From an uncultured virus (IMG/VR IMGVR_UViG_3300033753_000202) (Duplodnaviria > Heunggongvirae > Uroviricota > Caudoviricetes): 64,000 bases of DNA. Within the stretch, counting starts at the first letter, position 1. Each line of letters begins with the position of its first letter. Position numbers and translations under genes: made by a program. Under the pieces are notes generated by a model. That model was given only the letters and a program-made list of their open reading frames with translations, was not told the origin of the DNA and ran no database searches. This document shows, piece after piece, positions 1 to 64,000 of the stretch. The stretch lies in IMG/VR virus record IMGVR_UViG_3300033753_000202; one strand, 5' to 3'.

Positions 1-5
1 TCTAC

Positions 6-3000
6 TTGCAAATCGCTATCGAGGAGCATTCCAACGCTCTTGGAACTGTACCCACTTTTGAGGTGGGTTTGAGTGACGCTTCCTCGAAGCAGATCGCCAA
101 AGCGACGGCTTCTCCTTCCAATTACAATGAAGAAAAGCAAGCCTATGAGTTGGCGTTCCAGCTTCCTTCGGCGTTGAAGGAAGGAGATACGTACCATATC
201 ACTCTCTTGTCTGCCAGCCCGGAAGTTAAGGGGTTGTATTACTACACGGAAACTCGTACTCCGCTCAATGAGTTGGAAGACGAGATCGAGTGGCATGAGT
301 GGAGAGCGGATGTGAATGAGTATATCCCGGTAACGCTGGATTCCAAGCAGTTCTACGACATGGATGACAATCCTTCCTATCGTGGGGTATTGGCTTCGAA
401 GGGTAACCCGCTTCGTATGGTGCTGACCCTTCAAAAGGATGTCACGGTCTTCTACTTGAAGGATACGAACGGGAATCCGCTCAAGAATCAGCCTTTTACC
501 ATTGTGCATGATGGGAAGAAGGTCGAACTGAAGTCGGACGATAAAGGTGTGGCAACCATTAAGACGAAGAGCCTTCCAAGTGCATCTTTTGCGGTCATTA
601 CGGAAGGTCGTCTTGCCGCTACGCAAGATCCGAAGCAAGTAAAGTCCACCACGGGTTATCATACGGTATCCTTGATGAATCTCAATAATAGTTACGGTAT
701 TGAGACGGTCAACCTTCTGTATCACCCACCGGGGGTAACTGCTCAACTGGGTGAGAACGATGAGGTTGTGGAGGACGATTCCGTTGCTTTCACGATCACC
801 ACAACCAATGATCTCAACGGTACCACGAACTTGAGCGATAAGTGGGGTAACGCTTCGCTTGATCTGACGAACAGCGAAGGTAACACTTTTACTTTCTCTC
901 TGACGGAGAAAGAGCAAACCTTCTATCTCCCGGCTGGTGAGTACAAGGTATCTGTTACGTCGGAAAATGCTAACGCCAAGCTCTCGGTGCAAACGTTGAA
1001 GTTGGAGAAGGGTAAGAAAGCCACTATCGGTGTCACCCTCACTCCGAAGTATATCCTGTCTGTTGACAAGGATGGTAGGTTGTTCAACTTCAAGTTTTTG
1101 AATGTTGATTCTCTCGCTGATACGAAGTTCTCCGGCACTGATGCAAAGACTTTCGCAGTCTCTGCTGGCGAAGTGTATATGGTGCAGGACATCGACTCGG
1201 GTAAAGTGAACACGGTTGTTATCGCATCGGATCAAACACTCACTAAGCTCGTTCTGGGTGCTGGGGTAGTGTTTGGGGGTACGGTGACGACGCCGCATAC
1301 GGGTGACGACATCGTCTTCCTGATCATTCTCTTGGTTTTCTCGGCTCTGCTTGCGGGTGGTTTCTATTTCTTGCATTGGAAAAAGAAGAAAACACTGACT
1401 TTCGCAAAGCAAGCTCTGTCTATTCTTCTTGTTGCCACACTTATTGGCGGAATTTTCCCGGTTTATCCGCAACAAGTTTATGCTGAAGATGGACAAACGT
1501 CGGGTGGTTCTCGCGGCGATGAGCAGTCGGGTAAGACGAAAGCTCCGGCTGAAAGCATTAAGACCAGCAACCTCATCTCGATCATCCAAGTAGGCTTCCG
1601 TCCTGCCGATGATGACAACAATAACTTCATCTGGGGCGACAAAAAGGCGGAGTACTTTGCAGAGGAAGCCTATAATGGTACTCGCTATATCTTTACGGAT
1701 AAGGCGTATAATGGTTATTTCTACGTTGCAACGACACCTGAGTCACATGAAATCCTGACTTCAAATCGTGTGTCGCTTTATACTTTCGACTGGGCGGCGA
1801 AGCGTCCTGTTCTGGAGTTCGGTACGGATGGCAACTCAATTGTTGGGGGTAGCTCCGTCAGAAAAGGTTCCAATGCGGACTTCCAGAAGCGGGTAATCAA
1901 AGATATCAATTCTAGCAACCAGTTTGTCGCTTTGATTCGGAAGGCGATCCAAAAGCAAGGCGGGTATGACAATAGTCATCGCGCTTGGGTCGGACCGAAT
2001 AGCGCTAGCACAATGACGCTTGGTGAAGCCCTTCAAGAAGCTTACATGGAGCAAATGAGAGAGTACTTTAATCTGGATGATAAAATCGCGGAGGAGTTCG
2101 AAAAATACCGCGAGGATGCAAGGAATCTTCAGGAGGAGCTTATCGCTGAGCTTAAAGAGCTTCAAACTGTTGAGTCGAAAATTTACCTTTCTCTTTTGAT
2201 GCGTGACTATTTCAGCGTGCTTCTTAACTTGCAAAAGTACACTGATCTGGCGAAAATGGTAGAGGCAAAGGGTGAAAAGTACAATTATTTGCTCAACCGG
2301 GGTAGTGAGGAAAGTGAATCGTCGTACAGATACGCTCAAATGCGTAAGTATGCGTCTTCTTCTATCGAGTTTCAAGAGGCTGTGTTCAAGGATTACTTAA
2401 AGCTCCTTGATGAGTCTGGAGTACGTGAGATGAAAGATCTTGCCGATCATTATCGCGCTAGCTTCTCTGGTAAGAACATGATCCTTTTCGCTCAAATGGT
2501 TCCCGGTTTCTATCGTACTGAGGGTGGCGGTAAGCGCACTACCAGTGACCCGGTAGCCTTGTTCCCGATGCAGGAAGCGGTTGAGTGGTTTCTCGCTGGT
2601 ATGATTAAACATGCTGGTGAAGAAGGGACTTATCAACCGGCTTACAAGGCGTCTTCCAGCCCGGAACAATGGAAGAACTATGGTAGCACAAAGAAATGGA
2701 CGTCTCAAAACCCGTCTCGTCAATCCGAAGTGGTTTGGGGTACCGAACGTCGGGGTACTTCGGCTTCGGCGGCTGTGGCGAAGGACGCGCCGACTTTCAC
2801 CTTTATCGGTAATGCCCGCGAAACTTTTGCTGGCGCTCTCCGGGTGAATACGAAGGAAGTTCCGGCACTTCCGAACCCGTATCAAAACGTCTACCCGGTG
2901 AATGGGCAAAAGAGCAACCCGACTGCAGGTTGGTCATTCCTCCAATGGTACGGTCACGAAGCAGAATTCAAACCGCAGTATAAGACCTATGTCCATTATG

Positions 3001-5309
3001 TTCAGTTCAATGGTAAATTAACTGAAGATGGTGGACGTATTAAGATCCCTCTTGATGGTATCGAGTATGTCGAAGAGCGTTCAGACCTCTCCGGTAAGTT
3101 GGAGGATGCCGCATCGCCTAATTTTAATGGGATGTTGGTAGGGAGTATCACCACATCTTACGTTACACCTGAAGGAGATTCGTTCGTAATTTTCCCTCAG
3201 ATTGAAGGGAAGCTTGAACCGATTGTAAGGGTTTATGATGAGGCGGATGAAGAGCATCTTACGGCTAGGTTCAGTCCGAATAAATCTGGGGAATCCAATC
3301 CAAACTGGGGTACTGTTGTTGTGGAGGATGGGAAGTTTAGTTTCATGTTTGGCACACATATCCCTAGCGCGGATACACTTTACACTTATCTCGGCGGGCG
3401 TGATGTTGAGCAAGCGAACGGTGTAACGAATAAGTACTACAATCGTACTGTGGAGGACGCTAGTGGTGTTGTTCGTAGTTACTCCAATGCACGTATTGAT
3501 GTGTATATCCCGGTTGTGTTTGTTAAGGAGGGGTGCAAAGACAATCCGAACGACCCGACTTGTCCGCAACCGAAGGACTTGTTGAATGACGTTCCGCAGT
3601 GGCGTTTGTCGAAGTTCTTCTCGATGCCTGACGCTAGTGTACCTGCTTATGTGACTTTGAGTCGACCGAATGGGTACAGTGGTTACGTCGCTACACGCTA
3701 TAATGCGTCGCATACGTTGGCAACTCCGATTCTGGAGCAACCGTCTTGGCTCCAAGCCATCAACCGAGTAGTTGGGGGTACTCCGAGTCTCATTCGGGAT
3801 GTATCTACTTCGCAAGTCTTCAATGTTTACGGCGATTTCCTTGCGGTTCGTCATAATACGGATGTAGACAATATCCGTTTGGCGTCGTGGCTTGGAATCA
3901 GCAACTTGTTCGATTCTCGGATCACGTCGACTTCGCAAGGACAACCGGGTGCGACGGATCGCGTTACGGTGAAGCAGTTGGTGCAACTTCCGGTTAAGCC
4001 GAATTATCCGGCACCTATGTGGCATTACACCTACACTTACGCTTGTGGGGAGGGTTCGGTTTGCATAGGGCGTGGTTCCGCTCCAATGATCATGGGGGAA
4101 ATCCCCGGTTCACTGGATCTGAGCGTGCGGTTCAATCGTTATCGTCCGGCTGAATCGAATAAGCAACACAATATCAGTCCGACCACCACTTCGGTCGACG
4201 GTTTGTATACCGAGACTAAGGTGGAAAATACGACGCTCAAGGTCAACCCTGAAGTTGCGATGGTGTTCTCGGACATAAGCGGTAATTCGGGGGTATCGTT
4301 CGCGGCGGCTGACCGTTTGCGGGAGATCAAGCCTGTGACCTATAATACGATTCGTTATCGCAACCCGGTTATCTCTCCGCAAGTCAATGGTCTGTCGGTA
4401 GCAACTGATCCGAAGGCAAGCGATCTGGCGACTCGTCTTAACGCCAGCGGTACCGATGTCATTTACAAGGGTTCGGCTACGACCAACAGCGTTGCGGCTG
4501 AGGGGGTAGTTGAGTTCAAGACCTATGCACTTGATATTGGTAACACGCCGCTCAAGCAAGCATGGAATCCGGGAACGTCTTACAACACGCAAGCGATCAA
4601 TCGAGAGTTTCTCTCCCGCTTCCTGACCTTTAACGATGCGACAGGTAAATGGGAGGCTACTTTCAATACCCACGGCAAGTACCTCATTAACAATGCGGAC
4701 GTAGGCGGTGTTGCGGGTATGCAACGCGTGGAGCAAGACGGTACGCCGACTTCTCCGGTAGTGCATACGCTTGAAATTCGTGGTGGACGTTTGGTGGGGG
4801 TAGACGGCAACCGCGATCTCAGTAAGGTGAATCCGGAACTTATGGAAGCTCTCAAGCAAATGGGTATCACGCCGGATAATAAAGGCATCTTTGTCCAATT
4901 TGAGTCCGGTACTGGCGCTCAGCTTACCGATGAGATGAAGTCGGTGTACGATATGGTGAACCAAGCTCGCGGTGTAGAAGACTGGCGTTCGGGTCGTCCT
5001 TGGTATAATGAGGACACCACGGTCTTGGTGGTTCATGAGTACACTACGATCTTCCAAATCCCGGACTTCACTTACAGCGATAAGATCCCGATGTCCATTC
5101 AAGGTATTGAAAGTCCAGCGGATAAGAACGACTTCTTCTCCAAGGGGTATGCTGGACATATGGAGGTTCGTTACTCCATCGCGGGTCGTCCTTCGGGTGA
5201 AGCGTTCATGACGGCGAATACGCAAAAAGGTCACAATGTCAGCAGTACGAAGCCGTTGTTCTCCGTACCGAACGTTTCGGTTCAGGATACCTTCAGCACT
5301 GTCCGATAA
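6..5309 (+). CDS. Very large surface/secreted protein (5' end probably outside the window) with an internal LPXTG-like sorting signal and a second signal peptide
   Basis: 1767-aa ORF open almost from the window edge. Beta-rich Ig/Cna-like N-terminal part, then TPHTG + hydrophobic helix + KKKK, then a second hydrophobic helix ending VYA|E, then about 1270 aa of extracellular-like sequence. Confidence 0.8.
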   Translation: MQIAIEEHSNALGTVPTFEVGLSDASSKQIAKATASPSNYNEEKQAYELAFQLPSALKEGDTYHITLLSASPEVKGLYYYTETRTPLNELEDEIEWHEWRADVNEYIPVTLDSKQFYDMDDNPSYRGVLASKGNPLRMVLTLQKDVTVFYLKDTNGNPLKNQPFTIVHDGKKVELKSDDKGVATIKTKSLPSASFAVITEGRLAATQDPKQVKSTTGYHTVSLMNLNNSYGIETVNLLYHPPGVTAQLGENDEVVEDDSVAFTITTTNDLNGTTNLSDKWGNASLDLTNSEGNTFTFSLTEKEQTFYLPAGEYKVSVTSENANAKLSVQTLKLEKGKKATIGVTLTPKYILSVDKDGRLFNFKFLNVDSLADTKFSGTDAKTFAVSAGEVYMVQDIDSGKVNTVVIASDQTLTKLVLGAGVVFGGTVTTPHTGDDIVFLIILLVFSALLAGGFYFLHWKKKKTLTFAKQALSILLVATLIGGIFPVYPQQVYAEDGQTSGGSRGDEQSGKTKAPAESIKTSNLISIIQVGFRPADDDNNNFIWGDKKAEYFAEEAYNGTRYIFTDKAYNGYFYVATTPESHEILTSNRVSLYTFDWAAKRPVLEFGTDGNSIVGGSSVRKGSNADFQKRVIKDINSSNQFVALIRKAIQKQGGYDNSHRAWVGPNSASTMTLGEALQEAYMEQMREYFNLDDKIAEEFEKYREDARNLQEELIAELKELQTVESKIYLSLLMRDYFSVLLNLQKYTDLAKMVEAKGEKYNYLLNRGSEESESSYRYAQMRKYASSSIEFQEAVFKDYLKLLDESGVREMKDLADHYRASFSGKNMILFAQMVPGFYRTEGGGKRTTSDPVALFPMQEAVEWFLAGMIKHAGEEGTYQPAYKASSSPEQWKNYGSTKKWTSQNPSRQSEVVWGTERRGTSASAAVAKDAPTFTFIGNARETFAGALRVNTKEVPALPNPYQNVYPVNGQKSNPTAGWSFLQWYGHEAEFKPQYKTYVHYVQFNGKLTEDGGRIKIPLDGIEYVEERSDLSGKLEDAASPNFNGMLVGSITTSYVTPEGDSFVIFPQIEGKLEPIVRVYDEADEEHLTARFSPNKSGESNPNWGTVVVEDGKFSFMFGTHIPSADTLYTYLGGRDVEQANGVTNKYYNRTVEDASGVVRSYSNARIDVYIPVVFVKEGCKDNPNDPTCPQPKDLLNDVPQWRLSKFFSMPDASVPAYVTLSRPNGYSGYVATRYNASHTLATPILEQPSWLQAINRVVGGTPSLIRDVSTSQVFNVYGDFLAVRHNTDVDNIRLASWLGISNLFDSRITSTSQGQPGATDRVTVKQLVQLPVKPNYPAPMWHYTYTYACGEGSVCIGRGSAPMIMGEIPGSLDLSVRFNRYRPAESNKQHNISPTTTSVDGLYTETKVENTTLKVNPEVAMVFSDISGNSGVSFAAADRLREIKPVTYNTIRYRNPVISPQVNGLSVATDPKASDLATRLNASGTDVIYKGSATTNSVAAEGVVEFKTYALDIGNTPLKQAWNPGTSYNTQAINREFLSRFLTFNDATGKWEATFNTHGKYLINNADVGGVAGMQRVEQDGTPTSPVVHTLEIRGGRLVGVDGNRDLSKVNPELMEALKQMGITPDNKGIFVQFESGTGAQLTDEMKSVYDMVNQARGVEDWRSGRPWYNEDTTVLVVHEYTTIFQIPDFTYSDKIPMSIQGIESPADKNDFFSKGYAGHMEVRYSIAGRPSGEAFMTANTQKGHNVSSTKPLFSVPNVSVQDTFSTVR

Positions 5310-5325
5310 GGTAAACTTTCCAATG

Positions 5326-5357
5326 AGAAGCACCCTTGTGGGTGCTTCTTTTATTTT
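5326..5357 (+). terminator. Rho-independent terminator
   Basis: AGAAGCACCC-ttgt-GGGTGCTTCT followed by a T-rich tract. Confidence 0.85.
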
Positions 5358-5459
5358 GCTGATCAACTTGACCCTTTTAGACCTGAACGTTAGAATAATT
5401 TTAGGTAAATAGTTTTGGACAAGCCATCGTATAACTTTGCTTTTATACTGGAATTTGGG

Positions 5460-6137
5460 GTGATTTTATTGGAACAGGAGCAACAAGCGAAACCTAATCC
5501 GTATTATACGGAGTCTTACTTGAAATTCCATCCACCATATAAGGTTTGGGCATGTCGACGGGATCTGGTTGTACTCTCGGGAACACTTCGTTTCCTATTG
5601 ATTCAGTCACTTTTGATCGCACTTTGTTTTTATCTCTCGCGTTCGTCACTCATTATTTTTGAGGGACTTCAGAAGGGTGACGTTGGGTCAGCCGTTCCGG
5701 TGGACGCCCGCATTTTTCTTTGGTTGAGTTACGCTTCGCTTGGAGCTTTGGTTGTGTTACTTTTGCTTCTTTTCTTTGGGCGTAAGTTGCTGATTCAGGT
5801 GTTGGTGACTCGTCCAATTGTTTTAGCGTTGGAAAATAAGGACTATATGCAAGCCGTTGACCACTCGGAGATCCCGGAGGGACATAAAATAGTGAATTTC
5901 TTTAACTTTTTGCGGTACTCTCCGGTAAACTTGGATCGACTGGAGGATTTCCCGATTTTCATGGGAATCATAAAGGTAGGACTTGGGGTATGTTCGCACT
6001 TGATGATAGCGGGGTACTTGCCGTCTTTTGATCTGGAGATTTGGGCACTGGCGCTTTCATTTATGTACCTGTTTTATGTGTTTGGAATGGTGGCGTTGCA
6101 AATGTATGTAACGAATTTGCGATCAATGTTTTTCTAA
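5460..6137 (+). CDS. Hypothetical multi-pass membrane protein (start uncertain)
   Basis: ORF with about four hydrophobic segments. Confidence 0.6.
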   Translation: MILLEQEQQAKPNPYYTESYLKFHPPYKVWACRRDLVVLSGTLRFLLIQSLLIALCFYLSRSSLIIFEGLQKGDVGSAVPVDARIFLWLSYASLGALVVLLLLLFFGRKLLIQVLVTRPIVLALENKDYMQAVDHSEIPEGHKIVNFFNFLRYSPVNLDRLEDFPIFMGIIKVGLGVCSHLMIAGYLPSFDLEIWALALSFMYLFYVFGMVALQMYVTNLRSMFF

Positions 6138-6192
6138 CGACGTGATCCACCCCGCTTCAGAACGGGGTATTTTTATAACAGGAAGTGGTAGT

Positions 6193-6651
6193 ATGAGTAA
6201 GTTTCATTTTTCCTCTAAGCAGATAGGCGACTTCCCTATCCATCAGCATCGTGGAAGTCAGCCTTTTATTGACTTATTGGACGCTGTTCCGCTTGGAATT
6301 TTCAAACCGCTTTCGACTACACGTTATGCGAAGTATGTGTTTCTGACGCATTTGGCGTTGTACAGCAACACACTACCAATTAAAATTAAGGTTATTACTT
6401 TCGCTAAAGTTCTTCTATACGGTTGGCAGTCAGATCTGTCTTCTGAGGAGCGTCGTATTCTATCATTCGAAGATGCTTGTGACTTTATCGACTTTCCAGA
6501 CACGTATGTCGACTTGTTTCATAGGGACATTGTTTCTTTTGAAACGCAGTTCTTTGCGAATTTTCCTCCTGAGACACGAGAAAAACTGGTTACACTTCTG
6601 ACTTTCTTTCGCGCTTTAGCTGACTATCCAATATTCGAACAATCACATTGA
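6193..6651 (+). CDS. Hypothetical protein
   Basis: ORF; purine-rich GGAAGTGG upstream of the ATG. Confidence 0.55.
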   Translation: MSKFHFSSKQIGDFPIHQHRGSQPFIDLLDAVPLGIFKPLSTTRYAKYVFLTHLALYSNTLPIKIKVITFAKVLLYGWQSDLSSEERRILSFEDACDFIDFPDTYVDLFHRDIVSFETQFFANFPPETREKLVTLLTFFRALADYPIFEQSH

Positions 6652-6782
6652 GTTTTTGTTGGAAAATGAGGATACTTGTCCAAACTTTTTACTTAATCCG
6701 TGGACTCCCGGCTTTCCATTCTCTTTATGAGGTGGAAGCCGGGTGTGACTTTTGTTGAAGTATGTAAAGGCGGCGATGTTGG

Positions 6783-7466
6783 TTGGAACAGTTTCTTTCA
6801 TACGTATTAGGGTTAACGCCCTTTTGGGCGTACTATGCTTCCCTCTTTATCGTAGCGTTTTGGGGGTATCGCTACTTGTCGTCTTGCCTTGTAGCACATA
6901 TTACTCATTTGTATAATTTAACTCTCGATTCGAACAATCTGCTTGGTTACACGCACAAGCGGGTTGTTCGCACTTCAACTGATTTGGTTCCTCTTTCGGT
7001 TCCTTTCCTCACAGGTCGAAATATCCCCGAAGACCTTATTATTCCCCTAAAGCACTTTGCAAGAGCTAATGTACTTATCGCCGCCTATTTTGGACTGCTG
7101 TGGGTTGTGTTCAGTTGTCGTGCATTTTTGCATGGGTTTTTAGACTTAGAGATACATAAGGCGTTCGATTTCTTTTTTGTTTTTGATTTGGTGTTTTGCC
7201 TGTCGTGGTCGGCGTACTATCTGACTTTTTGGCTATTGGGCGGGGTACCGAGTTTAATCTTGTGGTGGGTTCGACTGGGGTATTCGGGTCGAAAGTCGTT
7301 GTTGGGAGTCATAAGACCTAGAATACATTTAGACGCGTTTAGAAGAATTGTGGTTTTTGTGTACACTTGGAACAATCAGTTCAAAGGGTTTGTGTACTTG
7401 TTTTATGGTCTTCCGCTCCTGATATTCCTCCTGCGGTCAGTCTTCGCAGTGTTGGGCGTCTTTTAA
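6783..7466 (+). CDS. Hypothetical membrane protein
   Basis: ORF with several hydrophobic segments; AAAGGCGG upstream. Confidence 0.6.
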   Translation: MEQFLSYVLGLTPFWAYYASLFIVAFWGYRYLSSCLVAHITHLYNLTLDSNNLLGYTHKRVVRTSTDLVPLSVPFLTGRNIPEDLIIPLKHFARANVLIAAYFGLLWVVFSCRAFLHGFLDLEIHKAFDFFFVFDLVFCLSWSAYYLTFWLLGGVPSLILWWVRLGYSGRKSLLGVIRPRIHLDAFRRIVVFVYTWNNQFKGFVYLFYGLPLLIFLLRSVFAVLGVF

Positions 7467-7518
7467 GGGGGTATTGAAATTTTCCGGGAAAATTCTGAAA
7501 TTTCTTTGGGAACACCCC

Positions 7519-7547
7519 TTGTCTTCCTTGGACTTATGAATTATAAT
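7519..7547 (+). promoter_or_regulatory. sigmaA-type promoter for the RNA array and DUF2828 gene
   Basis: TTGTCT-N17-TATAAT. Confidence 0.65.
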
Positions 7548-7558
7548 ATATACTGTAT

Positions 7559-8093
7559 TTGATGGTTTGGTACTTCGAGTCACTTCCAGCAACTTTTTTT
7601 TTATCGCATCTGAACTGCGATTCCGATTGTGTGACCGAAGAAGTACCGCCGTCAAGTACCTCGCTTTGGTTCTTTGACAATCACAAAGGTATTGGAGCTT
7701 TCGGTGACATCCAGCAACTTCTATTTTATATTTGCTTGGTGTGCAAATTTGTCGTGACCATTGTAAAGCTCCTTTACCTTTGTGGTTGCCAAAGCCTTTG
7801 GCGAGGCAACCTCCACTATTTGGGGCGCATCCAGCAATCTCTTTATTCGTTTCAACCTATGAAGGGGGCAGGTAACCGCATAAGGTCTCCTAGCTCTATG
7901 TAGTTTTTGACTTCGGGACTTTAAGGTTTCGGGGTCGAATCGCTGGTGTTTCTTTTCTGTCCGTCACCAACCCCAGCAGTGGGGGTACTGGTGGTCTGGA
8001 GTACGGCGGCGGCTCTGACAGGCACTTGGTGTCGCGCTCATCCGTTGCGCTGACGGTTTGTGAAAATGTTTCGCGCCCCAATAAATAGCTGGA
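7559..8093 (+). ncRNA. Array of three structured RNA units sharing WTCCAGCAA (candidate Y-RNA-like ligands or leader)
   Basis: Units at 7559-7655, 7659-7806 and 7812-8093 are each closed by long 5'/3' stems. CCAGCAA at 7586, 7711 and 7831 is each followed by a pyrimidine tract. Confidence 0.65.
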
Positions 8094-8108
8094 AAGGAGA
8101 AATGTTGT

Positions 8109-9608
8109 ATGTCGCAAAACTTCATCAACGCGGTTCGTCAGGTGCAGGACAACTCCACCTATACGGACAACGGAGCCTATGCGCTTAAGTCGACGGGTTC
8201 CCGCCTGTTGGACTTTTACGCAACGGCTGGTGCGCTTCGCGAACGTTCGTCGGAGGACATCGTCACGCAGTTCCGATTGGCGTTTGAAGAGAATCCTCTC
8301 TACGCTATGAAGGCGTTGTTCTACGCTCGGAACATTCGCGGAGGCTTGGGTGAGCGGGCTGTTCCGTTGACCATTTACCGCTACTTGGCGGACGCCCACC
8401 CGGATGTTCTTCGCAAGAATCTTCCGCTTCTGCCGTTCTACGGTCGGTGGAAGGACGTGTTGTCGCTGGAGCATACGGCGCTCGAAGGTGATATGTTTGA
8501 ACTGATCGCCAGCCAGCTTCAGCTCGACAAGGGTGCGATGGACAAGGGCGAATCGGTTTCACTTCTTGCGAAGTGGTTACCTCGCGCCAAGGTATCGCGG
8601 GTTGGTCGCCGTCTGGCGCGTCGTCTCGGACTGTCCTATCGGGGGTACGACAAGATGTTGTCGGCGCTCTGTCGTTATATGGACGTGGTGGAGGTCAAGA
8701 TGTCGCAAGGGCGTTGGAGCGAAATCAATTATGAACACGTTCCTTCCCGCGCGATGTTGCGGTACCGCAAGGCGTTCGGCAACCGTGACTCGGAGCGCTT
8801 CAAGTCTTATCTTGAAGCGGTTGCTTCCGGCGAGAAGAAGATCAATGCGGGTACGCTGTATCCTTACGATCTGCTTCGGAATGCGGGGTTGTCGATTGTT
8901 CGTGAGCATGCAAGCTGGTATGTACCAATGAATCTTGTTGTTCCGCATTGGGACGAGACTATCGAAGCGCAGTGGCGGAGCCTTCCGAACTACGTGGACG
9001 GCGAGTTCAATGTTTTGGTCATGGCGGACACGTCCGGTTCTATGCTGACGTTCGATGGCTTGCCGTTGTACACGTCCATCGGGCTGGCGCTGTATTTCGC
9101 GGAACGGAATAAGGGGGTATTCCACAATACCTTCATGACGTTCAGCCGCGAACCGCGTTTGGTCACGATTCAAGGTGAAACGTTGAAGGACAAGCTCTCG
9201 GACTTCCCGGTTATCGTGGATAACACGGATATCTTCAGGGCGTTCGAGCTTCTTCTGCAAACGGCGCTTCAGCACAATCTCACGCAAGAGGATTTGCCGA
9301 AGGCGGTCGTGATCATCACGGACGGTCAGTTTGATGCTCAGACGAGTGGTGGCAACTACCGGACGTTCCACAGTGTGGTGTCGGAGGAGTTCCGCAAGCA
9401 CGGTTTCGAGCTTCCGAATATCGTGTACTGGAATGTCAATTCGCGACACAACACGTTTCAAACCCACTCGATGATTCCGGGGGTTCAAATGGCTTCTGGT
9501 CATTCGCCTTCGGTCTTCAAGTCGGTACTGGACGCCATCGGTATGACGCCGTATGAAGCGATGATGAAGACGCTGAATGATCCGATCTACGACGCGGTGC
9601 AGGTCTAG
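8109..9608 (+). CDS. DUF2828-family protein (TROVE/Ro60-like helical domain + C-terminal vWA)
   Basis: Motifs TDNGA..STGS..LDF, ARNIRGGLGER, YGRWKD, LLAKWLPR, W..I.YEHVPS.AM, MIDAS-like DTSGSM, ITDGQFD, IVYWNV; RBS AAGGAG. Confidence 0.85.
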   Translation: MSQNFINAVRQVQDNSTYTDNGAYALKSTGSRLLDFYATAGALRERSSEDIVTQFRLAFEENPLYAMKALFYARNIRGGLGERAVPLTIYRYLADAHPDVLRKNLPLLPFYGRWKDVLSLEHTALEGDMFELIASQLQLDKGAMDKGESVSLLAKWLPRAKVSRVGRRLARRLGLSYRGYDKMLSALCRYMDVVEVKMSQGRWSEINYEHVPSRAMLRYRKAFGNRDSERFKSYLEAVASGEKKINAGTLYPYDLLRNAGLSIVREHASWYVPMNLVVPHWDETIEAQWRSLPNYVDGEFNVLVMADTSGSMLTFDGLPLYTSIGLALYFAERNKGVFHNTFMTFSREPRLVTIQGETLKDKLSDFPVIVDNTDIFRAFELLLQTALQHNLTQEDLPKAVVIITDGQFDAQTSGGNYRTFHSVVSEEFRKHGFELPNIVYWNVNSRHNTFQTHSMIPGVQMASGHSPSVFKSVLDAIGMTPYEAMMKTLNDPIYDAVQV

Positions 9609-9655
9609 TCCTGCGCCCGTCGGCACAATCCAACCATACCTCCCATTTTTGATAG

Positions 9656-9693
9656 GAAACCACTTCACCTTTTGGTGAGGTGGTTTCTTTTTG
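9656..9693 (+). terminator. Rho-independent terminator
   Basis: GAAACCACTTCACC-tttt-GGTGAGGTGGTTTC + T run. Confidence 0.85.
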
Positions 9694-9852
9694 CATACGT
9701 TGCTGGACTTCAGTTATAAAGGTAGTTTTCTTTCGGTCTTGAGGTAATACTTTTGCAGTTTGTTTCTCCCGGCTTGATTATCGCTTCTTTTCTCGCGTCC
9801 GGGGGTACTCTGCGGAGCGACGGTTAAATTCAAGGGGTAAGGAGGTTTCATT

Positions 9853-10278
9853 ATGGTTGAGCAAGTGGAAGGTCAGTACGCCCTCAATTTGGACGGGACG
9901 TTTTCGGTGGAGCCTGAGTCTGCGTTTTCGGGGGATTCGGAAACGGTGGTTGTGGAGGTCATTATGCGTCCTCCCCGTGATGGACAACGGGTATTGTTGT
10001 CGATAGAACTGCGGCAGTTGGCGCTTGTAGACTTGCTCCCACCTTTGACATCGGTTCGCAGTTGGGGTTCTCCATTATTGGACTTGTACTTGCACGACTT
10101 CTTTTTCACTGGTGGGTTTTATCCGCATAATATTCAGCGTACTGGGGCGTATTCGGTAACCTGCGAATTGGTGCGGTATGATGGTCGCGCTTTCTTGCCA
10201 CATGATCTTGATGTTCTGCGGGCGCAGTTGGAGCGTTGCGGTAAGGATCGTTTTGACTTTGAGCTTCGAGTTGAGTAA
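9853..10278 (+). CDS. Hypothetical protein
   Basis: ORF with AAGGAGG RBS. Confidence 0.7.
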   Translation: MVEQVEGQYALNLDGTFSVEPESAFSGDSETVVVEVIMRPPRDGQRVLLSIELRQLALVDLLPPLTSVRSWGSPLLDLYLHDFFFTGGFYPHNIQRTGAYSVTCELVRYDGRAFLPHDLDVLRAQLERCGKDRFDFELRVE

Positions 10279-10301
10279 TGATGTAAAGGAGTTGTCTATC
10301 T

Positions 10302-11609
10302 TTGGTAAAGCAAAAGCATACGAATCCAGAGAAAAAGTCCTCTCTTAAAAGGACTTTAGCTGTCGTACTTCCGGTTGTTCTTTTGGTAGTGATAGCAGGG
10401 GGTACTGCCCTTTTTCTTTACAAGGTATCAAAGGATTCCCCGGTTACGTTGAAGAATGGGTTATCGTATTATGATTACTACCTCAATTTCTCCATGATCA
10501 TTCCGGGGGATTGGCAAGTGGCAAACCCTGACTCGGAACTTATCAAGGAGATTGTACCGAAGCAAACGGGTGGACTCTTATATGATATTCGTCATCATCG
10601 TCTTGATCGTGAAGTGGTACCGATTACTTTGGTGCAACACCCTGACGATCCGAATATCGATAAAGAGACTAAATTGAGCGGCGCTCGTTTTATGACGATG
10701 GCGATTCGTCCTTCCGATACCAATCATTCGTATTTGAATGATATGATGGCGTTGGGGGATCAGTTAAAGCAAATGCTTGAATCGCTCAATTATAGCGATG
10801 TGACGATTGAGGAGATCATTGACACGCGCTATCAACCCGAGGGTTCTCTCTACGATGGAATGTATGGCGTGGTGGTTCACGCCAAAGCCCTAGTGGACGG
10901 GGTATGGGTCAATTATACGCAGTATTTTGAACCTGCTGGAGCTAATATTCTGGTCTTTACTTTTGGTTCGACTTATGGGCACGATCAGCAGGTCAAGGAT
11001 ATTAAGACACTTACGGAATACTTGGTCTTTCATGAAGGGGGTCAAGCGTGGACTCCGGCGGATCGCGAAGCCTTCCTTGCTGAAGGTTTCCCGGAAAAAC
11101 AGTCTTCTTTGACTCCGCTCGATCCAAATCAATCCGTGGTAATGACAGAGGACGAAAGCGGCGGGCATTGGCATGCGGATGGAACGTGGCATGAGACGGG
11201 TGACGATATTTCAGGAGGTCACTATCATGCAGATGGAACGTGGCATCCTGCTAGTGTGCATTCGGATGAAGAGGACACCAGTCAACTGGTCTTCCCACCA
11301 GAAACCAATCCGTCAACCCCGGCGTGGGAGTTGTTGACGGACACTGATGATATCGCAAATGCCACTATTGACGATGTTATTGGTACGGACACTTCCACCT
11401 CTGAATCATCGTCTGGGGGTCATTGGCATGAGGATGGAACGTGGCATCCTGCCGCTGAGCATTCGGACAATGAAGCCCCTCCGGGTGGACATTATCACGA
11501 GGATGGTTCTTGGCATCCTGATCCTGAACATTCTGATGATGAAGAGCCGTACTCGGGAGAGTATTCAAACTATCGGAAGCCGCAGGAGCAAGATCAAGCA
11601 CAAGACTGA
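10302..11609 (+). CDS. Membrane-anchored extracellular protein with four GGH(W/Y)HxDG(T/S)WH repeats
   Basis: N-terminal TM helix; acidic C-terminus carrying the His/Trp motif four times. Confidence 0.75.
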   Translation: MVKQKHTNPEKKSSLKRTLAVVLPVVLLVVIAGGTALFLYKVSKDSPVTLKNGLSYYDYYLNFSMIIPGDWQVANPDSELIKEIVPKQTGGLLYDIRHHRLDREVVPITLVQHPDDPNIDKETKLSGARFMTMAIRPSDTNHSYLNDMMALGDQLKQMLESLNYSDVTIEEIIDTRYQPEGSLYDGMYGVVVHAKALVDGVWVNYTQYFEPAGANILVFTFGSTYGHDQQVKDIKTLTEYLVFHEGGQAWTPADREAFLAEGFPEKQSSLTPLDPNQSVVMTEDESGGHWHADGTWHETGDDISGGHYHADGTWHPASVHSDEEDTSQLVFPPETNPSTPAWELLTDTDDIANATIDDVIGTDTSTSESSSGGHWHEDGTWHPAAEHSDNEAPPGGHYHEDGSWHPDPEHSDDEEPYSGEYSNYRKPQEQDQAQD

Positions 11610-11735
11610 GTCTTCTGGGTCAAGGGGTTTCTAAACTCCTTGATCCCTTTGTCTTTGTTTAGTAAATTTTGTGACTTATGAAAAGTTTAATACACTTCCT
11701 TTCCTTTCTTTATACTAATGCGAGGTGTTTCTAGC

Positions 11736-13163
11736 ATGAAATGGTTGAAAAATAGTAATTCTTCGCAGACTCAGGAGAAACCGGCTAATCAAGCTCCTAC
11801 AAAGCCTAAAGAGTCAACTATCATACAGTCGGAGTTTCAATCGCAACTAGCGGTTTCCTCGGATCAATCTGATGCTTCCAAAGTCTTTAAGCCCCGTTCT
11901 TTTGGTGAAGACACTTCTACTCCTGCGACTAAGCCAGCCACACCATCGAAACCTGTAAAGTCCTCTAAGATGTTTCGTCCCAAGTCGGCTACGGAGGTTC
12001 CGGTTGATGCGGAAACGCTTGTTGAGGTGGCGAAGGGAGCAGGGGTAGAGGTTAAGAAGAGTCGAACCAAGGAAAGGCTCATCTTTCTCATTGTAGCTGT
12101 GGTAACGGTTACGATTATCGGGGTAATGTTCATGATGAAGGATCGGGGTACGGGTCAGACGGTTAATCCGCCAACAGATACACTTCCTCCGATCTTGGAA
12201 GACCCGATGGATTTACCCACACCGTCACCAGATCCGTCTGGAGAGGAGTCGGAGGAGCCAGAGGAGCCGGAAAACCTCGAAGTTGATCCTGTAGCGTCCA
12301 TTCCGGGGTATTCGGTTTATTTCAATAACGTACTTGGGTTACGTTTGGAGTATCCGTCTTCTTTGTATGTAACGGATCTTTCAGAGCATTATTTGAATGC
12401 TCTGCGTACTTTGGTGGAGCCGAATTCATCTTACCATTTGGCATCTTTGGACTTGTCGGGGTTTGCTGAACCGATCCCGCTTACGGACTTCCATTATCGG
12501 GACGTAGCTGATTCGCGTTTCCGTCTTTCGTTGGTGTCGTCTATCCAAGCAAAACAGCCGCAGGGTTCCGAGTCTGAGGATGGAAAAATTCAGTCTCTCA
12601 CAACAGCGGAGTATAATGAGGCGTATCTCGATTATCTGTTCCAGCTGATTGACTATGAAACGGAACTTGAGCGTGTCATGTTAGAGAATGAGAAACGCTC
12701 GAAGAATCGTCAGCTCCCGCTCCCCGTGAAGCCGGAAAAGCCTGCTTCGCTTACTGATGCAGGTAAATCAAAGGATGTTGAGTCGCCCGAAGGAACCGAA
12801 AGCATGGAATCGTCTGATGCGCTGAGTATAGATTGGGGTATTGTGAGTGAGTTTAGTCCTTCAATGTCGGTATATCGGGACAAAGGTTTGCGGCAGGTTT
12901 CGTTGCAACTTGTGTCTTCGTTTGGTGCAAATAACTTACTCTTGACGTATACTTTTGAACCGGGCTTGGGGGTAGACTTGACAAACGATTTGCTTCAAGA
13001 CTTGCGAAATGTCTTACTGTCTGCCACATTTTATGATGTGACGCCTTCGGGGGCGAGCATTGTCATCCCTGCAGAAGAGGATTCGGGGGAAACGACGGAT
13101 AATGAGTCTGAAGGGGAGCTTCATGGAGATACTCACTCATTTGACGGGTTATCGGGTAGCTAA
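11736..13163 (+). CDS. Single-pass membrane protein with Pro/Glu-rich linker
   Basis: ORF, one TM helix, GAGGTG RBS. Confidence 0.7.
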   Translation: MKWLKNSNSSQTQEKPANQAPTKPKESTIIQSEFQSQLAVSSDQSDASKVFKPRSFGEDTSTPATKPATPSKPVKSSKMFRPKSATEVPVDAETLVEVAKGAGVEVKKSRTKERLIFLIVAVVTVTIIGVMFMMKDRGTGQTVNPPTDTLPPILEDPMDLPTPSPDPSGEESEEPEEPENLEVDPVASIPGYSVYFNNVLGLRLEYPSSLYVTDLSEHYLNALRTLVEPNSSYHLASLDLSGFAEPIPLTDFHYRDVADSRFRLSLVSSIQAKQPQGSESEDGKIQSLTTAEYNEAYLDYLFQLIDYETELERVMLENEKRSKNRQLPLPVKPEKPASLTDAGKSKDVESPEGTESMESSDALSIDWGIVSEFSPSMSVYRDKGLRQVSLQLVSSFGANNLLLTYTFEPGLGVDLTNDLLQDLRNVLLSATFYDVTPSGASIVIPAEEDSGETTDNESEGELHGDTHSFDGLSGS

Positions 13164-13195
13164 CTCTTTCATGGATAATGGGGTGATTTAGCATT

Positions 13196-13990
13196 ATGGA
13201 AATTTATCAAGGAAAGTCGTGGAAGTTTTGGACTTTGGTGATTGGTGTTCCTCTCATCCTCATCGTTGTTCTTATAATCTTGTTTAGCAACGGAGGGATC
13301 GGAGATAAGGATGCGTCTAGTTCACAAGACCCTTCGAATCTTGCTTCTACGCAACAAGGTGGTTCTTCAGGGCAACCGAATTGGGGTGTAACTCCACCTG
13401 AAGGGGAGGAAGGGACTACCGAGCCTTTTCCGGTATCGGACGGAAGTATGGTAATCAATCGGGCTTCTACTGCTTATGGTGGGAAGGTTCTCGCTTATGA
13501 GGAGTTTGGGAGCCGTTCTGAGATAAAGGTAGCGATAGGGGGTAGCGAGGAAAACGTTCGTTCCTTTACGCTTGATCTTCGTACTTTGATTTTTGATGCC
13601 GAAACCAATACCATCGTTGATCCGAATAAGCTCACGGAGGCGGCGAAATCTCGTCTTTTGGTAGTTGGTAGTGAGCATGAAGATCAGTATGTTGAGTTGA
13701 TTATCCTTAATGACAATCCTAAATTGTTGTTCTCCACCGTTTCTGAAGTCGAGCAGTCGGAAGATCGTATTGTTCTTAGGGACAGTGTTCGTTCTTTGGA
13801 GTATCAGGTTCCTGCGGGTCATGAGTTTCTTAACGCCCTTACGGGGGTACCTTATGATCCATCGAAGATTAAGGTTACGGATAAGCTCTTTGTTTACCCT
13901 CAAGAGGGGTATGACTTCTCTGTTGGAACCAGCGATTCCTTTGCGAAGGTTCCGGTAGACAAAATTTATGTCTACCCAAATACGCGTTAA
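13196..13990 (+). CDS. Membrane-anchored hypothetical protein
   Basis: N-terminal TM helix, Ser/Gly linker. Confidence 0.7.
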   Translation: MEIYQGKSWKFWTLVIGVPLILIVVLIILFSNGGIGDKDASSSQDPSNLASTQQGGSSGQPNWGVTPPEGEEGTTEPFPVSDGSMVINRASTAYGGKVLAYEEFGSRSEIKVAIGGSEENVRSFTLDLRTLIFDAETNTIVDPNKLTEAAKSRLLVVGSEHEDQYVELIILNDNPKLLFSTVSEVEQSEDRIVLRDSVRSLEYQVPAGHEFLNALTGVPYDPSKIKVTDKLFVYPQEGYDFSVGTSDSFAKVPVDKIYVYPNTR

Positions 13991-13995
13991 AGGAG

Positions 13996-14445
13996 TTGTT
14001 TGGTTTGCGTCGTCGTTTGGTGGTTTTGGAAAGTCCTTTTGCGGGTGAGGTGGAGAAAAACATCAAGTATGCCCGCGAAGCGGTTCGTGATAGTTTGTTG
14101 CGTGGAGAATCTCCAGTGGCATCCCATCTGCTGTACACGCAGGAAGGGATTTTGAATGACGATATCCCGGAGGAGCGGAAACTCGGGATTGATGCTGGGT
14201 TGGAGTGGTCTGCGGTTTCCGACGGCTCGGTAGTTTATATAGACCGAGGCATTTCTCGGGGTATGAACTATGGTATTATCCGTGCATTAAGTAACAAGAA
14301 ACCTGTGCATTTCCGTTCCCTTCAGGGGGAATTCATTACGATGGAACTGCTTGCTTCTTTGGGTTTGGGTGCTGATGTGCAACGTCTGCTTTCTCCCACA
14401 CCGGAGATTTCGCCGCTTGGGACTTTGTTCCCGAGAAAGGAATAA
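13996..14445 (+). CDS. Conserved phage-type protein, nucleoside 2-deoxyribosyltransferase-like fold
   Basis: ESPFAG...N..YAR..., P.ASHLLY.Q, G.S.GM motifs recalled from this family. Confidence 0.6.
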   Translation: MFGLRRRLVVLESPFAGEVEKNIKYAREAVRDSLLRGESPVASHLLYTQEGILNDDIPEERKLGIDAGLEWSAVSDGSVVYIDRGISRGMNYGIIRALSNKKPVHFRSLQGEFITMELLASLGLGADVQRLLSPTPEISPLGTLFPRKE

Positions 14446-14575
14446 TTTTTCACTTTTTGGGCACACTGATGATGAATCCGATATCATTTATGAAGTAAAT
14501 GAGTGAGGGTTATCATAAGTGTTGTCCTCTCTTTTGAGGGTGCATATTTTATTTTGTGAAGGGGTTTACAGGTAC

Positions 14576-14791
14576 ATGGCAAATGCAGGTAAAGTGAAAG
14601 GTACAGTCAAGTGGTTCAATGCAGAGAAGGGGTACGGCTTCATTCAAGTCGAAGACGGCGCGGACGTTTTCGTCCATTACAGCGCCATCGTTGGCAAGGG
14701 TTTCCGAACGTTGGAGCAAGGGCAGTCCGTCGAGTTCAACATTGTTGATGGGAAAAAGGGTAAGCAAGCGGCGGACGTCGTTAAATTGTAG
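14576..14791 (+). CDS. csp: Cold-shock protein (CspA family)
   Basis: [32 protein letters not shown]-like segment. Confidence 0.95.
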
Positions 14792-15129
14792 TCCATTTTT
14801 TCGCCATTTCGGGGTTCCCTTTGACGGAACCCCTTTTCGTTTTGTTAGCTTTCTTCTCTTTACGTATGCTTCCGCATTCCCGCAACTTTAATCTCTCCTA
14901 CGATCCCTGCCTATGGTAACGTCACGGGCGGGTATTCTTTTGTCCTTCTTTTCCAATGACTTCAAACATAGTATATAGGACTGTAAACATGCTTGTCCAG
15001 ACTTCGGACATGTATATGCTCGATAGGAACAAAATATACCTCGAACGCAAAAATATTTTTGCATACTTGACCTTCGTTTGATCTTTTTCAAGGCACATTT
15101 TATACTTTTCTTAGATCAGATGGAGGTGA

Positions 15130-15387
15130 GTGCGTATGAACCAAGCGCTGGTAGGCTTATTAGCGATTTATGGGCGCGTGGGGGTAAGCGATATTAAACC
15201 TGACACCACGTTAGCATCGCTAGGTTTGAAGCCCGGTGCGGGGGATTTGAGTGAGCTTCTCATTAAAGAGCTTCTTTCGGACATTGAGATCTTCGGGAAT
15301 GTGAAGATCGAATTGTCTGCCTATCTGTCTTTCGATACAGTTGCTGACCTTAATGCGCATTATGAGAAACTACTGTCTACACCTTGA
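15130..15387 (+). CDS. Acyl-carrier-protein-like small protein lacking the DSL motif
   Basis: I.PDTTL.SLGL ... IE.F..V.I ... TVADL pattern; GGAGGTG RBS. Confidence 0.45.
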   Translation: MRMNQALVGLLAIYGRVGVSDIKPDTTLASLGLKPGAGDLSELLIKELLSDIEIFGNVKIELSAYLSFDTVADLNAHYEKLLSTP

Positions 15388-15803
15388 GTCTGGAACTGTA
15401 CTTTTTGGAGGAGAATAACGTTGTTTCTTAAGAGCGTATCTAGCACCTACGCTTTCATGGCGTAGGTGTTTTCTTTTAAGTTGAAGTATATTGAGGGGTA
15501 GCCGTATGACTTCTAACAAACTTTTGGAGTTATTTCACAGTTCACACTGTGGTATGTCTCCATCAGACGTAGTAGCTAGAGATTTAACACAAACAAGTCC
15601 GTTGCAAAAGCTGTCTGAATCGGACTTGCGCTTGCTTTGTGAAGCATACGGTTTTGCGGTACCTTCTTTTGCCCCTCAAGCAACGCATTATTTGTACTAC
15701 GCTTGGCACCCCTGTCGGGGTATCGGACGCCTTTTATGTTGGGTGAGTCTGGGTCTTTGACTTATGCGGTGCATCGTCCTAATGGTTTGGTTTTGCGTGC
15801 TTT

Positions 15804-16502
15804 TTGGTCGGAAACGGTCATCTTGGTATTGGTTCCTGCGACCTGATGGTATACAGAGTAATGGGAAAACGTTGGGGGTGGATTTCGTTGGATAACTCGA
15901 ACTTGATGGTTGAAAGTCTCTTTTCTACAGAGCGCCCGGTATTTGAGGTGCGTCCAGTCTTTCGTTGGAAGTTGAGTCTGTTGATTTCTTGCTTTCTTGC
16001 GGGCTTTGCAACGCCATTCATTCTTGGAGGGTTGGGTTTTCTTTTTACCGCCCTCATCCTTGTGGTGGTTATCACCACGTTGGACTTCGGAAAGTTCGAC
16101 GAGTATTTTGGGTATCTGGAGGGCAAGAATATCGAATCAGAGCAACTTGCTCAGCTCTTTATGACGGTGACATCGTTATTTCCAGTCGTGATCTTCTGCG
16201 TTGTTGCTCGTTTGATTTATCGGCATCTTAAGCGAATGAATGAGCGCACGGTTTATCGGTTTTATCGAGACCGGGTAGAGTATGTAGAGGGGTTTCGTCG
16301 TCTTAACTTTAAGTCCATTTCGTACAAGGACATTTTGGGGGTAGAGTTTTCGCAGTCTAATGCTCAAGCGAATCTTGGTCTGGGGGATATTACGTTAACG
16401 ACAGCGGATCGTTATCATCGTCTGCTTATCTCGAATATAGAGTATGCTCCAGACATCGTTCGCTTTATTCAAGAAGCGAAACGTAATGACACACAGAGGT
16501 GA
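15804..16502 (+). CDS. Membrane protein with C-terminal bacterial PH domain (start uncertain)
   Basis: Two TM segments, then YRFY.DRV...G, I.Y.DI..V..SQ, LGLGDI.L. Confidence 0.65.
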   Translation: MVGNGHLGIGSCDLMVYRVMGKRWGWISLDNSNLMVESLFSTERPVFEVRPVFRWKLSLLISCFLAGFATPFILGGLGFLFTALILVVVITTLDFGKFDEYFGYLEGKNIESEQLAQLFMTVTSLFPVVIFCVVARLIYRHLKRMNERTVYRFYRDRVEYVEGFRRLNFKSISYKDILGVEFSQSNAQANLGLGDITLTTADRYHRLLISNIEYAPDIVRFIQEAKRNDTQR

Positions 16503-16599
16503 TCTTTTGTTTATGAAAAAGCCGGGTTTATTTAAGTATATGATAAGCCGCTGGCAGTTTTGGGTGTTCAACGTCATTTTAGGAATGGGGTAAACAACG

Positions 16600-16941
16600 A
16601 TGATTAAGACCACTTATTTTGCACACGCGAAGAAACTTGATCCTTCGCTCAATCTTGTTTCTATCGCTCGATATACGCCGCCGGGCTTTCCGGGACGTCT
16701 TTATCATAAACTTGCTCCTTCTCCGGCACTTTTGTCGTATGTGAAGTCGACGAACGACACAGAGGGGTATATTCGTGAGTTTGCTCAACAGCTTAACCGA
16801 CTTGACCCGCATCAAGTGGTGCAGGAGTTGGGCGAAAATCCTATCTTGGTTTGTTATGAAGCACCGGGCAAGTTTTGTCACCGCCATCTGGTTGCGGACT
16901 GGCTCCGTCAAGCGGGATATACTGTAGTGGAGCTGAACTAA
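16600..16941 (+). CDS. DUF488-like protein
   Basis: SIAR..P, LAPS..LL, LVCYE....FCHRHLVA.WL. Confidence 0.75.
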   Translation: MIKTTYFAHAKKLDPSLNLVSIARYTPPGFPGRLYHKLAPSPALLSYVKSTNDTEGYIREFAQQLNRLDPHQVVQELGENPILVCYEAPGKFCHRHLVADWLRQAGYTVVELN

Positions 16942-16968
16942 GAATTCGCTCCCCGAGGAGGGGTAATC

Positions 16969-17301
16969 TTGCACGGTTTTGAAGAACTCGGTCGCTTTTC
17001 TCTGGATGATGTTCAGCGTCGACGTATGTTTGAGTCTTTTGTTGTCTGTCGGGATCATCGGAATCGACTCTGCATTGTTGGTTCGAGGTCACGTTATTTT
17101 GTTAACTATTCCCTTCTTCGGGTGCAGGGTGAGATTCGGAAGAAGAGGCATGTCAGTAAGGCGATTATTCACGCACATACTCGCGGACGTACGATACCAA
17201 ATCAACAGGATATGTACGAATCGCAAGTGGTATTCTTTCAAGTCCTCAATGATGTTGAGTTGAGTCTGAATCAGTCCGTTGTGGTGTATCTTTATCATTA
17301 A
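16969..17301 (+). CDS. Hypothetical protein
   Basis: ORF with GAGGAGG RBS. Confidence 0.55.
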   Translation: MHGFEELGRFSLDDVQRRRMFESFVVCRDHRNRLCIVGSRSRYFVNYSLLRVQGEIRKKRHVSKAIIHAHTRGRTIPNQQDMYESQVVFFQVLNDVELSLNQSVVVYLYH

Positions 17302-17423
17302 CAGCGTGAGGGGTACTGAAAGTATCGACGGTTTGTCGGTACTTTTCTTTTTGTGAATAGGAAAAGTAATCTAAGTCTATTATCTGTAGGCTCTTATACT
17401 CTTTGTTTTGAGGGGAATTTTGT

Positions 17424-18272
17424 ATGAAAAAAGTTGTTAAGCATACGTTTCGCATTTTCATTCTTTTGTTCGCATCGGTGTTGTTTTCTAGTGGAGTAAA
17501 CCTCTTTTTACAACCACACAAATTGTTGAATGGTGGTGTATCCGGTATTTCAATGATCATCGGGCATTTAACCAACCATGATGCGTATATCTACTACTTT
17601 GCGCTGAACGTACCAATCCTCATCTTGGGTTTCTTTATGCTTGGTGGACGTTTCATCGCTTACAGCATTATATCGGTTATCGCTACAACCCTGTCTATGA
17701 AAGTCATACCTATTCTTCCTGTCGCTGATGATCCGCTCCTGTCGGCGGTTTACGCGGGGGTATTGTTGGGAGCCGGAGTCGGACTTTCGCTTAAGGTTGG
17801 TGGTTCCACTGGTGGTTTGGAGGTGTTGGCGGCGATTGTTTCTCATTATCGGGATGTTTCGGTTGGGTTGATTACGACTTGCGTTAACGTCTTCATTGTT
17901 CTTGGTTTTGCATTCATTCAAAATGATTGGAACACGGGTTTGTACTCGGCAGTTTGTATTTACGTCACGGGTCGTGTCGCCAATGTTATTTACACCGAGA
18001 ATGAGAAGGTCACCATGTACATCGTCTCCGATAAGTCTGCCGAGCTTGTAGAAGCCTTACAGAAAGCCCACCAGCGGGGTGTTACGCTTATTCCTACGGA
18101 AGGGGCGTTTACTGGAGCCAAGCGGGATATGATCATGACGGTCACCACGCGTTATGAGCTTTCGATGTTAAAGGAACTCGTGCAACAGGTTGACCCTGCC
18201 GCTTTTGTGAACGTTACAGAAACTTTTGAAGTTATGGGTAATTTTGTACGATTGAAGGCTAAGTCTAAGTAG
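17424..18272 (+). CDS. YitT-family membrane protein
   Basis: GGVSGI, NVPI, GGSTGG, RGVT, DP.AF motifs. Confidence 0.9.
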   Translation: MKKVVKHTFRIFILLFASVLFSSGVNLFLQPHKLLNGGVSGISMIIGHLTNHDAYIYYFALNVPILILGFFMLGGRFIAYSIISVIATTLSMKVIPILPVADDPLLSAVYAGVLLGAGVGLSLKVGGSTGGLEVLAAIVSHYRDVSVGLITTCVNVFIVLGFAFIQNDWNTGLYSAVCIYVTGRVANVIYTENEKVTMYIVSDKSAELVEALQKAHQRGVTLIPTEGAFTGAKRDMIMTVTTRYELSMLKELVQQVDPAAFVNVTETFEVMGNFVRLKAKSK

Positions 18273-18333
18273 TTGACTTATCCACAGGTTGTGAGTAGTA
18301 AGTGGATAAATTGAAACTGCAAAGGGGTGTCAG

Positions 18334-19149
18334 TTGATGGCGCGTACAGCGTTTAAGTGGATAGCCCTTCTGACGGTTCCCGCCGCCCTCTGGGGGTACT
18401 TGATTTATTGTTTTGTTGGGTGGTCGGAGTTCGATTTGCTTTCGGAGTATAAGAAAAGGCATAAAAGCGCCTATGGGATCGATATTGAAATTGTGGAGCC
18501 TTATTATTCCAAGGAGTATTATTTCGGTCTTGTACCGGAGGGGGCTTTGGTTTATTCTCCGAGTGATGATGTTTACTTCCGTGTCGGAGCTGAGGGTCGT
18601 TTTGGGAGGGAGCATAGCACTTATGTGTCTGAAAAGTTGGGTAAGGACTTTTATTCTCGGTATGTAAAGAAGTATTTGGACGAGACTTATGGAGAGGGTA
18701 ACTATTTCGCGTGGGTACACGTTTACGATGATCAGTTCGATACGGGAGAGTTCGTTTCTGCCGAGGGTTTGGCTTCTTATGATTTTGATTCTAGAGAGGA
18801 CATGAGTGTAGTAATCAATATTGTGATCCGCGATGCGAATCCGAATGCCTATCTCGAAGCCGAGCGGCTTTACCCATTGACAACATTGGGCGTAACTTCG
18901 CTCCAGCTGGATGTGGGGTATTTTGAGGAGTTTCCGTCAAAGGACGAGTTGATCAAATACTTTGCCTTGTATAGTCGAGTCGGAAAGATATATGCGAATT
19001 ACTTCGCACCTAGCTTAACAGGTAGTCTGCTCTATTACAGCGACTTTCATGATGATGAGGACACGACTGAAATTCTCGCGGATTTGGTAAATAGTTTGAT
19101 TACTGACAAGTCTAAGCATATGAAGTGGTATATTGGGACTATGGAGTAA
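18334..19149 (+). CDS. Membrane-anchored hypothetical protein
   Basis: ORF with N-terminal TM helix. Confidence 0.65.
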   Translation: MMARTAFKWIALLTVPAALWGYLIYCFVGWSEFDLLSEYKKRHKSAYGIDIEIVEPYYSKEYYFGLVPEGALVYSPSDDVYFRVGAEGRFGREHSTYVSEKLGKDFYSRYVKKYLDETYGEGNYFAWVHVYDDQFDTGEFVSAEGLASYDFDSREDMSVVINIVIRDANPNAYLEAERLYPLTTLGVTSLQLDVGYFEEFPSKDELIKYFALYSRVGKIYANYFAPSLTGSLLYYSDFHDDEDTTEILADLVNSLITDKSKHMKWYIGTME

Positions 19150-19265
19150 CTGTTAATTGGGACAACTTGTTTTTATTTAATACTTCCGATCCTTTTCGGA
19201 GAAAACACCAGACAAAAATTGTAGGAGTAGTTATTCTTATTTGATACTATTTTTAGGAGGCGATC

Positions 19266-19958
19266 TTGTTGAGCATCTTCAAACGTTTGAAATCTCTCAC
19301 CCTCTCCAACATCAATGCGCTGATCGACAAGGCGGAAGATCCGGTTAAAATGACGGATCAGTATTTGCGTGACATGGCAGAGGACATCCGCGATATCGAA
19401 GGCGCGGTCGCCAAGCAAATCGCCATCGCCAATCGCTTCGAACAGCAACTGAAAGAAGCCGAGCAGATGGTGCAACGCCGCGACGAACAGGCTTTGCAAG
19501 CGATGGAGCAGGGTAAGGAGGATCTGGCTCGTCGCGCTCTGCAAGATAAGCGTGAGCATCAATCCAAAGTGGACGCACTGAAGCCGCAGTATGAAACGGC
19601 TCGGGCGGCGGCTGACAAGCTGAAGGCGCAACTGCAGGAAATGAAAGATCAGTACAATTCGCTGAGAAGCAAGCGTGATATGCTGGTTGCCCGCGCCGAA
19701 GCCGCTAAAGCCCAGAAATCCATCAACGACAGTATGTCCTCCTTCAACGTGGATGGTACCAAGGCGGGCATCGACCGCATGATGGACAAGGTCGCTCGTA
19801 TGGAGGCGGAAGCGCAAGCGGGGATGGAGCTTCGCGGTGATACCAAAGATCTGGACGCTGAGCTTGCGGAACTCAACAAGGATAGCGGCATTGACGATGA
19901 ACTCGAAGCCCTTCGCGCACGGGTTGCCGCGAAGAAGAGTGGGCAACCGCAAGCCTAA
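19266..19958 (+). CDS. pspA: PspA/IM30 family protein
   Basis: DKAEDP.KM..Q, G.EDLAR.AL, coiled coil, IDDEL..L. Confidence 0.92.
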   Translation: MLSIFKRLKSLTLSNINALIDKAEDPVKMTDQYLRDMAEDIRDIEGAVAKQIAIANRFEQQLKEAEQMVQRRDEQALQAMEQGKEDLARRALQDKREHQSKVDALKPQYETARAAADKLKAQLQEMKDQYNSLRSKRDMLVARAEAAKAQKSINDSMSSFNVDGTKAGIDRMMDKVARMEAEAQAGMELRGDTKDLDAELAELNKDSGIDDELEALRARVAAKKSGQPQA

Positions 19959-20031
19959 TCCGTCTCACGGCAGAAGGGTTGTACTTTTCGGTACAGCCCT
20001 TCTTTTATGTCCTTGAAAGGAGGCTTCCGCA

Positions 20032-20580
20032 GTGGGGGTATTTTCTCGCTTGAAAAATTTGTGGCGTTCGCGTAAAGCGGAACCGGGGGTACCGAGTATC
20101 GATTCGTCGCAAGAAGACGTGGTTCCCGGTGACATTATTGATCTTGATCTTACGCATTGGACGGTCATCGGGACGGTGGCTTACTTTGATCCCGGTCATA
20201 CCCCGCATCGCTTTGCGTATTATTTGCAGTCTGGTTCGGAGCAAGCGTGTTTGATTCTTGAGCGGGGGCGTTCATTGGAAGCCTTGTTTGCTCGATTTGT
20301 TGAAGGTTCCTTGGACAATCCGCAAAAAGTACCGACGCAACTTAACGTTAGCGGGGTTCCGTATCGGTTGGAGTGGTATCGCAAGGATCAGGTGGTTACG
20401 AAGGGCAGTACCGATTTCCGCTCCCATGACCGGGTGATTTACTGGCGGTATCTCGGGGGTACGGACAAGGATAGCTATTTCATTCTGCAGTGGCAGGATG
20501 GGAAGTTTGTGGCGCTTGAAGCAGAACGGCTCCCCTCAGCGGCGTTTAAGATCATGAAGGTGGGTTCGCCGCAAGCATAA
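20032..20580 (+). CDS. DUF4178-like protein (PspA operon partner)
   Basis: Follows pspA; PGDI...W.V.G...Y pattern; context typical of Bacillales pspA operons. Confidence 0.6.
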   Translation: MGVFSRLKNLWRSRKAEPGVPSIDSSQEDVVPGDIIDLDLTHWTVIGTVAYFDPGHTPHRFAYYLQSGSEQACLILERGRSLEALFARFVEGSLDNPQKVPTQLNVSGVPYRLEWYRKDQVVTKGSTDFRSHDRVIYWRYLGGTDKDSYFILQWQDGKFVALEAERLPSAAFKIMKVGSPQA

Positions 20581-20608
20581 GCGTAAATTTGAATTTGCAG
20601 GTGATGGT

Positions 20609-21334
20609 ATGAAGGGTGGTTTTCGTCCTTCGACTGGTATGAGTTTTAACCAGCTTCGCATCGGCGTTCTGGCGGTCATGGCGGTGGTTTTGCTTATCGC
20701 TTTTATCGCCACCGGGGGTCGAGATAAGGTTGAGGACTATATCGACCAAACTTATGTGAAGGAAAGTTCTCAACAGACTGATTCTGGTTCTTTTAGTGTG
20801 TATTACGCTGATCGACCTTTTCATGAGGTCTATGAGGATATTATCTCCGCACATGAGCCGGAAAACGTGGAGATGCGGTCTTCCAAGCATTATGTGCTGA
20901 CGTATCCCCGCTCCACGGTTGGGGTAGCGGAACGGTCACCTACGGAGTCCTTGATTACGGTAGATTCCAAGTATAATCCAGAGCAACGCCGTGATATGCT
21001 CAAAATGTTGTTATATGTGCTTTTGGAGCTTGGGGATGCCGTTGGGGATGAAGTAGACTCCAATTACGATTACGACTACGATCATGACTATGACACGCGC
21101 TCTGATACTAGGTCTAAGTCGAAGTCTTATGAAGATTGGTCGGTAGATGAGCCAACTACGGGTGGTAGCGGTTCTTTCACTAAGCGTGGAGATCAGTACG
21201 ATCTACCTTCGAGTGGTTGGGACGACGATAATTCGAACGATGACTTTGATCTCGATTTTGACTGGTTTAGTGGGGGTAATGAAGTGCCGGAGCCTGAACT
21301 TTTCGAAGGTAGCGGCTCCTTTAATAAGCGATAG
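20609..21334 (+). CDS. DUF4247-like membrane-anchored protein with acidic tail
   Basis: TM helix then V.DYI...Y; position in the pspA operon; repeated GSGSF.KR. Confidence 0.5.
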   Translation: MKGGFRPSTGMSFNQLRIGVLAVMAVVLLIAFIATGGRDKVEDYIDQTYVKESSQQTDSGSFSVYYADRPFHEVYEDIISAHEPENVEMRSSKHYVLTYPRSTVGVAERSPTESLITVDSKYNPEQRRDMLKMLLYVLLELGDAVGDEVDSNYDYDYDHDYDTRSDTRSKSKSYEDWSVDEPTTGGSGSFTKRGDQYDLPSSGWDDDNSNDDFDLDFDWFSGGNEVPEPELFEGSGSFNKR

Positions 21335-21429
21335 CTTTCGTGGCTATCTCTTTCTTATTTGGACTGTTATTGACGTTATATGACTGTGAAGTTAAAATAA
21401 GAGTGTACTATGAAAGGAGTGATTTCTCG

Positions 21430-22260
21430 GTGGCTAATGAAAATGTAGCGACTGAAAATCCACGTGCGGTAAAGGACTACCCGGAAGTTCGCATCTACAC
21501 GGAGGCGGAAGCTCTGCGGCGGCTCTGCGAGAAGCGGGGTATTCCGAAAACGGATTTTCAACGCATTCACGACGAGTTGTACGGCTATCTGCTGTCGTGG
21601 TCGTCGCCGTATCCTGATGGTCGGGCGCGGCTCGATGACAGTTTGAAAGACCTCTATTTTGAAACGGCATTTGTCCTTTCAATTTCGGATATGGTGCGAC
21701 TTCTTGATTTTATGGAGGAGCAACATGCCAAGTACGAGAACTATCTGAACACCCTTCCATCGGAAGTGCTGGCAAAGCCGATGGTGGAGCTTCGGGGTAA
21801 AGTGGACGAATACGGTGTTGATTTTTCGCTGGAGTTTTCGTTCTTCTTCAATTCGGCATATTCGCATCTCAACATTCCGATTACGGTAAAGGATTGGCTG
21901 GAGCATCTGTATCGGCATAGCGACGATGCCTTGAAGTTGATTCGGGTTTGTCTTAGCGCAACGCCTGAAGAGCTGACGGAGCGCTATGGTTACACGAAAC
22001 AGCATTATGACGAAGTGCTGATTTTCTTCCGAGAGGCATGGGGTCTTCCTTTCAATGAAGCGCTGGGGTATGTTGTCAAGCAACTGCCTTCGGTTCAGCA
22101 TGAGCGGGCGTATTTCCGGGTGGTGTTGTCGTTTCTTTACTACTATGCGGACGGGTTGGATATGCAGTATTGGCAACACATCATTGACAGTCTGATTTGC
22201 GCTCGTCTTGAGGACGTTTCGTCCAGCGAGACTTTGTGTAGGTCTGTGTTGGGCAAGTAA
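21430..22260 (+). CDS. Hypothetical protein
   Basis: AAGGAGTG RBS before GTG; terminator-like hairpin follows. Confidence 0.65.
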   Translation: MANENVATENPRAVKDYPEVRIYTEAEALRRLCEKRGIPKTDFQRIHDELYGYLLSWSSPYPDGRARLDDSLKDLYFETAFVLSISDMVRLLDFMEEQHAKYENYLNTLPSEVLAKPMVELRGKVDEYGVDFSLEFSFFFNSAYSHLNIPITVKDWLEHLYRHSDDALKLIRVCLSATPEELTERYGYTKQHYDEVLIFFREAWGLPFNEALGYVVKQLPSVQHERAYFRVVLSFLYYYADGLDMQYWQHIIDSLICARLEDVSSSETLCRSVLGK

Positions 22261-22468
22261 ATTCGCACATCAAGCAGGAGGCGGGGTAATCCCGCCTTCT
22301 TTTTTTATGACTGTTTATGTACGTTGTGTAAAGTCGTTCCTTTTATTTTCTGACTAACTTATATTTTTGGTATAATCGCGCTGTGAGGTGAATGTGATGG
22401 AGCGCGAGGTACAGGTTCAACGAGAGCGATTGGGTTGGGTACAAAAATAAATAAAGGAGGTTAGAATC

Positions 22469-23506
22469 ATGACGGCTATGGCGCAAGGTAAGGTGATGAA
22501 GTTCGATGACAGGCTGAAGGAGATTTTTCTCAACTCCTGCGACCGGGTACAAAAGAAGGCGTATTTCATTGAAGTGATGAAGCCTTCCCGTCCTCGTCAG
22601 GTAACGAATGTGTTGGAAGGAGCGACGTACAACACCAAGGAAAATGACGTCATTCTGAAGGGTACGGTTGGTGAGTTGTGGGTTGCTCCGATGGAGAAGG
22701 TGTGCAAGACCTATACTAAGCCGGATGGTTCTCCGCTCACTCCTGCGGATTTCATCCCGGATCGACCGCTTCGTGTTAAGACCAAGCCCGGTAACCCTTG
22801 TTATGCGATGCAGGTTTCGAAGAGCGCGATGGTTGAGGTCAAGACGGCGTGGGGCGACGTTTTGCTAGCGAATCGACCGGGGGTAGAGCATGGCGACGGA
22901 GACTTCATTGTCTGCGGTGAAAAGAATGGCTACCCAGATCTTAGCGACGTTTGGGTGGTCAACGGCTTGGTTTTCAAATCTACTTATGAGGTTCTTCCCA
23001 AGTCTACGTCCAAGATCGCTATGGAACAGGAAGCGGGGGTAAGGAGTAAGCATTATAATCCGTCAAACCCCAACCTTAGCCATAAGTGCGAGTTGAAGAA
23101 CTTGCAGTTTAACTACCGCAACCTTACGATGTCTTTCTTTGACCGGGCGTTCCTCAACAATGAGTTGCGTTTGACTTTTACGGTTTGTCCGACGCATGAT
23201 TTGCGTGACCCGCTTGATTTTGTGTTGGTTCAGGTAATCAAGGATGGGAACATCCACTACGGTCTGAAAACGACGCAAGGTTCACACGTCTTTGAAGCCA
23301 TTCGTCGTCCGTTGGATCAGCGGTATAAGACGACGAGGGGTATTGTTGAAGCGTTGTACTCGGTAATTCGAGATGGACACTTCCTTTACCCACATAACCC
23401 TTATGCACCGTTGCTGTACCCGGTGCAAGTCCACGGGGCGTATCAAAGTGGGGTAAACGCGGCGGGCAAGCGCGACTTCTTTGAGTTTCGGGCTTCTTTC
23501 GTTTGA
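22469..23506 (+). CDS. Hypothetical two-domain protein
   Basis: AAGGAGG RBS; N-terminal half has repeated T.EG/T.WG...GD(F/V)I...G..GE/D.W..F..TY phage-type motifs. Confidence 0.7.
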   Translation: MTAMAQGKVMKFDDRLKEIFLNSCDRVQKKAYFIEVMKPSRPRQVTNVLEGATYNTKENDVILKGTVGELWVAPMEKVCKTYTKPDGSPLTPADFIPDRPLRVKTKPGNPCYAMQVSKSAMVEVKTAWGDVLLANRPGVEHGDGDFIVCGEKNGYPDLSDVWVVNGLVFKSTYEVLPKSTSKIAMEQEAGVRSKHYNPSNPNLSHKCELKNLQFNYRNLTMSFFDRAFLNNELRLTFTVCPTHDLRDPLDFVLVQVIKDGNIHYGLKTTQGSHVFEAIRRPLDQRYKTTRGIVEALYSVIRDGHFLYPHNPYAPLLYPVQVHGAYQSGVNAAGKRDFFEFRASFV

Positions 23507-23555
23507 CACCTAGAAAATTTTTACGAAACTTTTTAATTTTCTTCCGAACTAGGTG

Positions 23556-23584
23556 TTGACCGTCGTCGACTTCCGAGTTATACT
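23556..23584 (+). promoter_or_regulatory. sigmaA-type promoter of the ncRNA/tmRNA operon
   Basis: TTGACC-N17-TATACT with an AT-rich upstream element. Confidence 0.75.
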
Positions 23585-23593
23585 GACATCAGT

Positions 23594-23717
23594 TCCGCTG
23601 GAGGGCGGCGGGTCGGCAGGTAGAGTGGCTTACCTCGGTTGGGTTGGACTGCTGACGGGGGCAGGTTCTGACGCGCAGGGCGGCGTTTCGGAGAGTTCCC
23701 CTTTGTCCTCCGGCGGA
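23594..23717 (+). ncRNA. Unknown structured RNA A
   Basis: 13-bp closing stem TCCGCTGGAGGGC/GTCCTCCGGCGGA; internal GTCGGCAG/CTGCTGAC helix. Confidence 0.55.
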
Positions 23718-23721
23718 CGGC

Positions 23722-23797
23722 GGGAGGTGGCGCGGTAGCCGTAATGAGTCGGCGCAGTTTGGCGCGGACTGGGTGCTGTTTCGGGTGCGCCGCTCCC
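23722..23797 (+). ncRNA. Unknown structured RNA B
   Basis: Closing stem GGGAG-GTGGCGC/GCGCCG-CTCCC. Confidence 0.45.
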
Positions 23798-23805
23798 ACT
23801 ATCAT

Positions 23806-23866
23806 GCACCTATTGGTGATGCACCCCTTTGGGTGGTCGGTGGTTCGAATCCACCAAGGTGCGCCG
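23806..23866 (+). ncRNA. Minimal tRNA-like RNA lacking a proper D arm
   Basis: Acceptor GCACCT/AGGTGC, perfect T arm GGTGG-TTCGAAT-CCACC, hairpin CACCC-cttt-GGGTG. Confidence 0.55.
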
Positions 23867-23868
23867 AT

Positions 23869-23981
23869 GTCCGGGCTTGTGTAGCGGTTTTGCGGAATAC
23901 CCCCTCTGTTGAGGGCAAGTCTGCACGGCTGAAGGCGTGGATTCCTTCCAAGGACGGCGGAAATGTCTTCCAAGCCCGGAC
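23869..23981 (+). ncRNA. Unknown structured RNA C
   Basis: Perfect 11-bp closing stem GTCCGGGCTTG/CAAGCCCGGAC. Confidence 0.55.
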
Positions 23982-23989
23982 TCCGTTTT

Positions 23990-24505
23990 GGGGTCGTCTT
24001 TTGGGTTCGACGGGCGACTGGGTGCAAGACTTTTGAGCGGTATGCAACCACCTTACGGGGCAACGCCAATTAAATGGCAACGAACAACTCGCTGTAGCCT
24101 GATAGCGTATCCGGCTACTCCTAAACGGAGAGGTCGCCTACCAACTCCTGCGGATCGAGGATAAGGCTGACGGACAGGAAAGACTGACTAGGGGTTTCCG
24201 ATAAGAACGTGGCGGTCTTATCGGAGAGGTATACCGAGAAAGGGAACCAAAACGGGCGTTCCGTATCCCGCGAAGTACGGGCGGTGAGTGTCTCGCGTAA
24301 CGCGATTGGGGGTATGCGGCGATTTTCGGAGCGAAGACTCCGACAAGACGGCTCACATTAATTTCTCCCCTTGGGAGAGAGCGAGTATCAGAAGACCTTG
24401 GTATTCGACTTATGGGTGGCTCCTTCCAATGTGCTAGGCTACGCTCAATAAATGGTCTTGAGGAAGGTTGTTCGGACAGGGGTTCGAATCCCCTCGACTC
24501 CACCA
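23990..24505 (+). ncRNA. ssrA: tmRNA, tag (A)GNEQLAVA**
   Basis: Acceptor GGGGTCG/CGACTCC-ACCA with G3:U70; GGGTTCGAC D-loop analogue; T arm AGGGG-TTCGAAT-CCCCT; tag ORF 24076-24105 after TAAAT. Confidence 0.92.
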
Positions 24506-24588
24506 TGTTGGCTGTCGGACTTCGGGACGCGAAAGCCTTTCGAAGTTGCGGCTTGGGTCGACCCCTAAAGCCAACATCAACCCCACAG

Positions 24589-24630
24589 AAGTCTCTGCAG
24601 TTTGAGGAATCTCGACTGCAGAGACTTTTT
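24589..24630 (+). terminator. Terminator of the ncRNA operon
   Basis: AAGTCTCTGCAGT...ACTGCAGAGACTT + T run. Confidence 0.75.
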
Positions 24631-24700
24631 ATTTGTTGTTTTTGAACTTTTTCCGGTACTGGTTTCTATATTGGGTATTCTTGCATTTGAGGTGATTTTC

Positions 24701-25231
24701 TTGAACAAGGATATCTTTCTGCAACAGCAAGCGTCGGCGTATGTCGATCATTATCGAGAGGTTATTGTTTCTCGGTTGAAGAAGGAATTGGTGGATTTCC
24801 ATAGCTTTTTGGTGGAAGTTTGTGATTTCCGTAAGCACTTTTACGCTATCTTCCTCGATCATCTTGAGGATATTAAGACCTACTATCAATTCAATGATCT
24901 TGGACTGACGGGGGAGGAGTACGATAAGGTACTCCAGCGTTTGTGGCTTCGTTTCCGGGGTGATGTGTATCCTTTGGTTCTCAAGGAGATACAAACTTGT
25001 CTGCCGGATGAGATTGGTTCTCTTGAAAAACTTGCGGATTATATCGAGAAGGGTTTGCAGGATTATGTACTGGAAGACCCCGAGGATGAGAAGCTGTATC
25101 GTGAGGACATTGAGGAAATCGCCCTGCTTCGGGGGTACGCCAATAATTTGCGGCAACTTTCCTCTGCTTTGGAGAAGGCGTTGGATGCGGCGAGTGAGCA
25201 TCCTTGGGTCACTTTGTCACGCAAGCCTTAG
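24701..25231 (+). CDS. Hypothetical protein
   Basis: GAGGTG RBS before TTG; acidic, helical-looking ORF. Confidence 0.6.
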   Translation: MNKDIFLQQQASAYVDHYREVIVSRLKKELVDFHSFLVEVCDFRKHFYAIFLDHLEDIKTYYQFNDLGLTGEEYDKVLQRLWLRFRGDVYPLVLKEIQTCLPDEIGSLEKLADYIEKGLQDYVLEDPEDEKLYREDIEEIALLRGYANNLRQLSSALEKALDAASEHPWVTLSRKP

Positions 25232-25360
25232 TCTTTGAATCTTGCGTCTTTCCTTCTTCTTCATTTTCTTTAAACGATTCGTGCGGAATAGTTAGCACTT
25301 TCTAACTTTCCGTCCGAATCGTTTATACATTCCTATAAATCTTTCAAAGGAGGTTCCTTA

Positions 25361-26815
25361 ATGAAAAAGGCATCACGAGTATTACTTTGCTTGCTGGTCT
25401 GTACACTTCTGCTCCCTTCTTTTGCATTTGCGGAGGAAGAGCAGGAACCTGTCAAGGTCTTCCTCAATGGTCGCCAAATGCAGTTCCCTGTTGACCCCAT
25501 CATCGAGCAGGGGGTAACGCTGGTTCCTTTCCGAGCGATTTTTGAAGCTTTGGGGTTGGAGGTTGGCTGGGATGGCGAGAATCAAAAGGTTACTGGCTCA
25601 CGCGAAGGACTGACCATTGAGATGACTCTTGGAAATCAGAACGTCTATGTAAATGGTCGTCGTCAGCGTCTGGATATCGCACCGAAGGTAGTTAATGGTA
25701 CGACGCTCGTTCCGCTTCGCTTTGTTTCGGAGGTTTCCGGTAAAGAGGTAATTTGGAACGGGGAAGAACGCCGTATCGACATCAATTCGGGGTATGAGCT
25801 GGTGCAAACTTACGATCCTTTGGCTCGCGATAGCTTTATACCATTGGAGAAGGTTTCCGATCATAGCAACATTAAACCGGAAATTTATCGTGACGGTGAT
25901 TACCTCTATGTTATGTGGACGAAGCCGTATGCGGCGACTTCTGGAAGTACCGCCCTGCAGGGGTATGATTTTTATCTCTCTGTCGCCCGTAACAATCAAT
26001 GGTTGGTGAGGGCGGAGAAAGTCTACACCAAAACGGGGACTAAGGAATACCCGTTCACTCTGAAGTATTTTGATGGGAAATACTTCATCCAAGAGGGTTC
26101 TTCCATTTCGGTGTTGACTCCGACGAAAGAAGGGAAATTGGAGTCGAAGACGTTCACTACGAACCTTCCGGTCAGCACGACACCACTTCCGAAGAACTCC
26201 GGCTTGAACATTCAAGTGAGCTTGGATTGGCAACCGATCCATTCGGCTGACGGTTATGTGGTGTTGGTGCATGCATCGCAACTGTTCAATAACGTCAGCA
26301 CCACTTGGAATCGTTTGTACTATCCGGCTTCGACAACGTACAATAACTTCATTGACTTCAAGGATATCCACGGGGTAACGAAGTCCAAGCAGGACACGTT
26401 CTACTATGATAACTACTCGCGTATTATTTACCTCATCAATGGCGGGTATTATCGTCAGTTGGATATCGACTCCGGCGACTTGAAGTACACTGTCACGGGT
26501 CAAGACTTGACGCTTCCGTTCGTGGACGGCGTATTCTCGCAAGCAAACCTTATTATCTCGAATGGAAAAATGCTTTTGCTTTATGTACCGTCGGGTTCGA
26601 ATACTTATCGTTTTGTCGATATCGATCCGACGACGCTCAAACCGCGTAAGGATAAGAACTTCTTCTCGGAGGTTGAACCGAGGGGCATCAACTGGTCGAA
26701 GCAGTATTTGTACTGGGATGGTAACGCTCTGCAAACCTACGAGTACTATCAGTTCTCTCGCAAACCGGCGGTTAAGAGCCAAATCTTCCGTTTTGTTAAT
26801 TACTCTGCGCGGTAA
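25361..26815 (+). CDS. Secreted protein with copper amine oxidase-like N-terminal (stalk) domain
   Basis: Signal peptide AFA|E; TLVPFRAIFEALG.EV.WD and TLVPLRFVSE..G..V.W. Confidence 0.9.
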   Translation: MKKASRVLLCLLVCTLLLPSFAFAEEEQEPVKVFLNGRQMQFPVDPIIEQGVTLVPFRAIFEALGLEVGWDGENQKVTGSREGLTIEMTLGNQNVYVNGRRQRLDIAPKVVNGTTLVPLRFVSEVSGKEVIWNGEERRIDINSGYELVQTYDPLARDSFIPLEKVSDHSNIKPEIYRDGDYLYVMWTKPYAATSGSTALQGYDFYLSVARNNQWLVRAEKVYTKTGTKEYPFTLKYFDGKYFIQEGSSISVLTPTKEGKLESKTFTTNLPVSTTPLPKNSGLNIQVSLDWQPIHSADGYVVLVHASQLFNNVSTTWNRLYYPASTTYNNFIDFKDIHGVTKSKQDTFYYDNYSRIIYLINGGYYRQLDIDSGDLKYTVTGQDLTLPFVDGVFSQANLIISNGKMLLLYVPSGSNTYRFVDIDPTTLKPRKDKNFFSEVEPRGINWSKQYLYWDGNALQTYEYYQFSRKPAVKSQIFRFVNYSAR

Positions 26816-26980
26816 TCGCGGAGCATTAGCCCCTCTGTTGAGGGGTTTTTCTTTTTGACTTTATTGTTCTTTTTGACGTCATATGGTATAATAGTTTTGC
26901 TTTCGACGAGAGATGGGGTATTTGCGCTCAGACTGAGGGATATACTTATACAAAGGGCGTATCTTAAAGGAGGATTTATC

Positions 26981-27469
26981 ATGAAACCAACTCGTAAGGA
27001 AACGAAGAAGTTGATTTGGTCGAACATGCCGGACTTCGAGTGTTGCGTTGATAAGAAGCGTGGTCGTGTATGTGATTGTGCGTATCAGGATTTGCAGGAT
27101 GAGCGGCTTAACTTGAATGTTCGTTTACCGGGGAAAGTGGTAGCCATCGCGGACATTGGGACGTGGCGTGGTCGAGTCGCGGGGTACAAAGTTTTGAATG
27201 ATCTTCTCAGTTCGATGTTCGATGTTACTTGCGACTACAATGAGTTTTACAGTGATGGGCATAATATTCGTTCCCGGCAGGTGCATCACGATGGGACGAA
27301 CTATCTGTTGTTCCGTATGCTTCGTCCGGACATGAATCCCGAGCCGCTTTTCCGTCGTATTTTGGATGACAATTTTGATCAAGCGCTGATCAATCGGTAC
27401 ACGGTCAGTTTGCATCCGTATGTTGCGGAGGTTTACGGTTGGAAGAGCAGACCGAAGGCTAAGGTGTAA
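26981..27469 (+). CDS. Hypothetical phage-type protein
   Basis: AAGGAGG RBS; IAD.G.W.GR..GYK, HHDGTN..LFR. Confidence 0.7.
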   Translation: MKPTRKETKKLIWSNMPDFECCVDKKRGRVCDCAYQDLQDERLNLNVRLPGKVVAIADIGTWRGRVAGYKVLNDLLSSMFDVTCDYNEFYSDGHNIRSRQVHHDGTNYLLFRMLRPDMNPEPLFRRILDDNFDQALINRYTVSLHPYVAEVYGWKSRPKAKV

Positions 27470-27729
27470 CTTCCTCTTTCCGTCTTTCCCTCTCCGTTTC
27501 CTTTCTCATCGTATAGGGTAGGGGTATTCTCCTACCCTTTCTTTATGATAATTTTTAGACTTACCACTTCGTTTAACCAATCCTGTCCTTCCTCAATAAG
27601 TTACTTTGGTTTTTTAACTCTCCTTTATTCGTTTAGAGTGTCATTTTGTTCGACTTGTGAAAATTGTCGGACGTTTTGCTTGATCATCCCTGATAACCTT
27701 GTTATACTACTATCGTACAAAACCTTTCT

Positions 27730-28278
27730 ATGAAGGTACTTTTACCTGTTTTGGGGGTGAAAATTTTGACGGTAAATCGAGTTTACCTTTACGTTATTGA
27801 CACGGCAAGGTTGGGGGAATCCTCTAATTTTGAGGACGGTATTCCACGGGAGAAAACGCATCTTGACCTTTCTATTTATAAGTCGGATCGTCTACTGAAG
27901 CCGGGGGATTACTTTGGAGATTGTGAGTACCCGGATCGCGTGGGGTCTTTGCGGAATTTGAGGATGTCCTCTGAAGACCCTAATCTTACCACACCGGATG
28001 AGTTGGAGGGGTATTGGAACTCGTTCCCGCTTTCTCCTAACGAGGTACCGAAGATCATTATCATTACGCCGTATTCCGATGACACCCCGGTTTATTCCGT
28101 GGACTACGTTGGAACGCTCAACAATTACAAGGGGCAGGTTAAAGGTGAAGTGGTTTCTTCCATTGAAGATCGTCACATTGACATGTTCCAGCTTCCCTTG
28201 GAAGAGTTGAGTGGGCGTTTTGATGTTTTTCCGAGGGATGAGATTCATCTTTCTCATGGCAAGCCATTGAATTCTTGA
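27730..28278 (+). CDS. Hypothetical protein, paralog 1 (start probably about 27766)
   Basis: Shares LYVID, F.DGIP, G.LRNLR.S, P.LTT..EL.GY, PKIIII with the next ORF. Confidence 0.7.
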   Translation: MKVLLPVLGVKILTVNRVYLYVIDTARLGESSNFEDGIPREKTHLDLSIYKSDRLLKPGDYFGDCEYPDRVGSLRNLRMSSEDPNLTTPDELEGYWNSFPLSPNEVPKIIIITPYSDDTPVYSVDYVGTLNNYKGQVKGEVVSSIEDRHIDMFQLPLEELSGRFDVFPRDEIHLSHGKPLNS

Positions 28279-28294
28279 TTGGAGGTGAGTTTTC

Positions 28295-28768
28295 TTGCCG
28301 AACAAACCGTTTTATTTGTACGTCATTGATCCGTACTCGCATGGTGAAGCGGATGAACCCGTTTTCAAAGATGGAATCCCGGTATCGGGGGTATTTGACG
28401 TGGATGTCTTTGCGTCTACGGACTTCCTTCCGCTCGGGTCGTATTTCGAGAATCGACTTAGCTCGGGGTATGTCGGGGGTTTGCGGAATCTCCGGTTGTC
28501 GCCAGACGAGCCGGATCTTACGACAGAGAGCGAGTTGCGGGGGTATTTCAATCCGCCAATGCTTCAGCCGACGGATCGTCCGAAGATCATCATTATTTCT
28601 CTTGGGCAAGCCCCCGGCAGTTATCGGATTGATGACGTGGGAGATCTGACGGATTACTTTGGCGACGGGGTGTTTACTTGTCGTCTGAGTAGGAGATATG
28701 TGCAACTGCCGTCTGACGATGGTGACTCGTTTTACAATTTCAATCTTGGTACTCCTTTTCGTTGCTGA
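28295..28768 (+). CDS. Hypothetical protein, paralog 2
   Basis: Same motifs as the preceding ORF; GGAGGTG RBS. Confidence 0.7.
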   Translation: MPNKPFYLYVIDPYSHGEADEPVFKDGIPVSGVFDVDVFASTDFLPLGSYFENRLSSGYVGGLRNLRLSPDEPDLTTESELRGYFNPPMLQPTDRPKIIIISLGQAPGSYRIDDVGDLTDYFGDGVFTCRLSRRYVQLPSDDGDSFYNFNLGTPFRC

Positions 28769-28856
28769 CCTATCCTCCTTCTTTCGGAAGGAAAGTTCAT
28801 GTTCTTTTTCTGATAAAGTGTTGGACAAGCTCTATTAAGCGTCGGAGGCGATTTTT

Positions 28857-29492
28857 ATGCGACAAGGTATGTTCATTACATTCGAAGGTGGTGAAGGTTC
28901 CGGTAAGTCTTCGGCGCTTAAACGTCTGCGGGAGCGCATTGAAGCACAGGGGTATTCGGTCATCGCAACGCGGGAACCGGGCGGGGTTGAAATAGCCGAG
29001 CAGATCCGTCGAGTTATTCTGGACGTGAAAAATACCGATATGACGGGTGTTACGGAAGTTTTGTTGTATGCCGCCGCGAGGAATCAGCACTTGGTTGAGC
29101 GAGTATTACCTGCCCTTCGAGCAGGGACACATGTCCTTTGCGACCGTTTTGTGGATAGCTCTTTGGTCTATCAGGGGTATGCCCGAGGTCAGGACGTGTC
29201 GATGGTTCAAGCCATCAATGCGTATGCCACGCAAGGAATAACTCCGATGCTGACACTTTGGTTCGATGTTGACCCGGAGGTTGGGTTATCTCGGATCGCG
29301 GCAAATGCAGGACGAGAGGTTAATCGGTTGGACTTGGAGTCGTTGGACTTCCATCGCAAGGTTCGCGAGGGGTATCATCAGCTTTATCTTACCTATCCCG
29401 AAAGAATCGTGCGGATCGATGCCAATTGTTCTGTTGCGGAGGTTGATGAAGCAGTTCTTGCGGCTGTCCAACGTTTCATCCCTTTGATGTAA
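28857..29492 (+). CDS. tmk: Thymidylate kinase
   Basis: [32 protein letters not shown]. Confidence 0.95.
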
Positions 29493-29773
29493 TGAATCAT
29501 CCTATTGAGGGGGTGTGTATATGGTGACATGGTGCAACGGAGTGCTTCGGTCGATATGCCAGCGCTTGACGAGGTTAGCGCTTCTGATGCAGATCCCTCG
29601 GAAGGTGAGGAACCGCAAGCCTGATCCGGGCGTCTTCCAAGGTAGGGTCACCTGCGAGGGATTCCACCTTTCTCCCAAGACGAAACTTCTTCTCGATGGA
29701 GTTTCGTCTTTTTCCTTTTGAACACTGACTGTTGTTATACAGTTGACCAATTTGCGCGAGGGGGTAATTACCG

Positions 29774-30073
29774 TTGGCTTACCTGTTTGCTTTTCTGACT
29801 TGCTCACACCCAACCAACCATACATACCATCATTCTCTGCGCGAATCTCTTGCCCGTGTCACGTTTCTTGGTACGTTCGCGCATTTCTTCTCGCATCTCC
29901 TTTCGACCCTTCTTATCTTTTTCGGACTTTCTGGATTCCATGTGCATTCGGTTTCGCATCATCATGACCATCTGTTGGTTTTTGAGTCTTTCTTTTTGAG
30001 TGAGTCCTTGCATCTGTTCTTGTTTGCTTTTCTCGCTCATTGGGAATCTCGGAGGGGCATCTGGAAAAGGTAA
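29774..30073 (+). CDS. Possible small His-rich hydrophobic protein
   Basis: GAGGGGG RBS-like sequence before TTG; 14 His in 99 aa. Confidence 0.4.
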   Translation: MAYLFAFLTCSHPTNHTYHHSLRESLARVTFLGTFAHFFSHLLSTLLIFFGLSGFHVHSVSHHHDHLLVFESFFLSESLHLFLFAFLAHWESRRGIWKR

Positions 30074-30231
30074 CTTTGCTCACCAGAAGAGTTTTCTGCT
30101 CTGTAAGTATCTCTCGGCGTACACGTTATCTCGAGTGAATGCTCTTTTGCGGGGTAGCTTTCTCTTGTTTGTGCGGACACACCGCACTTGTTTTTATTTT
30201 CCTACGACTTTTAGATAGGAGGTCGGTTTTG

Positions 30232-31041
30232 GTGAATATACCTAAGTCTAGATTGATCTTTACTTGCTTACTGGTTTTTGTTCTCGTACTTGTTACGATC
30301 TTGCCTTCTTTTCGGCAGTCCAATCTCGTAACAGATGAGATACCCGCTGAACAGTCGCAAACGGACACATCGCGTGACCCGGTATTAGACACTACGAATA
30401 CGAGTGAATCTCTATCACCGTCTAGTGTAATCGGAACACCATCACCTGTACCGTCGGCAACGCCAACCCCTTCTCCTTCTCCTGTTGGTGACGAGTCCTC
30501 GCCCGCTGTTGGGGGTAGCGTCGATAAGAAGGGGAAAATTTCTGACTTGTTGAAGCCCACACCCACTCCTACCTCTGAACCCGAAAAGGAAGAGGAGGAA
30601 ATTGAGATACTTTCTTTCAACACATTGGTTGCGGAAGCAACTGCAAATGTGGAGATTCTCGACTTGGACGAGTTTACCTCGCGTTTTCGTAAAGCGGCAG
30701 AGGGGGTACTGTCGGCGCTGGATCGCCGGGAGCAAGTTTACTTCGGCGGTGAGTATCTATCGGAAGAGTGGGTTGACGATAATTTGAAAGTGTTGAATGA
30801 AGTCAAACAGTCTTTGGCGGACTTTTGGTCTTTCGATACCGACAATGCGGAAGTCTCTGAAGCTCTTGCGGGGTTCAAGTTTATAGTTTTGGATTTTGCG
30901 AAGGTGTTTGAGGAGTATACGACTTACTTCCAAACCCTCGATAAGAATGACCTCAATTCTGCTTCCCGACTGTATGACGATTTGCGTTGGACATTCCAAT
31001 CGGCGCTTCAAGACATGAAATTCTTGCTCCGCATGGAGTGA
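30232..31041 (+). CDS. Membrane-anchored/secreted protein with Pro/Thr/Ser linker
   Basis: AGGAGG RBS, N-terminal hydrophobic helix, PTP repeats. Confidence 0.7.
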   Translation: MNIPKSRLIFTCLLVFVLVLVTILPSFRQSNLVTDEIPAEQSQTDTSRDPVLDTTNTSESLSPSSVIGTPSPVPSATPTPSPSPVGDESSPAVGGSVDKKGKISDLLKPTPTPTSEPEKEEEEIEILSFNTLVAEATANVEILDLDEFTSRFRKAAEGVLSALDRREQVYFGGEYLSEEWVDDNLKVLNEVKQSLADFWSFDTDNAEVSEALAGFKFIVLDFAKVFEEYTTYFQTLDKNDLNSASRLYDDLRWTFQSALQDMKFLLRME

Positions 31042-31100
31042 CTCATTTGTTTTACTTGGGTTTAAGTTAGTTAAGCGAATCTTCCCGAGGAGGGGTATTC

Positions 31101-31334
31101 ATGTTATTGGTGCAAGAGATCTACTACATGACCACGGGTAACTACAAGTATCGGAAAAACGTCTTTTTGGTGTACGACCCGAATGTGGCGGGTGTTCAGA
31201 TTATGCCCATCGCCGCGAAGTCGCAAGCGCCGACCGGGAACAATTTTCGTTTGCTCCCGTCGTTGGAGGTTACGCCGCGCCAATTCCGCGAGATCGAGAA
31301 ATACCTGTCGTGGCATAATATCCCGGTGACGTAA
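31101..31334 (+). CDS. Small hypothetical protein
   Basis: GAGGAGG RBS. Confidence 0.6.
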   Translation: MLLVQEIYYMTTGNYKYRKNVFLVYDPNVAGVQIMPIAAKSQAPTGNNFRLLPSLEVTPRQFREIEKYLSWHNIPVT

Positions 31335-31370
31335 GCCACCTTGCGGCTTTCGCCGTCCTCTCGCTCCCTG

Positions 31371-31420
31371 CCGCTCTCTGCCGCTCTCTGCGGCTCTCTG
31401 CGGCTCTCTGCGGCGTTCTG
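31371..31420 (+). repeat. Tandem 10-bp repeat (C[C/G]GCTCTCTG) x about 5
   Basis: ccgctctctg ccgctctctg cggctctctg cggctctctg cggcgttctg. Confidence 0.85.
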
Positions 31421-32054
31421 CGCCCCTTCCCTATGGTCGCCCTGCGGGTTGCCCTACAGAGGCTTGCTACGGTTGGGCGGTTGTGGTACAATAGGCTTGT
31501 TCCGGTGGTATCACCTCACCGTTCGATCCGTGCTTCAACACTCCAACACATGTGAAAGGAGGGTACGCCCATGACTTTGGCGTCTTCCGTCGAATTGAAA
31601 ACGCTAGCGAGGGGTACTTCGCACATGGCGCGTACCCACCAGCAACACCAGTTCCCACAACCCCACTTTAATCCGTGGGGCTTTTTGCGTTGGGAACGTT
31701 TGGTGTTGCTTCGAACGCGTGTTTCTCCGACTGCGGGGGTACTCTCCCCGATGACTTAAGCGCATTTGATTCACGCGACAAACCATTTTGCAACCCAAGC
31801 GTATTCCCTTCGCGGAATACGCTTTTTCTTTTGCACGAAAAGGAGTGATGGTGTGGACGACAATAATCCGCATCCGTTTCAACCAACCCTGCTATACCGA
31901 CAGCGATGGTGGGGTACTAAGACTACACTAGCTACTAAGCAACATCAACATATCACCTCTAAGACAAAGACGTCGAAACCGATGTCTTATTTAAGTGCGC
32001 CCAAAAATCAGTTATGACTTTTGAAATTTCTTATAAACTTTTTTGCAAAAAGTG

Positions 32055-32083
32055 TTGACTTGTTATTTTAGGCATGGTATTAT
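32055..32083 (+). promoter_or_regulatory. Promoter of tRNA array 1
   Basis: TTGACT-N17-TATTAT with extended TG. Confidence 0.75.
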
Positions 32084-32112
32084 ACCAACAGTTCCTAACC
32101 TATGGCGGCTAT

Positions 32113-32205
32113 GGCGGCTATGGTGGAATTGGTAGACACGCCGGATTGTGGCTCCGGTTTGGGGTTCAATCCCGAGTGCGAGTTCAAGTCTCGCTAGTCG
32201 CCCCA
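32113..32205 (+). tRNA. tRNA-His(GTG) with long variable arm
   Basis: G-1:C73, anticodon arm CCGGA-TTGTGGC-TCCGG, CCA end. Confidence 0.85.
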
Positions 32206-32220
32206 AACTTATATCATCGC

Positions 32221-32299
32221 AGGGGTGTAGTTCAGCTTGGTTTAGAACGCGTGTTTCGGGTACACGAGGTCGCAGGTTCGAATCCTGTCGCCCCTACCA
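32221..32299 (+). tRNA. tRNA-Pro(CGG)
   Basis: CGTGT-TTCGGGT-ACACG, canonical cloverleaf, CCA. Confidence 0.9.
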
Positions 32300-32317
32300 T
32301 AACTTCATTATTGGTAA

Positions 32318-32414
32318 GGAGTCATGCGTATGCTCTTTGTGGATGGGAATCCGCGTCCTGAGAAGGAGCGGAAGAGCGAGAGGGGTAAGCCCCGAGAATC
32401 CGCATGTTACGTCC
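32318..32414 (+). ncRNA. Unknown multibranch RNA inside tRNA array 1
   Basis: CATGCG/CGCATG and GCTCTT/AAGAGC stems plus three small hairpins. Confidence 0.45.
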
Positions 32415-32485
32415 GGTTGCACTCTACATAGAGCGCCCGACTGTTAATCGGGTGGTTGCAGGTTCGAGTCCCGCCTAGCCAGCCA
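32414..32485 (+). tRNA. Degenerate tRNA-Asn(GTT) (shrunken D arm, weak acceptor)
   Basis: CCCGA-CTGTTAA-TCGGG, T loop TTCGAGT, GCCA end. Confidence 0.6.
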
Positions 32486-32486
32486 T

Positions 32487-32571
32487 GTGGGAAGGAAGTT
32501 TAAAGACGTCAGGGAACGCCAGTCGGCTCCAACCCGACCGCTAAGGGGTTCAAATCCTCCCTCCCATGCCA
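32487..32571 (+). tRNA. Degenerate tRNA-Trp(CCA)
   Basis: GTCGG-CTCCAAC-CCGAC, atypical D region, GCCA end. Confidence 0.6.
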
Positions 32572-32572
32572 T

Positions 32573-32647
32573 GCGGAATTAGTTTAGCAGGTAAAACGTC
32601 GGCCTTCCAAGCCGAAGTCACGAGTTCGATACTCGTATTCCGCTCCA
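32573..32647 (+). tRNA. tRNA-Gly(TCC)
   Basis: TCGGC-CTTCCAA-GCCGA, U73, CCA. Confidence 0.92.
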
Positions 32648-32706
32648 TTTCAATCGTCTATCAACGTGGTTTCTATGAAAAAGGTCTACACTTAAAAATA
32701 ATTGAA

Positions 32707-32830
32707 GATGCGGTGGCGGAATAGGTAGACGCAGGCGGGCTGCTTTGGTTGGCGGCGGCTCAATAACGCCGGAGCAAGTCAGGGCTCACGTGTTGGCTCA
32801 TGCAGGGTGCAAATCCCTGCCCGCATCGCA
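32707..32830 (+). ncRNA. tRNA-like RNA with greatly extended anticodon arm
   Basis: Acceptor GATGCGG/CCGCATC, Leu-type D arm, T arm CAGGG-TGCAAAT-CCCTG, about 70 nt between D and T arms. Confidence 0.7.
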
Positions 32831-32839
32831 TAATGTAAT

Positions 32840-32917
32840 AGGGATGTAGCGCAGTTTGGTCAGCGCACCTGATTTGGGATCAGGGGGTCGCAGGTTCGAA
32901 TCCTGTCATCCCTACCA
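32840..32917 (+). tRNA. tRNA-Pro(TGG)
   Basis: CCTGA-TTTGGGA-TCAGG, CCA. Confidence 0.92.
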
Positions 32918-32920
32918 TAT

Positions 32921-32996
32921 GGACTGGTAGCTCAGTTGGTAGAGCGGAAGCCTGAAGAGCTTCGCGTCGGGGGTTCGATTCCCTCTCAGTCCACCA
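32921..32996 (+). tRNA. tRNA-Phe(GAA)
   Basis: GAAGC-CTGAAGA-GCTTC, CCA. Confidence 0.92.
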
Positions 32997-32997
32997 T

Positions 32998-33074
32998 TGA
33001 GAGGTAGCCAAGTCGGTAAGGCGGTACCCTGTTAAGGTACAGATGCGTGGGTTCGAATCCCACCCTCTCAGCCA
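32998..33074 (+). tRNA. tRNA-Asn(GTT)
   Basis: GTACC-CTGTTAA-GGTAC, G73, CCA. Confidence 0.88.
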
Positions 33075-33075
33075 T

Positions 33076-33146
33076 AAGGGTTTAGTTTAATGGTAGAACG
33101 GGCGGCTCCAACCCGCTTGGTGGGGGTTCGAATCCCTCAGCCCTTG
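33076..33146 (+). tRNA. tRNA-Trp(CCA), no encoded CCA
   Basis: GGCGG-CTCCAAC-CCGCT, canonical arms. Confidence 0.88.
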
Positions 33147-33208
33147 TCAAAAAAGATCTCCCCCTTCCAGACACTCGGATAAATTCGAGTGAAGGTGAGG
33201 GGGTATTT

Positions 33209-33805
33209 ATGAGGAGATTACCATTCAATCGTTCGTTTTTCCTTCTGTTTTTAGTTTCGACGGTTCTTGCTTCTTGTGCGGTGTCTAAGAAGGAGGAAAA
33301 AGTAGATTTCAGCTCCGTTTTATTCGATAACTTGAAGCCCTACATTGGAGTTGGGGCGGGAAATACTTTGAAAGAGGTTATGATCGACGTTTATGTCCGT
33401 CACAGAGACGCGATCCTTTCGGTACGACCGGAATTAGCACAGAAAATGCACTTTTCAAACGAACCTCGCTTTGGAGAGCCTTTTTTGGTTTTGGAAGAAG
33501 ACGGTTCGTTGGTGGGTTACTTGAGGTATTATCGTGACGTGGTTAGTTCTGGGAAGACATCTGTTACACGTAACTACTATATTTCCTATAACTTCTTTAC
33601 TGGGGATACTCACTCTATTTTGAGTGGGAGGAAGGTCACGGTTTTGAGTTACATCAAATTCCTTGTTGAACCGGATCGTCAGTTGGACTACATGGCTAAG
33701 GTACATACTTACCTGCAGAATCTAAAAAAGGAGCGCGAAGAGCAAGCGAACGAAGATCAAGTGGACGAAGAGCAGACGAATCAGGAAGACCTTGTGAAGC
33801 TTTGA
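33209..33805 (+). CDS. Lipoprotein
   Basis: Lipobox LAS|C after a hydrophobic stretch. Confidence 0.7.
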   Translation: MRRLPFNRSFFLLFLVSTVLASCAVSKKEEKVDFSSVLFDNLKPYIGVGAGNTLKEVMIDVYVRHRDAILSVRPELAQKMHFSNEPRFGEPFLVLEEDGSLVGYLRYYRDVVSSGKTSVTRNYYISYNFFTGDTHSILSGRKVTVLSYIKFLVEPDRQLDYMAKVHTYLQNLKKEREEQANEDQVDEEQTNQEDLVKL

Positions 33806-33935
33806 TATCTCTTTACGGATGATGGAGATTTTAGGTTAAGATTTGTTTTAATGTTGAAGAATAATAAAAAGACTTGTTGACTTCCTTAAAATTTTTGGTA
33901 AACTGAGACCAATCGTTTTTGAGGCGGTTTTTCCT

Positions 33936-34487
33936 TTGAATCGGCAAACTTTATTCGCTCGTCTTCCTAATTCACGTCGCGGTGCTAGGAAGGTGAAGCC
34001 TTCTTTCCCTCAACCGAGTCTTACAAAAGCGGAAATTCAATCTGAGCGTATCCGTATTTTGCGGGAGTCTATACCTCGTTTGGATGCGTATGAAGACTTG
34101 CGCTCGGCAGGACAGCTTTTGGTACACGCGTGTCGGCGGTTTATGGGGGGGGGTAATGTTGAGTTGGTTTCGCAGTTTGGGTGGTCGGTGGAAGAAAACG
34201 ATCCTTTGCTTTCTAAGCGCACGAACCTTCCGAACTATCGTGGCAGTCCTCTTATTAAATGGCGGCGTTATGAGTTTATGGTTCTTGAGCTTCAACATCT
34301 CATTCCGCGCTCGAATAATATCTTAACGCTTAAGACTTTTGGTGATAGCTTACTTTTTGCGGCGCGGCAAGCCTACCATTATGCTTCGCTTGTTCCGACC
34401 GAGGAAGAGAGCGGTGCGGTGATATTCAGTGAAGAGGAAGTCAATTTTCTTCTTGAATTTGATGAGTGGGTAAAGAGACCTCGATAG
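33936..34487 (+). CDS. Hypothetical protein
   Basis: ORF with upstream TTGACT...TAAACT promoter-like sequence. Confidence 0.55.
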   Translation: MNRQTLFARLPNSRRGARKVKPSFPQPSLTKAEIQSERIRILRESIPRLDAYEDLRSAGQLLVHACRRFMGGGNVELVSQFGWSVEENDPLLSKRTNLPNYRGSPLIKWRRYEFMVLELQHLIPRSNNILTLKTFGDSLLFAARQAYHYASLVPTEEESGAVIFSEEEVNFLLEFDEWVKRPR

Positions 34488-34533
34488 CCCTCCAAGGAGG
34501 GATATCCCTCATTCTGTTCTTTGGGGTGATTGA

Positions 34534-34956
34534 ATGTCAACTTTTTTACCGGATAAGCGTCTTTTCATAGCGGAAATCACGTATCGTGTAGTCCTTTTCC
34601 TCTTGCTTTTGATTTTTGGTTGTTGGCTCTTTCTGATGCTTTTCCCGATAGAGGCTTGGTTGGGGGTACCGGGATCGTTATGTGTGTTCTTCGGACTGAT
34701 TTTTGCGCGAAAAGGATGGTTTCTTTGGGCGGATTGGAGAAATTCCGCTTTTCGTCAACTTGATGGTATTGTTCTTTCGTTCCAGCCAAGTCGTTCTTGG
34801 TACACCGGGACAAAGGGAGACTACTTTTTGACGGTAAAGGACACTCAAGGAACCATACATATCTTTCGCACCACGAAGGACTGGAAGCTTTCCGAGGGTG
34901 CGTCCTGTAGACTTTGGGTGGGTCAGCGTTCAAATGTTTTGTTCGGAATAGACTAA
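34534..34956 (+). CDS. Hypothetical membrane protein
   Basis: Two TM helices then a small beta-rich segment. Confidence 0.6.
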   Translation: MSTFLPDKRLFIAEITYRVVLFLLLLIFGCWLFLMLFPIEAWLGVPGSLCVFFGLIFARKGWFLWADWRNSAFRQLDGIVLSFQPSRSWYTGTKGDYFLTVKDTQGTIHIFRTTKDWKLSEGASCRLWVGQRSNVLFGID

Positions 34957-35048
34957 CCTTCTTTGTAGCAAAGCACGGTTCCTAGCAAGATCCCCACCCA
35001 CCCACTGCTGGAGTACTTACGAATAATTATCCACTAACGAATCTTTAG

Positions 35049-35077
35049 TTGACCTGTGCGTACTGTAGGCGTACAAT
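35049..35077 (+). promoter_or_regulatory. sigmaA-type promoter of a stand-alone tRNA-like RNA
   Basis: TTGACC-N17-TACAAT. Confidence 0.65.
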
Positions 35078-35130
35078 AAGGACATCTCTGGTGGGGTATT
35101 CCCCTTCATGTTTCCTGTTCTTTCTAGTTT

Positions 35131-35209
35131 GAGTCTGCTGTAGGTGACAGAACGGTCATCGGCTTGATCACCCGACTGATCGTTAAGGGTTCGAATCCCT
35201 TCAGACTCC
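35131..35209 (+). ncRNA. tRNA-like RNA with 12-bp anticodon-arm equivalent
   Basis: Acceptor GAGTCTG/CAGACTC; CTGT/ACAG; AACGGTCA-TCGG/CCGA-c-TGATCGTT; T arm AAGGG-TTCGAAT-CCCTT; terminator at about 35227-35258. Confidence 0.65.
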
Positions 35210-35411
35210 CGGTTATTGATAATCCAAGAGGGGTTCAGACACATGAACCCCTCTTTTGTGTTTTCAGAGAAATGGAAATTCTACATAATTTCTTCGCTCT
35301 TTTCTGTACTTTCCTCACTTTTTATGTTTTATTTTCTTTCGAGTTGGAACTGGTGTTAATTTGTTTAGGTTTTGATTCTTTATTTTTGTGTTTTGTAAAG
35401 GAGGTTTTGTT

Positions 35412-37046
35412 GTGGGGCTTCGAGAACGCACGTGGTTTGGTCGGTACTCGCAGGTAAAGGACATTGAGACTTTGGAGCAACTGGACTTCCAGACCCGAAG
35501 CATTTCTTTACTTATCGGGCTGGCTTTACTTGCGGTTCTCAATCTCTATTTGGTGTTGTTTTATTATACAGATGCCTACCCACAGTCGAATGTTAAAGGT
35601 CTTTTGGTAGCGTTCACTGTCTTGGATTTTCTGTTGGCGTTTGTTTTTGCTTTTTGGTTGAATCTTGGCTCAAAGCGTAAGTCTCGTTCAATTCACTTGA
35701 TTCCTTACGTTGCACTCTTTACAGTTTCTTTGACTTTACTTTTCCGTTTTGTATTCTTACCCAGCGTCATTGACTATTTTTCGATTTTATGCATCCTTAT
35801 GATGGGAGTTATGCATAGACGATATCGAGTTTACTTGATGACCAACTTCCTCACGTCTATCCTCCTGCTTGTCTTCCTCTACCGCTCCAATGGTCTTCAT
35901 GCGCTCTTAGGAATCCCAGGGGGTAATGATGGTGACTTGGTTTCTACGCTGGTCTACATTTTCTTCTACATCCTTGTTTCGTTCTTGTTGTTTGACTCAG
36001 TTTTCGCGCATCGTTACTACCAGCGTAGTGCCAATACTATTTATGATGAGACGGTTCGTTTGTCGAATCAGCTTACGTCACAGCGGGATGTTATTGTAGA
36101 CACTATCAAAGGGTTGAATGCTTTTGCGCTCGATTTAGGTAAGCAGAGTAACATGCAGTCACAGTCTTTGGATGGGTTGGTTGTAGCATCCCGCGAAGTT
36201 GGAAAGGCGATTGAGCATCAAGCGTCAAGTGTGTCTGACATTTATGCGTCTCTGCAACAAACGGTACAGTCATTGGATCATTTTACACAGGAGTTGGCAT
36301 CCATCGCAGAGAACTCCAATGCAACGGCGGAGCTTTCGAATAAAGGTCGGGAACAACTTAGCGCATTTATCGGACATCTTAAAGCCTTCCACGCGTTCAC
36401 CCTCACCTTTCAAGAGGGGTATCGGGAAATGGTCGAGAAGCTTAATCAAATCATCAAGCACAATGAGGCGATCCAACAGGTGGCGCAAGCAACGAATATC
36501 CTTTCCCTTAACGCCAGCATTGAGTCTGCCCGCGCTGGGGAGCATGGGAAAGGTTTTTCTGTAATCGCCGCTGAGATAAGGAAGCTCTCGAAACAGTCTT
36601 CGGATCTGGCGAAAGCGGTTCAGCAGACGACGGTTACCCTTTGTGCGGGTGCGGAGAAGAATACGAAAGCTCTTGAATCGGGTAAAGCGGTCTTTGATCA
36701 GATTCGGAAGAGCGTTGAGGTTGTCGACGAGTCCTTCAGTTCCATAGTGGACGCTGTGCATGGGGTCGACAGCTCGACGCAAAATATGATGGTACATCTT
36801 ACACAAATCCATGACAACACTAAGGTCATTGAAGGCTCCCTCGGGGAGTTTAGTTCCTCTTTACAACAAAGTTCTGCTTCGACGCAAGAGATGGTTGCCA
36901 CTTTGGAGAACTTGGCTTCCTTTAATAAGACTTTTGATTCGAATGTTAGTGCGGTGCAAACATGGAGTCACCAACTGCTTGGTGCGGTGGGCGACACTTT
37001 GTTGGAGTTTGGGTTACCGTCTAATTCATCTAAACCTACCACTTGA
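35412..37046 (+). CDS. Methyl-accepting chemotaxis protein
   Basis: Multiple TM helices; signalling hairpin TNILSLNASIESARAGEHGKGFSVIAAEIRKLS. Confidence 0.9.
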   Translation: MGLRERTWFGRYSQVKDIETLEQLDFQTRSISLLIGLALLAVLNLYLVLFYYTDAYPQSNVKGLLVAFTVLDFLLAFVFAFWLNLGSKRKSRSIHLIPYVALFTVSLTLLFRFVFLPSVIDYFSILCILMMGVMHRRYRVYLMTNFLTSILLLVFLYRSNGLHALLGIPGGNDGDLVSTLVYIFFYILVSFLLFDSVFAHRYYQRSANTIYDETVRLSNQLTSQRDVIVDTIKGLNAFALDLGKQSNMQSQSLDGLVVASREVGKAIEHQASSVSDIYASLQQTVQSLDHFTQELASIAENSNATAELSNKGREQLSAFIGHLKAFHAFTLTFQEGYREMVEKLNQIIKHNEAIQQVAQATNILSLNASIESARAGEHGKGFSVIAAEIRKLSKQSSDLAKAVQQTTVTLCAGAEKNTKALESGKAVFDQIRKSVEVVDESFSSIVDAVHGVDSSTQNMMVHLTQIHDNTKVIEGSLGEFSSSLQQSSASTQEMVATLENLASFNKTFDSNVSAVQTWSHQLLGAVGDTLLEFGLPSNSSKPTT

Positions 37047-37579
37047 CGGGGTAGGACTTCTACGTTACAATAGCACATGGTTTTATGATATGGAGGTGGG
37101 CGGAATGCCGATGTCAAGGACGACAACTTATCTTCCACGGACGGAGAGGGGTTCCGCTCGACTCTGATCTTATTTATAAGTGAGAGGTAAATGGTTGACA
37201 CGCTCCGTGTGCATGGCGGTGTAGGTCAGGTGGGTCAAATAGGGCAACTTCATAGCATTACAACGGTAGTGGAGTATGGAAGTCACCTGCAAATCGACTA
37301 GCCCTATCAGGGGTAATCAACTCCATCACTCCGAATGCGAAGTGTCCGGTTGATCTTTATGAAAATGCCACTTTGGATATGTTTGCTGCCTCTGTTGTTG
37401 AGCAGTTAAAGGGTGCTTGGAATCTCAGACGATAATTCTTGACAATATAATAATCGCAAGGTGAAAGGCTCTGCGCAACTTTCTGCGCGAGCCTTATTTT
37501 GTTTTATTTGCGGACTTGTTTGCCTTACTTGAAGAATTAAGGTATACTGGTAGAAATTTCAGTGTGGGGAGGGGTATTC

Positions 37580-38632
37580 ATGAAAGTTGTCGCCGCTCTT
37601 ACGGCAGAAGATATCTTTAATGCCAACTGCCCCGGTGACATTTTTACGCAGGATGCCGCTTTCTTGAAGAAGGAGTATCAAACTCTTTCAAAGTTGTGGC
37701 ACCCGGATGTGTGTTCGCATCCACAAGCATCGGAGATTATGGCAAAAATCAATAAGTTGTATGGTCAGGCGCAAAAGGACTTGGCAAAAGGTACATGGGC
37801 TATCTCGAATGTGTATCTGGTTTGGACGACTAACGGTAGGTTGATCCGCTATAAGTATTTGGTCAGCCGTAAAATGCCAGAAGGGTTTGCGTACATCGGT
37901 AAGAACACGGTCATGTGCCTGTTTGCTAAGGCAAATCGAGACATTTACGAAAATTTCCTTCACAGCCTGACTTCGCTTAGGTATGCGGACAAGGCGATGG
38001 AGCAGGAGTTCAGCCGTTTCTTGCCAAAGGTTTTGGAGTCGTTTGAAGCGAAGGAAGAGGACGTCTTAGGGGTAATTCTCTCGAAACCTTCGGACTTGTT
38101 CTATCTTCGAGATATTCTCAATCATTATCATGGGAAGGTACCTCCGCGCCATGTTGCGTGGATTGTCAGCGCTTTGTTGAATTTGTCATGTTTCATCCAT
38201 TATAATCAGCGGGCGCATAACGGGATCACGCTTGATACCGTCACCATTTCGCCGCCGAATCACTCGGCAGTTATTGTTGGGGGTTGGGGCTTCTCGAAAC
38301 CGCTTGGTGATCGTCTTCTAGGGGTACCGGATGAAGTCTATGATATCATGCCTAACAAGGCTAAGTCTAGTGGTACTTCCACGCATTTGACGGACTTGGA
38401 AAGCATCAAGTTTATCGCTCGGACTTTGCTTGGGAATCCGGCTGGTACTATGTTAGTTCGTGATCCAGAAATTCCAAAGCCTTTTGCGGAGTGGGTGTTA
38501 CATCCAGCTGGGGATACACCTTTTAAGGAGTATACGCATTGGCAGAAGGTGTTGGACGCGTCGTGGGGTAAGCGGCAGTTTGTCGACATGCCTATTCGGT
38601 TTGAGGATATTTACCCACCTGAAAGGAAATAA
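37580..38632 (+). CDS. J-domain (HPD) fused to a kinase-like (pseudokinase) domain
   Basis: KKEY..LSK.WHPD...M..IN.LY; HVAWI...LL; HNGI....V.I; GGWGFS. Confidence 0.75.
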   Translation: MKVVAALTAEDIFNANCPGDIFTQDAAFLKKEYQTLSKLWHPDVCSHPQASEIMAKINKLYGQAQKDLAKGTWAISNVYLVWTTNGRLIRYKYLVSRKMPEGFAYIGKNTVMCLFAKANRDIYENFLHSLTSLRYADKAMEQEFSRFLPKVLESFEAKEEDVLGVILSKPSDLFYLRDILNHYHGKVPPRHVAWIVSALLNLSCFIHYNQRAHNGITLDTVTISPPNHSAVIVGGWGFSKPLGDRLLGVPDEVYDIMPNKAKSSGTSTHLTDLESIKFIARTLLGNPAGTMLVRDPEIPKPFAEWVLHPAGDTPFKEYTHWQKVLDASWGKRQFVDMPIRFEDIYPPERK

Positions 38633-38715
38633 ATCCTCGTTTTCAAGATATAGCTTGTCATCTTTAGACTTATGCGTTATACTACACACAATAAATTTAA
38701 GGAGGCGTTATACAT

Positions 38716-39645
38716 ATGGGTAGCGGACGTTGGAGTTCTTCCGACTGGGATGCTTACTCGCGCACTCATATCGCGGGCAAAAAGTCGACTTCTGGGTATG
38801 ACGGGATTTACAGCGCAAGTTCTCTGCACAAAGATCTCAATCCGAAAGGCGTGATCCGCGAGTCACGGGATTCGGCGGATAATCCGAACGCCACCCCGAT
38901 CATGGTGTTCCTCGACGTCACCGGGTCGATGTCGATGGTGTTGGACGCGATGGCGCGTACCGGACTGCCGACGCTGGCGACGGAGATCTACAATCGGAAG
39001 CCTGTTGCAGACCCACACATCCTGTTTGGGGGTATCGGTGATCCGTACTACGATGATGCTCCGCTTCAAGTCACGCAGTTCGAGGCGGACATTCGCATCG
39101 CGGAACAGCTCACGAAAATCTGGCTTGAGAAGGGCGGTGGTATAAATGACTTCGAGGGTTACGCATTGGCGTGGTACTTCGGGGCGTTCAAAACCAGCAC
39201 CGATCACTTCGAGAAGCGCGGCAAAAAGGGCTACCTGTTTACTGTAGGCGATGAGCGCCCGACGCCGGAGCTTACGAAGGGGCAAATTCTCGAAGTGTTC
39301 GGGGATGAAGTGCAAGCCAACATGAGCGCGGAACAGCTCTTGAATGCGGTTACACGGCAGTACGAGGTCTTTCACATCGTGGTCAAGGAAGGCAGTGGCT
39401 GGCTGCATGACAGCAAGGAAGTGGAGCGCCAGTGGCGTGAACTGCTCGGTCAACGGGTCATCTTCCTCGACGATCATACCAAGATGGGTGAGGTTATCGT
39501 TTCCACCCTGCAGGTTATGAACGGGGAGGACAAAGCTAAGGTTGCCGCAAGTTGGGATGGTTCGACCAGTATCGTGGTTGCCAAAGCGCTCGACTCGCTG
39601 ACACTGATTCCGCAAGATCCAAACACGGGTATCCGTCGCTTCTAA
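38716..39645 (+). CDS. vWA-domain protein
   Basis: LDVTGSM MIDAS-like motif, GIGD, QFE.D, EKGGG, GYLFT.GDE. Confidence 0.8.
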   Translation: MGSGRWSSSDWDAYSRTHIAGKKSTSGYDGIYSASSLHKDLNPKGVIRESRDSADNPNATPIMVFLDVTGSMSMVLDAMARTGLPTLATEIYNRKPVADPHILFGGIGDPYYDDAPLQVTQFEADIRIAEQLTKIWLEKGGGINDFEGYALAWYFGAFKTSTDHFEKRGKKGYLFTVGDERPTPELTKGQILEVFGDEVQANMSAEQLLNAVTRQYEVFHIVVKEGSGWLHDSKEVERQWRELLGQRVIFLDDHTKMGEVIVSTLQVMNGEDKAKVAASWDGSTSIVVAKALDSLTLIPQDPNTGIRRF

Positions 39646-39813
39646 TCGCTTCTAACTGAGTTTTAACTCAGTGTATCAAAAGTTCTTAAGCACTGGAGTA
39701 ACTCCAGTGCTTTTTTCTTAACTATGTGTTTTTGTGTAGGAGAAAGTTGTCTTGTAAGGAGAAAAAGGTTATAATGCTTGTATAAATAATTCTCGTAGAG
39801 AGGGGTTCTTTGA

Positions 39814-41106
39814 ATGGGGAATTTCGATAAGATAGTTAGAGTGGTTATTGGAGCGAATTTTGGGGATGAAGGTAAGGGTTTGATGACGGACTATTTTGTT
39901 TCGCAAGCTCTTGATGAAGGACGTAAACCGTTGGTCATCCGATTTAATGGTGGAGCGCAAGCGGCACATACGGTCGTAACTCCAGAAGGGTTGGAGCATG
40001 TCTTCAGTCATTTCGGTTCCGGTACGTTGCAAGGGGTACCAACCTATTTGAGTCAGTTTTTCATCTCGAATCCGACAATGTTCGTGAAGGAGCATAGGGT
40101 TCTTTGTAAGAAACTTAAAGGAAAAATCCCACTTATTTATGTGCATCCTGACTCTCTTGTCACTACTCCAGTGGATGTATGGATAAATCAAGCAGTTGAG
40201 CGAGCAAGGGGTGATGCTCGGCATGGAAGTTGTGGTTTGGGGATCAGTGAAACGGTAGTTCGGAATGAGCATCCGCTTACCAAGGTGCATTTGCGCGTTC
40301 GTGATCTGTTGAATCACAATGAGCTTCGCGCCAAGTTGAAATTCTTGGTCTATGACTATATGCCCATGCGGTTATCGGAGTTGGGGTATCCGAAACTTCA
40401 TCATGAGTTTCTTTCGTTGGACGTCAATCTTTTGTTCAATAACTTTTTGGATGATGTTCAGTTCTTCCTTGATCATGTCTTAATCACGACGGACAAAGCG
40501 CTTTTCGAACATTTCGATGCACTTATTTTTGAAGGCGCTCAAGGTTTGTTGCTGGATCAGGACTTGGAGGAGTTTGCACCGCATATTACTCATAGTAAAA
40601 CCGGGTTGATCAATGTTCTCAAGATTATCGCAGGTTCAGAAGGTTGGTTGCGTTCACTTCAATATCCAGTTGCGTCTAATGAGACGGGGGTGATTATGGA
40701 AGTTTGTTATGTGACCCGAGCTTATCTTACACGTCATGGTGCAGGGAGGATGGACACGGAGCTTCCCGAGAAACCGTATCGGGGTATTCATGATCCGACG
40801 AATCTTCCAAATGAGTGGCAAGGTTCTTTGCGTTTTGGGTATTTGGATCTCGATCAGCTCAATTTTTATGTGCTTTTAGATAAGCTCCAGGGTGAGTCCT
40901 TCAAGTTTTATCTTTCCGTTGCAGTTACTTGTATGGATCAAATCGATCCGGTTTGCTATGCGGTTCGTAATGGGAAGTTAGAGCAACATACGAAAGAATC
41001 GCTTCTCGACGTCATTTCGAGTACGAGTCTTTTTGCACGGATGTACTCATCATGGGGTAGGACACGGGAAACAGTTTTGGACTCCTTTCAATTGTCTTTA
41101 CTCTAG
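39814..41106 (+). CDS. Divergent adenylosuccinate synthetase (PurA-like)
   Basis: GANFGDEGKG, RFNGGAQAAHT, FEGAQGLLLD, RAYLTRHGAG, R.G.LD. Confidence 0.85.
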   Translation: MGNFDKIVRVVIGANFGDEGKGLMTDYFVSQALDEGRKPLVIRFNGGAQAAHTVVTPEGLEHVFSHFGSGTLQGVPTYLSQFFISNPTMFVKEHRVLCKKLKGKIPLIYVHPDSLVTTPVDVWINQAVERARGDARHGSCGLGISETVVRNEHPLTKVHLRVRDLLNHNELRAKLKFLVYDYMPMRLSELGYPKLHHEFLSLDVNLLFNNFLDDVQFFLDHVLITTDKALFEHFDALIFEGAQGLLLDQDLEEFAPHITHSKTGLINVLKIIAGSEGWLRSLQYPVASNETGVIMEVCYVTRAYLTRHGAGRMDTELPEKPYRGIHDPTNLPNEWQGSLRFGYLDLDQLNFYVLLDKLQGESFKFYLSVAVTCMDQIDPVCYAVRNGKLEQHTKESLLDVISSTSLFARMYSSWGRTRETVLDSFQLSLL

Positions 41107-41318
41107 GTCTTTAACCCTCACTGATGTGAGGGTTTCTTTTATGGGGGATAGGACTAGTTGTTTTTCTGGGTTGAGGAGGTTTTAAGTTTAGGTTGAAGAA
41201 AGGAGAGGTTCCACGTGAACCTCTCCTTTTATTTTGATTTTATGTCTTTTCTTGTAACTAGGTGCAGGGATTTCTTACTTCGGATTATACTTTTAGGAAA
41301 TTGAAAGGAGGGTTATTC

Positions 41319-41681
41319 ATGCATCAAGTCTTGGGTAATGTGACGATTTCGCAAAGCGTTTTCGCTATTTTGGCGTCTAAAGCCACCTTGAAGGTTGAAG
41401 GGGTAAGTCGTTTCGGGGCTACTCTGATGGAAACTATCAACTCGTTCATCACTCGGAATACGCATCAGCAGGGAATTACGGTTCAGCAAATTGATGACTC
41501 TGCGGTGATTTTTGACATTCGTCTTGTTGTGGATTATGGGTTTAATCTGTTGAAGGTTGCCGCCGATGTTCAAAAAGCAGTGATCGAAGAGGTCGAAGCT
41601 ATGACGGGATACCGAGTGGATGCGGTTAATGTGACTTTTGTTGATATTCGGATCAATACTTCTGAAGCACCTTCGAAGTAA
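41319..41681 (+). CDS. Asp23/Gls24 envelope stress family protein
   Basis: G.V.I...V...A..A...VEGV, V.YG.N...VA..VQ..V...VE.MTG..V..VNV. Confidence 0.9.
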   Translation: MHQVLGNVTISQSVFAILASKATLKVEGVSRFGATLMETINSFITRNTHQQGITVQQIDDSAVIFDIRLVVDYGFNLLKVAADVQKAVIEEVEAMTGYRVDAVNVTFVDIRINTSEAPSK

Positions 41682-41754
41682 TCTTTCTACGACGGCATAT
41701 AAGGCTAAGGCTTTTGTCTTAGCCTTCATTGTTTATATAGCGGGGTGTTTTTCT

Positions 41755-42684
41755 TTGGAAGTCGAGTTAGAGTATATTTGTCCATTTTGTAAGACACGGA
41801 ATCATGAGTCAGAAAGGTATTGTGTCATCTGCGGTTGCGATCTGACAGGTGCTGAGGCGCTTCCCAAGGAGAGTTCGCTCAAGCGACTTTCATCCGTGCT
41901 TAAGTGGTTTTTCCGTGCGGTATGCTGGGCGTACGTGTTCATGTTTGTCGTTTTGACCCTGAATTACACGATGATCATCATGCTTCCTTATGGAATTCAG
42001 CGTTCTTTGGAGGGTATTCCGACGTTACAATCGTTCTCGTCACGTGTCGCGGCGGAGATCAATCCGTGGTTGTGGGGTTTTGCCAACGTTTCTTTCGATA
42101 GGCAGGAGTACGCCCCTATCGAGGTCGATTTCTTCACGGAGGATTTTGAGCTTCGCACGGATTTGAAGGGGTACGGTTCTCAGGATAATCCAGTTCCTTT
42201 GGGTGTAGAAGTTGATTTTGCGGTGAAGCCTTATTTTGGTTCTAACGTAGACAACTTTACTATTCGTGTGAATGAGGTCGTTCGTGGAGAAGCAGTCGAA
42301 CCTCTCCTGCGTGATATGGGGTTAACCACTGAGGACTTGGAATCTTCGTTTGGGGGTTATTATGAGTATCTTTTGATAAACGCAACGTTCACTTGGCACT
42401 CGTCTTCCCTTGGAATGGACTCGATAACTCTCCCAAACAATCCGTTTTATGGTTTGGTTTCACCCAATGGCGAGCATTACTCACAGGCTTTATTTAAGCC
42501 GACGAGCCATACGCTAAAAAGTGTGTTGTATCCCGGCGATTCGTTTTCTGGTTGGGTTGCTTACGAGGTACCGAAATCACAGGATGAGTTTTTCTTAACC
42601 ATTGAAGGGGTGCAAGGTACGCTCGACGATTACGAACATATCACGGTTTATTTTTCTGTGAATAAAGACTTAAAGGTTGGATAG
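41755..42684 (+). CDS. Zinc-ribbon + TM + DUF4352-like extracellular protein
   Basis: CPFC...N.....C..CG, TM helix, LYPG....GWVAYEVPK. Confidence 0.65.
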   Translation: MEVELEYICPFCKTRNHESERYCVICGCDLTGAEALPKESSLKRLSSVLKWFFRAVCWAYVFMFVVLTLNYTMIIMLPYGIQRSLEGIPTLQSFSSRVAAEINPWLWGFANVSFDRQEYAPIEVDFFTEDFELRTDLKGYGSQDNPVPLGVEVDFAVKPYFGSNVDNFTIRVNEVVRGEAVEPLLRDMGLTTEDLESSFGGYYEYLLINATFTWHSSSLGMDSITLPNNPFYGLVSPNGEHYSQALFKPTSHTLKSVLYPGDSFSGWVAYEVPKSQDEFFLTIEGVQGTLDDYEHITVYFSVNKDLKVG

Positions 42685-43364
42685 ATTTACATGGTAGTTG
42701 TTCATTCGAAGAACGCGCATGCAGACTCTACATTTCCGTTGATCCCTTGGATGGGGTACTTCTCTTGACACTTTAGTACTTTTGTGTTAAGATATTCTTA
42801 TATTTCATCAAATCTTGCGTGTTGGGGTGCTGAAAATGCAAATATCAACTCCGTTCTCGGTGGATTTAGCTTCTTGCGGGTCTACTCAAGGGGTTCGTGC
42901 GTCCATTTTCAGCTCTGTAACGCGGGGACTTTTGTATTCAGTTCTGAAGGAGTCCGGTTATTACGGACTCCTTTTGGTGTTGCGCTTAGAACTCGTGGAG
43001 CGTCTGGAGCGTAAGGTGTTTGAATACAAAAGTTCACTGCGATCAGCACTCGGGGTTACGTGTAGGATAACACGCTTCGAAGCAGGGTGAGGGGTATTTC
43101 CTTTATCCTTTGCTTGTTAGATGGCGTGATCAGTAATCTGCGAAGGTTGCTGATCACGCCTTTTCTTTTGTTCGGAGGGGATGGAATGACTGAGAATGGT
43201 GAGTATCTAGGTGACTTGAAATTCTTATATAACTTTCAAATTTCATTAAGACTTCAGCTTAAGGCTCTCAGACAAAAGTTCATTTTTCGAGGGCTTATTT
43301 AAGTGTTGCCAACAAACCAGTTAGACTTTGCGAAAAACTATAAGAAAAAAGTTTCAAAAATGTG

Positions 43365-43393
43365 TTGACGGCGTTGTGTAGCCATGTTATAGT
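43365..43393 (+). promoter_or_regulatory. Promoter of tRNA array 2
   Basis: TTGACG-N17-TATAGT with TG and an A-tract upstream. Confidence 0.75.
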
Positions 43394-43454
43394 ATAGACA
43401 TCTCGCTAGGGCGGGTACTAAATAAGGTGCTGTAAACTTCGACAGGTCTTGCAT

Positions 43455-43541
43455 GGGGAAGCGGCGAAGAAGGCGAGTCGCGGCGGACTGTAAATCCGTT
43501 GTCTAATGGCTAAGTGAGTTCGAATCTCACCTTCCCCACCA
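43455..43541 (+). tRNA. tRNA-Tyr(GTA)
   Basis: GCGGA-CTGTAAA-TCCGT, long variable arm, CCA. Confidence 0.9.
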
Positions 43542-43547
43542 TAACAT

Positions 43548-43624
43548 GGCGTGGTGGTGAAACGGTCTAACACACCGCCCTTTCAAGGCGGCATTTACGG
43601 GTTCGAATCCCGTCCACGTCACCA
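43548..43624 (+). tRNA. tRNA-Glu(TTC)
   Basis: CCGCC-CTTTCAA-GGCGG, CCA. Confidence 0.92.
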
Positions 43625-43630
43625 TATCAT

Positions 43631-43705
43631 GGTACGTTCGTCTAGTGGTCTAGGACACGAGTGGCGCGACGCCGAGAGACAGGGGTTCGAATCCCCTACG
43701 TACCA
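43631..43705 (+). ncRNA. tRNA-like RNA with remodelled anticodon arm
   Basis: Perfect acceptor GGTACGT/ACGTACC, D arm and T arm; anticodon arm replaced by GGCG-cga-CGCC. Confidence 0.65.
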
Positions 43706-43727
43706 TTCTTAACTTTACGCCATCTTT

Positions 43728-43814
43728 GCGCCCGTGGCGGAAGTGGCGAGACGCACGGGACTTAAAATCCCGAGACTTTGGGTCATACAGGTTCGATTCC
43801 TGTCGGGCGCACCA
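43728..43814 (+). tRNA. tRNA-Leu(TAA)
   Basis: CGGGA-CTTAAAA-TCCCG, CCA. Confidence 0.92.
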
Positions 43815-43827
43815 TTGAGTTAAATAT

Positions 43828-43912
43828 GCGTCTATGGCGGAACTGGCAGACGCGCACGACTCAAAATCGTGTGTCTTCGGACGTGAGGGTTCGACTCCCT
43901 CTAGACGCACCA
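43828..43912 (+). tRNA. tRNA-Leu(CAA)
   Basis: CACGA-CTCAAAA-TCGTG, CCA. Confidence 0.92.
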
Positions 43913-43921
43913 TAATTTCCT

Positions 43922-44008
43922 GCGTCCGTGGCGGAATTTTGGCAGACGCGCTAGATTTAGGCTCTAGTGTCTTCGGACGTGCAGGTTCGAATCCTGCCGG
44001 ACGCACCA
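43922..44008 (+). tRNA. tRNA-Leu(TAG)
   Basis: CTAGA-TTTAGGC-TCTAG, CCA. Confidence 0.92.
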
Positions 44009-44016
44009 TATTTGAT

Positions 44017-44133
44017 GGGAGGTTACTTGGAGCGGAGGGTAGCTCCCTCTGGAGGTTCGATTCCTCCTTGGTGGTCTAGGCTGGTGCGTGGTAGCATCGG
44101 TCGGCGGGTTCGATTCCCGCAACCTCCCACCCA
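44017..44133 (+). ncRNA. tRNA-like RNA with two T arms
   Basis: 8-bp acceptor GGGAGGTT/AACCTCCC; GGAGG-TTCGATT-CCTCC and GCGGG-TTCGATT-CCCGC. Confidence 0.7.
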
Positions 44134-44137
44134 ACAT

Positions 44138-44225
44138 GCGGTCGTGGCGGAATTAGGCAGACGCGCTATCTCGAGGGGGTAGTGTCCGCAAGGGCGTGAG
44201 GGTTCGACTCCCTCCGACCGCACCA
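44138..44225 (+). tRNA. tRNA-Leu(GAG) with C33
   Basis: CTATC-TCGAGGG-GGTAG, Leu-type body, A73, CCA. Confidence 0.85.
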
Positions 44226-44250
44226 AAACTACAGTAAACGAGGGGTATTT

Positions 44251-44724
44251 TTGCAGGAATTATTCAAACTTGGATTGGTGGCTTGTGATATTGTACCGGA
44301 GAAACAAGCTCGCAGAATAGGGCACTCGGAGCATTTGACTTTGTCGTTTCCTCATCGAAGATCGGTGGTATTGTTTCGCGCTGAGTGGGACAAAGAAGCG
44401 TTCATGAAAGTTGGAGTGCATTGGGTTTCACCCAAGGGAAGTGACAAGCTTGTGCTTGATTATAAGCACGATATTCTTGGTTTGTACTTGGGGTATCCTC
44501 CCGCCGCTGTAACGTCATATATGCGTGGAAACACCGACTGTACCATGTATTTTGGGGGTACTGGCTTCCGGGCAAGGTATGCGGATCTTGAGGACAATTT
44601 GGACTATCTCTGCCGACATTACGGAAGTACGGGTTTCAAGTGCAGTGTTCGTCTGGATGCTCAGGATAAGTCTTACGCTGTTACGGAGGTTTGGGATGTA
44701 AATACGCTTTCCAGAGTTGGATAA
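44251..44724 (+). CDS. Hypothetical protein
   Basis: ORF with H..LG..LGYP..AV motif. Confidence 0.6.
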   Translation: MQELFKLGLVACDIVPEKQARRIGHSEHLTLSFPHRRSVVLFRAEWDKEAFMKVGVHWVSPKGSDKLVLDYKHDILGLYLGYPPAAVTSYMRGNTDCTMYFGGTGFRARYADLEDNLDYLCRHYGSTGFKCSVRLDAQDKSYAVTEVWDVNTLSRVG

Positions 44725-45254
44725 TAGCTCGTAGCTTGCGGTTAAAAGGATTGAAGGGAACAAATGACGTTCTCTGTTTCTGAGCGCAAGGCTATAGCTC
44801 TAGTGCTTTTCGTTGTACTTCAAGTTGCCCTATGCGATTCTGAACAGCTTGCGGTTTTTGATTATTATAATTATACAATGCCGTGGGTTCCTCGGACTTT
44901 GAACAAGGAAGTCTACACAGCGGTTTCGCGGGCATTTCAGCGGTCAACTGACCTAAGTGCAAGTTATATTCAACCGGAATCTTTCTCTATAACATATGTC
45001 TCGGATTAGGGGGTAATGATATGCCACGGCATTCACAGGTTACGGTTATCGTCACGGGTGATCCTAAAGAGTTGGTAGAACACTGTGCGTCAATGGCACG
45101 AGCGGGGGTCGCATTCTCTTTCAAGATGTGGGAAATTCGTGCTAAGTTTGACACCTTGGCGGGAGCGCAAACTTTTGCCAATAATCTTCGCGTCAATAGT
45201 GGGTTGCATACCCATATCAAACCTTAGACGGGTTTCCGTCTAAGGTTTTCCTCT

Positions 45255-45347
45255 GGATCGGTGGCTGAGCGGTTGAAGGCGGCGCGTTTCTAATGCGTTG
45301 GGGGAGTTTGACTTCCTCCGAGGGTTCGAATCCCTCTCGATCCTCCA
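45255..45347 (+). tRNA. Class II (Ser-like body) tRNA with TCT (Arg) anticodon
   Basis: GCGCG-TTTCTAA-TGCGT, long variable arm, U73, CCA. Confidence 0.8.
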
Positions 45348-45372
45348 CTATTTTTTTTTTGAGGTGGTTTTC

Positions 45373-45747
45373 TTGGTCACGTCTGATAAGAAGCTCAAAC
45401 AAGCGGTGGACGATTTGTTCGCCCGTGGAGTTCTTCCGGTCGTCGATGTGGAGTTTGACTATTTGCAGAGCGCGTATATCGAGAGGAAACCGTTGTTTTC
45501 GCATTTTCAGCAGTTGCGTGAGGCGGGTACGCTCCCGTCGCTGGACTCCCTTTCGAAGGAGCAGTTGCGCCATCTTTGGTATATTGAGGTAGTCCCGGAC
45601 AGACACATCGCTCAGCTCTTTGGTGTACCGCTGAAGGCTGTTCGTCGCCGTCGGCAAGAGTTGGGTATCACTCAGCTTTCCTGTATGGTGGCGCAGTTGG
45701 AGTTTGGCGGTAAGACCTTGATCGCCTACCCTCTCCCCTCAGCATAA
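45373..45747 (+). CDS. Putative HTH DNA-binding protein
   Basis: D..IAQLFGV....V..RR..LGI; GAGGTGG RBS. Confidence 0.6.
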   Translation: MVTSDKKLKQAVDDLFARGVLPVVDVEFDYLQSAYIERKPLFSHFQQLREAGTLPSLDSLSKEQLRHLWYIEVVPDRHIAQLFGVPLKAVRRRRQELGITQLSCMVAQLEFGGKTLIAYPLPSA

Positions 45748-45987
45748 AGCGGGAGTAGGGGTATCTTGCTTTATGGTAGTCTTAGCTTCTCCACCTTATC
45801 TCACTTCGTTAATTTTTAACGACTACCTGAAAATTGAGGGGATTCCTAGTATGCGACTCTTGAAAAATCTTCAATTTAATGGTACACTAGTAGAGAAATG
45901 CGGGAGCCTTGGGGTTACCGGGGGCGGCGGTAGATAAAACCCTTATCGAAAGCCGTACATCTCTCGCGACTCTCTACTGGAGGTATA

Positions 45988-46190
45988 TGGTCATGATGCT
46001 GGGGGTACAAGAAATCGTTGCGGCGGCTCCGGTTTTGATGGGGAAAGAAGTTCGTCTGCATTTGCACACAAATCATGGTGGTCGGAAATCCTATGTGGTT
46101 ACCATCAAGAAGGTTACCCCGGCGGGCTTGGTCACGACCAATGGCAACCATAATTTGCAGACGGTCATCGGTGTGGAGACGCTCTTGTAA
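45988..46190 (+). CDS. Small hypothetical protein
   Basis: GGAGGT RBS. Confidence 0.55.
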
Positions 46191-46203
46191 GGAGGAGTAG
46201 TTT

Positions 46204-46458
46204 ATGCGTTCTCGACGGCGCACCAACTATGCGATTGAGGGGGTACGTCGGGCAGTCGATACCACTATCCGCACGAGTTACCCGCCGCATGTCAAGGTGG
46301 AGCGTCTCCGCGCGATCCATATGGTATTAAACAACTTCAAGTATAGTATTCGGTCACTTCCAGACTGGGATGAACTCCAGCGTTTGGAAGTTCGAATACT
46401 CGATTCCATTAACGACTATCAGTCGCAACTTCCTTCCGGTGTAGTCACCCATTACTGA
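46204..46458 (+). CDS. Small hypothetical protein
   Basis: AAGGAGG RBS. Confidence 0.6.
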   Translation: MRSRRRTNYAIEGVRRAVDTTIRTSYPPHVKVERLRAIHMVLNNFKYSIRSLPDWDELQRLEVRILDSINDYQSQLPSGVVTHY

Positions 46459-46508
46459 TTGGGGTCTTGCGCTTATCAGACTGACATGGTAGGCTATGAA
46501 CAAATGTT

Positions 46509-46604
46509 GGATGGTTGGCAGAGTGGTTGAATGCGCTCGTCTTGAAAGCAAGAAGGGGTGTGAGGAGCATCCTTCGGGGGGTTAGAGTCCCTCACTGTCC
46601 GCCA
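46509..46604 (+). tRNA. Degenerate tRNA-Ser(TGA)
   Basis: CTTGAAA loop, long variable arm, mismatched anticodon stem, T loop TTAGAGT. Confidence 0.65.
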
Positions 46605-46613
46605 TACTTTTGC

Positions 46614-46706
46614 GGAGCCGTGTCCGAATGGTAAGGAGGCGGTCTTGAAAATCGCTTAAGGCGGTTCGTCACCGCTGTGCAGGTTCGAGTCCTGTCGGCT
46701 CCACCA
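46614..46706 (+). tRNA. tRNA-Ser(TGA)
   Basis: GCGGT-CTTGAAA-ATCGC, long variable arm, A73, CCA. Confidence 0.85.
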
Positions 46707-46813
46707 TACTTTTCTCTTTTGGTGGAGAGAAGGTAAGGGTTGGATTTGTGGATTATCTATTAATGTGGTCGTTTGTCTTCCTTGCGATCCATGTGCATTG
46801 GGGGTATTAAAGA

Positions 46814-47017
46814 GTGCGGTTTGAAGGTACGTGTCCTTTTGTTGGTTGTGCAAAAACGTATCCGCATGAGCATTCCACTTGTCCTGACTGTGGTGCAGTT
46901 CGATTCGGGAATATGTTTTGTAACACTTGTGTAAAGACATGGGATATCAGTCCTGTTATGAAGATGCGACTTATCTCAGCGAACACTGAACGTGGCACGA
47001 AGATCTATCCGCTTTGA
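46814..47017 (+). CDS. Small Cys-rich (zinc-finger-like) protein
   Basis: CPFVGC...H...CPDCG...CNTC. Confidence 0.5.
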   Translation: MRFEGTCPFVGCAKTYPHEHSTCPDCGAVRFGNMFCNTCVKTWDISPVMKMRLISANTERGTKIYPL

Positions 47018-47039
47018 TTTGGTATTTTAGTTTGTATAT

Positions 47040-47113
47040 GCATCCGTACCCAAGTGGTTTAAGGGGCGAGTCTGCAAAACTCGTATTCGCTGGTTCGAAT
47101 CCAGTCGGATGCT
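47040..47113 (+). tRNA. tRNA-Cys(GCA), no encoded CCA
   Basis: CGAGT-CTGCAAA-ACTCG, U73. Confidence 0.88.
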
Positions 47114-47433
47114 TTTACTTGAGACCTGTGAGACCTGTCGGTAGCGTGACGGGTCTTTTTCTTTTGACGCGCATGCTTTTGTACGATCATGCACGGTATG
47201 GGGTATTTTTAATCTTTGCGCTTAACTTGCTCAAGAAATTCGGACTGTGATAGTTCGGGTGTGAGTTCTTGACCAGCGTATGTTCCATACGCTGGTCTTT
47301 TTCTTTCTTCTTGGTTGAAATAAAGTTGGGGGTTAGCTTTACCTGCTTGTCCTAAAGGGAAAATTTTGTTACAATAAATAAGTAACTGCTCTTTTTCTCT
47401 TATTGTTAATTCTGGTCGTTAGGAAGGTGCTTT

Positions 47434-48267
47434 ATGGTATGGAGATTTGGATTTGAGTTAGAGTTTACTGGTTTACATCGTCAAGATGTAGCGAAGTTGA
47501 TGATGAACTATTTTGGCGCTTCCCATTATGAGTCGGTTTTGTCTACGGTGCATGATGACCCTTATTTCTATTATGTTGTACGGGATGCTCAAAAACGTCG
47601 TTGGAAAGTAGTTCGGGATCGGAGTATTACCTCTGCGGTTTATGCGGATAAAGCACCTTCTGATCATTTAGGTGTTGTGTCGCTGACGGATCAAGGGGTT
47701 ATTTTGTTTGATGATAACGACTATAAGGCTGAGTTAGTAACTCCAGCACTCACTTTGGACGATTTGCCTGTCCTGCTCGGGTTGGTCATGGAAATTCGTC
47801 AGAGTGGGGGTATTGTCAATCATACTACAGGGATTCATATTCATGTAGATGCTAATGACGATTTGGGGTATATGCTGGGTTTGTTGTCTCGTTTTGCGGC
47901 GAATCAGGATGCTATTTTGAGTTACTTCAAAACGGAGGTTTATCGTCGAGAGAAATATTGTAAGCCTTTCCCTCCTGAAGCAGTACAGGACTTCACGACT
48001 TTACATGGGAATATTTATACTGTACCCGATTTATTGGCGGTATATCGCGCTGTTTTGAGGCATGGGGTAACAGAGGACAACCCTCATCCTGAGCGTTATT
48101 ATGCGCTTAATTATCATAGCGTTGAGAAGCATAATACGGTAGAATTTCGATTTTTCAATTCTACATTGGAGTCTTCTGAGGTTCAACATATTGTGGAATG
48201 GATATATGCGTTTACAGCTCTTGGGGAGCTTCATTTGCCGGATCAAGATTTGTTAGTTGCGATGTAA
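47434..48267 (+). CDS. Putative amidoligase (COOH-NH2 ligase family)
   Basis: FGFELEF, D.SI, ELVTP, GIHIHV, RY.ALN, TVEFR.F. Confidence 0.85.
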   Translation: MVWRFGFELEFTGLHRQDVAKLMMNYFGASHYESVLSTVHDDPYFYYVVRDAQKRRWKVVRDRSITSAVYADKAPSDHLGVVSLTDQGVILFDDNDYKAELVTPALTLDDLPVLLGLVMEIRQSGGIVNHTTGIHIHVDANDDLGYMLGLLSRFAANQDAILSYFKTEVYRREKYCKPFPPEAVQDFTTLHGNIYTVPDLLAVYRAVLRHGVTEDNPHPERYYALNYHSVEKHNTVEFRFFNSTLESSEVQHIVEWIYAFTALGELHLPDQDLLVAM

Positions 48268-48392
48268 TAGAGTTGACGCGTCGGTGTCTGTACCTGACGC
48301 GTCTTTTCTTTTCCCGAATTTGTAAAGTATATTCGAACCCTCGTTGGGGTAGGCTAAAACTGCAGTCAATTCACTTATGGGAGGCGCTTTTC

Positions 48393-48674
48393 ATGGCGAA
48401 AACTGGTGTTTATGGTGATCCTGCTATCGAGACAAAAATCTCATTAGCGGGTTCTGAGGTTGTAGCTGTTAAGAAGAACGGTCAAGGTGATATCGAAAAG
48501 TTCAAATTGGCGGATGGTCGGGTTATCAGCTATGATGAAGCGATTTCATTGGTTAAGAGTAATCAATCTCACGGTCTGATTTTGCAAAAAGGGAACACTG
48601 GGCAAGCTGTTTTGCGTTCTAAGCCTGATGCTTCTGATGATAATAACTTGGATTCCCTCCCGACTTTTGAATAA
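48393..48674 (+). CDS. DUF3892-like protein
   Basis: V.KN..GDI..FKL.DG, LRS.PD....NNLD.LP. Confidence 0.75.
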   Translation: MAKTGVYGDPAIETKISLAGSEVVAVKKNGQGDIEKFKLADGRVISYDEAISLVKSNQSHGLILQKGNTGQAVLRSKPDASDDNNLDSLPTFE

Positions 48675-48829
48675 TTTTTTGACTTATAGAGGAACTCCCT
48701 TTGGGAGTTCTTTTTATGTTATTGAGGTATTATTTTTAGATAAAAGTTTCAGGATGTCGGAAACTTGCTGGCGTTTTAATGAAACGTTTTTTATACTATT
48801 AACATCTTCATGGTTAGGAGGTAGCGAGT

Positions 48830-49228
48830 TTGAACTGGTATGGTTTAGAATATTTTTCCGGGAAGAGCACGGGAAAGAATCTTCATCGTTTTGTGAAACT
48901 CACGCGTCCTTATCAAGGGGTCTGTCAAGGCACTATTTTTGTGGTTAAGGAGTATCTTCCCGGCACGGATCTTATCTGTGTTGTTAATAAGGAGTTTCCT
49001 TCGGGTTTTGTCGTACCTTCGGAGTTGTTGGAGTTCAGCTTGCTTGAGTGGCGTACTGTTACGCACGGACATTTCGGACTACCGAAGGGTACTTGGTTGG
49101 TGGTTTTTGTGCAGGAGATTGAGGATCAGGACGTTTTGTCGCTTTCTTTTGAGTATTATGATTCTCAAGGCAAGTTGGTGGGTTCGGAAGTTATGCGAAG
49201 TCCGTTGTTAATGGTGGCGGAAGCCTAG
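48830..49228 (+). CDS. Hypothetical protein
   Basis: AGGAGG RBS. Confidence 0.6.
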   Translation: MNWYGLEYFSGKSTGKNLHRFVKLTRPYQGVCQGTIFVVKEYLPGTDLICVVNKEFPSGFVVPSELLEFSLLEWRTVTHGHFGLPKGTWLVVFVQEIEDQDVLSLSFEYYDSQGKLVGSEVMRSPLLMVAEA

Positions 49229-49242
49229 TGGGGGGGTAGGTC

Positions 49243-49590
49243 ATGAATGCTTTTGTAGTTGAAGGTACTGCGGATGAGCAACACTTAAAAACGCTTTACC
49301 CTGACTTGTACTGCGTGGTTACATATGGTACACGCATGAATAATCGGGTAAAGTCGCTTATTGAGAAGGCTTTGCAAGAGTGCGATCAGGTTTTTCTGCT
49401 CTCCGATCCCGATGAGGCTGGAGATGCGTTGGCACATATGGTCATGCGTTTCTTTCCTACGGTAGTGCGTATTCCTTTGAACCCGGAACGGTGCAAAGTG
49501 CTGAATGCACGGGGCAACCGTTACTCTTACGGGGTCGAGCATGCGGACTTGGAGTATCTGAAGACTGTCTTGCAAGCCTATGTTAATTAA
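49243..49590 (+). CDS. Stand-alone Toprim-domain protein (RNase M5-like)
   Basis: VVEG..D, T.GT, L.DPD.AG, GVEHA. Confidence 0.85.
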   Translation: MNAFVVEGTADEQHLKTLYPDLYCVVTYGTRMNNRVKSLIEKALQECDQVFLLSDPDEAGDALAHMVMRFFPTVVRIPLNPERCKVLNARGNRYSYGVEHADLEYLKTVLQAYVN

Positions 49591-49845
49591 CTCTTTGTTG
49601 GACTTCCATAAATAATCTATTGACATATCTATGAAATTTTGGTATAATGATCGAGGTCTTTCTCGCCTGTTCTATTTCTATATGATGGAACTGCGGGAAT
49701 GTACCTCTTTTATTTTTCTATAATGACTTAGGTTGTCCTTTTATAGAAGTACATATTTGTCATCTTTTCGGTCTAGAAACCTGCAGTTGTTTGATGCTTT
49801 TGCTACGCGGGTCTATATTAGGTAGCTAACTAAGGAGGGGTAGGC

Positions 49846-50895
49846 ATGCCGAAAATTTTGGCGGTTTTGATGGATGGTAAAAGCCCATCGAATCCTTTGG
49901 GCTTGCGGTTTGAAATTGAAAACAGTGATAATACTACGTCGTTGGTAGATGTGCCGATCACGGACATTCCAAAGCGCTATCATGAGGCGCTGGTGGCATT
50001 TCCGCGTTTGTTGCTGTATGAGCGCGGGGAATATTACGCCACGGAGCAGGAACTGAATTCCGGGGTCTTTGTGGATGGGGCTGATCCGTCGGACTATCCT
50101 TGGTTGTTCACCTGCTTTGACAAGGAGTATTTTGACACGGACAATTGTGACTCGGTGGTGGACATGCTCCAGTGGCTCCGGGTGTATTCTAACCTTACTG
50201 CTTCGGAGTTGTATGCGCTCGGGCAAAGCATGATGAAATACCTCACCCCAGAAAAATTCTCGCAAGCGGTGTTTAATCGCTTCCCAGATCATCCTGAAGC
50301 GGGGCATGTCATTCGCTCTATCTTCATGGCAAGGGGTACGGCACTGGAGCGTGATGTAAAGGAGTTCAATAAGTTTGTAAATGAACTGCGCCAGCAAGAT
50401 CTGATTCCGGTTCGAGCGCTCCCGCCACTTGATAAGGGGTTTGACTCCTTAAACTACTCTCTCCCGCTCGATGAAGCCCAATGTTCGACGCCTGAAGCGT
50501 TTCTGGAGGCGTTCCAAGCACTGCAACGCGGGGTAGGAACACCGGACAATATTCGTGTCTGCACAGGGCGCGGAGAGTGCTACACTCCTGCAGGTTTCCG
50601 GGTTAAAGGGAAGGTTTTGGCGGTTGCTAATCAAAAGGTCAATTTCTTCAAAAATGCAAATGGGGAATTCTGCGTTTCGCAAATCGACAAGCCGAAGTTG
50701 GTTCAATATGTTTCGAACTATGAAACGATGCCGCTTCGCGCTAGGAAATCCGGCAAACGTCCGGTAAAAAGTATCTTGGTCGATATTAACAAGATCGTTG
50801 GGATTTGGGTACATCAGAGCGCAAAACATCTGTTCCCGGTAGCGGAGCAGATCGCCAAGGATTTGAATATTCAGGTTTTCACCATTTCGCTCTAA
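49846..50895 (+). CDS. Hypothetical protein
   Basis: 349-aa ORF with AAGGAGG RBS. Confidence 0.7.
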   Translation: MPKILAVLMDGKSPSNPLGLRFEIENSDNTTSLVDVPITDIPKRYHEALVAFPRLLLYERGEYYATEQELNSGVFVDGADPSDYPWLFTCFDKEYFDTDNCDSVVDMLQWLRVYSNLTASELYALGQSMMKYLTPEKFSQAVFNRFPDHPEAGHVIRSIFMARGTALERDVKEFNKFVNELRQQDLIPVRALPPLDKGFDSLNYSLPLDEAQCSTPEAFLEAFQALQRGVGTPDNIRVCTGRGECYTPAGFRVKGKVLAVANQKVNFFKNANGEFCVSQIDKPKLVQYVSNYETMPLRARKSGKRPVKSILVDINKIVGIWVHQSAKHLFPVAEQIAKDLNIQVFTISL

Positions 50896-51016
50896 TTCTC
50901 TATTATACATCCTTCAAGTGGAGAAGTTGCATTTAAGTGCGACTTCTCTTTCTTTTTGGATGTGGTAGTGGATGTAGGACATAACTCTTAGCTACTCGCA
51001 GGGAGGGGGTATTTTT

Positions 51017-51457
51017 ATGTTGCGAAATGCAGTTCCGGTTGAGGTGCGGTTTATTCAAGATGGGGCTGGTAGGTCGGTGTGTCCTTGTGTTTTAACGGAA
51101 GTAGGTCTATTTTCTACCGGAGATGGTTCGGTTCATTTGGAGGCGGTTTATCAATCGGTAGACGGTTCGTTGGCGAAGAAACCAGTGAAATGGCTTAACA
51201 TCTCCAGCGGGGCTTTCGTTTTGACAAAGCCGACTTATGGTATGAAGAAGGGCACTCTCATCGCCAAGTTCTCCGAACGAATTAACGGGGATACGTGGAG
51301 CGACTATTATATTACCCAGGATGGGGTACTCTTACTGGAACATGATTTTCGTCAGCTCCCCAACAAAAAGACTATTACTCTGCAACTGAGACGTCATTAC
51401 AATCCTTTCAAAGTCTTTTTCCGGGATCTTGTCAATCGTTTGACGCACAAGGGGTAA
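51017..51457 (+). CDS. Hypothetical protein
   Basis: GGAGG RBS. Confidence 0.6.
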   Translation: MLRNAVPVEVRFIQDGAGRSVCPCVLTEVGLFSTGDGSVHLEAVYQSVDGSLAKKPVKWLNISSGAFVLTKPTYGMKKGTLIAKFSERINGDTWSDYYITQDGVLLLEHDFRQLPNKKTITLQLRRHYNPFKVFFRDLVNRLTHKG

Positions 51458-51636
51458 CTGTAAGGTTCTCTTATATCGTTGGACTCATCTCGTTTTATTA
51501 TGAGGAGAGTACATTCCTGTTACAATTTGTTAAAGTTACTCGAATCGGGGTAGTTTGTTTGATTCTGATTTACATTGATATGTTAGCGCCTTTGGCGTTG
51601 GCATAAATTTTACATTTTAGTGGAGGGAAACAGAAA

Positions 51637-52068
51637 ATGAGAGCAGAGAGAAAGGGTTTCAAAAAGTGGGTCATTACGTCTATGAGTGTCGTGGCACTTT
51701 TGGCGGTGTTGACGGCGTGCAACGACAAGAAGCCTACGGATTCTCCGGACGTCGCTCCCGCTCCTGCCCCGTCGGAAAGCGTCATTGAGGATCAAGCCAA
51801 TGCTCCTATTGATGAGCAGTCGACGGTAGAGGAAGAGACTTCCGCTACGGAAGATGCCACTGGGGTGGAGGAAGACGCGGTATCACCGTCTGAAGACGGT
51901 GTAGTCGAAGAACCTTCGGCTGATATCGAAGTTGCACCCGAAGAGTCTGATGTTACGGAAGAGGCTCCGGCAGAAAATGCAGATACTCCGGTTGGGGTAG
52001 AAGTGCTTCCAGCCCCGTCTGATGAACCGGCTGTGGAGATCGAAGTAACTACGGAATCCACCAACTAA
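51637..52068 (+). CDS. Acidic low-complexity lipoprotein
   Basis: Lipobox LTA|C, Glu/Pro-rich; terminator follows. Confidence 0.75.
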   Translation: MRAERKGFKKWVITSMSVVALLAVLTACNDKKPTDSPDVAPAPAPSESVIEDQANAPIDEQSTVEEETSATEDATGVEEDAVSPSEDGVVEEPSADIEVAPEESDVTEEAPAENADTPVGVEVLPAPSDEPAVEIEVTTESTN

Positions 52069-52182
52069 TTCTTTCGCACATTGATAAAGACCCTCCGAAA
52101 AGGGGGTCTTTTCTTTTTAGTATATAGTTCTTTCGAGGTACTGTAAACTAAGTTCTATTGTATCATTAAATTAGAGGAGCGA

Positions 52183-52821
52183 ATGACTATGTACGGAATT
52201 CATTGTGCTTCAAAAATTAAGTTTAATCCAGCGGATCTGGCGCATGCGGTGAGTGTTGTTGGGATGATTAATCCTGATGAGCAACTTTCGCGGGCGGCAC
52301 ATCGAATGGCGCAAATTGTTGTTAATACGGGTTCGACGCTCGTTACGGACACTACGGTTGGGGTAAATCATGCCGCTTTTTATGGTGCTATGAAAGGTGA
52401 GTCTAACAATCCGGCAAGACCGAAGTGTGTTTTGCTTATTCGAGAAGACTTGTATTACAATGAACGTAAAGTGGAGCGTGGGGAAATTCGCTCTAAAATT
52501 ACTAACGCCCATAATCATGGGGTGGTCATTACACTCAGTCCTGCGCTCTTTTCTGATCCGGGAGTTCCTGTTATTCCAATCATGAAAGCCGCTCTTTCTG
52601 GTGAAATTTACGTTATGTCGCACGCGAATAATATTTTGGGTTCGGCAAGGACAGTTGTCAGCTATGCGAATTTGTTCAACCGGATGGTAAGGGTTTTCGG
52701 GGCAGATGGTCTTTCGAAGCCTGTTAATCCACGCATTGTCGGGGTAGCAGAGTTTCCTAAAGGACGGGTTGGAGAAGCGTTGCGGCGAATCATTTGGGAG
52801 TTGACGCGGCGCGAAGTGTAA
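52183..52821 (+). CDS. Degenerate DprA/SLOG-like protein
   Basis: VSVVG, LVT....GV..AA..GA, SG...V.....GSA..V..A parallels the next ORF. Confidence 0.55.
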   Translation: MTMYGIHCASKIKFNPADLAHAVSVVGMINPDEQLSRAAHRMAQIVVNTGSTLVTDTTVGVNHAAFYGAMKGESNNPARPKCVLLIREDLYYNERKVERGEIRSKITNAHNHGVVITLSPALFSDPGVPVIPIMKAALSGEIYVMSHANNILGSARTVVSYANLFNRMVRVFGADGLSKPVNPRIVGVAEFPKGRVGEALRRIIWELTRREV

Positions 52822-52925
52822 GTGTATAATAACTTCAGTAGTACCACCAACATTAAATGTTGGTGGTCTTTTTGCGATAATGGGTTGGACAAGCCTTAAA
52901 TAAATATTCTTAATGAGAGGAGGGT

Positions 52926-53582
52926 TTGTTATTGGTCAATTACGCCTTGATCGGGCAACAAGTCGATTTTTCCCAGCGGCATAAATTTAAGACTGTAATA
53001 GGTTCTCGTCGAGCGTCTGTTGCACTTCGAGATGTTGCGAGTTATTTTTCGTGGAAATTTGTTGAATCTGGCTTTACTGTCGTCTCAGGCTTGGCGGAAG
53101 GAATCGATACAGCGGCGCACTTAGGTGCATTAAAATCGGATGCAACTCATCCGAGAACGGTAGCCATTGTTTCAACTGCACCTTCCGAGTTGTACTATCC
53201 AGCGGCTAATCGTCAGTTGGCAGAGCGGATCAAGCAACATGGTGCTATTCTGCATCCGTTTGTTACTAAAGCGAAGTGGGAGCGGGGTGTGCGGTTTGGG
53301 CAACCACAAAAGCGCTTGGTTGAGCGGGATATTCTGCAAGCATCTTTGTCTTCGGAAGTGTACGTCGTGTCAGATGACCCCGTCATCTCTGGTGGTAGTC
53401 GTTGGGTGTTGAATTACGCCAAATATCTGGGGGTATCTACTTATCGAATTGATTCTGTAGGTAATATTCACCCTGACCCAGATTTTGTGGTGGAAAAGAA
53501 GCTTATTCCTTGGGAGTTGGAGTTGGCGTGGGAAGATTTGACCCGTCTTCTTCAGCATCCTTGCACTTGCATGAGATGGTAG
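52926..53582 (+). CDS. DprA/SMF (SLOG) family protein
   Basis: VIGSR.AS, VVSGLAEGIDTAAH.GAL, YP..N..LA..I. Confidence 0.85.
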   Translation: MLLVNYALIGQQVDFSQRHKFKTVIGSRRASVALRDVASYFSWKFVESGFTVVSGLAEGIDTAAHLGALKSDATHPRTVAIVSTAPSELYYPAANRQLAERIKQHGAILHPFVTKAKWERGVRFGQPQKRLVERDILQASLSSEVYVVSDDPVISGGSRWVLNYAKYLGVSTYRIDSVGNIHPDPDFVVEKKLIPWELELAWEDLTRLLQHPCTCMRW

Positions 53583-53626
53583 TTTCGCTTATGTGAGTCA
53601 ATCAGGGGATAGGGAGGGGTATAGAG

Positions 53627-54493
53627 ATGGTAACTTCATATGAGCAGTCTGTTTTTGGAGGAATCGAAGATACTTTCAATGCTTCCGAGTACACCAGTAA
53701 TAAAAGTCTGTTTCATCGGAAGGTGCAGTTTGCGTCTTTCTTACCTGAGTTGTCGTCTATTCTTTCCCCTATGGAGTGGTTTGATCTCTCGATCACTTTG
53801 TTGAATGATTTGAAGAAGGATGACTTTGTTTTCCGTGAGCAGGAGGACATTCATGGGCGGTTGGGGGTATATATGTCTCCTGAAAGACATATGATTCTTC
53901 GCCGTATGTTTCCAAAGTTTCTCGATAAACTCGAACGGGAAAAGATGGTTACATCTCGAGTGACATACGATGCGGGTCGAATGCACCCTCTGTTACGTGG
54001 AATTTCTAAGAGTGTCTCTCGTTCCTTTATCACCGAGGAAGGGTTGGACAAAATTGTTTCTTTGATGCAACAGACTTCTTGGTATCGTCGGGATCTGTCG
54101 CAAGCTGAAGTTTTTGAGATAGTTTCCCGTGATACACGTAGCTTTCTTACAGGAGTAGGACTTTTTGGGAGTTTTGCGAGAAATCAGCAGAATGAACTCA
54201 GCGATGTTGATCTTGTGCTGTTCGATACAGTCACGCGGAAGACTCCTGAAGCTATTCCATTGAATACGGCATTTCGGAAGTATTTTCAATCTCGCCTTTC
54301 TGCAGATCTCGGACGTCCGGTGAATTTTATCGCTTGGTGTGCACTTTCTAAAAAGGCGAAGTCTAGGATTACTCCGCATATGATTTATTTTCCGCGTTCT
54401 GGACTTTGCTCGATCACCCTTTGGGATGACTTGGTATTGGAAAAGGAAGGAGCGGATTTACGAATGAAAGGGGAGGGTGACAATGCCTTCTAA
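53627..54493 (+). CDS. Protein with C-terminal minimal nucleotidyltransferase domain
   Basis: LFGSFAR......SDVDL, L...LGRPV. Confidence 0.75.
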   Translation: MVTSYEQSVFGGIEDTFNASEYTSNKSLFHRKVQFASFLPELSSILSPMEWFDLSITLLNDLKKDDFVFREQEDIHGRLGVYMSPERHMILRRMFPKFLDKLEREKMVTSRVTYDAGRMHPLLRGISKSVSRSFITEEGLDKIVSLMQQTSWYRRDLSQAEVFEIVSRDTRSFLTGVGLFGSFARNQQNELSDVDLVLFDTVTRKTPEAIPLNTAFRKYFQSRLSADLGRPVNFIAWCALSKKAKSRITPHMIYFPRSGLCSITLWDDLVLEKEGADLRMKGEGDNAF

Positions 54494-54815
54494 TGTTATA
54501 GCTGGTGGCGTACCTGTTAGTCTGTACACCGTTTTTGAAGCACTTTGTAATCATGTTCTTTCTTTGAAGTACTCTCGCGTGACGCTTATTGAAAATGGTC
54601 GTGCGGCGATTTTTACCTTGGCTCCTGACTATGTAAAGGTTCGAGGGGGTATTTCAGGCAGACGTAAGGTCAATGCTCGACTTATTCTCCGTTTTCCAGT
54701 GACGGGTCGGGGTAATGAATTCCGACATAACTTGAAGACTTTGAAGCAAGCGTACATGTCTGATACTTTTCTTCGTTTGTCTTTTCCTGATCGCGACATT
54801 ATCTTTAGTGTATAA
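54483..54815 (+). CDS. Hypothetical protein
   Basis: GGAGG RBS; overlaps the end of the upstream gene. Confidence 0.55.
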   Translation: MPSNVIAGGVPVSLYTVFEALCNHVLSLKYSRVTLIENGRAAIFTLAPDYVKVRGGISGRRKVNARLILRFPVTGRGNEFRHNLKTLKQAYMSDTFLRLSFPDRDIIFSV

Positions 54816-54941
54816 TTAGACTCGTTTTTCGTGGACACCAGCCACATGCTGGTGTCTTTTTGTTTATTTTTGACTTAATTTGCATTTTTACAGAAATAAA
54901 CCAACTGGCTTGATACCACTGTAACTTCTTAAAAATTAGAG

Positions 54942-57590
54942 GTGGTATCTTTGCCGAGTACTAGGTTTATTAACGAGCTTCGTTCGGCGGATTCGGAGAA
55001 ACGTGTTGAGGCGATTTATCACGAAGCCCTTCGCAAAGGAATCAGCGATCTCGGCGGGCACGTTCAAAGCATCAAAACTCTTTACAATACGGATGGTATT
55101 TTGGATGGCGAGTTTTTGTTCGATGGTGCACCTCGCGTCTTTCGCATTATCATTGAGACCAAAATGGACGAATCGTTTACCAATGCAGTCGTTCGTTCGA
55201 AAGTATTGGCGCAGGTTGTCTACTATCTGAAGCGCTTTGAAGATGCCGGGGATGAACTTCCGAACATCATCTTTGTTGGTGATCGTAACGAGTGTTTTGT
55301 TGTGCATATCAACTATCTGCAAAATTACCTCAATTTCAACTGCGATTGGTCTATCGCTCCGAGTCTTGCGGGTTCTCGAAGTGTGGAATTGGTCGAAGCA
55401 CTTACATCGGATGAAGTCCTTCAATCCAACTGTTTCGTTCACATCATTGACGATAATTTTGACTTTGAGGATGTTGTGAAGGATATCTGGCGGTTGGTCA
55501 CGGGTGTAAAGACGAAATCTCGCATCACCGAGCGGAATATCTCTAAGATTTTCGAGCGTTTTTCTATGCACATCTTGAAACGCAAGCTTTCGGGGGAATC
55601 ACTTTATACTCCACGTGAGCAAGTTGAGTATTTCATGAAGCTCGTACTTCATCAAGACGACTGTTATTTGCATCCTCGCAAAAAGGGTCGTGCCGTTATA
55701 GATGGGGTAGAGGTGCAAGTCAACTCGGATGCTTTTTCGTCCTTTACCAATTACTATGAGTTTAACTATAACGCCCTTGAGAAGAAAGAGTTCACGGCTA
55801 TCGCTGACCGACTGATCGAGGATTCTGATCGTCGGCGCAAAGGGGATTTCTACACACCTACGGTTTGGGTGGATGAAGCGAACAAGATCCTTTCTCAACA
55901 TCTTGGGGCGAATTGGAAGGATGAGTACGTGGTTTGGGACTGCGCGTGGGGTACGGGAAACCTCACTCGCGATTATAATTTTTCGGAGCTGTATTGTTCG
56001 ACTTTGCATGACCATGATCTTGAGATCGGTAAAAAGTATAATCTTAACGCCCAAGCCAAGTTTCAATACGATTTTCTCAATGACGATGTTGAGTTGTTTG
56101 AGGGTCTTCGGCAAAAAGTTGCTAAAGGGTATAATCTTACCGAGAGGGACTTTTATGGTTCCAAGCTGTGGCAGAAAGCTCCTAGCTTGATCAGGAGTAT
56201 GCTTGAGGGTAAGAAGTTGTTGTTCTTCATTAATCCACCGTATGGGACAAGCGGGGAAATGTCTTCCGCGATTACGGGCAAAGAGAAGAAAGTGGGTATC
56301 GCCGCAACCAAACTTGCTGAGTTCATGCGTCGAGACAACATGGGTGCGGCGACGCAACAGCTTTATGCACAGTTCATTTACCGTATTTACACCCTTAAGC
56401 TCTTGTTTGGGGTATCGGTGACGCTTGGACTTTTTAGCCCACCTCTTTTTATGACGGGCAACTCGTTCCGGCTTTTCCGGGATAATTTGATTTCTAAGTT
56501 GACTTTGATCGACGGTATGGTTTTTCAGGCTTCTGAGTTCGCGGACGTTTCTTCCAACTGGGGTATTTCGTTTACTTTATGGACGGATGAGGAACCTACC
56601 AGTAGCACTGGGGTTTATGTGCTTCCAGTGAAAGAGGGTCGTGTAGGACAGCCCGTAACTGTAGGCACTAAGCGATTTTATAGCGTGGATAATGAGACGT
56701 CCGCTACTACTTGGTGTAAGGAGCCTTTGGTTGGGCTTCGGACGTTCGATGCTCCGCAGTTGAAAAATGCCATCAATGTGAAGGAAAAGGGTGTCGGACG
56801 TCTGTGTGAAGGTGCTATGGGGTATATCTTTACTGCCGCTTCGAATAAGGTTGAGCATAACAACTCTTATGTTTGCATTGTTAGCAGTGCTTTTGCAAAT
56901 GCACATGGTTGGCAAATCGTCGAAGGGAATTTCATGCGGAATATGGCGTACTTTACCGCTCGAAGACTGATAACAGGGAATTATGCGACTTGGGTCAACT
57001 CTAAGGATGAGTACCTCAAGCCGAATATTTCGCATCCACTGTATTCTCAGTGGGAAGCGGACGCCATTGTGTATGCTCTGTTCAATTCTGCATCGAATCA
57101 ATCCTCGTTGCGGGGTATTGAATATAAGGATGCTTCTCATGACATTTATAACCATTTCTTCTTCATGTCTCGGAATGATCTGCATCAGCTCGCTCTTGGG
57201 GATAACCCGAACGATGAGGTCTATCATGATCTTGAAGCACATGGTCAAACTGAGCGTTTTGTCTATGAGAAGCTCCAACAGGTCAACCTCTCGCCAGACG
57301 CACAGGCGGTTTTGAATATGGCGCGTCAACTTGTTCGTGACTCCTTTAAGTACCGTAAGTTGTTCCATCAGGAACACCCCGAGTATCATATCACTGCATG
57401 GGACGCGGGTTGGTATCAAATTAAGGGGGTGTTGCGGGAGTATATGCCGGAGCAGTTGAGGGAGTTCAACGCGCTCTATAAAACCTTTGAAGACCGTATG
57501 CGTCCGTTTGTTGTTGAACTTGGTTTTCTGTACGACTATCCGGGGTATGAGGAAGACCTTCAAAAGCATCCCATTCCTAGCGTTAATTAA
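54942..57590 (+). CDS. Type IIG-like restriction-modification fusion (PD-(D/E)xK nuclease + N6-adenine methyltransferase + specificity region)
   Basis: TDGIL...IIETK; G.FYTP; WDCAWGTGNL (motif I); NPPY (motif IV). Confidence 0.8.
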   Translation: MVSLPSTRFINELRSADSEKRVEAIYHEALRKGISDLGGHVQSIKTLYNTDGILDGEFLFDGAPRVFRIIIETKMDESFTNAVVRSKVLAQVVYYLKRFEDAGDELPNIIFVGDRNECFVVHINYLQNYLNFNCDWSIAPSLAGSRSVELVEALTSDEVLQSNCFVHIIDDNFDFEDVVKDIWRLVTGVKTKSRITERNISKIFERFSMHILKRKLSGESLYTPREQVEYFMKLVLHQDDCYLHPRKKGRAVIDGVEVQVNSDAFSSFTNYYEFNYNALEKKEFTAIADRLIEDSDRRRKGDFYTPTVWVDEANKILSQHLGANWKDEYVVWDCAWGTGNLTRDYNFSELYCSTLHDHDLEIGKKYNLNAQAKFQYDFLNDDVELFEGLRQKVAKGYNLTERDFYGSKLWQKAPSLIRSMLEGKKLLFFINPPYGTSGEMSSAITGKEKKVGIAATKLAEFMRRDNMGAATQQLYAQFIYRIYTLKLLFGVSVTLGLFSPPLFMTGNSFRLFRDNLISKLTLIDGMVFQASEFADVSSNWGISFTLWTDEEPTSSTGVYVLPVKEGRVGQPVTVGTKRFYSVDNETSATTWCKEPLVGLRTFDAPQLKNAINVKEKGVGRLCEGAMGYIFTAASNKVEHNNSYVCIVSSAFANAHGWQIVEGNFMRNMAYFTARRLITGNYATWVNSKDEYLKPNISHPLYSQWEADAIVYALFNSASNQSSLRGIEYKDASHDIYNHFFFMSRNDLHQLALGDNPNDEVYHDLEAHGQTERFVYEKLQQVNLSPDAQAVLNMARQLVRDSFKYRKLFHQEHPEYHITAWDAGWYQIKGVLREYMPEQLREFNALYKTFEDRMRPFVVELGFLYDYPGYEEDLQKHPIPSVN

Positions 57591-57720
57591 GGAATCTTCT
57601 TTTACAGTGCAGTAGGGTTATTTCCTATGGACATCGCCATCGTTAGGATGGCGATGTTTCTTTTTAGCACTTTTGCTTCAACCTGTGGTATAACAGGTAC
57701 TTAAAATTTGGGGGTGTTTT

Positions 57721-58863
57721 ATGAGTATGCCTATTCATACTGCGACTGCTCACGCTTCCTCGTCGAATATGGAGGAGTATCTTATGAGGCAACACGTATA
57801 TCAGGCACAAGAGGTGTACAATCGTCTGATTCGTGTTCGTGAGCGTGTCAGGGATATTGGGGGTAGGATGGCGAAAAGCTACAAGCATATGTTCACTTCT
57901 CTCGAAAATGATGTTGGCGAGGTTATTAATCTCATTTTCTCGCAACGGCATCTTCCGGTTGTTGATTCAGATAATCCGGTCGATATCGCCAATTATATCT
58001 TTTTCGAGCATGCTTTTCGACCGTTGGAATCGTTCCAACGGTATATGACGCAGTTTGGTTTGCTTGCGAAGCATGATCCTACGGCACATTCGATGCTTGA
58101 ATCTTTCTGGAACGAGTGGAGTGCTAGTTTCCAAGCGGCTACTCAAGAAGATTCCGAATCGGAAGCAACGACATCGGAAGTATCTTCTTTCTCAGAAGAC
58201 ATCGTAAACAAACTCCAGCATGGGGTAGGTGATACTACTGTTGCTGATCTTATCGCTACCATGCCTATGGAGGAGCTGGTTGCCCGGTTGACAGCTAGTC
58301 CGGTTGATTCTTCTGAGGAGACTGCGGAAGCTGTTGTTGAGGTAAAGCCGGAGTCGGAAGTCGACCCGGATGCAGATTTCACTTTTGAGGGGTATTATCC
58401 GGTTGTGGAGTTGGAGAAAGTTATCGCTTCACTCAATCAGGTCGCTCCTTTGTTGGATGAAGCGAATAAAGCCTTGTCACTCTATGACAGGGAAACGCAG
58501 GACTATCTTCATGCGTTGGAGCTTCTGGATTTGGATCAATATACGCTTGAAGATGTGGTTTTCCGTCTGTCGGAAGCGCGTAAAAAGCGCAGAAATGTGC
58601 AAAACTTCATTCGTCTTTGTGAACCGTTAAACGATTTGGTAACTCGGCATTCAACCTTCTTGCAAAGCGCTATCAAGACGAAGGCGACGCTGGTTAAAAT
58701 GCGTCGGGGTATGAGTTCTCGTCGGTATTCGGTTCGAGAAGCCAGCGATTTGCAACCCTTGTTTGATGCTTTGTTCGATTCGCTGATTTCTGTTGAGGAT
58801 GGGGAGGTTGTGTCTTTCACGGATGAGGACTCGATTTCGCCGGAGGCGTTGAGTTCGCAGTAA
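57721..58863 (+). CDS. Hypothetical protein with coiled-coil C-terminal half
   Basis: 380-aa ORF; QD.LH.LEL...R..RR..K/QN motif. Confidence 0.7.
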   Translation: MSMPIHTATAHASSSNMEEYLMRQHVYQAQEVYNRLIRVRERVRDIGGRMAKSYKHMFTSLENDVGEVINLIFSQRHLPVVDSDNPVDIANYIFFEHAFRPLESFQRYMTQFGLLAKHDPTAHSMLESFWNEWSASFQAATQEDSESEATTSEVSSFSEDIVNKLQHGVGDTTVADLIATMPMEELVARLTASPVDSSEETAEAVVEVKPESEVDPDADFTFEGYYPVVELEKVIASLNQVAPLLDEANKALSLYDRETQDYLHALELLDLDQYTLEDVVFRLSEARKKRRNVQNFIRLCEPLNDLVTRHSTFLQSAIKTKATLVKMRRGMSSRRYSVREASDLQPLFDALFDSLISVEDGEVVSFTDEDSISPEALSSQ

Positions 58864-58935
58864 TTCAGGAGATTCTGGTAAATTTCTTTTGACTTCTTTG
58901 TTGACGCTTTTTGACTAGGGGTGTAAGATAGATAG

Positions 58936-59156
58936 CGAAAGGTGGTTGTGGTAGTCCTTTCAAAACCTCATCCGACTTGGCTGAACGCTTGGGAGGGTAA
59001 GTAAGCGTGTAACGCAGTGGCGTTGAAAAATGGGGAGACTTTGGGATTTTACTCGTGAGGTGATCCCGATAAGCCCTGTTCCTCTCGCGGGAGAGGTACG
59101 CCATCCTCCTTCGGTTACACTCGGGTGGGGTTTTGAAAGGACTACTCGCCCCTTTC
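58936..59156 (+). ncRNA. About 220-nt structured ncRNA (6S-like rod?)
   Basis: 25-bp closing stem 58951-58975/59121-59145; inner GTGTAAC/GTTACAC and TGGCGT/ACGCCA; promoter TTGACG-N17-TAAGAT at 58901-58929. Confidence 0.65.
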
Positions 59157-59474
59157 GGATCTCTCCTTCGCTTGTCTCGTTTAATCCAATCTCCTTTTCT
59201 CTGTTCGACCGGGTACTCGTATCGCCCGGTGCTTTTTTTTACTTTTGACTTTTGGATAAACATACGGATATATTATTGACGTTATTGGACTAGTTTTGTA
59301 GTATAAAAACTGGTATTCCTCCTTTTACTTGACCGGGTAGATCGGTAGTCAGTCTACTCGGTATTTTTTATACTTCAAACCTTCATTTCTTTTTAGGGTA
59401 CTTGCTTGTTTTCTTGGGACTGGTTTTTTATACTAAGTACCAGTTTGGAAGATCTCTCAAGGAGGACTAGGATC

Positions 59475-60116
59475 ATGAGATACCGCATGTGGAATACGTT
59501 GAAGAACACGGTCACTGTCTTCCACTCCTTCGAGGAGGTCATCGCGTACTGCGCTCGTTATAATCGTTGGTACTCGTGGTGGGGTAGCGACATTAATATC
59601 CCCTCGAATCCGCATCTGTTGCCGTATGAGAAAGCGAATCGCTTGTTGGGGGAACTCTTGGCTTTCTCACCTCGCGAGGCGTACTATACCGTACCGGGTC
59701 TGGAGTCGTCCGGGGTGCGTAATTTGATTTTCTTCGATCCGCTTGGGCGGGTCATGGACATGCGTGACTTTTGGTATGAAATCGCAAATTTTTCCTATCC
59801 GTCATTGAAGTCGCAACCTGATTGGGCGCTTCGGCGGAAGGGGAAGCATCCGAGGATCACGGTGATTTTCCGGCAAACTCCGGTACCTCATACGGGTCGT
59901 TGGAAGAAGGGAGCGGTTTGTAAGAATCCGCAAACTTTTCAGGAGCGGAAACTGTCTTTGGATGAGGAACATGCGCCGTATATTCGCCCTTCGAGAAAGG
60001 CGCGGGCGCTTCCTTCGTATCGTCTGGCAGGAGGACGTAATTATTACCGCTCTTGGAAGCATCAGTCCAAGCGGAAACATCAATGGGATCGACCCAGAAG
60101 GAGGGAGACCTCATAG
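59475..60116 (+). CDS. Basic phage-type hypothetical protein
   Basis: AAGGAGG RBS; FR..PVP.TG, P.T.QER, RSWK.Q.KRK.QW. Confidence 0.7.
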   Translation: MRYRMWNTLKNTVTVFHSFEEVIAYCARYNRWYSWWGSDINIPSNPHLLPYEKANRLLGELLAFSPREAYYTVPGLESSGVRNLIFFDPLGRVMDMRDFWYEIANFSYPSLKSQPDWALRRKGKHPRITVIFRQTPVPHTGRWKKGAVCKNPQTFQERKLSLDEEHAPYIRPSRKARALPSYRLAGGRNYYRSWKHQSKRKHQWDRPRRRETS

Positions 60117-60646
60117 AGGATTTTGTTATCCGTCGAGCGCGGGTTTCGGACACCCCTGAGATCTTTCGTATTGTGCAGGACTTGCAAGCGAGGGGTATCA
60201 TTTCTACGACGGATACTTTTAAGATGTACCGCCAATCTATTAAGCGCTCGAAGCTGTTTCTGGTTTTAGAGTCGCAAGGGAAGGTTGTAGCATTCTTGAA
60301 GGGGTCTTTCAAACGAGAGATTCCCCTTCTTCATGATCTGCGACTTTTGGTTTCTCGTCACCATCGGGGTAACTTCTACTATCTTTTTCAGATTTGTGTT
60401 GACCCGATTGAAAGACGTAAGGGGTATGGGCGGGCGCTGAATGAATATTTGTTCCAGCACTTACCGCCGGACTGTCCGGTTTTCCTTTCGATAGATAATA
60501 AGAATTATCCTTCAATCACGTTTCATCAGTCTATCGGTTATCGATTTGTGGAGTTGTTTCAGCCGCCCACTCGAAAGAAACCCGCGCTCAAGCTACTCTA
60601 TGTAAATGATGCATCTAGGTTTCGCGCTTTTGTTCAGAGTAAGTGA
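60083..60646 (+). CDS. GNAT acetyltransferase (start uncertain)
   Basis: IRRA...D, QICVDP..R.KGYG..L, N..S..FH.S.GY. Confidence 0.85.
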   Translation: MGSTQKEGDLIEDFVIRRARVSDTPEIFRIVQDLQARGIISTTDTFKMYRQSIKRSKLFLVLESQGKVVAFLKGSFKREIPLLHDLRLLVSRHHRGNFYYLFQICVDPIERRKGYGRALNEYLFQHLPPDCPVFLSIDNKNYPSITFHQSIGYRFVELFQPPTRKKPALKLLYVNDASRFRAFVQSK

Positions 60647-60710
60647 TATGTTTTGTCACAAGCACTCTGCATTCGCGGAGTGCTAATTTCACGCCATTTG
60701 GGGTGGTTTT

Positions 60711-61247
60711 ATGCCTACGAAAGCGAAGAATAGGATGCTATATACATCCAATCTTCCTCCGTTTTTTAAGCTCGAATGCGGAGAGGAAGTTTGCATATAT
60801 AACGTACCTTTTCGAGTGCAAGGTGTTTTGCATCTCTTTCAACGTAAGCCTGTTTCTCGGGAAATTGATGAGTATCGAAGCTTACTTCTTTACCGTTTGA
60901 AAGCGAAAGGGATGACAGCTTATTTATTTTGTGAAGCCGAGCGCACTCCAGTTTTCACCTTGATGAGCGGGTATAAAGGTAGGTTTACTCCCTCTGAAAG
61001 TCACACTCAACCCTCTACAATAAAGGGGTGTGAGTTTTGGTTATACAATCATGGTCGGTATGAATTAGCGCTCAAGGGTAGTTTACCTTTCACCCCTCAT
61101 TACTACGCCTTTGTTTGGTTGTATAAGGCGGAAGGTCGTCTGTTTGTGCATATTTGGCAGAATGGAAAAGCGCATTCGTTTGTTGGTACTGGTGTTCCAG
61201 TAAGTTCGATTTCTTTTAAGTTGCATCATTCGAGACTTTTATCATAA
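60711..61247 (+). CDS. Hypothetical protein
   Basis: ORF with GGGGTGG upstream. Confidence 0.5.
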   Translation: MPTKAKNRMLYTSNLPPFFKLECGEEVCIYNVPFRVQGVLHLFQRKPVSREIDEYRSLLLYRLKAKGMTAYLFCEAERTPVFTLMSGYKGRFTPSESHTQPSTIKGCEFWLYNHGRYELALKGSLPFTPHYYAFVWLYKAEGRLFVHIWQNGKAHSFVGTGVPVSSISFKLHHSRLLS

Positions 61248-61261
61248 GGAGTGTAGTTCTG

Positions 61262-61942
61262 TTGTCGCGTTTTCTTCTTGCTCATGACTTGCATCGTTTG
61301 ACGACTCTTGTAAATAAGTATGACTATGATCTTATTCGCTCCTTTTCCTCTTGTGGTCTTAAACTTTCACCGCAAGATTTTGTGAATTTGGTAGTGACTG
61401 AAGGAAAGGTACAAATTGATAGTGCGGCTTATACGGTCTGGACTTGGGGTACTGCGGGTCAGCGTTTTCTCCTGCGGGTTTTCTCGCAGTCTGTCTACAG
61501 GACGTCTTTGGAGACGCATCGTCGGTTTTCGCAACAGCCCTTCAGCTTCTCCCCACTCCTGTTCAAGGAGGGGGTATTCGAATTGTTTGTTTCTAGTGGG
61601 GTTTCTCTTTCTGAAGTGGATCTGCTGTGTCTTGACTTTCAGCACCTTTTGCGTCAGTTTGAGTCTATAAGAGACACTCTTTCTGCTGAAGGTTTGTTCT
61701 GTATGAATCTGAGTCTTGACTGTTTTGTTTGGGATGATGCCACTCAGCGAGTTTACTTGCAACCGTTTACGGGGGTACTTTCTTTGCAAGATCTTAAGTG
61801 TAATGGGGCTTCTGATCTTGATTTAGACTCTCGTTTCGGTTTGATGGAGTATGCTTTCAATGCGGTAATTTCGCTTTTGCAGGACAAGTATGACTCGCTC
61901 CTGCAAGAGCAGGAAACGGAAAAGGCTTTGGTTTTCTGTTGA
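61262..61942 (+). CDS. Hypothetical protein
   Basis: AAGGAG RBS. Confidence 0.55.
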   Translation: MSRFLLAHDLHRLTTLVNKYDYDLIRSFSSCGLKLSPQDFVNLVVTEGKVQIDSAAYTVWTWGTAGQRFLLRVFSQSVYRTSLETHRRFSQQPFSFSPLLFKEGVFELFVSSGVSLSEVDLLCLDFQHLLRQFESIRDTLSAEGLFCMNLSLDCFVWDDATQRVYLQPFTGVLSLQDLKCNGASDLDLDSRFGLMEYAFNAVISLLQDKYDSLLQEQETEKALVFC

Positions 61943-62010
61943 TCTTTTCCATTACAGTCATTGAACATAGAATATACTAGGTATGTTCTTGATTCGAGGT
62001 GGTTATTGTT

Positions 62011-62493
62011 ATGTTGGAGTCCGCTATCGGTGATATTACGCAAATTCGTGGGGTTGAGTACATCTGCAACGCGGCAAATCCGCAGGGGATCATGGGTGCT
62101 GGTGTGGCTGGAGCCATCGCTCGGGCGGCGGGCGAACGTTTTCTTGAAGAGGTTCGTCGTGTCGCGCAGACTTACCGAGTGAAAGCGGGCGGTATCTATG
62201 TTACTTCTGCTGGAAATCTCCCTTATCGTGGGATTATTCATTTGGCTTCTGTTCCTGCTCCCGGACGGCATTCGACTTACAGTATTGTGGAGTCGTGCTT
62301 GAGGAATTTGGTGCAGTTTGCATCTTCTTCGCAGGCTACGGCGATAGCCCTGCCGCTTCTCGGCACGGGGGTAGGAAGACTTGATCCAGCACAGCTTAAG
62401 TCGTTGTATCAGAAGTATTTGCAGGAGCATCGAACGCGCTTTGTGGTGGTCGAGTTTAACCCTGCTGTCTATGAAGCTTTTGTCAGGGGGTAG
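62011..62493 (+). CDS. Macrodomain (ADP-ribose binding/hydrolase) protein
   Basis: GDIT, NAAN..G.MGAGVAGAI..AAG, T.AGNL, IIH, IALP.LGTGVG. Confidence 0.92.
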   Translation: MLESAIGDITQIRGVEYICNAANPQGIMGAGVAGAIARAAGERFLEEVRRVAQTYRVKAGGIYVTSAGNLPYRGIIHLASVPAPGRHSTYSIVESCLRNLVQFASSSQATAIALPLLGTGVGRLDPAQLKSLYQKYLQEHRTRFVVVEFNPAVYEAFVRG

Positions 62494-62645
62494 TGTTCGG
62501 TGTATTTGGTCGAAGATTGTTTTGGTAGTCTGTATTTGACGGATACCAATACCCACGAGTGATTACGGAGTTGGTGGAACCTGCGATTTCCTTTAGCCAT
62601 CACGACGGGTTTGGTACCTTACCAACTTAAAAGAGGTGATTCATT

Positions 62646-63083
62646 ATGGATCAGGTTTTGGCATTCGTTGAGGAGAATTATTTGTACTTGATGGGTATTT
62701 TGCTTGTCGCTTTTATTCTTGTGCGTATTATCAAGAGTGTGATTAAGTGGCTTCTGTTGACGCTGATTGTATTCGGCGTGGCGGTATGGGGGTATGTGTA
62801 TGTACCGGAGGAGGTACGGGAAGCACCGAAGGAAGTTGCTAAGACATTAGCGCAAGAACAGGTTGACAAAGTATTGGCATCCATTGTTACTGCAACGAAT
62901 CTTGATGTTTCTCTCCGTGACGATGGGACGTACATTTTGTCTGCTCGGGTTTATTCTGAGGGTGTGGATATTTTGCTTACTGGGAAACCGGGTTCGGACA
63001 AGGCGACGTTGTATATTGGTAAGGTCAGCAAAGAAGTTAAATTGAGCAGTCAACTTATCAAGTTTATCCAGTCGAAGCTGTAA
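62646..63083 (+). CDS. Membrane protein
   Basis: Two N-terminal TM helices; GAGGTG RBS. Confidence 0.65.
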   Translation: MDQVLAFVEENYLYLMGILLVAFILVRIIKSVIKWLLLTLIVFGVAVWGYVYVPEEVREAPKEVAKTLAQEQVDKVLASIVTATNLDVSLRDDGTYILSARVYSEGVDILLTGKPGSDKATLYIGKVSKEVKLSSQLIKFIQSKL

Positions 63084-63107
63084 CATTTCCACTAGGGGGT
63101 TATTTCT

Positions 63108-63983
63108 TTGCGGCAGTACTTGGATCATTGTCGGCAGATCCTTGAGCAGGGTGCGGTTCGTGGGGATCGAACGGGTACTGGTACGATCTCACACTTTGGT
63201 GGGCAAGTCGAGTATGACTTGTCGGAAGGTTTTCCGCTCATGACCACCAAGGACATGAGGGAAAACTTCCCACGCATCGTTCACGAGTTGGCGTGGTTTT
63301 TGAAGGGGGATACGCATCTTCGTTATCTTCTGCAAAACAACGTCAACATTTGGACACCTGATGCACATCGTGTGTATCGTCAGCGTGGTGGAACGCTTTC
63401 GCTTAAGGAGTTCAAGCAAAGGCTCCGGGAGGATGAACAGTTCCTTAATGACAATGGGGAACTCGGACCAGTTTATGGGAAGCAGTGGCGTTCGTGGGGT
63501 ATTGAAGGAATCGATCAACTCTCGATAGCTTTGGATCAGATCAAGAATGATCCTTCTTCTCGTCGCATTATCGTTTCGGCGTGGAATGTGTCCGATCTCG
63601 ATCAAATGGCACTCCCGCCGTGCCATGTTTTGTTCCAGTTCTATGTTCAAGATGGGCTTTTGTCTTGTAAGTTGTATCAACGGTCAGCAGACATGTTCTT
63701 GGGGGTACCGTTCAACATCGCGTCCTACGCGTTACTCGTCCATTTGATCGCGCATGTGACGGGGTTGAAGCCGGGTCGGTTCATTCACACCTTTGGTGAT
63801 GCTCATATTTATCTGAATCACGTCGAGCAAGTGAAAGAGCAACTGCGCCGCGAGCCTTTCCCGCTCCCGACGCTTCGTATCGATCCGCAACTTACTGATC
63901 TGTTTGACTTTGATCCTGCGTGGGTCACCCTTGAAAATTATAAGCACCACGGGGCGCTTCGTGGTGCTTTGTCGGTGGGTTGA
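63108..63983 (+). CDS. thyA: Thymidylate synthase
   Basis: [47 protein letters not shown]. Confidence 0.97.
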
Positions 63984-64000
63984 GAGCGCCCCCATTTGCT

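What the first reader, a model, noticed from the sequence alone, without database searches (positions are those of the whole stretch)
1..64000. Window-wide, strand-polarised excess of the hexamer GGGGTA
Seen: GGGGTA recurs every few hundred bases on the + strand, inside genes and between them. My by-eye tally is roughly 150-170 copies, against only a handful of TACCCC (e.g. about 20200, 23898, 46115). A rough base-composition expectation is a few tens. Known: polarised over-represented motifs act as Chi, KOPS/SRS or primase sites; T7 primase uses 5'-GGGTC to make pppACCC, and Firmicute DnaG prefers 5'-CTA. Inference: this is an element-specific replication, segregation or packaging signal. One option is a primase site 5'-GGGGTA that would give pppACCCC primers. 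Others are a translocase-orienting motif or the site of the encoded m6A methyltransferase.
Basis: partly seen in the sequence, partly recalled or inferred. Interest (0 to 1): 0.75.

Follow-up and report, generated by a model that had tools for sequence, protein, structure and literature searches.

The report
One-strand GGGGTA word in huge phage
A very large uncultured phage from compost-type samples carries the exact six-letter word GGGGTA about every 390 bases on one DNA strand only, evenly spaced and kept by natural selection, which points to an unknown directional process that reads the phage's DNA.

Summary
GGGGTA occurs 163 times on the + strand and 3 times on the - strand. Expected counts are about 27 and 6 (order-2 Markov).

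It is not a codon effect. ORFs hold 137 copies against 32.7±5.1 after synonymous-codon shuffling, spread over all three frames, and 27 more copies lie outside ORFs.

The word is exact: none of the 18 one-letter variants is enriched. Spacing is far more even than chance: CV 0.64 against 0.99±0.08, largest gap 1143 against 2208±468, and none of 20,000 random placements is as even. Spacing ignores gene borders.

A 97.5%-identical relative keeps the density while single sites turn over. Relatives at about 40% protein identity lack the word. One relative carries TCCCGA at 21:0 with the same spacing.

All genes in the window face the same way, so I could not separate DNA strand from transcription direction.

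My odds:
- fixed primase start sites, about 0.3
- Chi-like signal, about 0.2
- target of the phage's own MmeI/BpuSI-like single-chain methyltransferase-nuclease, found here at 54942-57590, about 0.15
- transcript-level signal, about 0.15

The scan noted similar one-strand words before on other DNA.

The parts
1..64000 (+). Array of 163 exact GGGGTA copies. Mean spacing is 391 bases and the largest gap is 1143. Copies lie in all three reading frames, between genes, in the tmRNA gene (24309) and in the span of a tRNA-Leu gene (44176).
20199..20204 (-). One of only three reverse-oriented copies. It lies inside the + strand DUF4178 gene (20032-20580).
23898..23903 (-). Reverse-oriented copy in the unexplained stretch just upstream of the tmRNA gene.
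46115..46120 (-). Reverse-oriented copy in a stretch of small unassigned ORFs between tRNA genes.
54942..57590 (+). Candidate reader: an 882-aa single-chain enzyme. It has an N-terminal PD-ExK-type nuclease motif (D51, E72-x-K74), gamma-class N6-adenine methyltransferase motifs (GxFYTP at 301-306, DCACGTG at 333-339, NPPY at 431-434) and a C-terminal domain placed like a target-recognition domain. Its fold is nearest DrdV, BpuSI, BrxX/PglX, LlaBIII and MmeI.
   Evidence: layout compared with PMC2731913 section 23
49243..49590 (+). 115-aa Toprim-domain ORF (PHROG label 'primase'). It is the only primase-like piece in the window and is not a complete primase.
49837..49842 (+). Example of a copy fused to a Shine-Dalgarno sequence (aaGGAGGGGTAggc ATG). 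10 of 69 ORF starts have the word within 25 bases upstream, usually overlapping GGAGG.

Best explanation
GGGGTA is a positively selected, exact, strand-specific and spacing-controlled word of this one huge-phage lineage. A sequence-specific factor reads it on the + strand. That strand is the sense strand of every gene here. By inference it is also the template of the lagging strand, if replication runs with transcription.

The mechanism I think most likely is fixed start sites for lagging-strand priming. 5'-GGG-GTA-3' has the 5'-G-T-(cryptic base)-3' form of the T7 primase site (5'-GTC-3', extended 5'-GGGTC-3'). It would template the primer pppACCCC. A primase that demands the whole hexamer would meet a site only about every 2.4 kb by chance. 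Selection has raised the density to one per 0.39 kb and removed gaps above about 1.1 kb. That density is close to the one per 0.25 kb that T7 gets for free from its three pentamers.

Shown: selection, exactness, polarity, even spacing, and turnover of single sites at constant density.
For: Selection on the DNA word itself:
- 137 copies in ORFs against 32.7±5.1 under a protein-preserving shuffle.
- Gly-Val is written GGG-GTA in 53 of 122 cases against 7.3 expected.
- xGG-Gly-Axx uses GGT in 42 of 45 cases against 18.6 expected.
- GGG-TAY is preceded by a codon ending in G in 31 of 39 cases against 12.4 expected.

Exactness: GGGGTA is at 6.0 times its order-2 expectation. All 18 one-letter variants are at 0.43 to 1.77 times. 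Flanks carry almost no information.

Length scale and evenness:
- Mean gap 391, CV 0.636 against 0.989±0.076, largest gap 1143 against 2208±468, gaps under 100 bases 17 against 36.1±4.6. None of 20,000 random placements reaches any of the three values.
- 11 other frequent hexamers have a median CV of 1.10.
- Spacing ignores genes: 14 of 81 ORFs have no site against 15.4±2.7 under circular shifts, and positions within ORFs are flat.

Density is kept while sites move. Between L006 and L007 (20.2 kb aligned, 2.3% different) 44 sites are shared, 7 are only in L006 and 9 only in L007. One loss and one gain lie 87 bases apart. The 2.2 kb of L007 (4251-6481) that lies between the aligned blocks carries 7 sites.

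Form of the word: the T7 primase recognises 5'-GTC-3' with a cryptic 3' base. Usable primers come from 5'-GGGTC/TGGTC/GTGTC-3' (PMC2910064, passages read). AtTwinkle uses 5'-(G/C)GGA-3' with two cryptic bases (PMC5737085, abstract read). So phage-type primases do differ in their sites.

T7 benchmark: its three pentamers lie one per 249 bases on the + strand.

The + strand is G+T-rich (G 26.5%, T 29.9%, C 20.6%, A 23.0%) with positive GC skew in all 16 bins. From my own knowledge, this is the composition expected of the strand most exposed as single-stranded DNA.
Against: No complete primase is in the 64 kb. There is only a 115-aa Toprim ORF with no BLASTP likeness to T7 gp4. Its neighbours show no zinc-finger or helicase signature.

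In T7, where the sites are known, they are neither polar (161 on +, 159 on -) nor evenly spaced (CV 0.92 and 1.00). So there is no precedent for a genome saturated with primase sites.

Primase recognition beyond three bases is usually loose, but here all six positions are strict.

Relatives at 33-47% identity, and the 57% relatives of L046, show no genome-wide polar word at all. That fits a mobile or host-linked reader better than a core replisome part.

The direction of replication is unknown. Transcription direction is fully confounded with strand in all the sequence I could read.
Confidence: 0.3

Rival explanations
1. Chi-like signal. The word is the recognition sequence of a host (AddAB/RecBCD-type) or phage-encoded helicase-nuclease. 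The enzyme enters at a double-strand end and, on meeting the word on the 3'-ending strand, switches from degradation to recombination. The phage has saturated one strand with it, as Chi-rich phages do.
For: There is a precedent in phages. LLS has 23 Chi sites in its genome (one per 1.86 kb), 20 of them in one orientation. MD8 has 32, all on the top strand. P1 has 50 in 94.8 kb. [quoted passage not shown]

As in those phages, the trait is patchy among relatives. The word is G-rich, exact and lies on the G-rich sense strand, as Chi does in bacteria (my own knowledge).

Canonical GGAGG ribosome sites and Bacillota-type accessory genes point to a Bacillota host, a group that uses AddAB with short Chi words (the AddAB link is recalled).
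Against: The density is about five times that of any Chi-rich phage in PMC12315714, and the sites are evenly spread, not clustered near an end.

Known Chi words (AGCGG, GAAGCGG, GCGCGTG, GCTGGTGG) are not enriched on the + strand.

None of 302 Bacillota genomes sampled has GGGGTA above about 1.7 times its reversed control, by my reading of the tables. That is not decisive. The known Staphylococcus Chi word is only 1.6 and 3.3 times its control in two Staphylococcus genomes, and the host is unknown.
Confidence: 0.2
2. The word is the target of the phage's own 882-aa MmeI/BpuSI/DrdV-like enzyme (54942-57590). That enzyme would methylate the single adenine of GGGGTA on the + strand only, or nick at a fixed distance. 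The genome would then carry a one-strand mark about every 400 bases. The mark could serve as a self label or as entry points for replication or transcription factors.
For: The enzyme class is established here.
- Across 14 of 14 aligned sequences the motifs GxFYTP, DCACGTG and NPPY are conserved: G301, T305, P306, G337, N431 and P433 are invariant, and D333 and Y434 are kept in at least 90%.
- D51...E72-x-K74 is invariant. It sits at the start and end of consecutive beta strands, as in MmeI (PMC2731913 section 23).
- Best fold matches are DrdV (E 8e-7), BpuSI (1.6e-6), BrxX/PglX, LlaBIII and MmeI.

Such enzymes read exact asymmetric 5-7 bp words and modify one adenine on one strand, and their specificity evolves fast (PMC2731913, abstract and section 25). 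This fits an exact hexamer with a single adenine and a different word in another lineage: TCCCGA, which also ends in A, at 21:0 in L046.
Against: No known reason makes a genome enrich and evenly space the target of its own restriction-modification enzyme.

Relatives G001 to G005 carry the same gene but have no GGGGTA excess. The one checked as a whole (G002, 211 kb) has no genome-wide polar word, nor does the 22-kb piece of G001 (L001).

Type IIL enzymes cut without regard to site orientation (preprint 10.1101/2021.01.06.425610, passage read). So polarity would give no immunity.

The link between this protein and this word rests on class resemblance only.
Confidence: 0.15
3. Transcription- or RNA-level signal. 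GGGGUA in the transcripts, or GGGGTA in the non-template strand inside the transcription bubble, is bound about every 400 nucleotides by a phage factor. That factor would keep very long one-directional transcription going (anti-termination, pausing) or mark phage RNA as self.
For: Every gene, all 18 tRNA genes and the tmRNA gene are on the + strand. So the word is always in the sense strand and this reading cannot be excluded. The three reverse copies lie in no proven - strand gene. A cold-shock-domain RNA/ssDNA-binding protein is encoded at 14519-14791.
Against: Placement ignores gene units. Copies sit inside the tmRNA gene and in the span of a tRNA-Leu gene.

Pairing with the 16S rRNA tail does not explain it. 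GGGGTG, which would pair better, is not enriched (28 against 24.5 expected). Copies near start codons are simply fused to ordinary GGAGG sites.
Confidence: 0.15
4. By-product without function: composition, codon or dipeptide bias, a dispersed repeat, or a mutation or repair bias.
For: The + strand is G- and T-rich and GGGG is itself skewed (452 against 69). G-rich words are commonly polar in Bacillota genomes (place lists).
Against: - It survives Markov orders 1 to 4 and both codon-aware shuffles.
- All three frames and non-coding DNA are affected.
- Neighbouring words are not enriched.
- Flanks are not conserved, so it is not a repeat family.
- Even spacing cannot come from composition.
- A repair-driven drive would enrich both orientations.
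- The word is seen in two independent assemblies, and the tested 10-kb stretch is held by public runs from 17 studies.
Confidence: 0.03

Closest known systems
Chi-saturated phages (coliphage LLS, P1, Pseudomonas phage MD8; Zheng et al. 2025, PMC12315714)
   Same: A short exact word is the most over-represented one in a phage genome and nearly all copies lie on one strand. The trait is patchy among related phages and is read as selection for a directional DNA-processing enzyme.
   Different: Those words are 8-mers known to be the host's Chi, at one per 1.9 kb and clustered toward one end. Here it is a 6-mer of unknown reader, at one per 0.39 kb, evenly spaced, in a phage of at least 229 kb whose host is unknown.
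Primase recognition sites of T7 gp4 (5'-GTC-3'; 5'-GGGTC/TGGTC/GTGTC-3'; PMC2910064)
   Same: The form matches: a G-run followed by G-T and one further base. The word would template an A-start, C-rich primer. Site density is of the same order as T7's (one per 249 bases).
   Different: T7's sites are degenerate, equally common on both strands (161 and 159) and randomly spaced. Here all six positions are strict, polarity is 54 to 1, and no full primase was found in the window.
Target words of single-strand-modifying restriction-modification enzymes (MmeI family/Type IIL, Type IIG BpuSI, BREX PglX; PMC2731913)
   Same: Both are exact asymmetric 5-7 bp words with one target adenine. An enzyme of this class is encoded in the window. 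Specificity is lineage-specific.
   Different: Such targets are not known to be enriched, polar or evenly spaced in the genome that encodes the enzyme. Methylation of GGGGTA was not tested.
EcoP15I-site strand bias of phage T7 (CAGCAG)
   Same: A hexamer lies on one strand only in a phage whose genes all point one way. I measured 0 and 36 in T7.
   Different: In T7 the excess is small (36 against 22.4 expected) and is explained mostly by composition. Here it is 163 against 27, with controlled spacing.
KOPS/SRS translocase-orienting words and other polar chromosome words (recalled, not read here)
   Same: They are G-rich polar words co-oriented with replication.
   Different: They are 8-mers, by my recollection one per several kb, and in cellular chromosomes. 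The known words tested are not enriched here.
Stoperators of Cluster A mycobacteriophages
   Same: They are asymmetric sites spread through a phage genome in one orientation relative to transcription, inside and between genes.
   Different: They are 13-bp sites, a few dozen per genome, bound by the repressor. Here it is a 6-mer at a several-fold higher density with no repressor context.

Membership tests
Codon/dipeptide or composition artefact | The excess vanishes under a protein- and codon-preserving shuffle | tested here: not met
   137 observed against 32.7±5.1 (synonymous shuffle) and 17.5±4.4 (codon permutation), 300 shuffles each
Codon/dipeptide or composition artefact | The word sits in a single reading frame | tested here: not met
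   Frames hold 57/45/35 copies, plus 27 copies outside ORFs
Chi sites (RecBCD/AddAB) | The word is the host nuclease's recognition sequence and is over-represented on the host's leading strands | tested here: inconclusive
   The host is unknown. 302 Bacillota genomes reach at most about 1.7 times the reversed control. But a known Chi word gives only 1.6 and 3.3 times in 2 Staphylococcus genomes.
Chi sites (RecBCD/AddAB) | One of the known Chi words is enriched | tested here: not met
   On the + strand: AGCGG 83 against 81.6 expected, GAAGCGG 10 against 9.8, GCGCGTG 2 against 3.7, GCTGGTGG 2 against 1.1
Chi-saturated phages | The phage lacks its own recombination module and nuclease inhibitor | not testable with these tools
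   Only 67.6 kb of a contig of at least 229 kb could be read
Primase recognition sites (DnaG/T7 gp4 type) | The word lies on the lagging-strand template and flips at the origin | not testable with these tools
   There is no skew switch or change of gene direction in the sequence available
Primase recognition sites (DnaG/T7 gp4 type) | A primase with a zinc-binding domain and an RNA-polymerase domain is encoded | tested here: not met
   Only a 115-aa Toprim ORF lies in the window, with no likeness to T7 gp4 and uninformative neighbours. The rest of the genome was not seen.
Primase recognition sites (DnaG/T7 gp4 type) | Primers start at the word | not testable with these tools
   This needs a primer-synthesis assay or 5'-end mapping
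Target of a Type IIG/IIL single-chain restriction-modification enzyme | An enzyme with a PD-ExK nuclease, a gamma-class N6-adenine methyltransferase and a recognition domain is encoded | tested here: met
   Motifs conserved in 14 of 14 sequences. Model pLDDT 82.4. Best fold matches are DrdV, BpuSI, BrxX, LlaBIII and MmeI. Pfam itself gave no hit, and the PDB profile search gave only HsdM at E 0.13.
Target of a Type IIG/IIL single-chain restriction-modification enzyme | The adenine of the word is N6-methylated on one strand | not testable with these tools
   All public runs found are kept as contigs only
KOPS/SRS | Known 8-mer words (GGGNAGGG, GAGAAGGG) are polar and enriched | tested here: not met
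   0 to 4 copies each, near expectation
Shine-Dalgarno-like words | Enrichment follows complementarity to the 16S rRNA tail | tested here: not met
   GGGGTG is at 1.14 times and GGGGTC at 0.69 times expectation, while GGGGTA is at 6.0 times. Only 10 of 69 ORF starts carry the word, fused to GGAGG.

The most novel reading that the evidence does not exclude
The word is the recognition site of the phage's own MmeI/BpuSI-like enzyme. That enzyme writes a strand-specific mark (m6A) or a nick on the + strand about every 400 bases. Because all sites point the same way, marks or nicks never face each other. The phage would then carry a one-strand 'barcode' that tells its DNA from host DNA, or that supplies evenly spaced entry points for replication or clamp loading. 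This would be a T5-like one-strand-interrupted or one-strand-methylated genome whose enzyme and site are both known. Different lineages would have re-tuned the enzyme to other words (TCCCGA in L046).
Probability: 0.12. Interest if true: 0.9.

Novelty: new variant of a known kind. Interest (0 to 1): 0.72.

Why it matters
Polar over-represented words such as Chi, KOPS and primase sites are among the few sequence signals that reveal how a replicon is copied, repaired or moved. Here one exact hexamer has reshaped synonymous codons, and even amino-acid pairs, across a huge phage. It is five times denser than in any Chi-rich phage I could find in print, and its spacing is controlled. That implies a strong and still unnamed requirement of a widespread compost phage. 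The tested 10-kb stretch is held by public runs from 17 studies.

The question is directly testable, because a candidate reader of exactly the right enzyme class lies in the window and the word is known. If it is the methyltransferase-nuclease, it would be a new use of restriction-modification-type enzymes by phages.

A second lineage with another word at the same spacing (L046), and two earlier notes of this scan on other elements, suggest the phenomenon is recurrent.

Tried and rejected
1. Reaching the rest of the genome.
- No whole genome is held.
- The records behind L006 and L007 are not held for pattern search. A region request by locus id was not accepted.
- Searches of IMG/VR found no copy of this phage: an exact 45-mer, the 1767-aa protein and the 713-aa protein just past the window.
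- GenBank phages gave no match, by DNA for 1-25000 or by the 882-aa protein.
- So the ori/ter flip test and the gene-direction test could not be run.

2. Host through a YitT-like gene. The genome-contig scan found nothing. The Atlas says only Bacillota. The ThyA scan gave 80 loci at 50-55% identity from many phyla and was uninformative.

3. Host-Chi test by counting GGGGTA in Bacillota genomes. One search drew the same sample as and added one genome. The result is inconclusive in view of the benchmark.

4. Relatives.
- The GTACCT(T) excess in L002 turned out to be a local cluster: 31 of the 66 copies on its majority strand lie in the first 30 kb of a 211-kb record. It is not a genome-wide word.
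- L019 (TTCCTG 12:0, 7 of the 12 between ORFs), L038, L032 and L001 show weaker words with random spacing.
- In L046, 12 of the 15 in-ORF copies share one frame, so that case is less clean than the window.

5. Laying contigs of four other runs on 1-20000. Only 40 of 822 differences were printed, so site turnover could not be counted there. None of the 40 falls in the 11 sites before 3803, against 0.7 expected, which says nothing. Contigs show no molecule ends, so nicks or RNA ends at the word could not be looked for.

6. Literature. Searches for the word itself (primers only), for over-represented primase sites, for skewed oligomers in phage genomes, for hexamers in the same orientation and for architecture-imparting sequences found no description of a hexamer-saturated phage genome. 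The library lacks most subscription journals.

7. Promoter reading. There is no upstream conservation out to -60, so the word is not the -10 box of a sigma-type promoter.

8. Periodicity of the gaps at 3, 10.5 or 11 bases: none.
Full report
WHAT THE WINDOW IS

The 64 kb is the terminal part of a 228,941-base metagenome contig. L006 is that contig at 100% identity, and the window is reversed relative to the record. It belongs to a very large uncultured phage.

All identifiable genes lie on the + strand. So do 18 tRNA genes and a tmRNA gene at 23990-24505. The long '-' ORFs overlap + strand genes that have Pfam hits, or the tmRNA gene, and none of them has a family hit.

Gene content:
- a PurA/PurZ-like gene, a thymidylate synthase and a dTMP kinase
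- a TROVE-like DUF2828 protein and a cold-shock-domain protein
- PspA, YitT, Asp23, an MCP-signalling-domain protein, a Macro domain and a GNAT acetyltransferase

Ribosome sites are canonical GGAGG, and the YitT-like protein groups with Bacillota. This suggests a Bacillota host.

The tested 10-kb stretch (47001-57000) is held by public runs labelled compost, phyllosphere, bioreactor, mixed culture and sheep gut, from 17 studies. There is no relative in GenBank phages.

THE OBSERVATION

GGGGTA occurs 163 times on + and 3 times on -. Dinucleotide shuffles give 22.8±4.7 for both strands together. Order-2 Markov expectations are 27.0 for + and 5.7 for -. So the asymmetry comes from a six-fold enrichment on one strand, not from avoidance on the other.

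IS IT A CODING BY-PRODUCT? NO.

- Shuffling synonymous codons within each ORF, with proteins kept, gives 32.7±5.1 copies against 137. Permuting codons gives 17.5±4.4. All three frames are enriched four- to five-fold: 57/45/35 against 10.4/12.8/9.2.
- 27 copies lie outside my ORF model. One lies in the tmRNA gene and one in the span of a tRNA-Leu gene.
- At the codon level the choice depends on context. Gly-Val is written GGG-GTA in 53 of 122 cases (7.3 expected from codon usage). xGG-Gly-Axx uses GGT in 42 of 45 cases (18.6 expected). GGG-TAY follows a codon ending in G in 31 of 39 cases (12.4 expected). Gly-Val pairs themselves are in excess, 122 against 88.5.
- Selection on the DNA word has therefore shaped synonymous sites and, to a degree, protein sequence.

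ANATOMY OF THE SIGNAL

- The word is exact. All 18 one-letter variants lie at 0.43 to 1.77 times expectation, against 6.0 times for GGGGTA. Flanks carry only faint preferences: T at the two following positions and C eight bases upstream. There is no upstream box out to 60 bases. It is not part of a longer repeat.
- Spacing is regular. The mean is 391 and the CV is 0.636 against 0.989±0.076 for random placement. The largest gap is 1143 against 2208±468. Only 17 gaps are under 100 bases against 36.1±4.6. None of 20,000 random placements reaches any of these values.
- Eleven other frequent hexamers have a median CV of 1.10.
- Spacing is a property of the DNA coordinate, not of genes. 14 of 81 ORFs have no site, against 15.4±2.7 under circular shifts, and positions within ORFs are flat.
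- Ten of 69 ORF starts carry the word just upstream, nearly always overlapping an ordinary GGAGG. I read this as the cheapest place to put a G-rich word, not as its function. GGGGTG, which would pair better with the 16S rRNA tail, is not enriched.

EVOLUTION

L007 comes from another sample and is 97.5% identical in DNA over 20.2 kb. It has 61:3 against 56:2 in the matching part of the window's contig.

Of the aligned sites, 44 are shared, 7 are only in L006 and 9 only in L007. L006 sites change as often as any hexamer (13.7% against 12.1%). Single sites are thus not individually conserved, yet density and evenness are kept (CV 0.63 and 0.70). One loss and gain lie 87 bases apart. The 2.2 kb of L007 between the aligned blocks carries 7 sites. 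This is what selection on spacing, rather than on particular sites, predicts.

More distant relatives were found through the 882-aa protein at 33-47% identity. They lack the word. Five IMG/VR records show 30:30, 31:21, 6:10, 13:4 and 0:2, no more than the reversed control. I examined 27 of the 47 loci then held; the 20 loci shorter than 5.5 kb were left out. Only L006 and L007 show the word.

The whole 211-kb record G002 has no genome-wide polar hexamer. Its GTACCT(T) excess is a local cluster.

One 8.4-kb contig (L046) carries TCCCGA at 21:0 with mean gap 404, CV 0.60 and largest gap 987, nearly the same statistics as the window. But 12 of its 15 in-ORF copies share one frame, and its 57% relatives have no such word.

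The trait is thus lineage-specific and patchy.

A CANDIDATE READER IN THE WINDOW

The 882-aa protein (54942-57590) has no Pfam or PHROG hit. An alignment of 14 homologues shows these conserved motifs:
- GxFYTP
- VVWDCACGTGNL
- FINPPYG
- an invariant D51 ... E72-x-K74

A profile search of PDB sequences finds only HsdM, weakly (E 0.13, over these motifs). The AlphaFold model (pLDDT 82.4) places D51 at the start of one beta strand and E72-x-K74 at the end of the next, as described for MmeI (PMC2731913, section 23). Its best fold matches are DrdV, BpuSI, BrxX/PglX, LlaBIII, HsdM, M.TaqI and MmeI. E-values run from 8e-7 to 5e-4. TM-scores are low (0.2 to 0.28), as expected for a flexible four-domain chain.

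It is therefore a single-chain nuclease-methyltransferase of the Type IIG/IIL kind. That is the class that reads exact asymmetric 5-7 bp words and modifies one adenine on one strand (PMC2731913, abstract and section 25).

Whether GGGGTA is its target is not shown. Relatives with the gene have no enriched word, and nothing known explains enrichment of an enzyme's own target.

THE PRIMASE OPTION

The word has the form of the T7 site: 5'-GTC-3' with a cryptic 3' base, and usable sites 5'-GGGTC/TGGTC/GTGTC-3' (PMC2910064). It would give pppACCCC.

I measured T7 as a benchmark. Its three pentamers occur 161 times on + and 159 times on -, one per 249 bases, with CV 0.92 and 1.00. So T7 reaches a similar density by chance and shows no polarity.

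A primase needing a full hexamer would have to be served by the genome. That could explain enrichment, the length scale of a few hundred bases and the removal of long gaps.

Against it:
- only a 115-aa Toprim ORF is present here
- all six positions are strict
- related phages have no word at all

THE CHI OPTION

Phages that saturate one strand with the host's Chi are known: LLS, P1 and MD8 (PMC12315714). This is the closest described phenomenon.

The differences are density (five times higher here), even spread instead of terminal clustering, and an unknown host. Known Chi, KOPS and SRS words are not enriched.

A scan of 302 Bacillota genomes found none with GGGGTA above about 1.7 times its reversed control. 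But the Staphylococcus Chi word scores only 1.6 and 3.3 times in two Staphylococcus genomes. So the scan cannot exclude a host Chi.

THE TRANSCRIPTION OPTION

This cannot be excluded. Strand and transcription direction are completely confounded in all 67.6 kb available.

VERDICT

The word is a selected, exact, polar and spacing-controlled signal. The mechanism is open.

My odds:
- primase start sites: 0.3
- Chi-like signal: 0.2
- target of the encoded Type IIG/IIL enzyme: 0.15
- transcript-level signal: 0.15
- by-product: 0.03
- the rest: something not yet thought of

My literature searches found no description of a hexamer-saturated phage genome. Two earlier notes of this scan describe similar one-strand words on a giant plasmid-like element and on a soil phage. 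They are unchecked AI notes and not independent evidence.

Noticed in passing
window 54942-57590 (+): An 882-aa protein without any Pfam or PHROG hit is a single-chain PD-ExK nuclease plus gamma-class N6-adenine methyltransferase plus recognition domain (MmeI/BpuSI/DrdV-like). It is conserved at 33-47% identity in many huge-phage contigs (42 metagenome loci, 5 IMG/VR loci).
   Followed up: yes
window, whole: There is very strong avoidance of short restriction-type words. GGCC occurs once against 86 expected. CGATCG (18 expected), GGATCC (17), CCGCGG (13), ACCGGT (12) and GAGCTC (11) do not occur at all. TCCGGA occurs 3 times against 25. The asymmetric words ATTGCG/CGCAAT and CGCTGC each occur 0 times against 28 on both strands. 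The phage seems to rely on site avoidance, which argues against a general protective DNA hypermodification.
   Followed up: partly
window 39814-41106 (+): A PurA-family protein hits the PHROG labelled '2-aminooxy adenylosuccinate synthetase' (E 6e-54), which from memory I take to mean PurZ. It is only distantly like solved PurA structures (E 5e-15). It may hint at a 2-aminoadenine (Z) genome. Catalytic residues were not checked, and I looked for no partner genes.
   Followed up: partly
window 23578-24505 (+): The tmRNA match spans 516 bases for a 374-position model, and ARAGORN did not call it. The 400 bases upstream hold a second tRNA-like T-arm (about 23840-23860) and weak matches to the permuted-tmRNA model (E 0.03). 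This may be an insertion-bearing or two-piece tmRNA.
   Followed up: partly
window 44034-44128 (+): ARAGORN calls a tRNA of unknown identity with a four-base anticodon (cttg) inside the Leu-tRNA cluster. Rfam did not list it at its gathering score. Rfam lists a tRNA at 43631-43705 that ARAGORN does not.
   Followed up: no
window, whole (+ strand): The sense strand is T-rich, not A-rich (T 29.9%, A 23.0%). TTCTTT is 98:15 and TTTCTTT is 49:2. In relatives the sense strand is rich in AAAGAA-type words. This is an unusual keto (G+T) skew for a coding strand.
   Followed up: no
L046 1-8385: A distant relative's 8.4-kb contig carries TCCCGA at 21:0 with mean gap 404 and CV 0.60, the same spacing statistics as GGGGTA in the window. 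12 of the 15 in-ORF copies share one frame.
   Followed up: partly
L048-L050 (G002 record, first 30 kb): A longer oriented element around TCGTACCTTTGC clusters in the first 30 kb of a 211-kb relative, among small genes and long T runs. It is probably a promoter- or terminator-type repeat of an early region.
   Followed up: partly
window 6-5309 (+), open at the window start: An ORF of more than 1767 aa has no Pfam or PHROG hit and no relative in IMG/VR by the peptide-pattern scan.
   Followed up: partly
window 18328-18927 and 6673, 14862: Other strains differ by a deletion of about 550-600 bases (18328-18927 and 18360-18905) and by insertions of 1209 and 633 bases (joints table). The accessory-gene region is variable between strains.
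   Followed up: no

Follow-up and report, generated by a model that had tools for sequence, protein, structure and literature searches.

Among the described systems closest to the locus analysed here are the MoxR AAA+/vWA enzyme-activase pairs, which include CbbQ–CbbO, NorQ–NorD, CoxD–CoxE and RavA–ViaA, as well as PurA (EC 6.3.4.4) and its relatives PurZ and PurZ0 of the 2-aminoadenine pathway. In PurZ the position of the catalytic Asp is occupied by Ser or Gly (PMC12884076), in agreement with what a sequence-only reading of this DNA had stated for Ser. The NARP1–3 systems are defined by the enzymes Adps and Namat, Nampt and Nmnat or, for NARP3, PnuC and NadR (PMC13464706). A literature search returned no description of the three-gene module considered below or of its function.

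Organization of the locus

The window, i.e. the whole 64 kb stretch of DNA that was analysed, probably derives from a huge phage rather than from a cell, with a probable Bacillota-like host. Three neighbouring open reading frames on the + strand, termed A, B and C, were found where the sequence-only reading had placed three adjacent genes (37520..41106), and are accompanied by the following features.

37472..37489, + strand: terminator-like hairpin ending the upstream unit (MCP-signalling-domain gene, 35388-37046)
37520..37548, + strand: promoter-like site upstream of A, TTGCCT-17-TATACT (9/12 matches, a match to consensus only)
37580..38632, + strand: gene A, J-domain and pseudokinase (alternative GTG start at 37562)
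38655..38683, + strand: promoter-like site upstream of B, TTGTCA-17-TATACT
38716..39645, + strand: gene B, vWA-fold protein with a complete MIDAS
39688..39712, + strand: terminator-like hairpin between B and C, 11 bp stem, then a T run
39747..39775, + strand: promoter-like site upstream of C, TTGTCT-17-TATAAT
39814..41106, + strand: gene C, PurA-fold ligase paralogue
41113-41134 and 41198-41230, + strand: two terminator-like hairpins at the end of the module

The listed reading frame of A spans 37562-38632 and opens with GTG, but GGGGAGGGG 5 nt upstream of the ATG at 37580 makes that codon the more probable start. The ATG of B at 38716 follows an AAGGAGG ribosome-binding site. A sigmaA-like promoter had been proposed for each gene; the hexamers do exist at 37520, 38655 and 39747, with 9-10 of 12 consensus matches, but nine such sites occur in the region against 5.7 +/- 2.6 in shuffled sequence, so they are consistent with promoters without exceeding chance. 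The hairpin at 39688-39712, which had previously gone unremarked, is a strong terminator-like element. Given this terminator and the separate promoter-like sites, co-transcription of the three genes is not evident in this phage.

Genes A and B

Protein A is a fusion of an N-terminal J-domain, whose HPD motif occupies residues 41-43 (within WHPD), and a protein-kinase fold in which AHNGI takes the place of HRD and GGW that of DFG. Among 33 family members compared, Pro42 is invariant and His41 is kept in 30, the three homologues that lack the HPD motif having also lost Asp43. The Pfam DnaJ profile scores below threshold (23.1 bits; cut-off 27.8), while an AF2 model (pLDDT 93.5) finds its best PDB match in the DnaJB1-PKA 'J-PKAc' chimera (E 2.4e-8), followed by kinases including the pseudokinase VRK3. 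In the family alignment, the Asp of HRD, the Asp of DFG and the conserved Lys of VAIK are all missing. A kinase fold devoid of these catalytic residues identifies A as a pseudokinase, and the earlier assignment as a J-domain pseudokinase is thus upheld by both motifs and fold matches.

Protein B, previously described as a vWA protein on the strength of its DVTGS motif, has no match in Pfam, including VWA, but its AF2 model (pLDDT 92.1) retrieves the vWA domains of integrin beta-I and Ku80 with Foldseek (E 5e-6 to 1e-4, TM 0.33-0.49), and DVTGSM together with Thr176 and Asp179 completes a MIDAS whose residues (Asp67, Thr69, Ser71, Thr176 and Asp179) are invariant in 36/36 sequences. The N-terminus is an invariant Met1-Gly2, and a C-terminal tail G-x-x-R-F is also conserved.

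Recurrence of the module in phages and bacteria

The three genes recur together well beyond this window (hundreds of large phages, numerous bacteria) and share their order in most of the 160 loci inspected, 80 bacterial and 80 viral, which clearly contradicts the lack of co-occurrence elsewhere that the sequence-only reading had named among its grounds for rejection. Homologues of B precede C in 73 of the bacterial loci, six of the seven misses being at contig ends, and in 74 of those on viral contigs, so that B is linked with C in 147/160 loci overall. Homologues of A are present in 56/80 bacterial and 39/80 viral loci; of the 66 bacterial loci long enough to include A, 13 lack it, as does about half of the viral set, and in many phages a Met/Gly-rich protein replaces it. 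Order and strand in the bacterial loci are always A-B-C. Among GenBank phage records, 227 contain C and 219 contain B, and the host spectrum of the two genes is the same. In Mycobacteriophage Tonenili, the same A-B-C order is formed by genes for a kinase, a hypothetical protein and a PurA-like protein; the 'kinase' matches the A profile with 99.1% probability and retains an Asp at the DFG position.

Natural fusions join B to C (P0131, P0132, P0135, P0136 and P0137) and A to B (P0134 and P0138). A, B and C thus belong together as one module, of which A is an accessory, dispensable component. As to the proposal that A and B regulate C, the fusions demonstrate coupling between the proteins, whereas regulation itself stays conjectural.

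Gene C, a divergent PurA paralogue

C belongs to PF00709 (1.4e-34, 120 bits; cut-off 27), finds its best PDB sequence matches in 3HID, 1KJX and 1ADE, and is annotated in databases as adenylosuccinate synthetase. Comparison of 17 family members with PurA from the PDB and with three canonical PurA sequences confirmed the earlier description of a PurA-like protein that keeps GDEGKG and EGAQG and has an altered aspartate loop and a GSCG motif. Gly17-Asp18-Glu19-Gly20-Lys21-Gly22, His52, Gln243 (of EGAQG) and Arg340 are invariant, as in PurA; NGGxQAxHT is likewise kept, as is the Asp in the guanine motif, which reads TCMD, and Asp375 is near-invariant. Other motifs are altered: GTTG, with the Thr pair for the IMP 5'-phosphate, reads GSCG, with the Ser kept and an invariant Thr-to-Cys change in the clade, TRVG reads TRHG, and TCMD stands for (N/T)KxD, with an invariant Lys-to-Cys change. 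The aspartate loop G-x-T-T-G-R-x-R-R of PurA has become N-E-W-Q-G-S-L-R-F (clade consensus at this position T-N-x-P-N-x-x-Q-G-x-L-R-F), and about 45 residues following the guanine motif are absent. A branch with SH-aLRT 100 separates the clade from canonical PurA.

Two identities were rejected for C. It is not PurZ or PurZ0, as the sequence-only reading had also held: the catalytic Asp is present in 17/17 sequences, and the PurZ profile NF038379 reaches 26.7 bits where 300 are required, over an alignment restricted to residues 8-71. Nor is it an ordinary PurA, its aspartate loop being replaced and its scores falling far under the equivalog cut-offs (TIGR00184, 72.6 bits against 395.55; NF002223, 95.8 against 402).

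These data also bear on the possibility that C has no other role than to raise AMP synthesis for phage replication, as a divergent adenylosuccinate synthetase to which A and B are mere neighbours. Membership of PF00709, the preserved catalytic Asp, His and Gln and the database annotation would suit such a role in purine salvage, but it is made most improbable by the rebuilt aspartate loop and low equivalog score, by the linkage of B to C in 147/160 loci and their fusion in several proteins, and by the bacterial genomes that carry the paralogue (81-140 bits), since in five of five tested a true purA (564-605 bits) is also present, making C an extra paralogue.

The combination of a rebuilt aspartate pocket with retained phosphoryl-transfer residues makes a different amine acceptor the natural interpretation, and to this extent the sequence comparisons favour the ligase activity towards another amine that had been suggested. 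The nucleotide site has also changed: at the positions corresponding to Asn38, Thr129, Val273 and Lys331, in E. coli PurA numbering, the clade has Gln, Cys, His and Cys, respectively, so that the nucleotide may not be IMP or the nucleoside triphosphate may not be GTP.

The acceptor might even be a protein. C would then couple C6 of the activated purine nucleotide to an amine on a protein, such as that of the N-terminal Gly that B exposes once Met is removed, or of a Lys in a target. This would be a new N6-linked nucleotidylation, with the substrate presented by DnaK and the J-domain. The invariant Met1-Gly2 of B, nearly all of whose best 150 relatives align from residue 1, the B-C fusions, the chaperone-linked partners (the J-domain and, in locus L051, a B protein with a U-box) and the loss from C of the residues for an acidic substrate, with one Arg and several amide or aromatic residues now invariant, are compatible with this idea. 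It is nevertheless decidedly unlikely, as the PurA family offers no precedent and, although the N-terminus of B is free in the B-C fusions, its access to the active site is purely conjectural.

Genomic context

The informative context of the module is NAD metabolism, not defence. An NrtR cluster, of which all four representatives scanned consist of NUDIX and NrtR_WHD, lies directly upstream of A (or B) in 25/80 bacterial loci, to which this link is confined; ten of these NrtR genes are read in the same direction as the module, in some cases with a 4-nt overlap into A, and the other 15 are divergent. In some bacterial loci NAMPT, PncA and Prs accompany NrtR: in one (L082) the order is NrtR, Prs-like, isochorismatase, NAMPT, A, B, C, two others (L014 and L076) also have genes for PncA-like proteins and NAPRTase, and a further one (L045) has an ADP-ribosylglycohydrolase gene. 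Palindromes of the TGTTATT...AATAACA type in four Competibacteraceae intergenic regions are candidate NrtR operators. As NrtR is an ADP-ribose-responsive repressor of NAD salvage, this wiring suggests that the bacterial module acts during NAD+ breakdown.

In phages the link is sparser: just some 5-8 of the 80 viral loci have NAD-related genes at a distance of 10 kb or less. NadM-Nudix lies directly upstream of the module in one phage locus (L109), NadV lies upstream in another (L091), and Tad3 (L098) and PARP (L145) accompany the module in one locus each; a NAPRTase-family gene is present in 12/32 module-bearing phage records, a figure that carries no base-rate control. A profile search of the 64-kb window found neither NrtR nor NAD-salvage genes, and its sole NAD-related gene encodes a Macro domain, 21 kb from the module.

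The commonest neighbours in viral loci are instead RNA-repair-type genes and LemA. Thg1-like genes occur in 11 of the 80 loci, Pnkp/RNA ligase in ten, TROVE-like DUF2828/DUF7788 in seven and RlaP in five, a single cluster of closely related viral contigs accounting for most of these counts. In Tonenili a gene for a polynucleotide kinase is found three genes upstream. The window encodes a TROVE-like gene and a tmRNA, and the module is flanked there by tRNA arrays. The module could on this basis help in RNA or tRNA repair or modification, acting on an RNA-linked nucleotide together with the RNA-repair set and tRNA arrays of the phage. We regard this as very improbable, since such neighbours were not found in the bacterial loci and PurA-fold enzymes act on free mononucleotides.

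The label of a conflict or defence system given by the sequence-only reading is only partly supported. Such a module would be an anti-phage or inter-element weapon, with C making a toxic or signalling nucleotide and the vWA protein and pseudokinase serving as sensor and regulator. vWA and pseudokinase domains are frequent in conflict systems. The module occurs in phages as well as in numerous bacterial phyla, and the tree intermingles copies from the two sources (nine label changes); Tad3 (L098) and PARP (L145) genes are close by in single phage loci, and candidate defence models are matched by a few bacterial flanks (PDC-S10 in L075, PDC-S15 in L015, PDC-S01 in L051 and PDC-S07 in L080). PADLOC 2.0, however, returned no match for A, B or C at E<=0.1 and does not mark the module as such; at E<=1e-10 it matched 14 of 139 flanking bacterial proteins, mostly through generic domains, leaving 125 unmatched. 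The bacterial flanks are ordinary housekeeping genes that vary between loci, and the module sits inside nrtR/NAD-salvage operons and is carried by hundreds of lytic phages, all of which renders a role in conflict unlikely.

Proposed function

The module is a widespread, uncharacterised three-protein set, and the reading that we prefer, at about even confidence, is that it comprises a PurA-type ligase, scaffolded by B and A, acting on an amine other than aspartate under conditions of NAD+ degradation. With GTP and Mg2+, C would most likely phosphorylate an IMP-like nucleotide at its 6-oxo group and transfer the activated nucleotide to this amine. The product would then be an adenine nucleotide that is N6-substituted, or simply aminated, rather than adenylosuccinate. 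B would be the obligatory partner and hub, coupling to C and to the accessory A; the three proteins may form a physical complex to which the HPD motif of A would recruit the host Hsp70 DnaK. In bacteria the module would act under NAD stress, beside the true purA, while in phages an auxiliary or counter-defence role that supports the adenine-nucleotide and NAD+ economy during infection appears most likely.

Comparison with known systems

C shares with PurA the fold family, the P-loop GDEGKG with its catalytic Asp, the His of NGGxxAxHT, the Gln of EGAQG, the guanine-motif Asp and a C-terminal G-x-x-R-(E/D)-T, but differs in the replaced aspartate loop, in the change of TKLD to TC(L/M)D, in the gap of about 45 residues that follows its guanine motif and in its tight linkage to a vWA gene. 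PurZ and PurZ0 resemble C as phage-borne PurA paralogues of changed specificity, and PHROGs places C in a family with a PurZ-type name (phrog_1211); aspartate, however, is still the substrate of PurZ.

With respect to NAD metabolism, bacterial copies of the module, candidate members of the NrtR regulon, lie within nrtR operons together with NAMPT, PncA and Prs. Some phage copies adjoin NadV or NadM-Nudix, which recalls NARP1–3, but the enzymes defining these systems are not part of A-B-C, none of the three pairs was found in the 64 kb of the element that the window covers, and NAD-forming chemistry is not evident for a PurA fold.

The J-PKAc chimera and VRK3 are the top structural neighbours of the A model. 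A also has an HPD motif, and differs from J-domain/kinase fusions in being a natural bacterial and phage protein that lacks the catalytic residues. As in the MoxR/vWA pairs, the gene of a MIDAS-containing vWA adaptor adjoins that of the enzyme that it presumably serves, and a further protein would supply or recruit an ATP-driven remodeller. No conserved AAA+ cluster that could correspond to a MoxR-type ATPase was found among the neighbours of the 160 loci; the arrangement of B, A and DnaK would be formally analogous to these activase pairs, with the presumed motor being host DnaK, engaged through the J-domain, instead of an AAA+ protein.

Gene C, a putative PurA-fold ligase of new specificity

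A tightly linked gene set to which no function has been assigned is found in hundreds of large phages and in many bacterial phyla, and its ligase is named 'adenylosuccinate synthetase' by every database. In the window, the set consists of three adjacent genes.

37562-38632, + strand: gene A, putative J-domain pseudokinase; likely start at ATG 37580, preceded by the ribosome-binding site GGGGAGGGG
38716-39645, + strand: gene B, open reading frame with a vWA fold by model
39814-41106, + strand: gene C, PurA paralogue (PF00709, 1.4e-34)

C scored below the cut-offs of the purA models (72.6 versus 395.55 bits and 95.8 versus 402) and of the PurZ model (26.7 versus 300 bits). It was compared by HMMER with solved PurA structures (best match 3HID, E 5.1e-15) and its family was aligned by MAFFT with three canonical PurA sequences from carrier genomes, the two alignments being in agreement. 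Like PurA, C retains the P-loop GDEGKG with the catalytic Asp, the His of NGGxxAxHT, the Gln of EGAQG, the Asp of the guanine-recognition motif and the C-terminal G-x-x-R-(E/D)-T. In contrast to PurA, the clade (17 of 17 sequences) displays GSCG for GTTG, TRHG for TRVG and TC(L/M)D for TKLD, lacks about 45 residues C-terminal to the guanine motif and has T-N-x-P-N-x-x-Q-G-x-L-R-F, with a single Arg retained, in place of the aspartate loop G-x-T-T-G-R-x-R-R. The machinery for phosphorylating a 6-oxopurine nucleotide thus looks intact, with a first half-reaction resembling that of PurA, while the pocket for the second substrate appears to have been rebuilt. A ligase that nucleotidylates proteins would be another reading of a PurA fold with a rebuilt pocket; we consider it decidedly improbable.

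The retained catalytic Asp excludes C from PurZ, as the sequence-only reading had maintained, since PurZ has Ser or Gly at this position according to the available part of PMC12884076. That an ordinary PurA is encoded, as the conserved nucleotide-handling motifs might suggest, is extremely unlikely: in five of five bacterial genomes, carriers of the paralogue (81-140 bits) also possess a true purA (564-605 bits), so that a housekeeping role was rejected. In a tree built from every second locus, restricted to sequences of 360-470 residues and with the three canonical PurA sequences as outgroup, the clade (79 rows) was split from PurA by a branch with an SH-aLRT of 100. In this quick tree the nearest copies to the C of the window by path length are those of Clostridia and other Bacillota; the window's own copy is on a long branch without starred support. 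Judged by its residues and scores, C is therefore neither a PurA (aspartate loop, curated score) nor a PurZ (catalytic Ser); at the very least, annotating this clade as PurA or PurZ-type is wrong and unfit for metabolic reconstructions. PMC12884076 counted 481 phage homologues of PF00709 and, in a tree of 767 sequences, assigned 251 to a PurA group (246 prokaryotic) and 151 to a PurZ group; the remaining PurA homologues, including the group of C, are not discussed in its available part.

The predicted partners A and B

In A, the DnaJ match in Pfam (residues 33-67) is below threshold (23.1 versus 27.8 bits), and a PHROG 'kinase' family is matched (phrog_3043, 3.3e-6). Across a 33-member alignment of its family, P42 of the HPD motif is invariant and H41 is present in 30, three members being without the motif, D43 included; H-N-x stands at the HRD position of kinases and G-G-W at the DFG position, with no conserved Lys in the N-lobe. 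The AlphaFold2 model (pLDDT 93.5) has its best PDB match in the DnaJB1-PKA 'J-PKAc' chimera (E 2.4e-8); many kinases come next, along with the pseudokinase VRK3. A PDB sequence search returned weak matches only, to a J-domain and to VRK3 (E ~0.02). By motif and model, A is thus a J-domain joined to a catalytically dead kinase fold, which bears out what had been proposed for it.

B has no Pfam family and gave no match in a PDB sequence search; it matches phrog_2971 (function unknown, 8.7e-48), and its model (pLDDT 92.1) matches integrin beta-I-like and Ku80 vWA domains. In 36 family members D67, T69, G70, S71, M72, T176 and D179, a full MIDAS, are invariant, as is the M1-G2 N-terminus, and a G-x-x-R-F motif is conserved at the extreme C-terminus. 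By predicted fold and motif B is therefore a vWA/MIDAS protein outside the Pfam models. Its profile recovered 890 cluster representatives at E<=1e-30 among 1.84 billion, and nearly all alignments of the best 150 relatives begin at residue 1. One homologue, in a gammaproteobacterial MAG (L051:3354-4964), is fused at its C-terminus to a U-box (PF04564, 5.2e-24), a eukaryote-type E3 domain linked to chaperones. Two further loci, from an alphaproteobacterial and a Micavibrio MAG (L017 and L042, 3945-5937), have a tandem pair of B paralogues upstream of C, without A, and adjoin DUF6782 putative metallopeptidases.

Distribution and gene order

The C family is large, with at least 7975 relatives at E<=1e-10 among 8000 scored candidates. 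A scan of one bacterial genome per species gave at least 549 relatives among the first 600 pattern matches, of which the best 80 loci were examined. B is encoded in 73 of these (L021, L029, L046 and L068 included; in L030 it overlaps C), six of the seven misses being contig ends and one, L057, a true lack. A is encoded in 56 of the 80; when only the 66 loci with 2.3 kb or more upstream are counted, it is encoded in 53. The genes always follow one another as A, B, C on a single strand, and no conserved fourth gene lies downstream in these loci. Among the best 80 of 495 relatives in IMG/VR, B accompanies C in 74 and A in 39. GenBank phages carry C in 227 records and B in 219, the two genes sharing one host spectrum (about 200 Mycobacterium, 10 Rhizobium, 6 Vibrio). 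These counts point to B and C as the core and to A as a frequent accessory. The module order recurs in mycobacteriophage Tonenili as a 'kinase', a hypothetical protein and a 'PurA-like' protein; its kinase matches the A profile with 99.1% probability over 305 columns and has the HPD motif. The roughly 200 sequenced mycobacteriophages among the carriers are easily manipulated.

Longer relatives include five B-C fusions (P0131, P0132, P0135, P0136 and P0137) and two A-B fusions (P0134 and P0138), and GSCG, TRHG and similar marks of the clade are present in every fusion protein that covers the motifs. This Rosetta-stone evidence suggests that B works physically with both A and C, with the proviso that an isolated fusion from a metagenome can result from faulty gene calling; the predicted complex of B and C (score 0.01, mark 0.32) counts neither way on binding. 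Precomputed intein families (Intein_splicing, LAGLIDADG_3) occur in 10 of 13 longer C homologues (P0121-P0126, P0128-P0130 and P0133) and in L031:4858-7167. Nine longer homologues have the insertion at the NGGxQAxHT motif, a repetition that points to strong constraint at this site; in P0133 a separate insertion, containing LAGLIDADG, lies downstream of it. One intein-bearing homologue is from a Paenibacillus genome.

At the position of A, and never together with it, 29 of the 80 viral loci encode a protein of about 200 residues with a Met/Gly-rich tail, also present in Vibrio phage Va1. With a laxer comparison this family absorbs a second cluster and an unannotated ORF 5' of B in Va1, reaching 30 of 43 compared upstream proteins. 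Its members (for example L122:8463-9068, L109:8357-9088 and L001:3249-3962) have about 190-260 residues, the last 80 being 28-46% Met and Gly, and fall into neither a Pfam nor a PHROG family. The tail resembles the GGM repeats at the C-terminus of GroEL.

Bacterial and phage neighbourhoods

Directly 5' of the module, 25 of the 80 bacterial loci encode a protein of about 240 residues (10 co-directional, 15 divergent), whose gene in L004 is co-directional and overlaps A by 4 nt. Four of four scanned representatives combine NUDIX with the NrtR winged helix, which identifies the cluster as NrtR, reportedly described by Rodionov and colleagues in 2008 as an ADP-ribose-responsive regulator of NAD metabolism. 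Palindromes of the TGTTATT...AATAACA type, candidate operators only, lie in the nrtR-A spacer of four Competibacteraceae loci. One locus (L082) reads NrtR, Prs-like, isochorismatase (PncA-type), NAMPT, A, B, C; PncA-type and NAPRTase genes adjoin the module in L014 and L076, an ADP-ribosylglycohydrolase gene in L045 and a Nudix gene in L080. The remaining flanks are ordinary and variable. PADLOC matches at E<=1e-10 were found for 14 of 139 flanking proteins, mostly to generic domains and in four cases to candidate 'PDC' families; A, B and C themselves gave none, and we regard a conflict or signalling system as unlikely, even with these candidates nearby.

No uniform picture emerges from the phage neighbourhoods. 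Three loci have NadM-Nudix within 10 kb, L109 directly upstream; in L091 NadV immediately precedes the Met-rich partner, and it is also present within loci L089 and L133; and Rhizobium phages carry PRTase-like and NadM/Nudix genes a few genes 5' of the module. A NAPRTase-family gene occurs somewhere in 12 of 32 module-bearing phage records (8 of the 18 that are at least 90% complete), a count confined to carriers of the module. PARP-domain proteins occur in two phage loci. One viral contig encodes a WDGH + Tad3 (type I Thoeris inhibitor) protein three genes 5' of A-B-C (L098:6220-7302).

Commoner neighbours among the 80 viral loci are LemA (17), Thg1-like (11), Pnkp/RNA ligase (10) and TROVE-like proteins (7). 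The Thg1-like and RNA ligase genes might speak for a helper in RNA repair, a role that we deem highly improbable, the loci with these four neighbours being largely closely related contigs. The TROVE-like genes lie within 10 kb of the module and, where the order was inspected, 5' of A (for example L104:6146-7702).

The window

The window probably derives from a large phage or similar mobile element, an identity that falls short of proof because no structural genes were seen in its 64 kb. Every sizeable ORF lies on the same strand, and most ORFs have no family. The tRNA genes, 18 in number, form arrays on both sides of the module (32114-33148 and 43455-47113), and a tmRNA gene is present as well (23990-24505; RF00023, 71.2 bits). 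ARAGORN reports a tRNA-??? with the four-base anticodon 'cttg' (44034-44128) that is absent from the Rfam listing, which contains an additional tRNA (43631-43705). Cluster C mycobacteriophages, which carry an A-B-C-type module, are reported to have tmRNA in the accessible part of PMC9476963.

Recognisable genes encode thymidylate kinase, thymidylate synthase, an amidoligase, a TROVE-like DUF2828/DUF7788 protein (8109-9608; phrog_850 'RNA-binding protein', 1.1e-120), PspA, YitT, an MCP-signalling protein and a Macro-domain protein. PspA/IM30, followed by DUF4178 and DUF4247 proteins (19266-21334), and the MCP-domain protein directly 5' of the module (35388-37046; 552 residues, several predicted membrane segments) are of cell type in a phage-like context. 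The Macro domain (61999-62493; PF01661, 4.6e-26), an ADP-ribose-binding or -hydrolysing fold, belongs to the sole ADP-ribose-related gene seen, and no NAD-salvage gene lies within the 64 kb. An ORF of 1767 residues (6-5309), open at the start of the window, has no Pfam or PHROG match. Against GenBank phages, nucleotide matches were short patches inside B and C, to Vibrio phages; positions 1-24999 had no megablast match and an 882-residue ORF no tblastn match, indicating that this phage has no close cultured relative.

A separate promoter had been proposed for each gene, and promoter-like hexamers do precede A, B and C at the places named; taken as a set, they do not exceed chance (nine sites, compared with 5.7 +/- 2.6 in shuffles). 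A strong terminator-like hairpin separates B from C. Some 420 nt without an ORF of at least 80 residues (37047-37470), and with no Rfam match, extend from the MCP-like gene to a terminator before A, with a promoter-like site at 37043-37071. Downstream, an Asp23-family gene (41262-41681) and a zinc-ribbon/DUF4352 gene (41638-42684) were rejected as members, not being conserved beside the module; the zinc-ribbon protein had no significant similarity (E 0.09) to the zinc-ribbon neighbours of four clostridial copies.

Proposed mechanism and comparison with known systems

From the retained and replaced residues, C would bind GTP-Mg and an IMP-like nucleotide, form a 6-phosphoryl intermediate as in PurA and hand the activated nucleotide to an amine other than aspartate. 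Gene linkage and fusions suggest that B would bind C, perhaps through a MIDAS-coordinated acidic residue or its conserved C-terminal tail; the HPD motif and fusions suggest that A would bind B and bring DnaK through its J-domain. The operon structure suggests that bacterial expression would rise once NrtR is relieved by ADP-ribose, in other words during consumption of NAD+. In phages, the module may sustain the adenine-nucleotide and NAD+ economy, possibly against NAD+-depleting immunity, the weakest of the five steps. Taken together, the five steps seem to us about evenly balanced between right and wrong.

A broader proposal, possible if doubtful, is that phages have in this module a fourth way of answering NAD+-directed immunity, and bacteria a pathway for NAD stress. 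On ADP-ribose build-up, the vWA-scaffolded, DnaK-assisted ligase would make an adenine nucleotide of a hitherto unknown kind, N6-substituted or directly aminated, which would either restore the adenylate/NAD+ pool or neutralise a signal derived from ADP-ribose. If true, PurA-fold enzymes would have a new chemistry and Hsp70 a new role, as the motor that drives a vWA adaptor; should the link to NAD+ depletion hold, the NAD+ battlefield between phages and bacteria would gain a new player and purine biochemistry a new reaction.

We rate C, on its residues and gene linkage, as a PurA-fold ligase with a new specificity and dedicated partners. In the predicted frame, a PurA-type ligase would use a new amine acceptor and work with an obligatory MIDAS-vWA partner and a pseudokinase that recruits DnaK, under the control of the ADP-ribose sensor NrtR. 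Full-text searching found no paper describing the triad, and no system described in the literature searched combines a J-domain pseudokinase, a vWA protein and a PurA-like ligase. NARP3, consisting of PnuC and NadR in the available part of PMC13464706, differs from it. The proposed step involving A, B and DnaK resembles AAA+/vWA activase pairs in its logic, in a module without an AAA+ partner, and the system as a whole may be new altogether.
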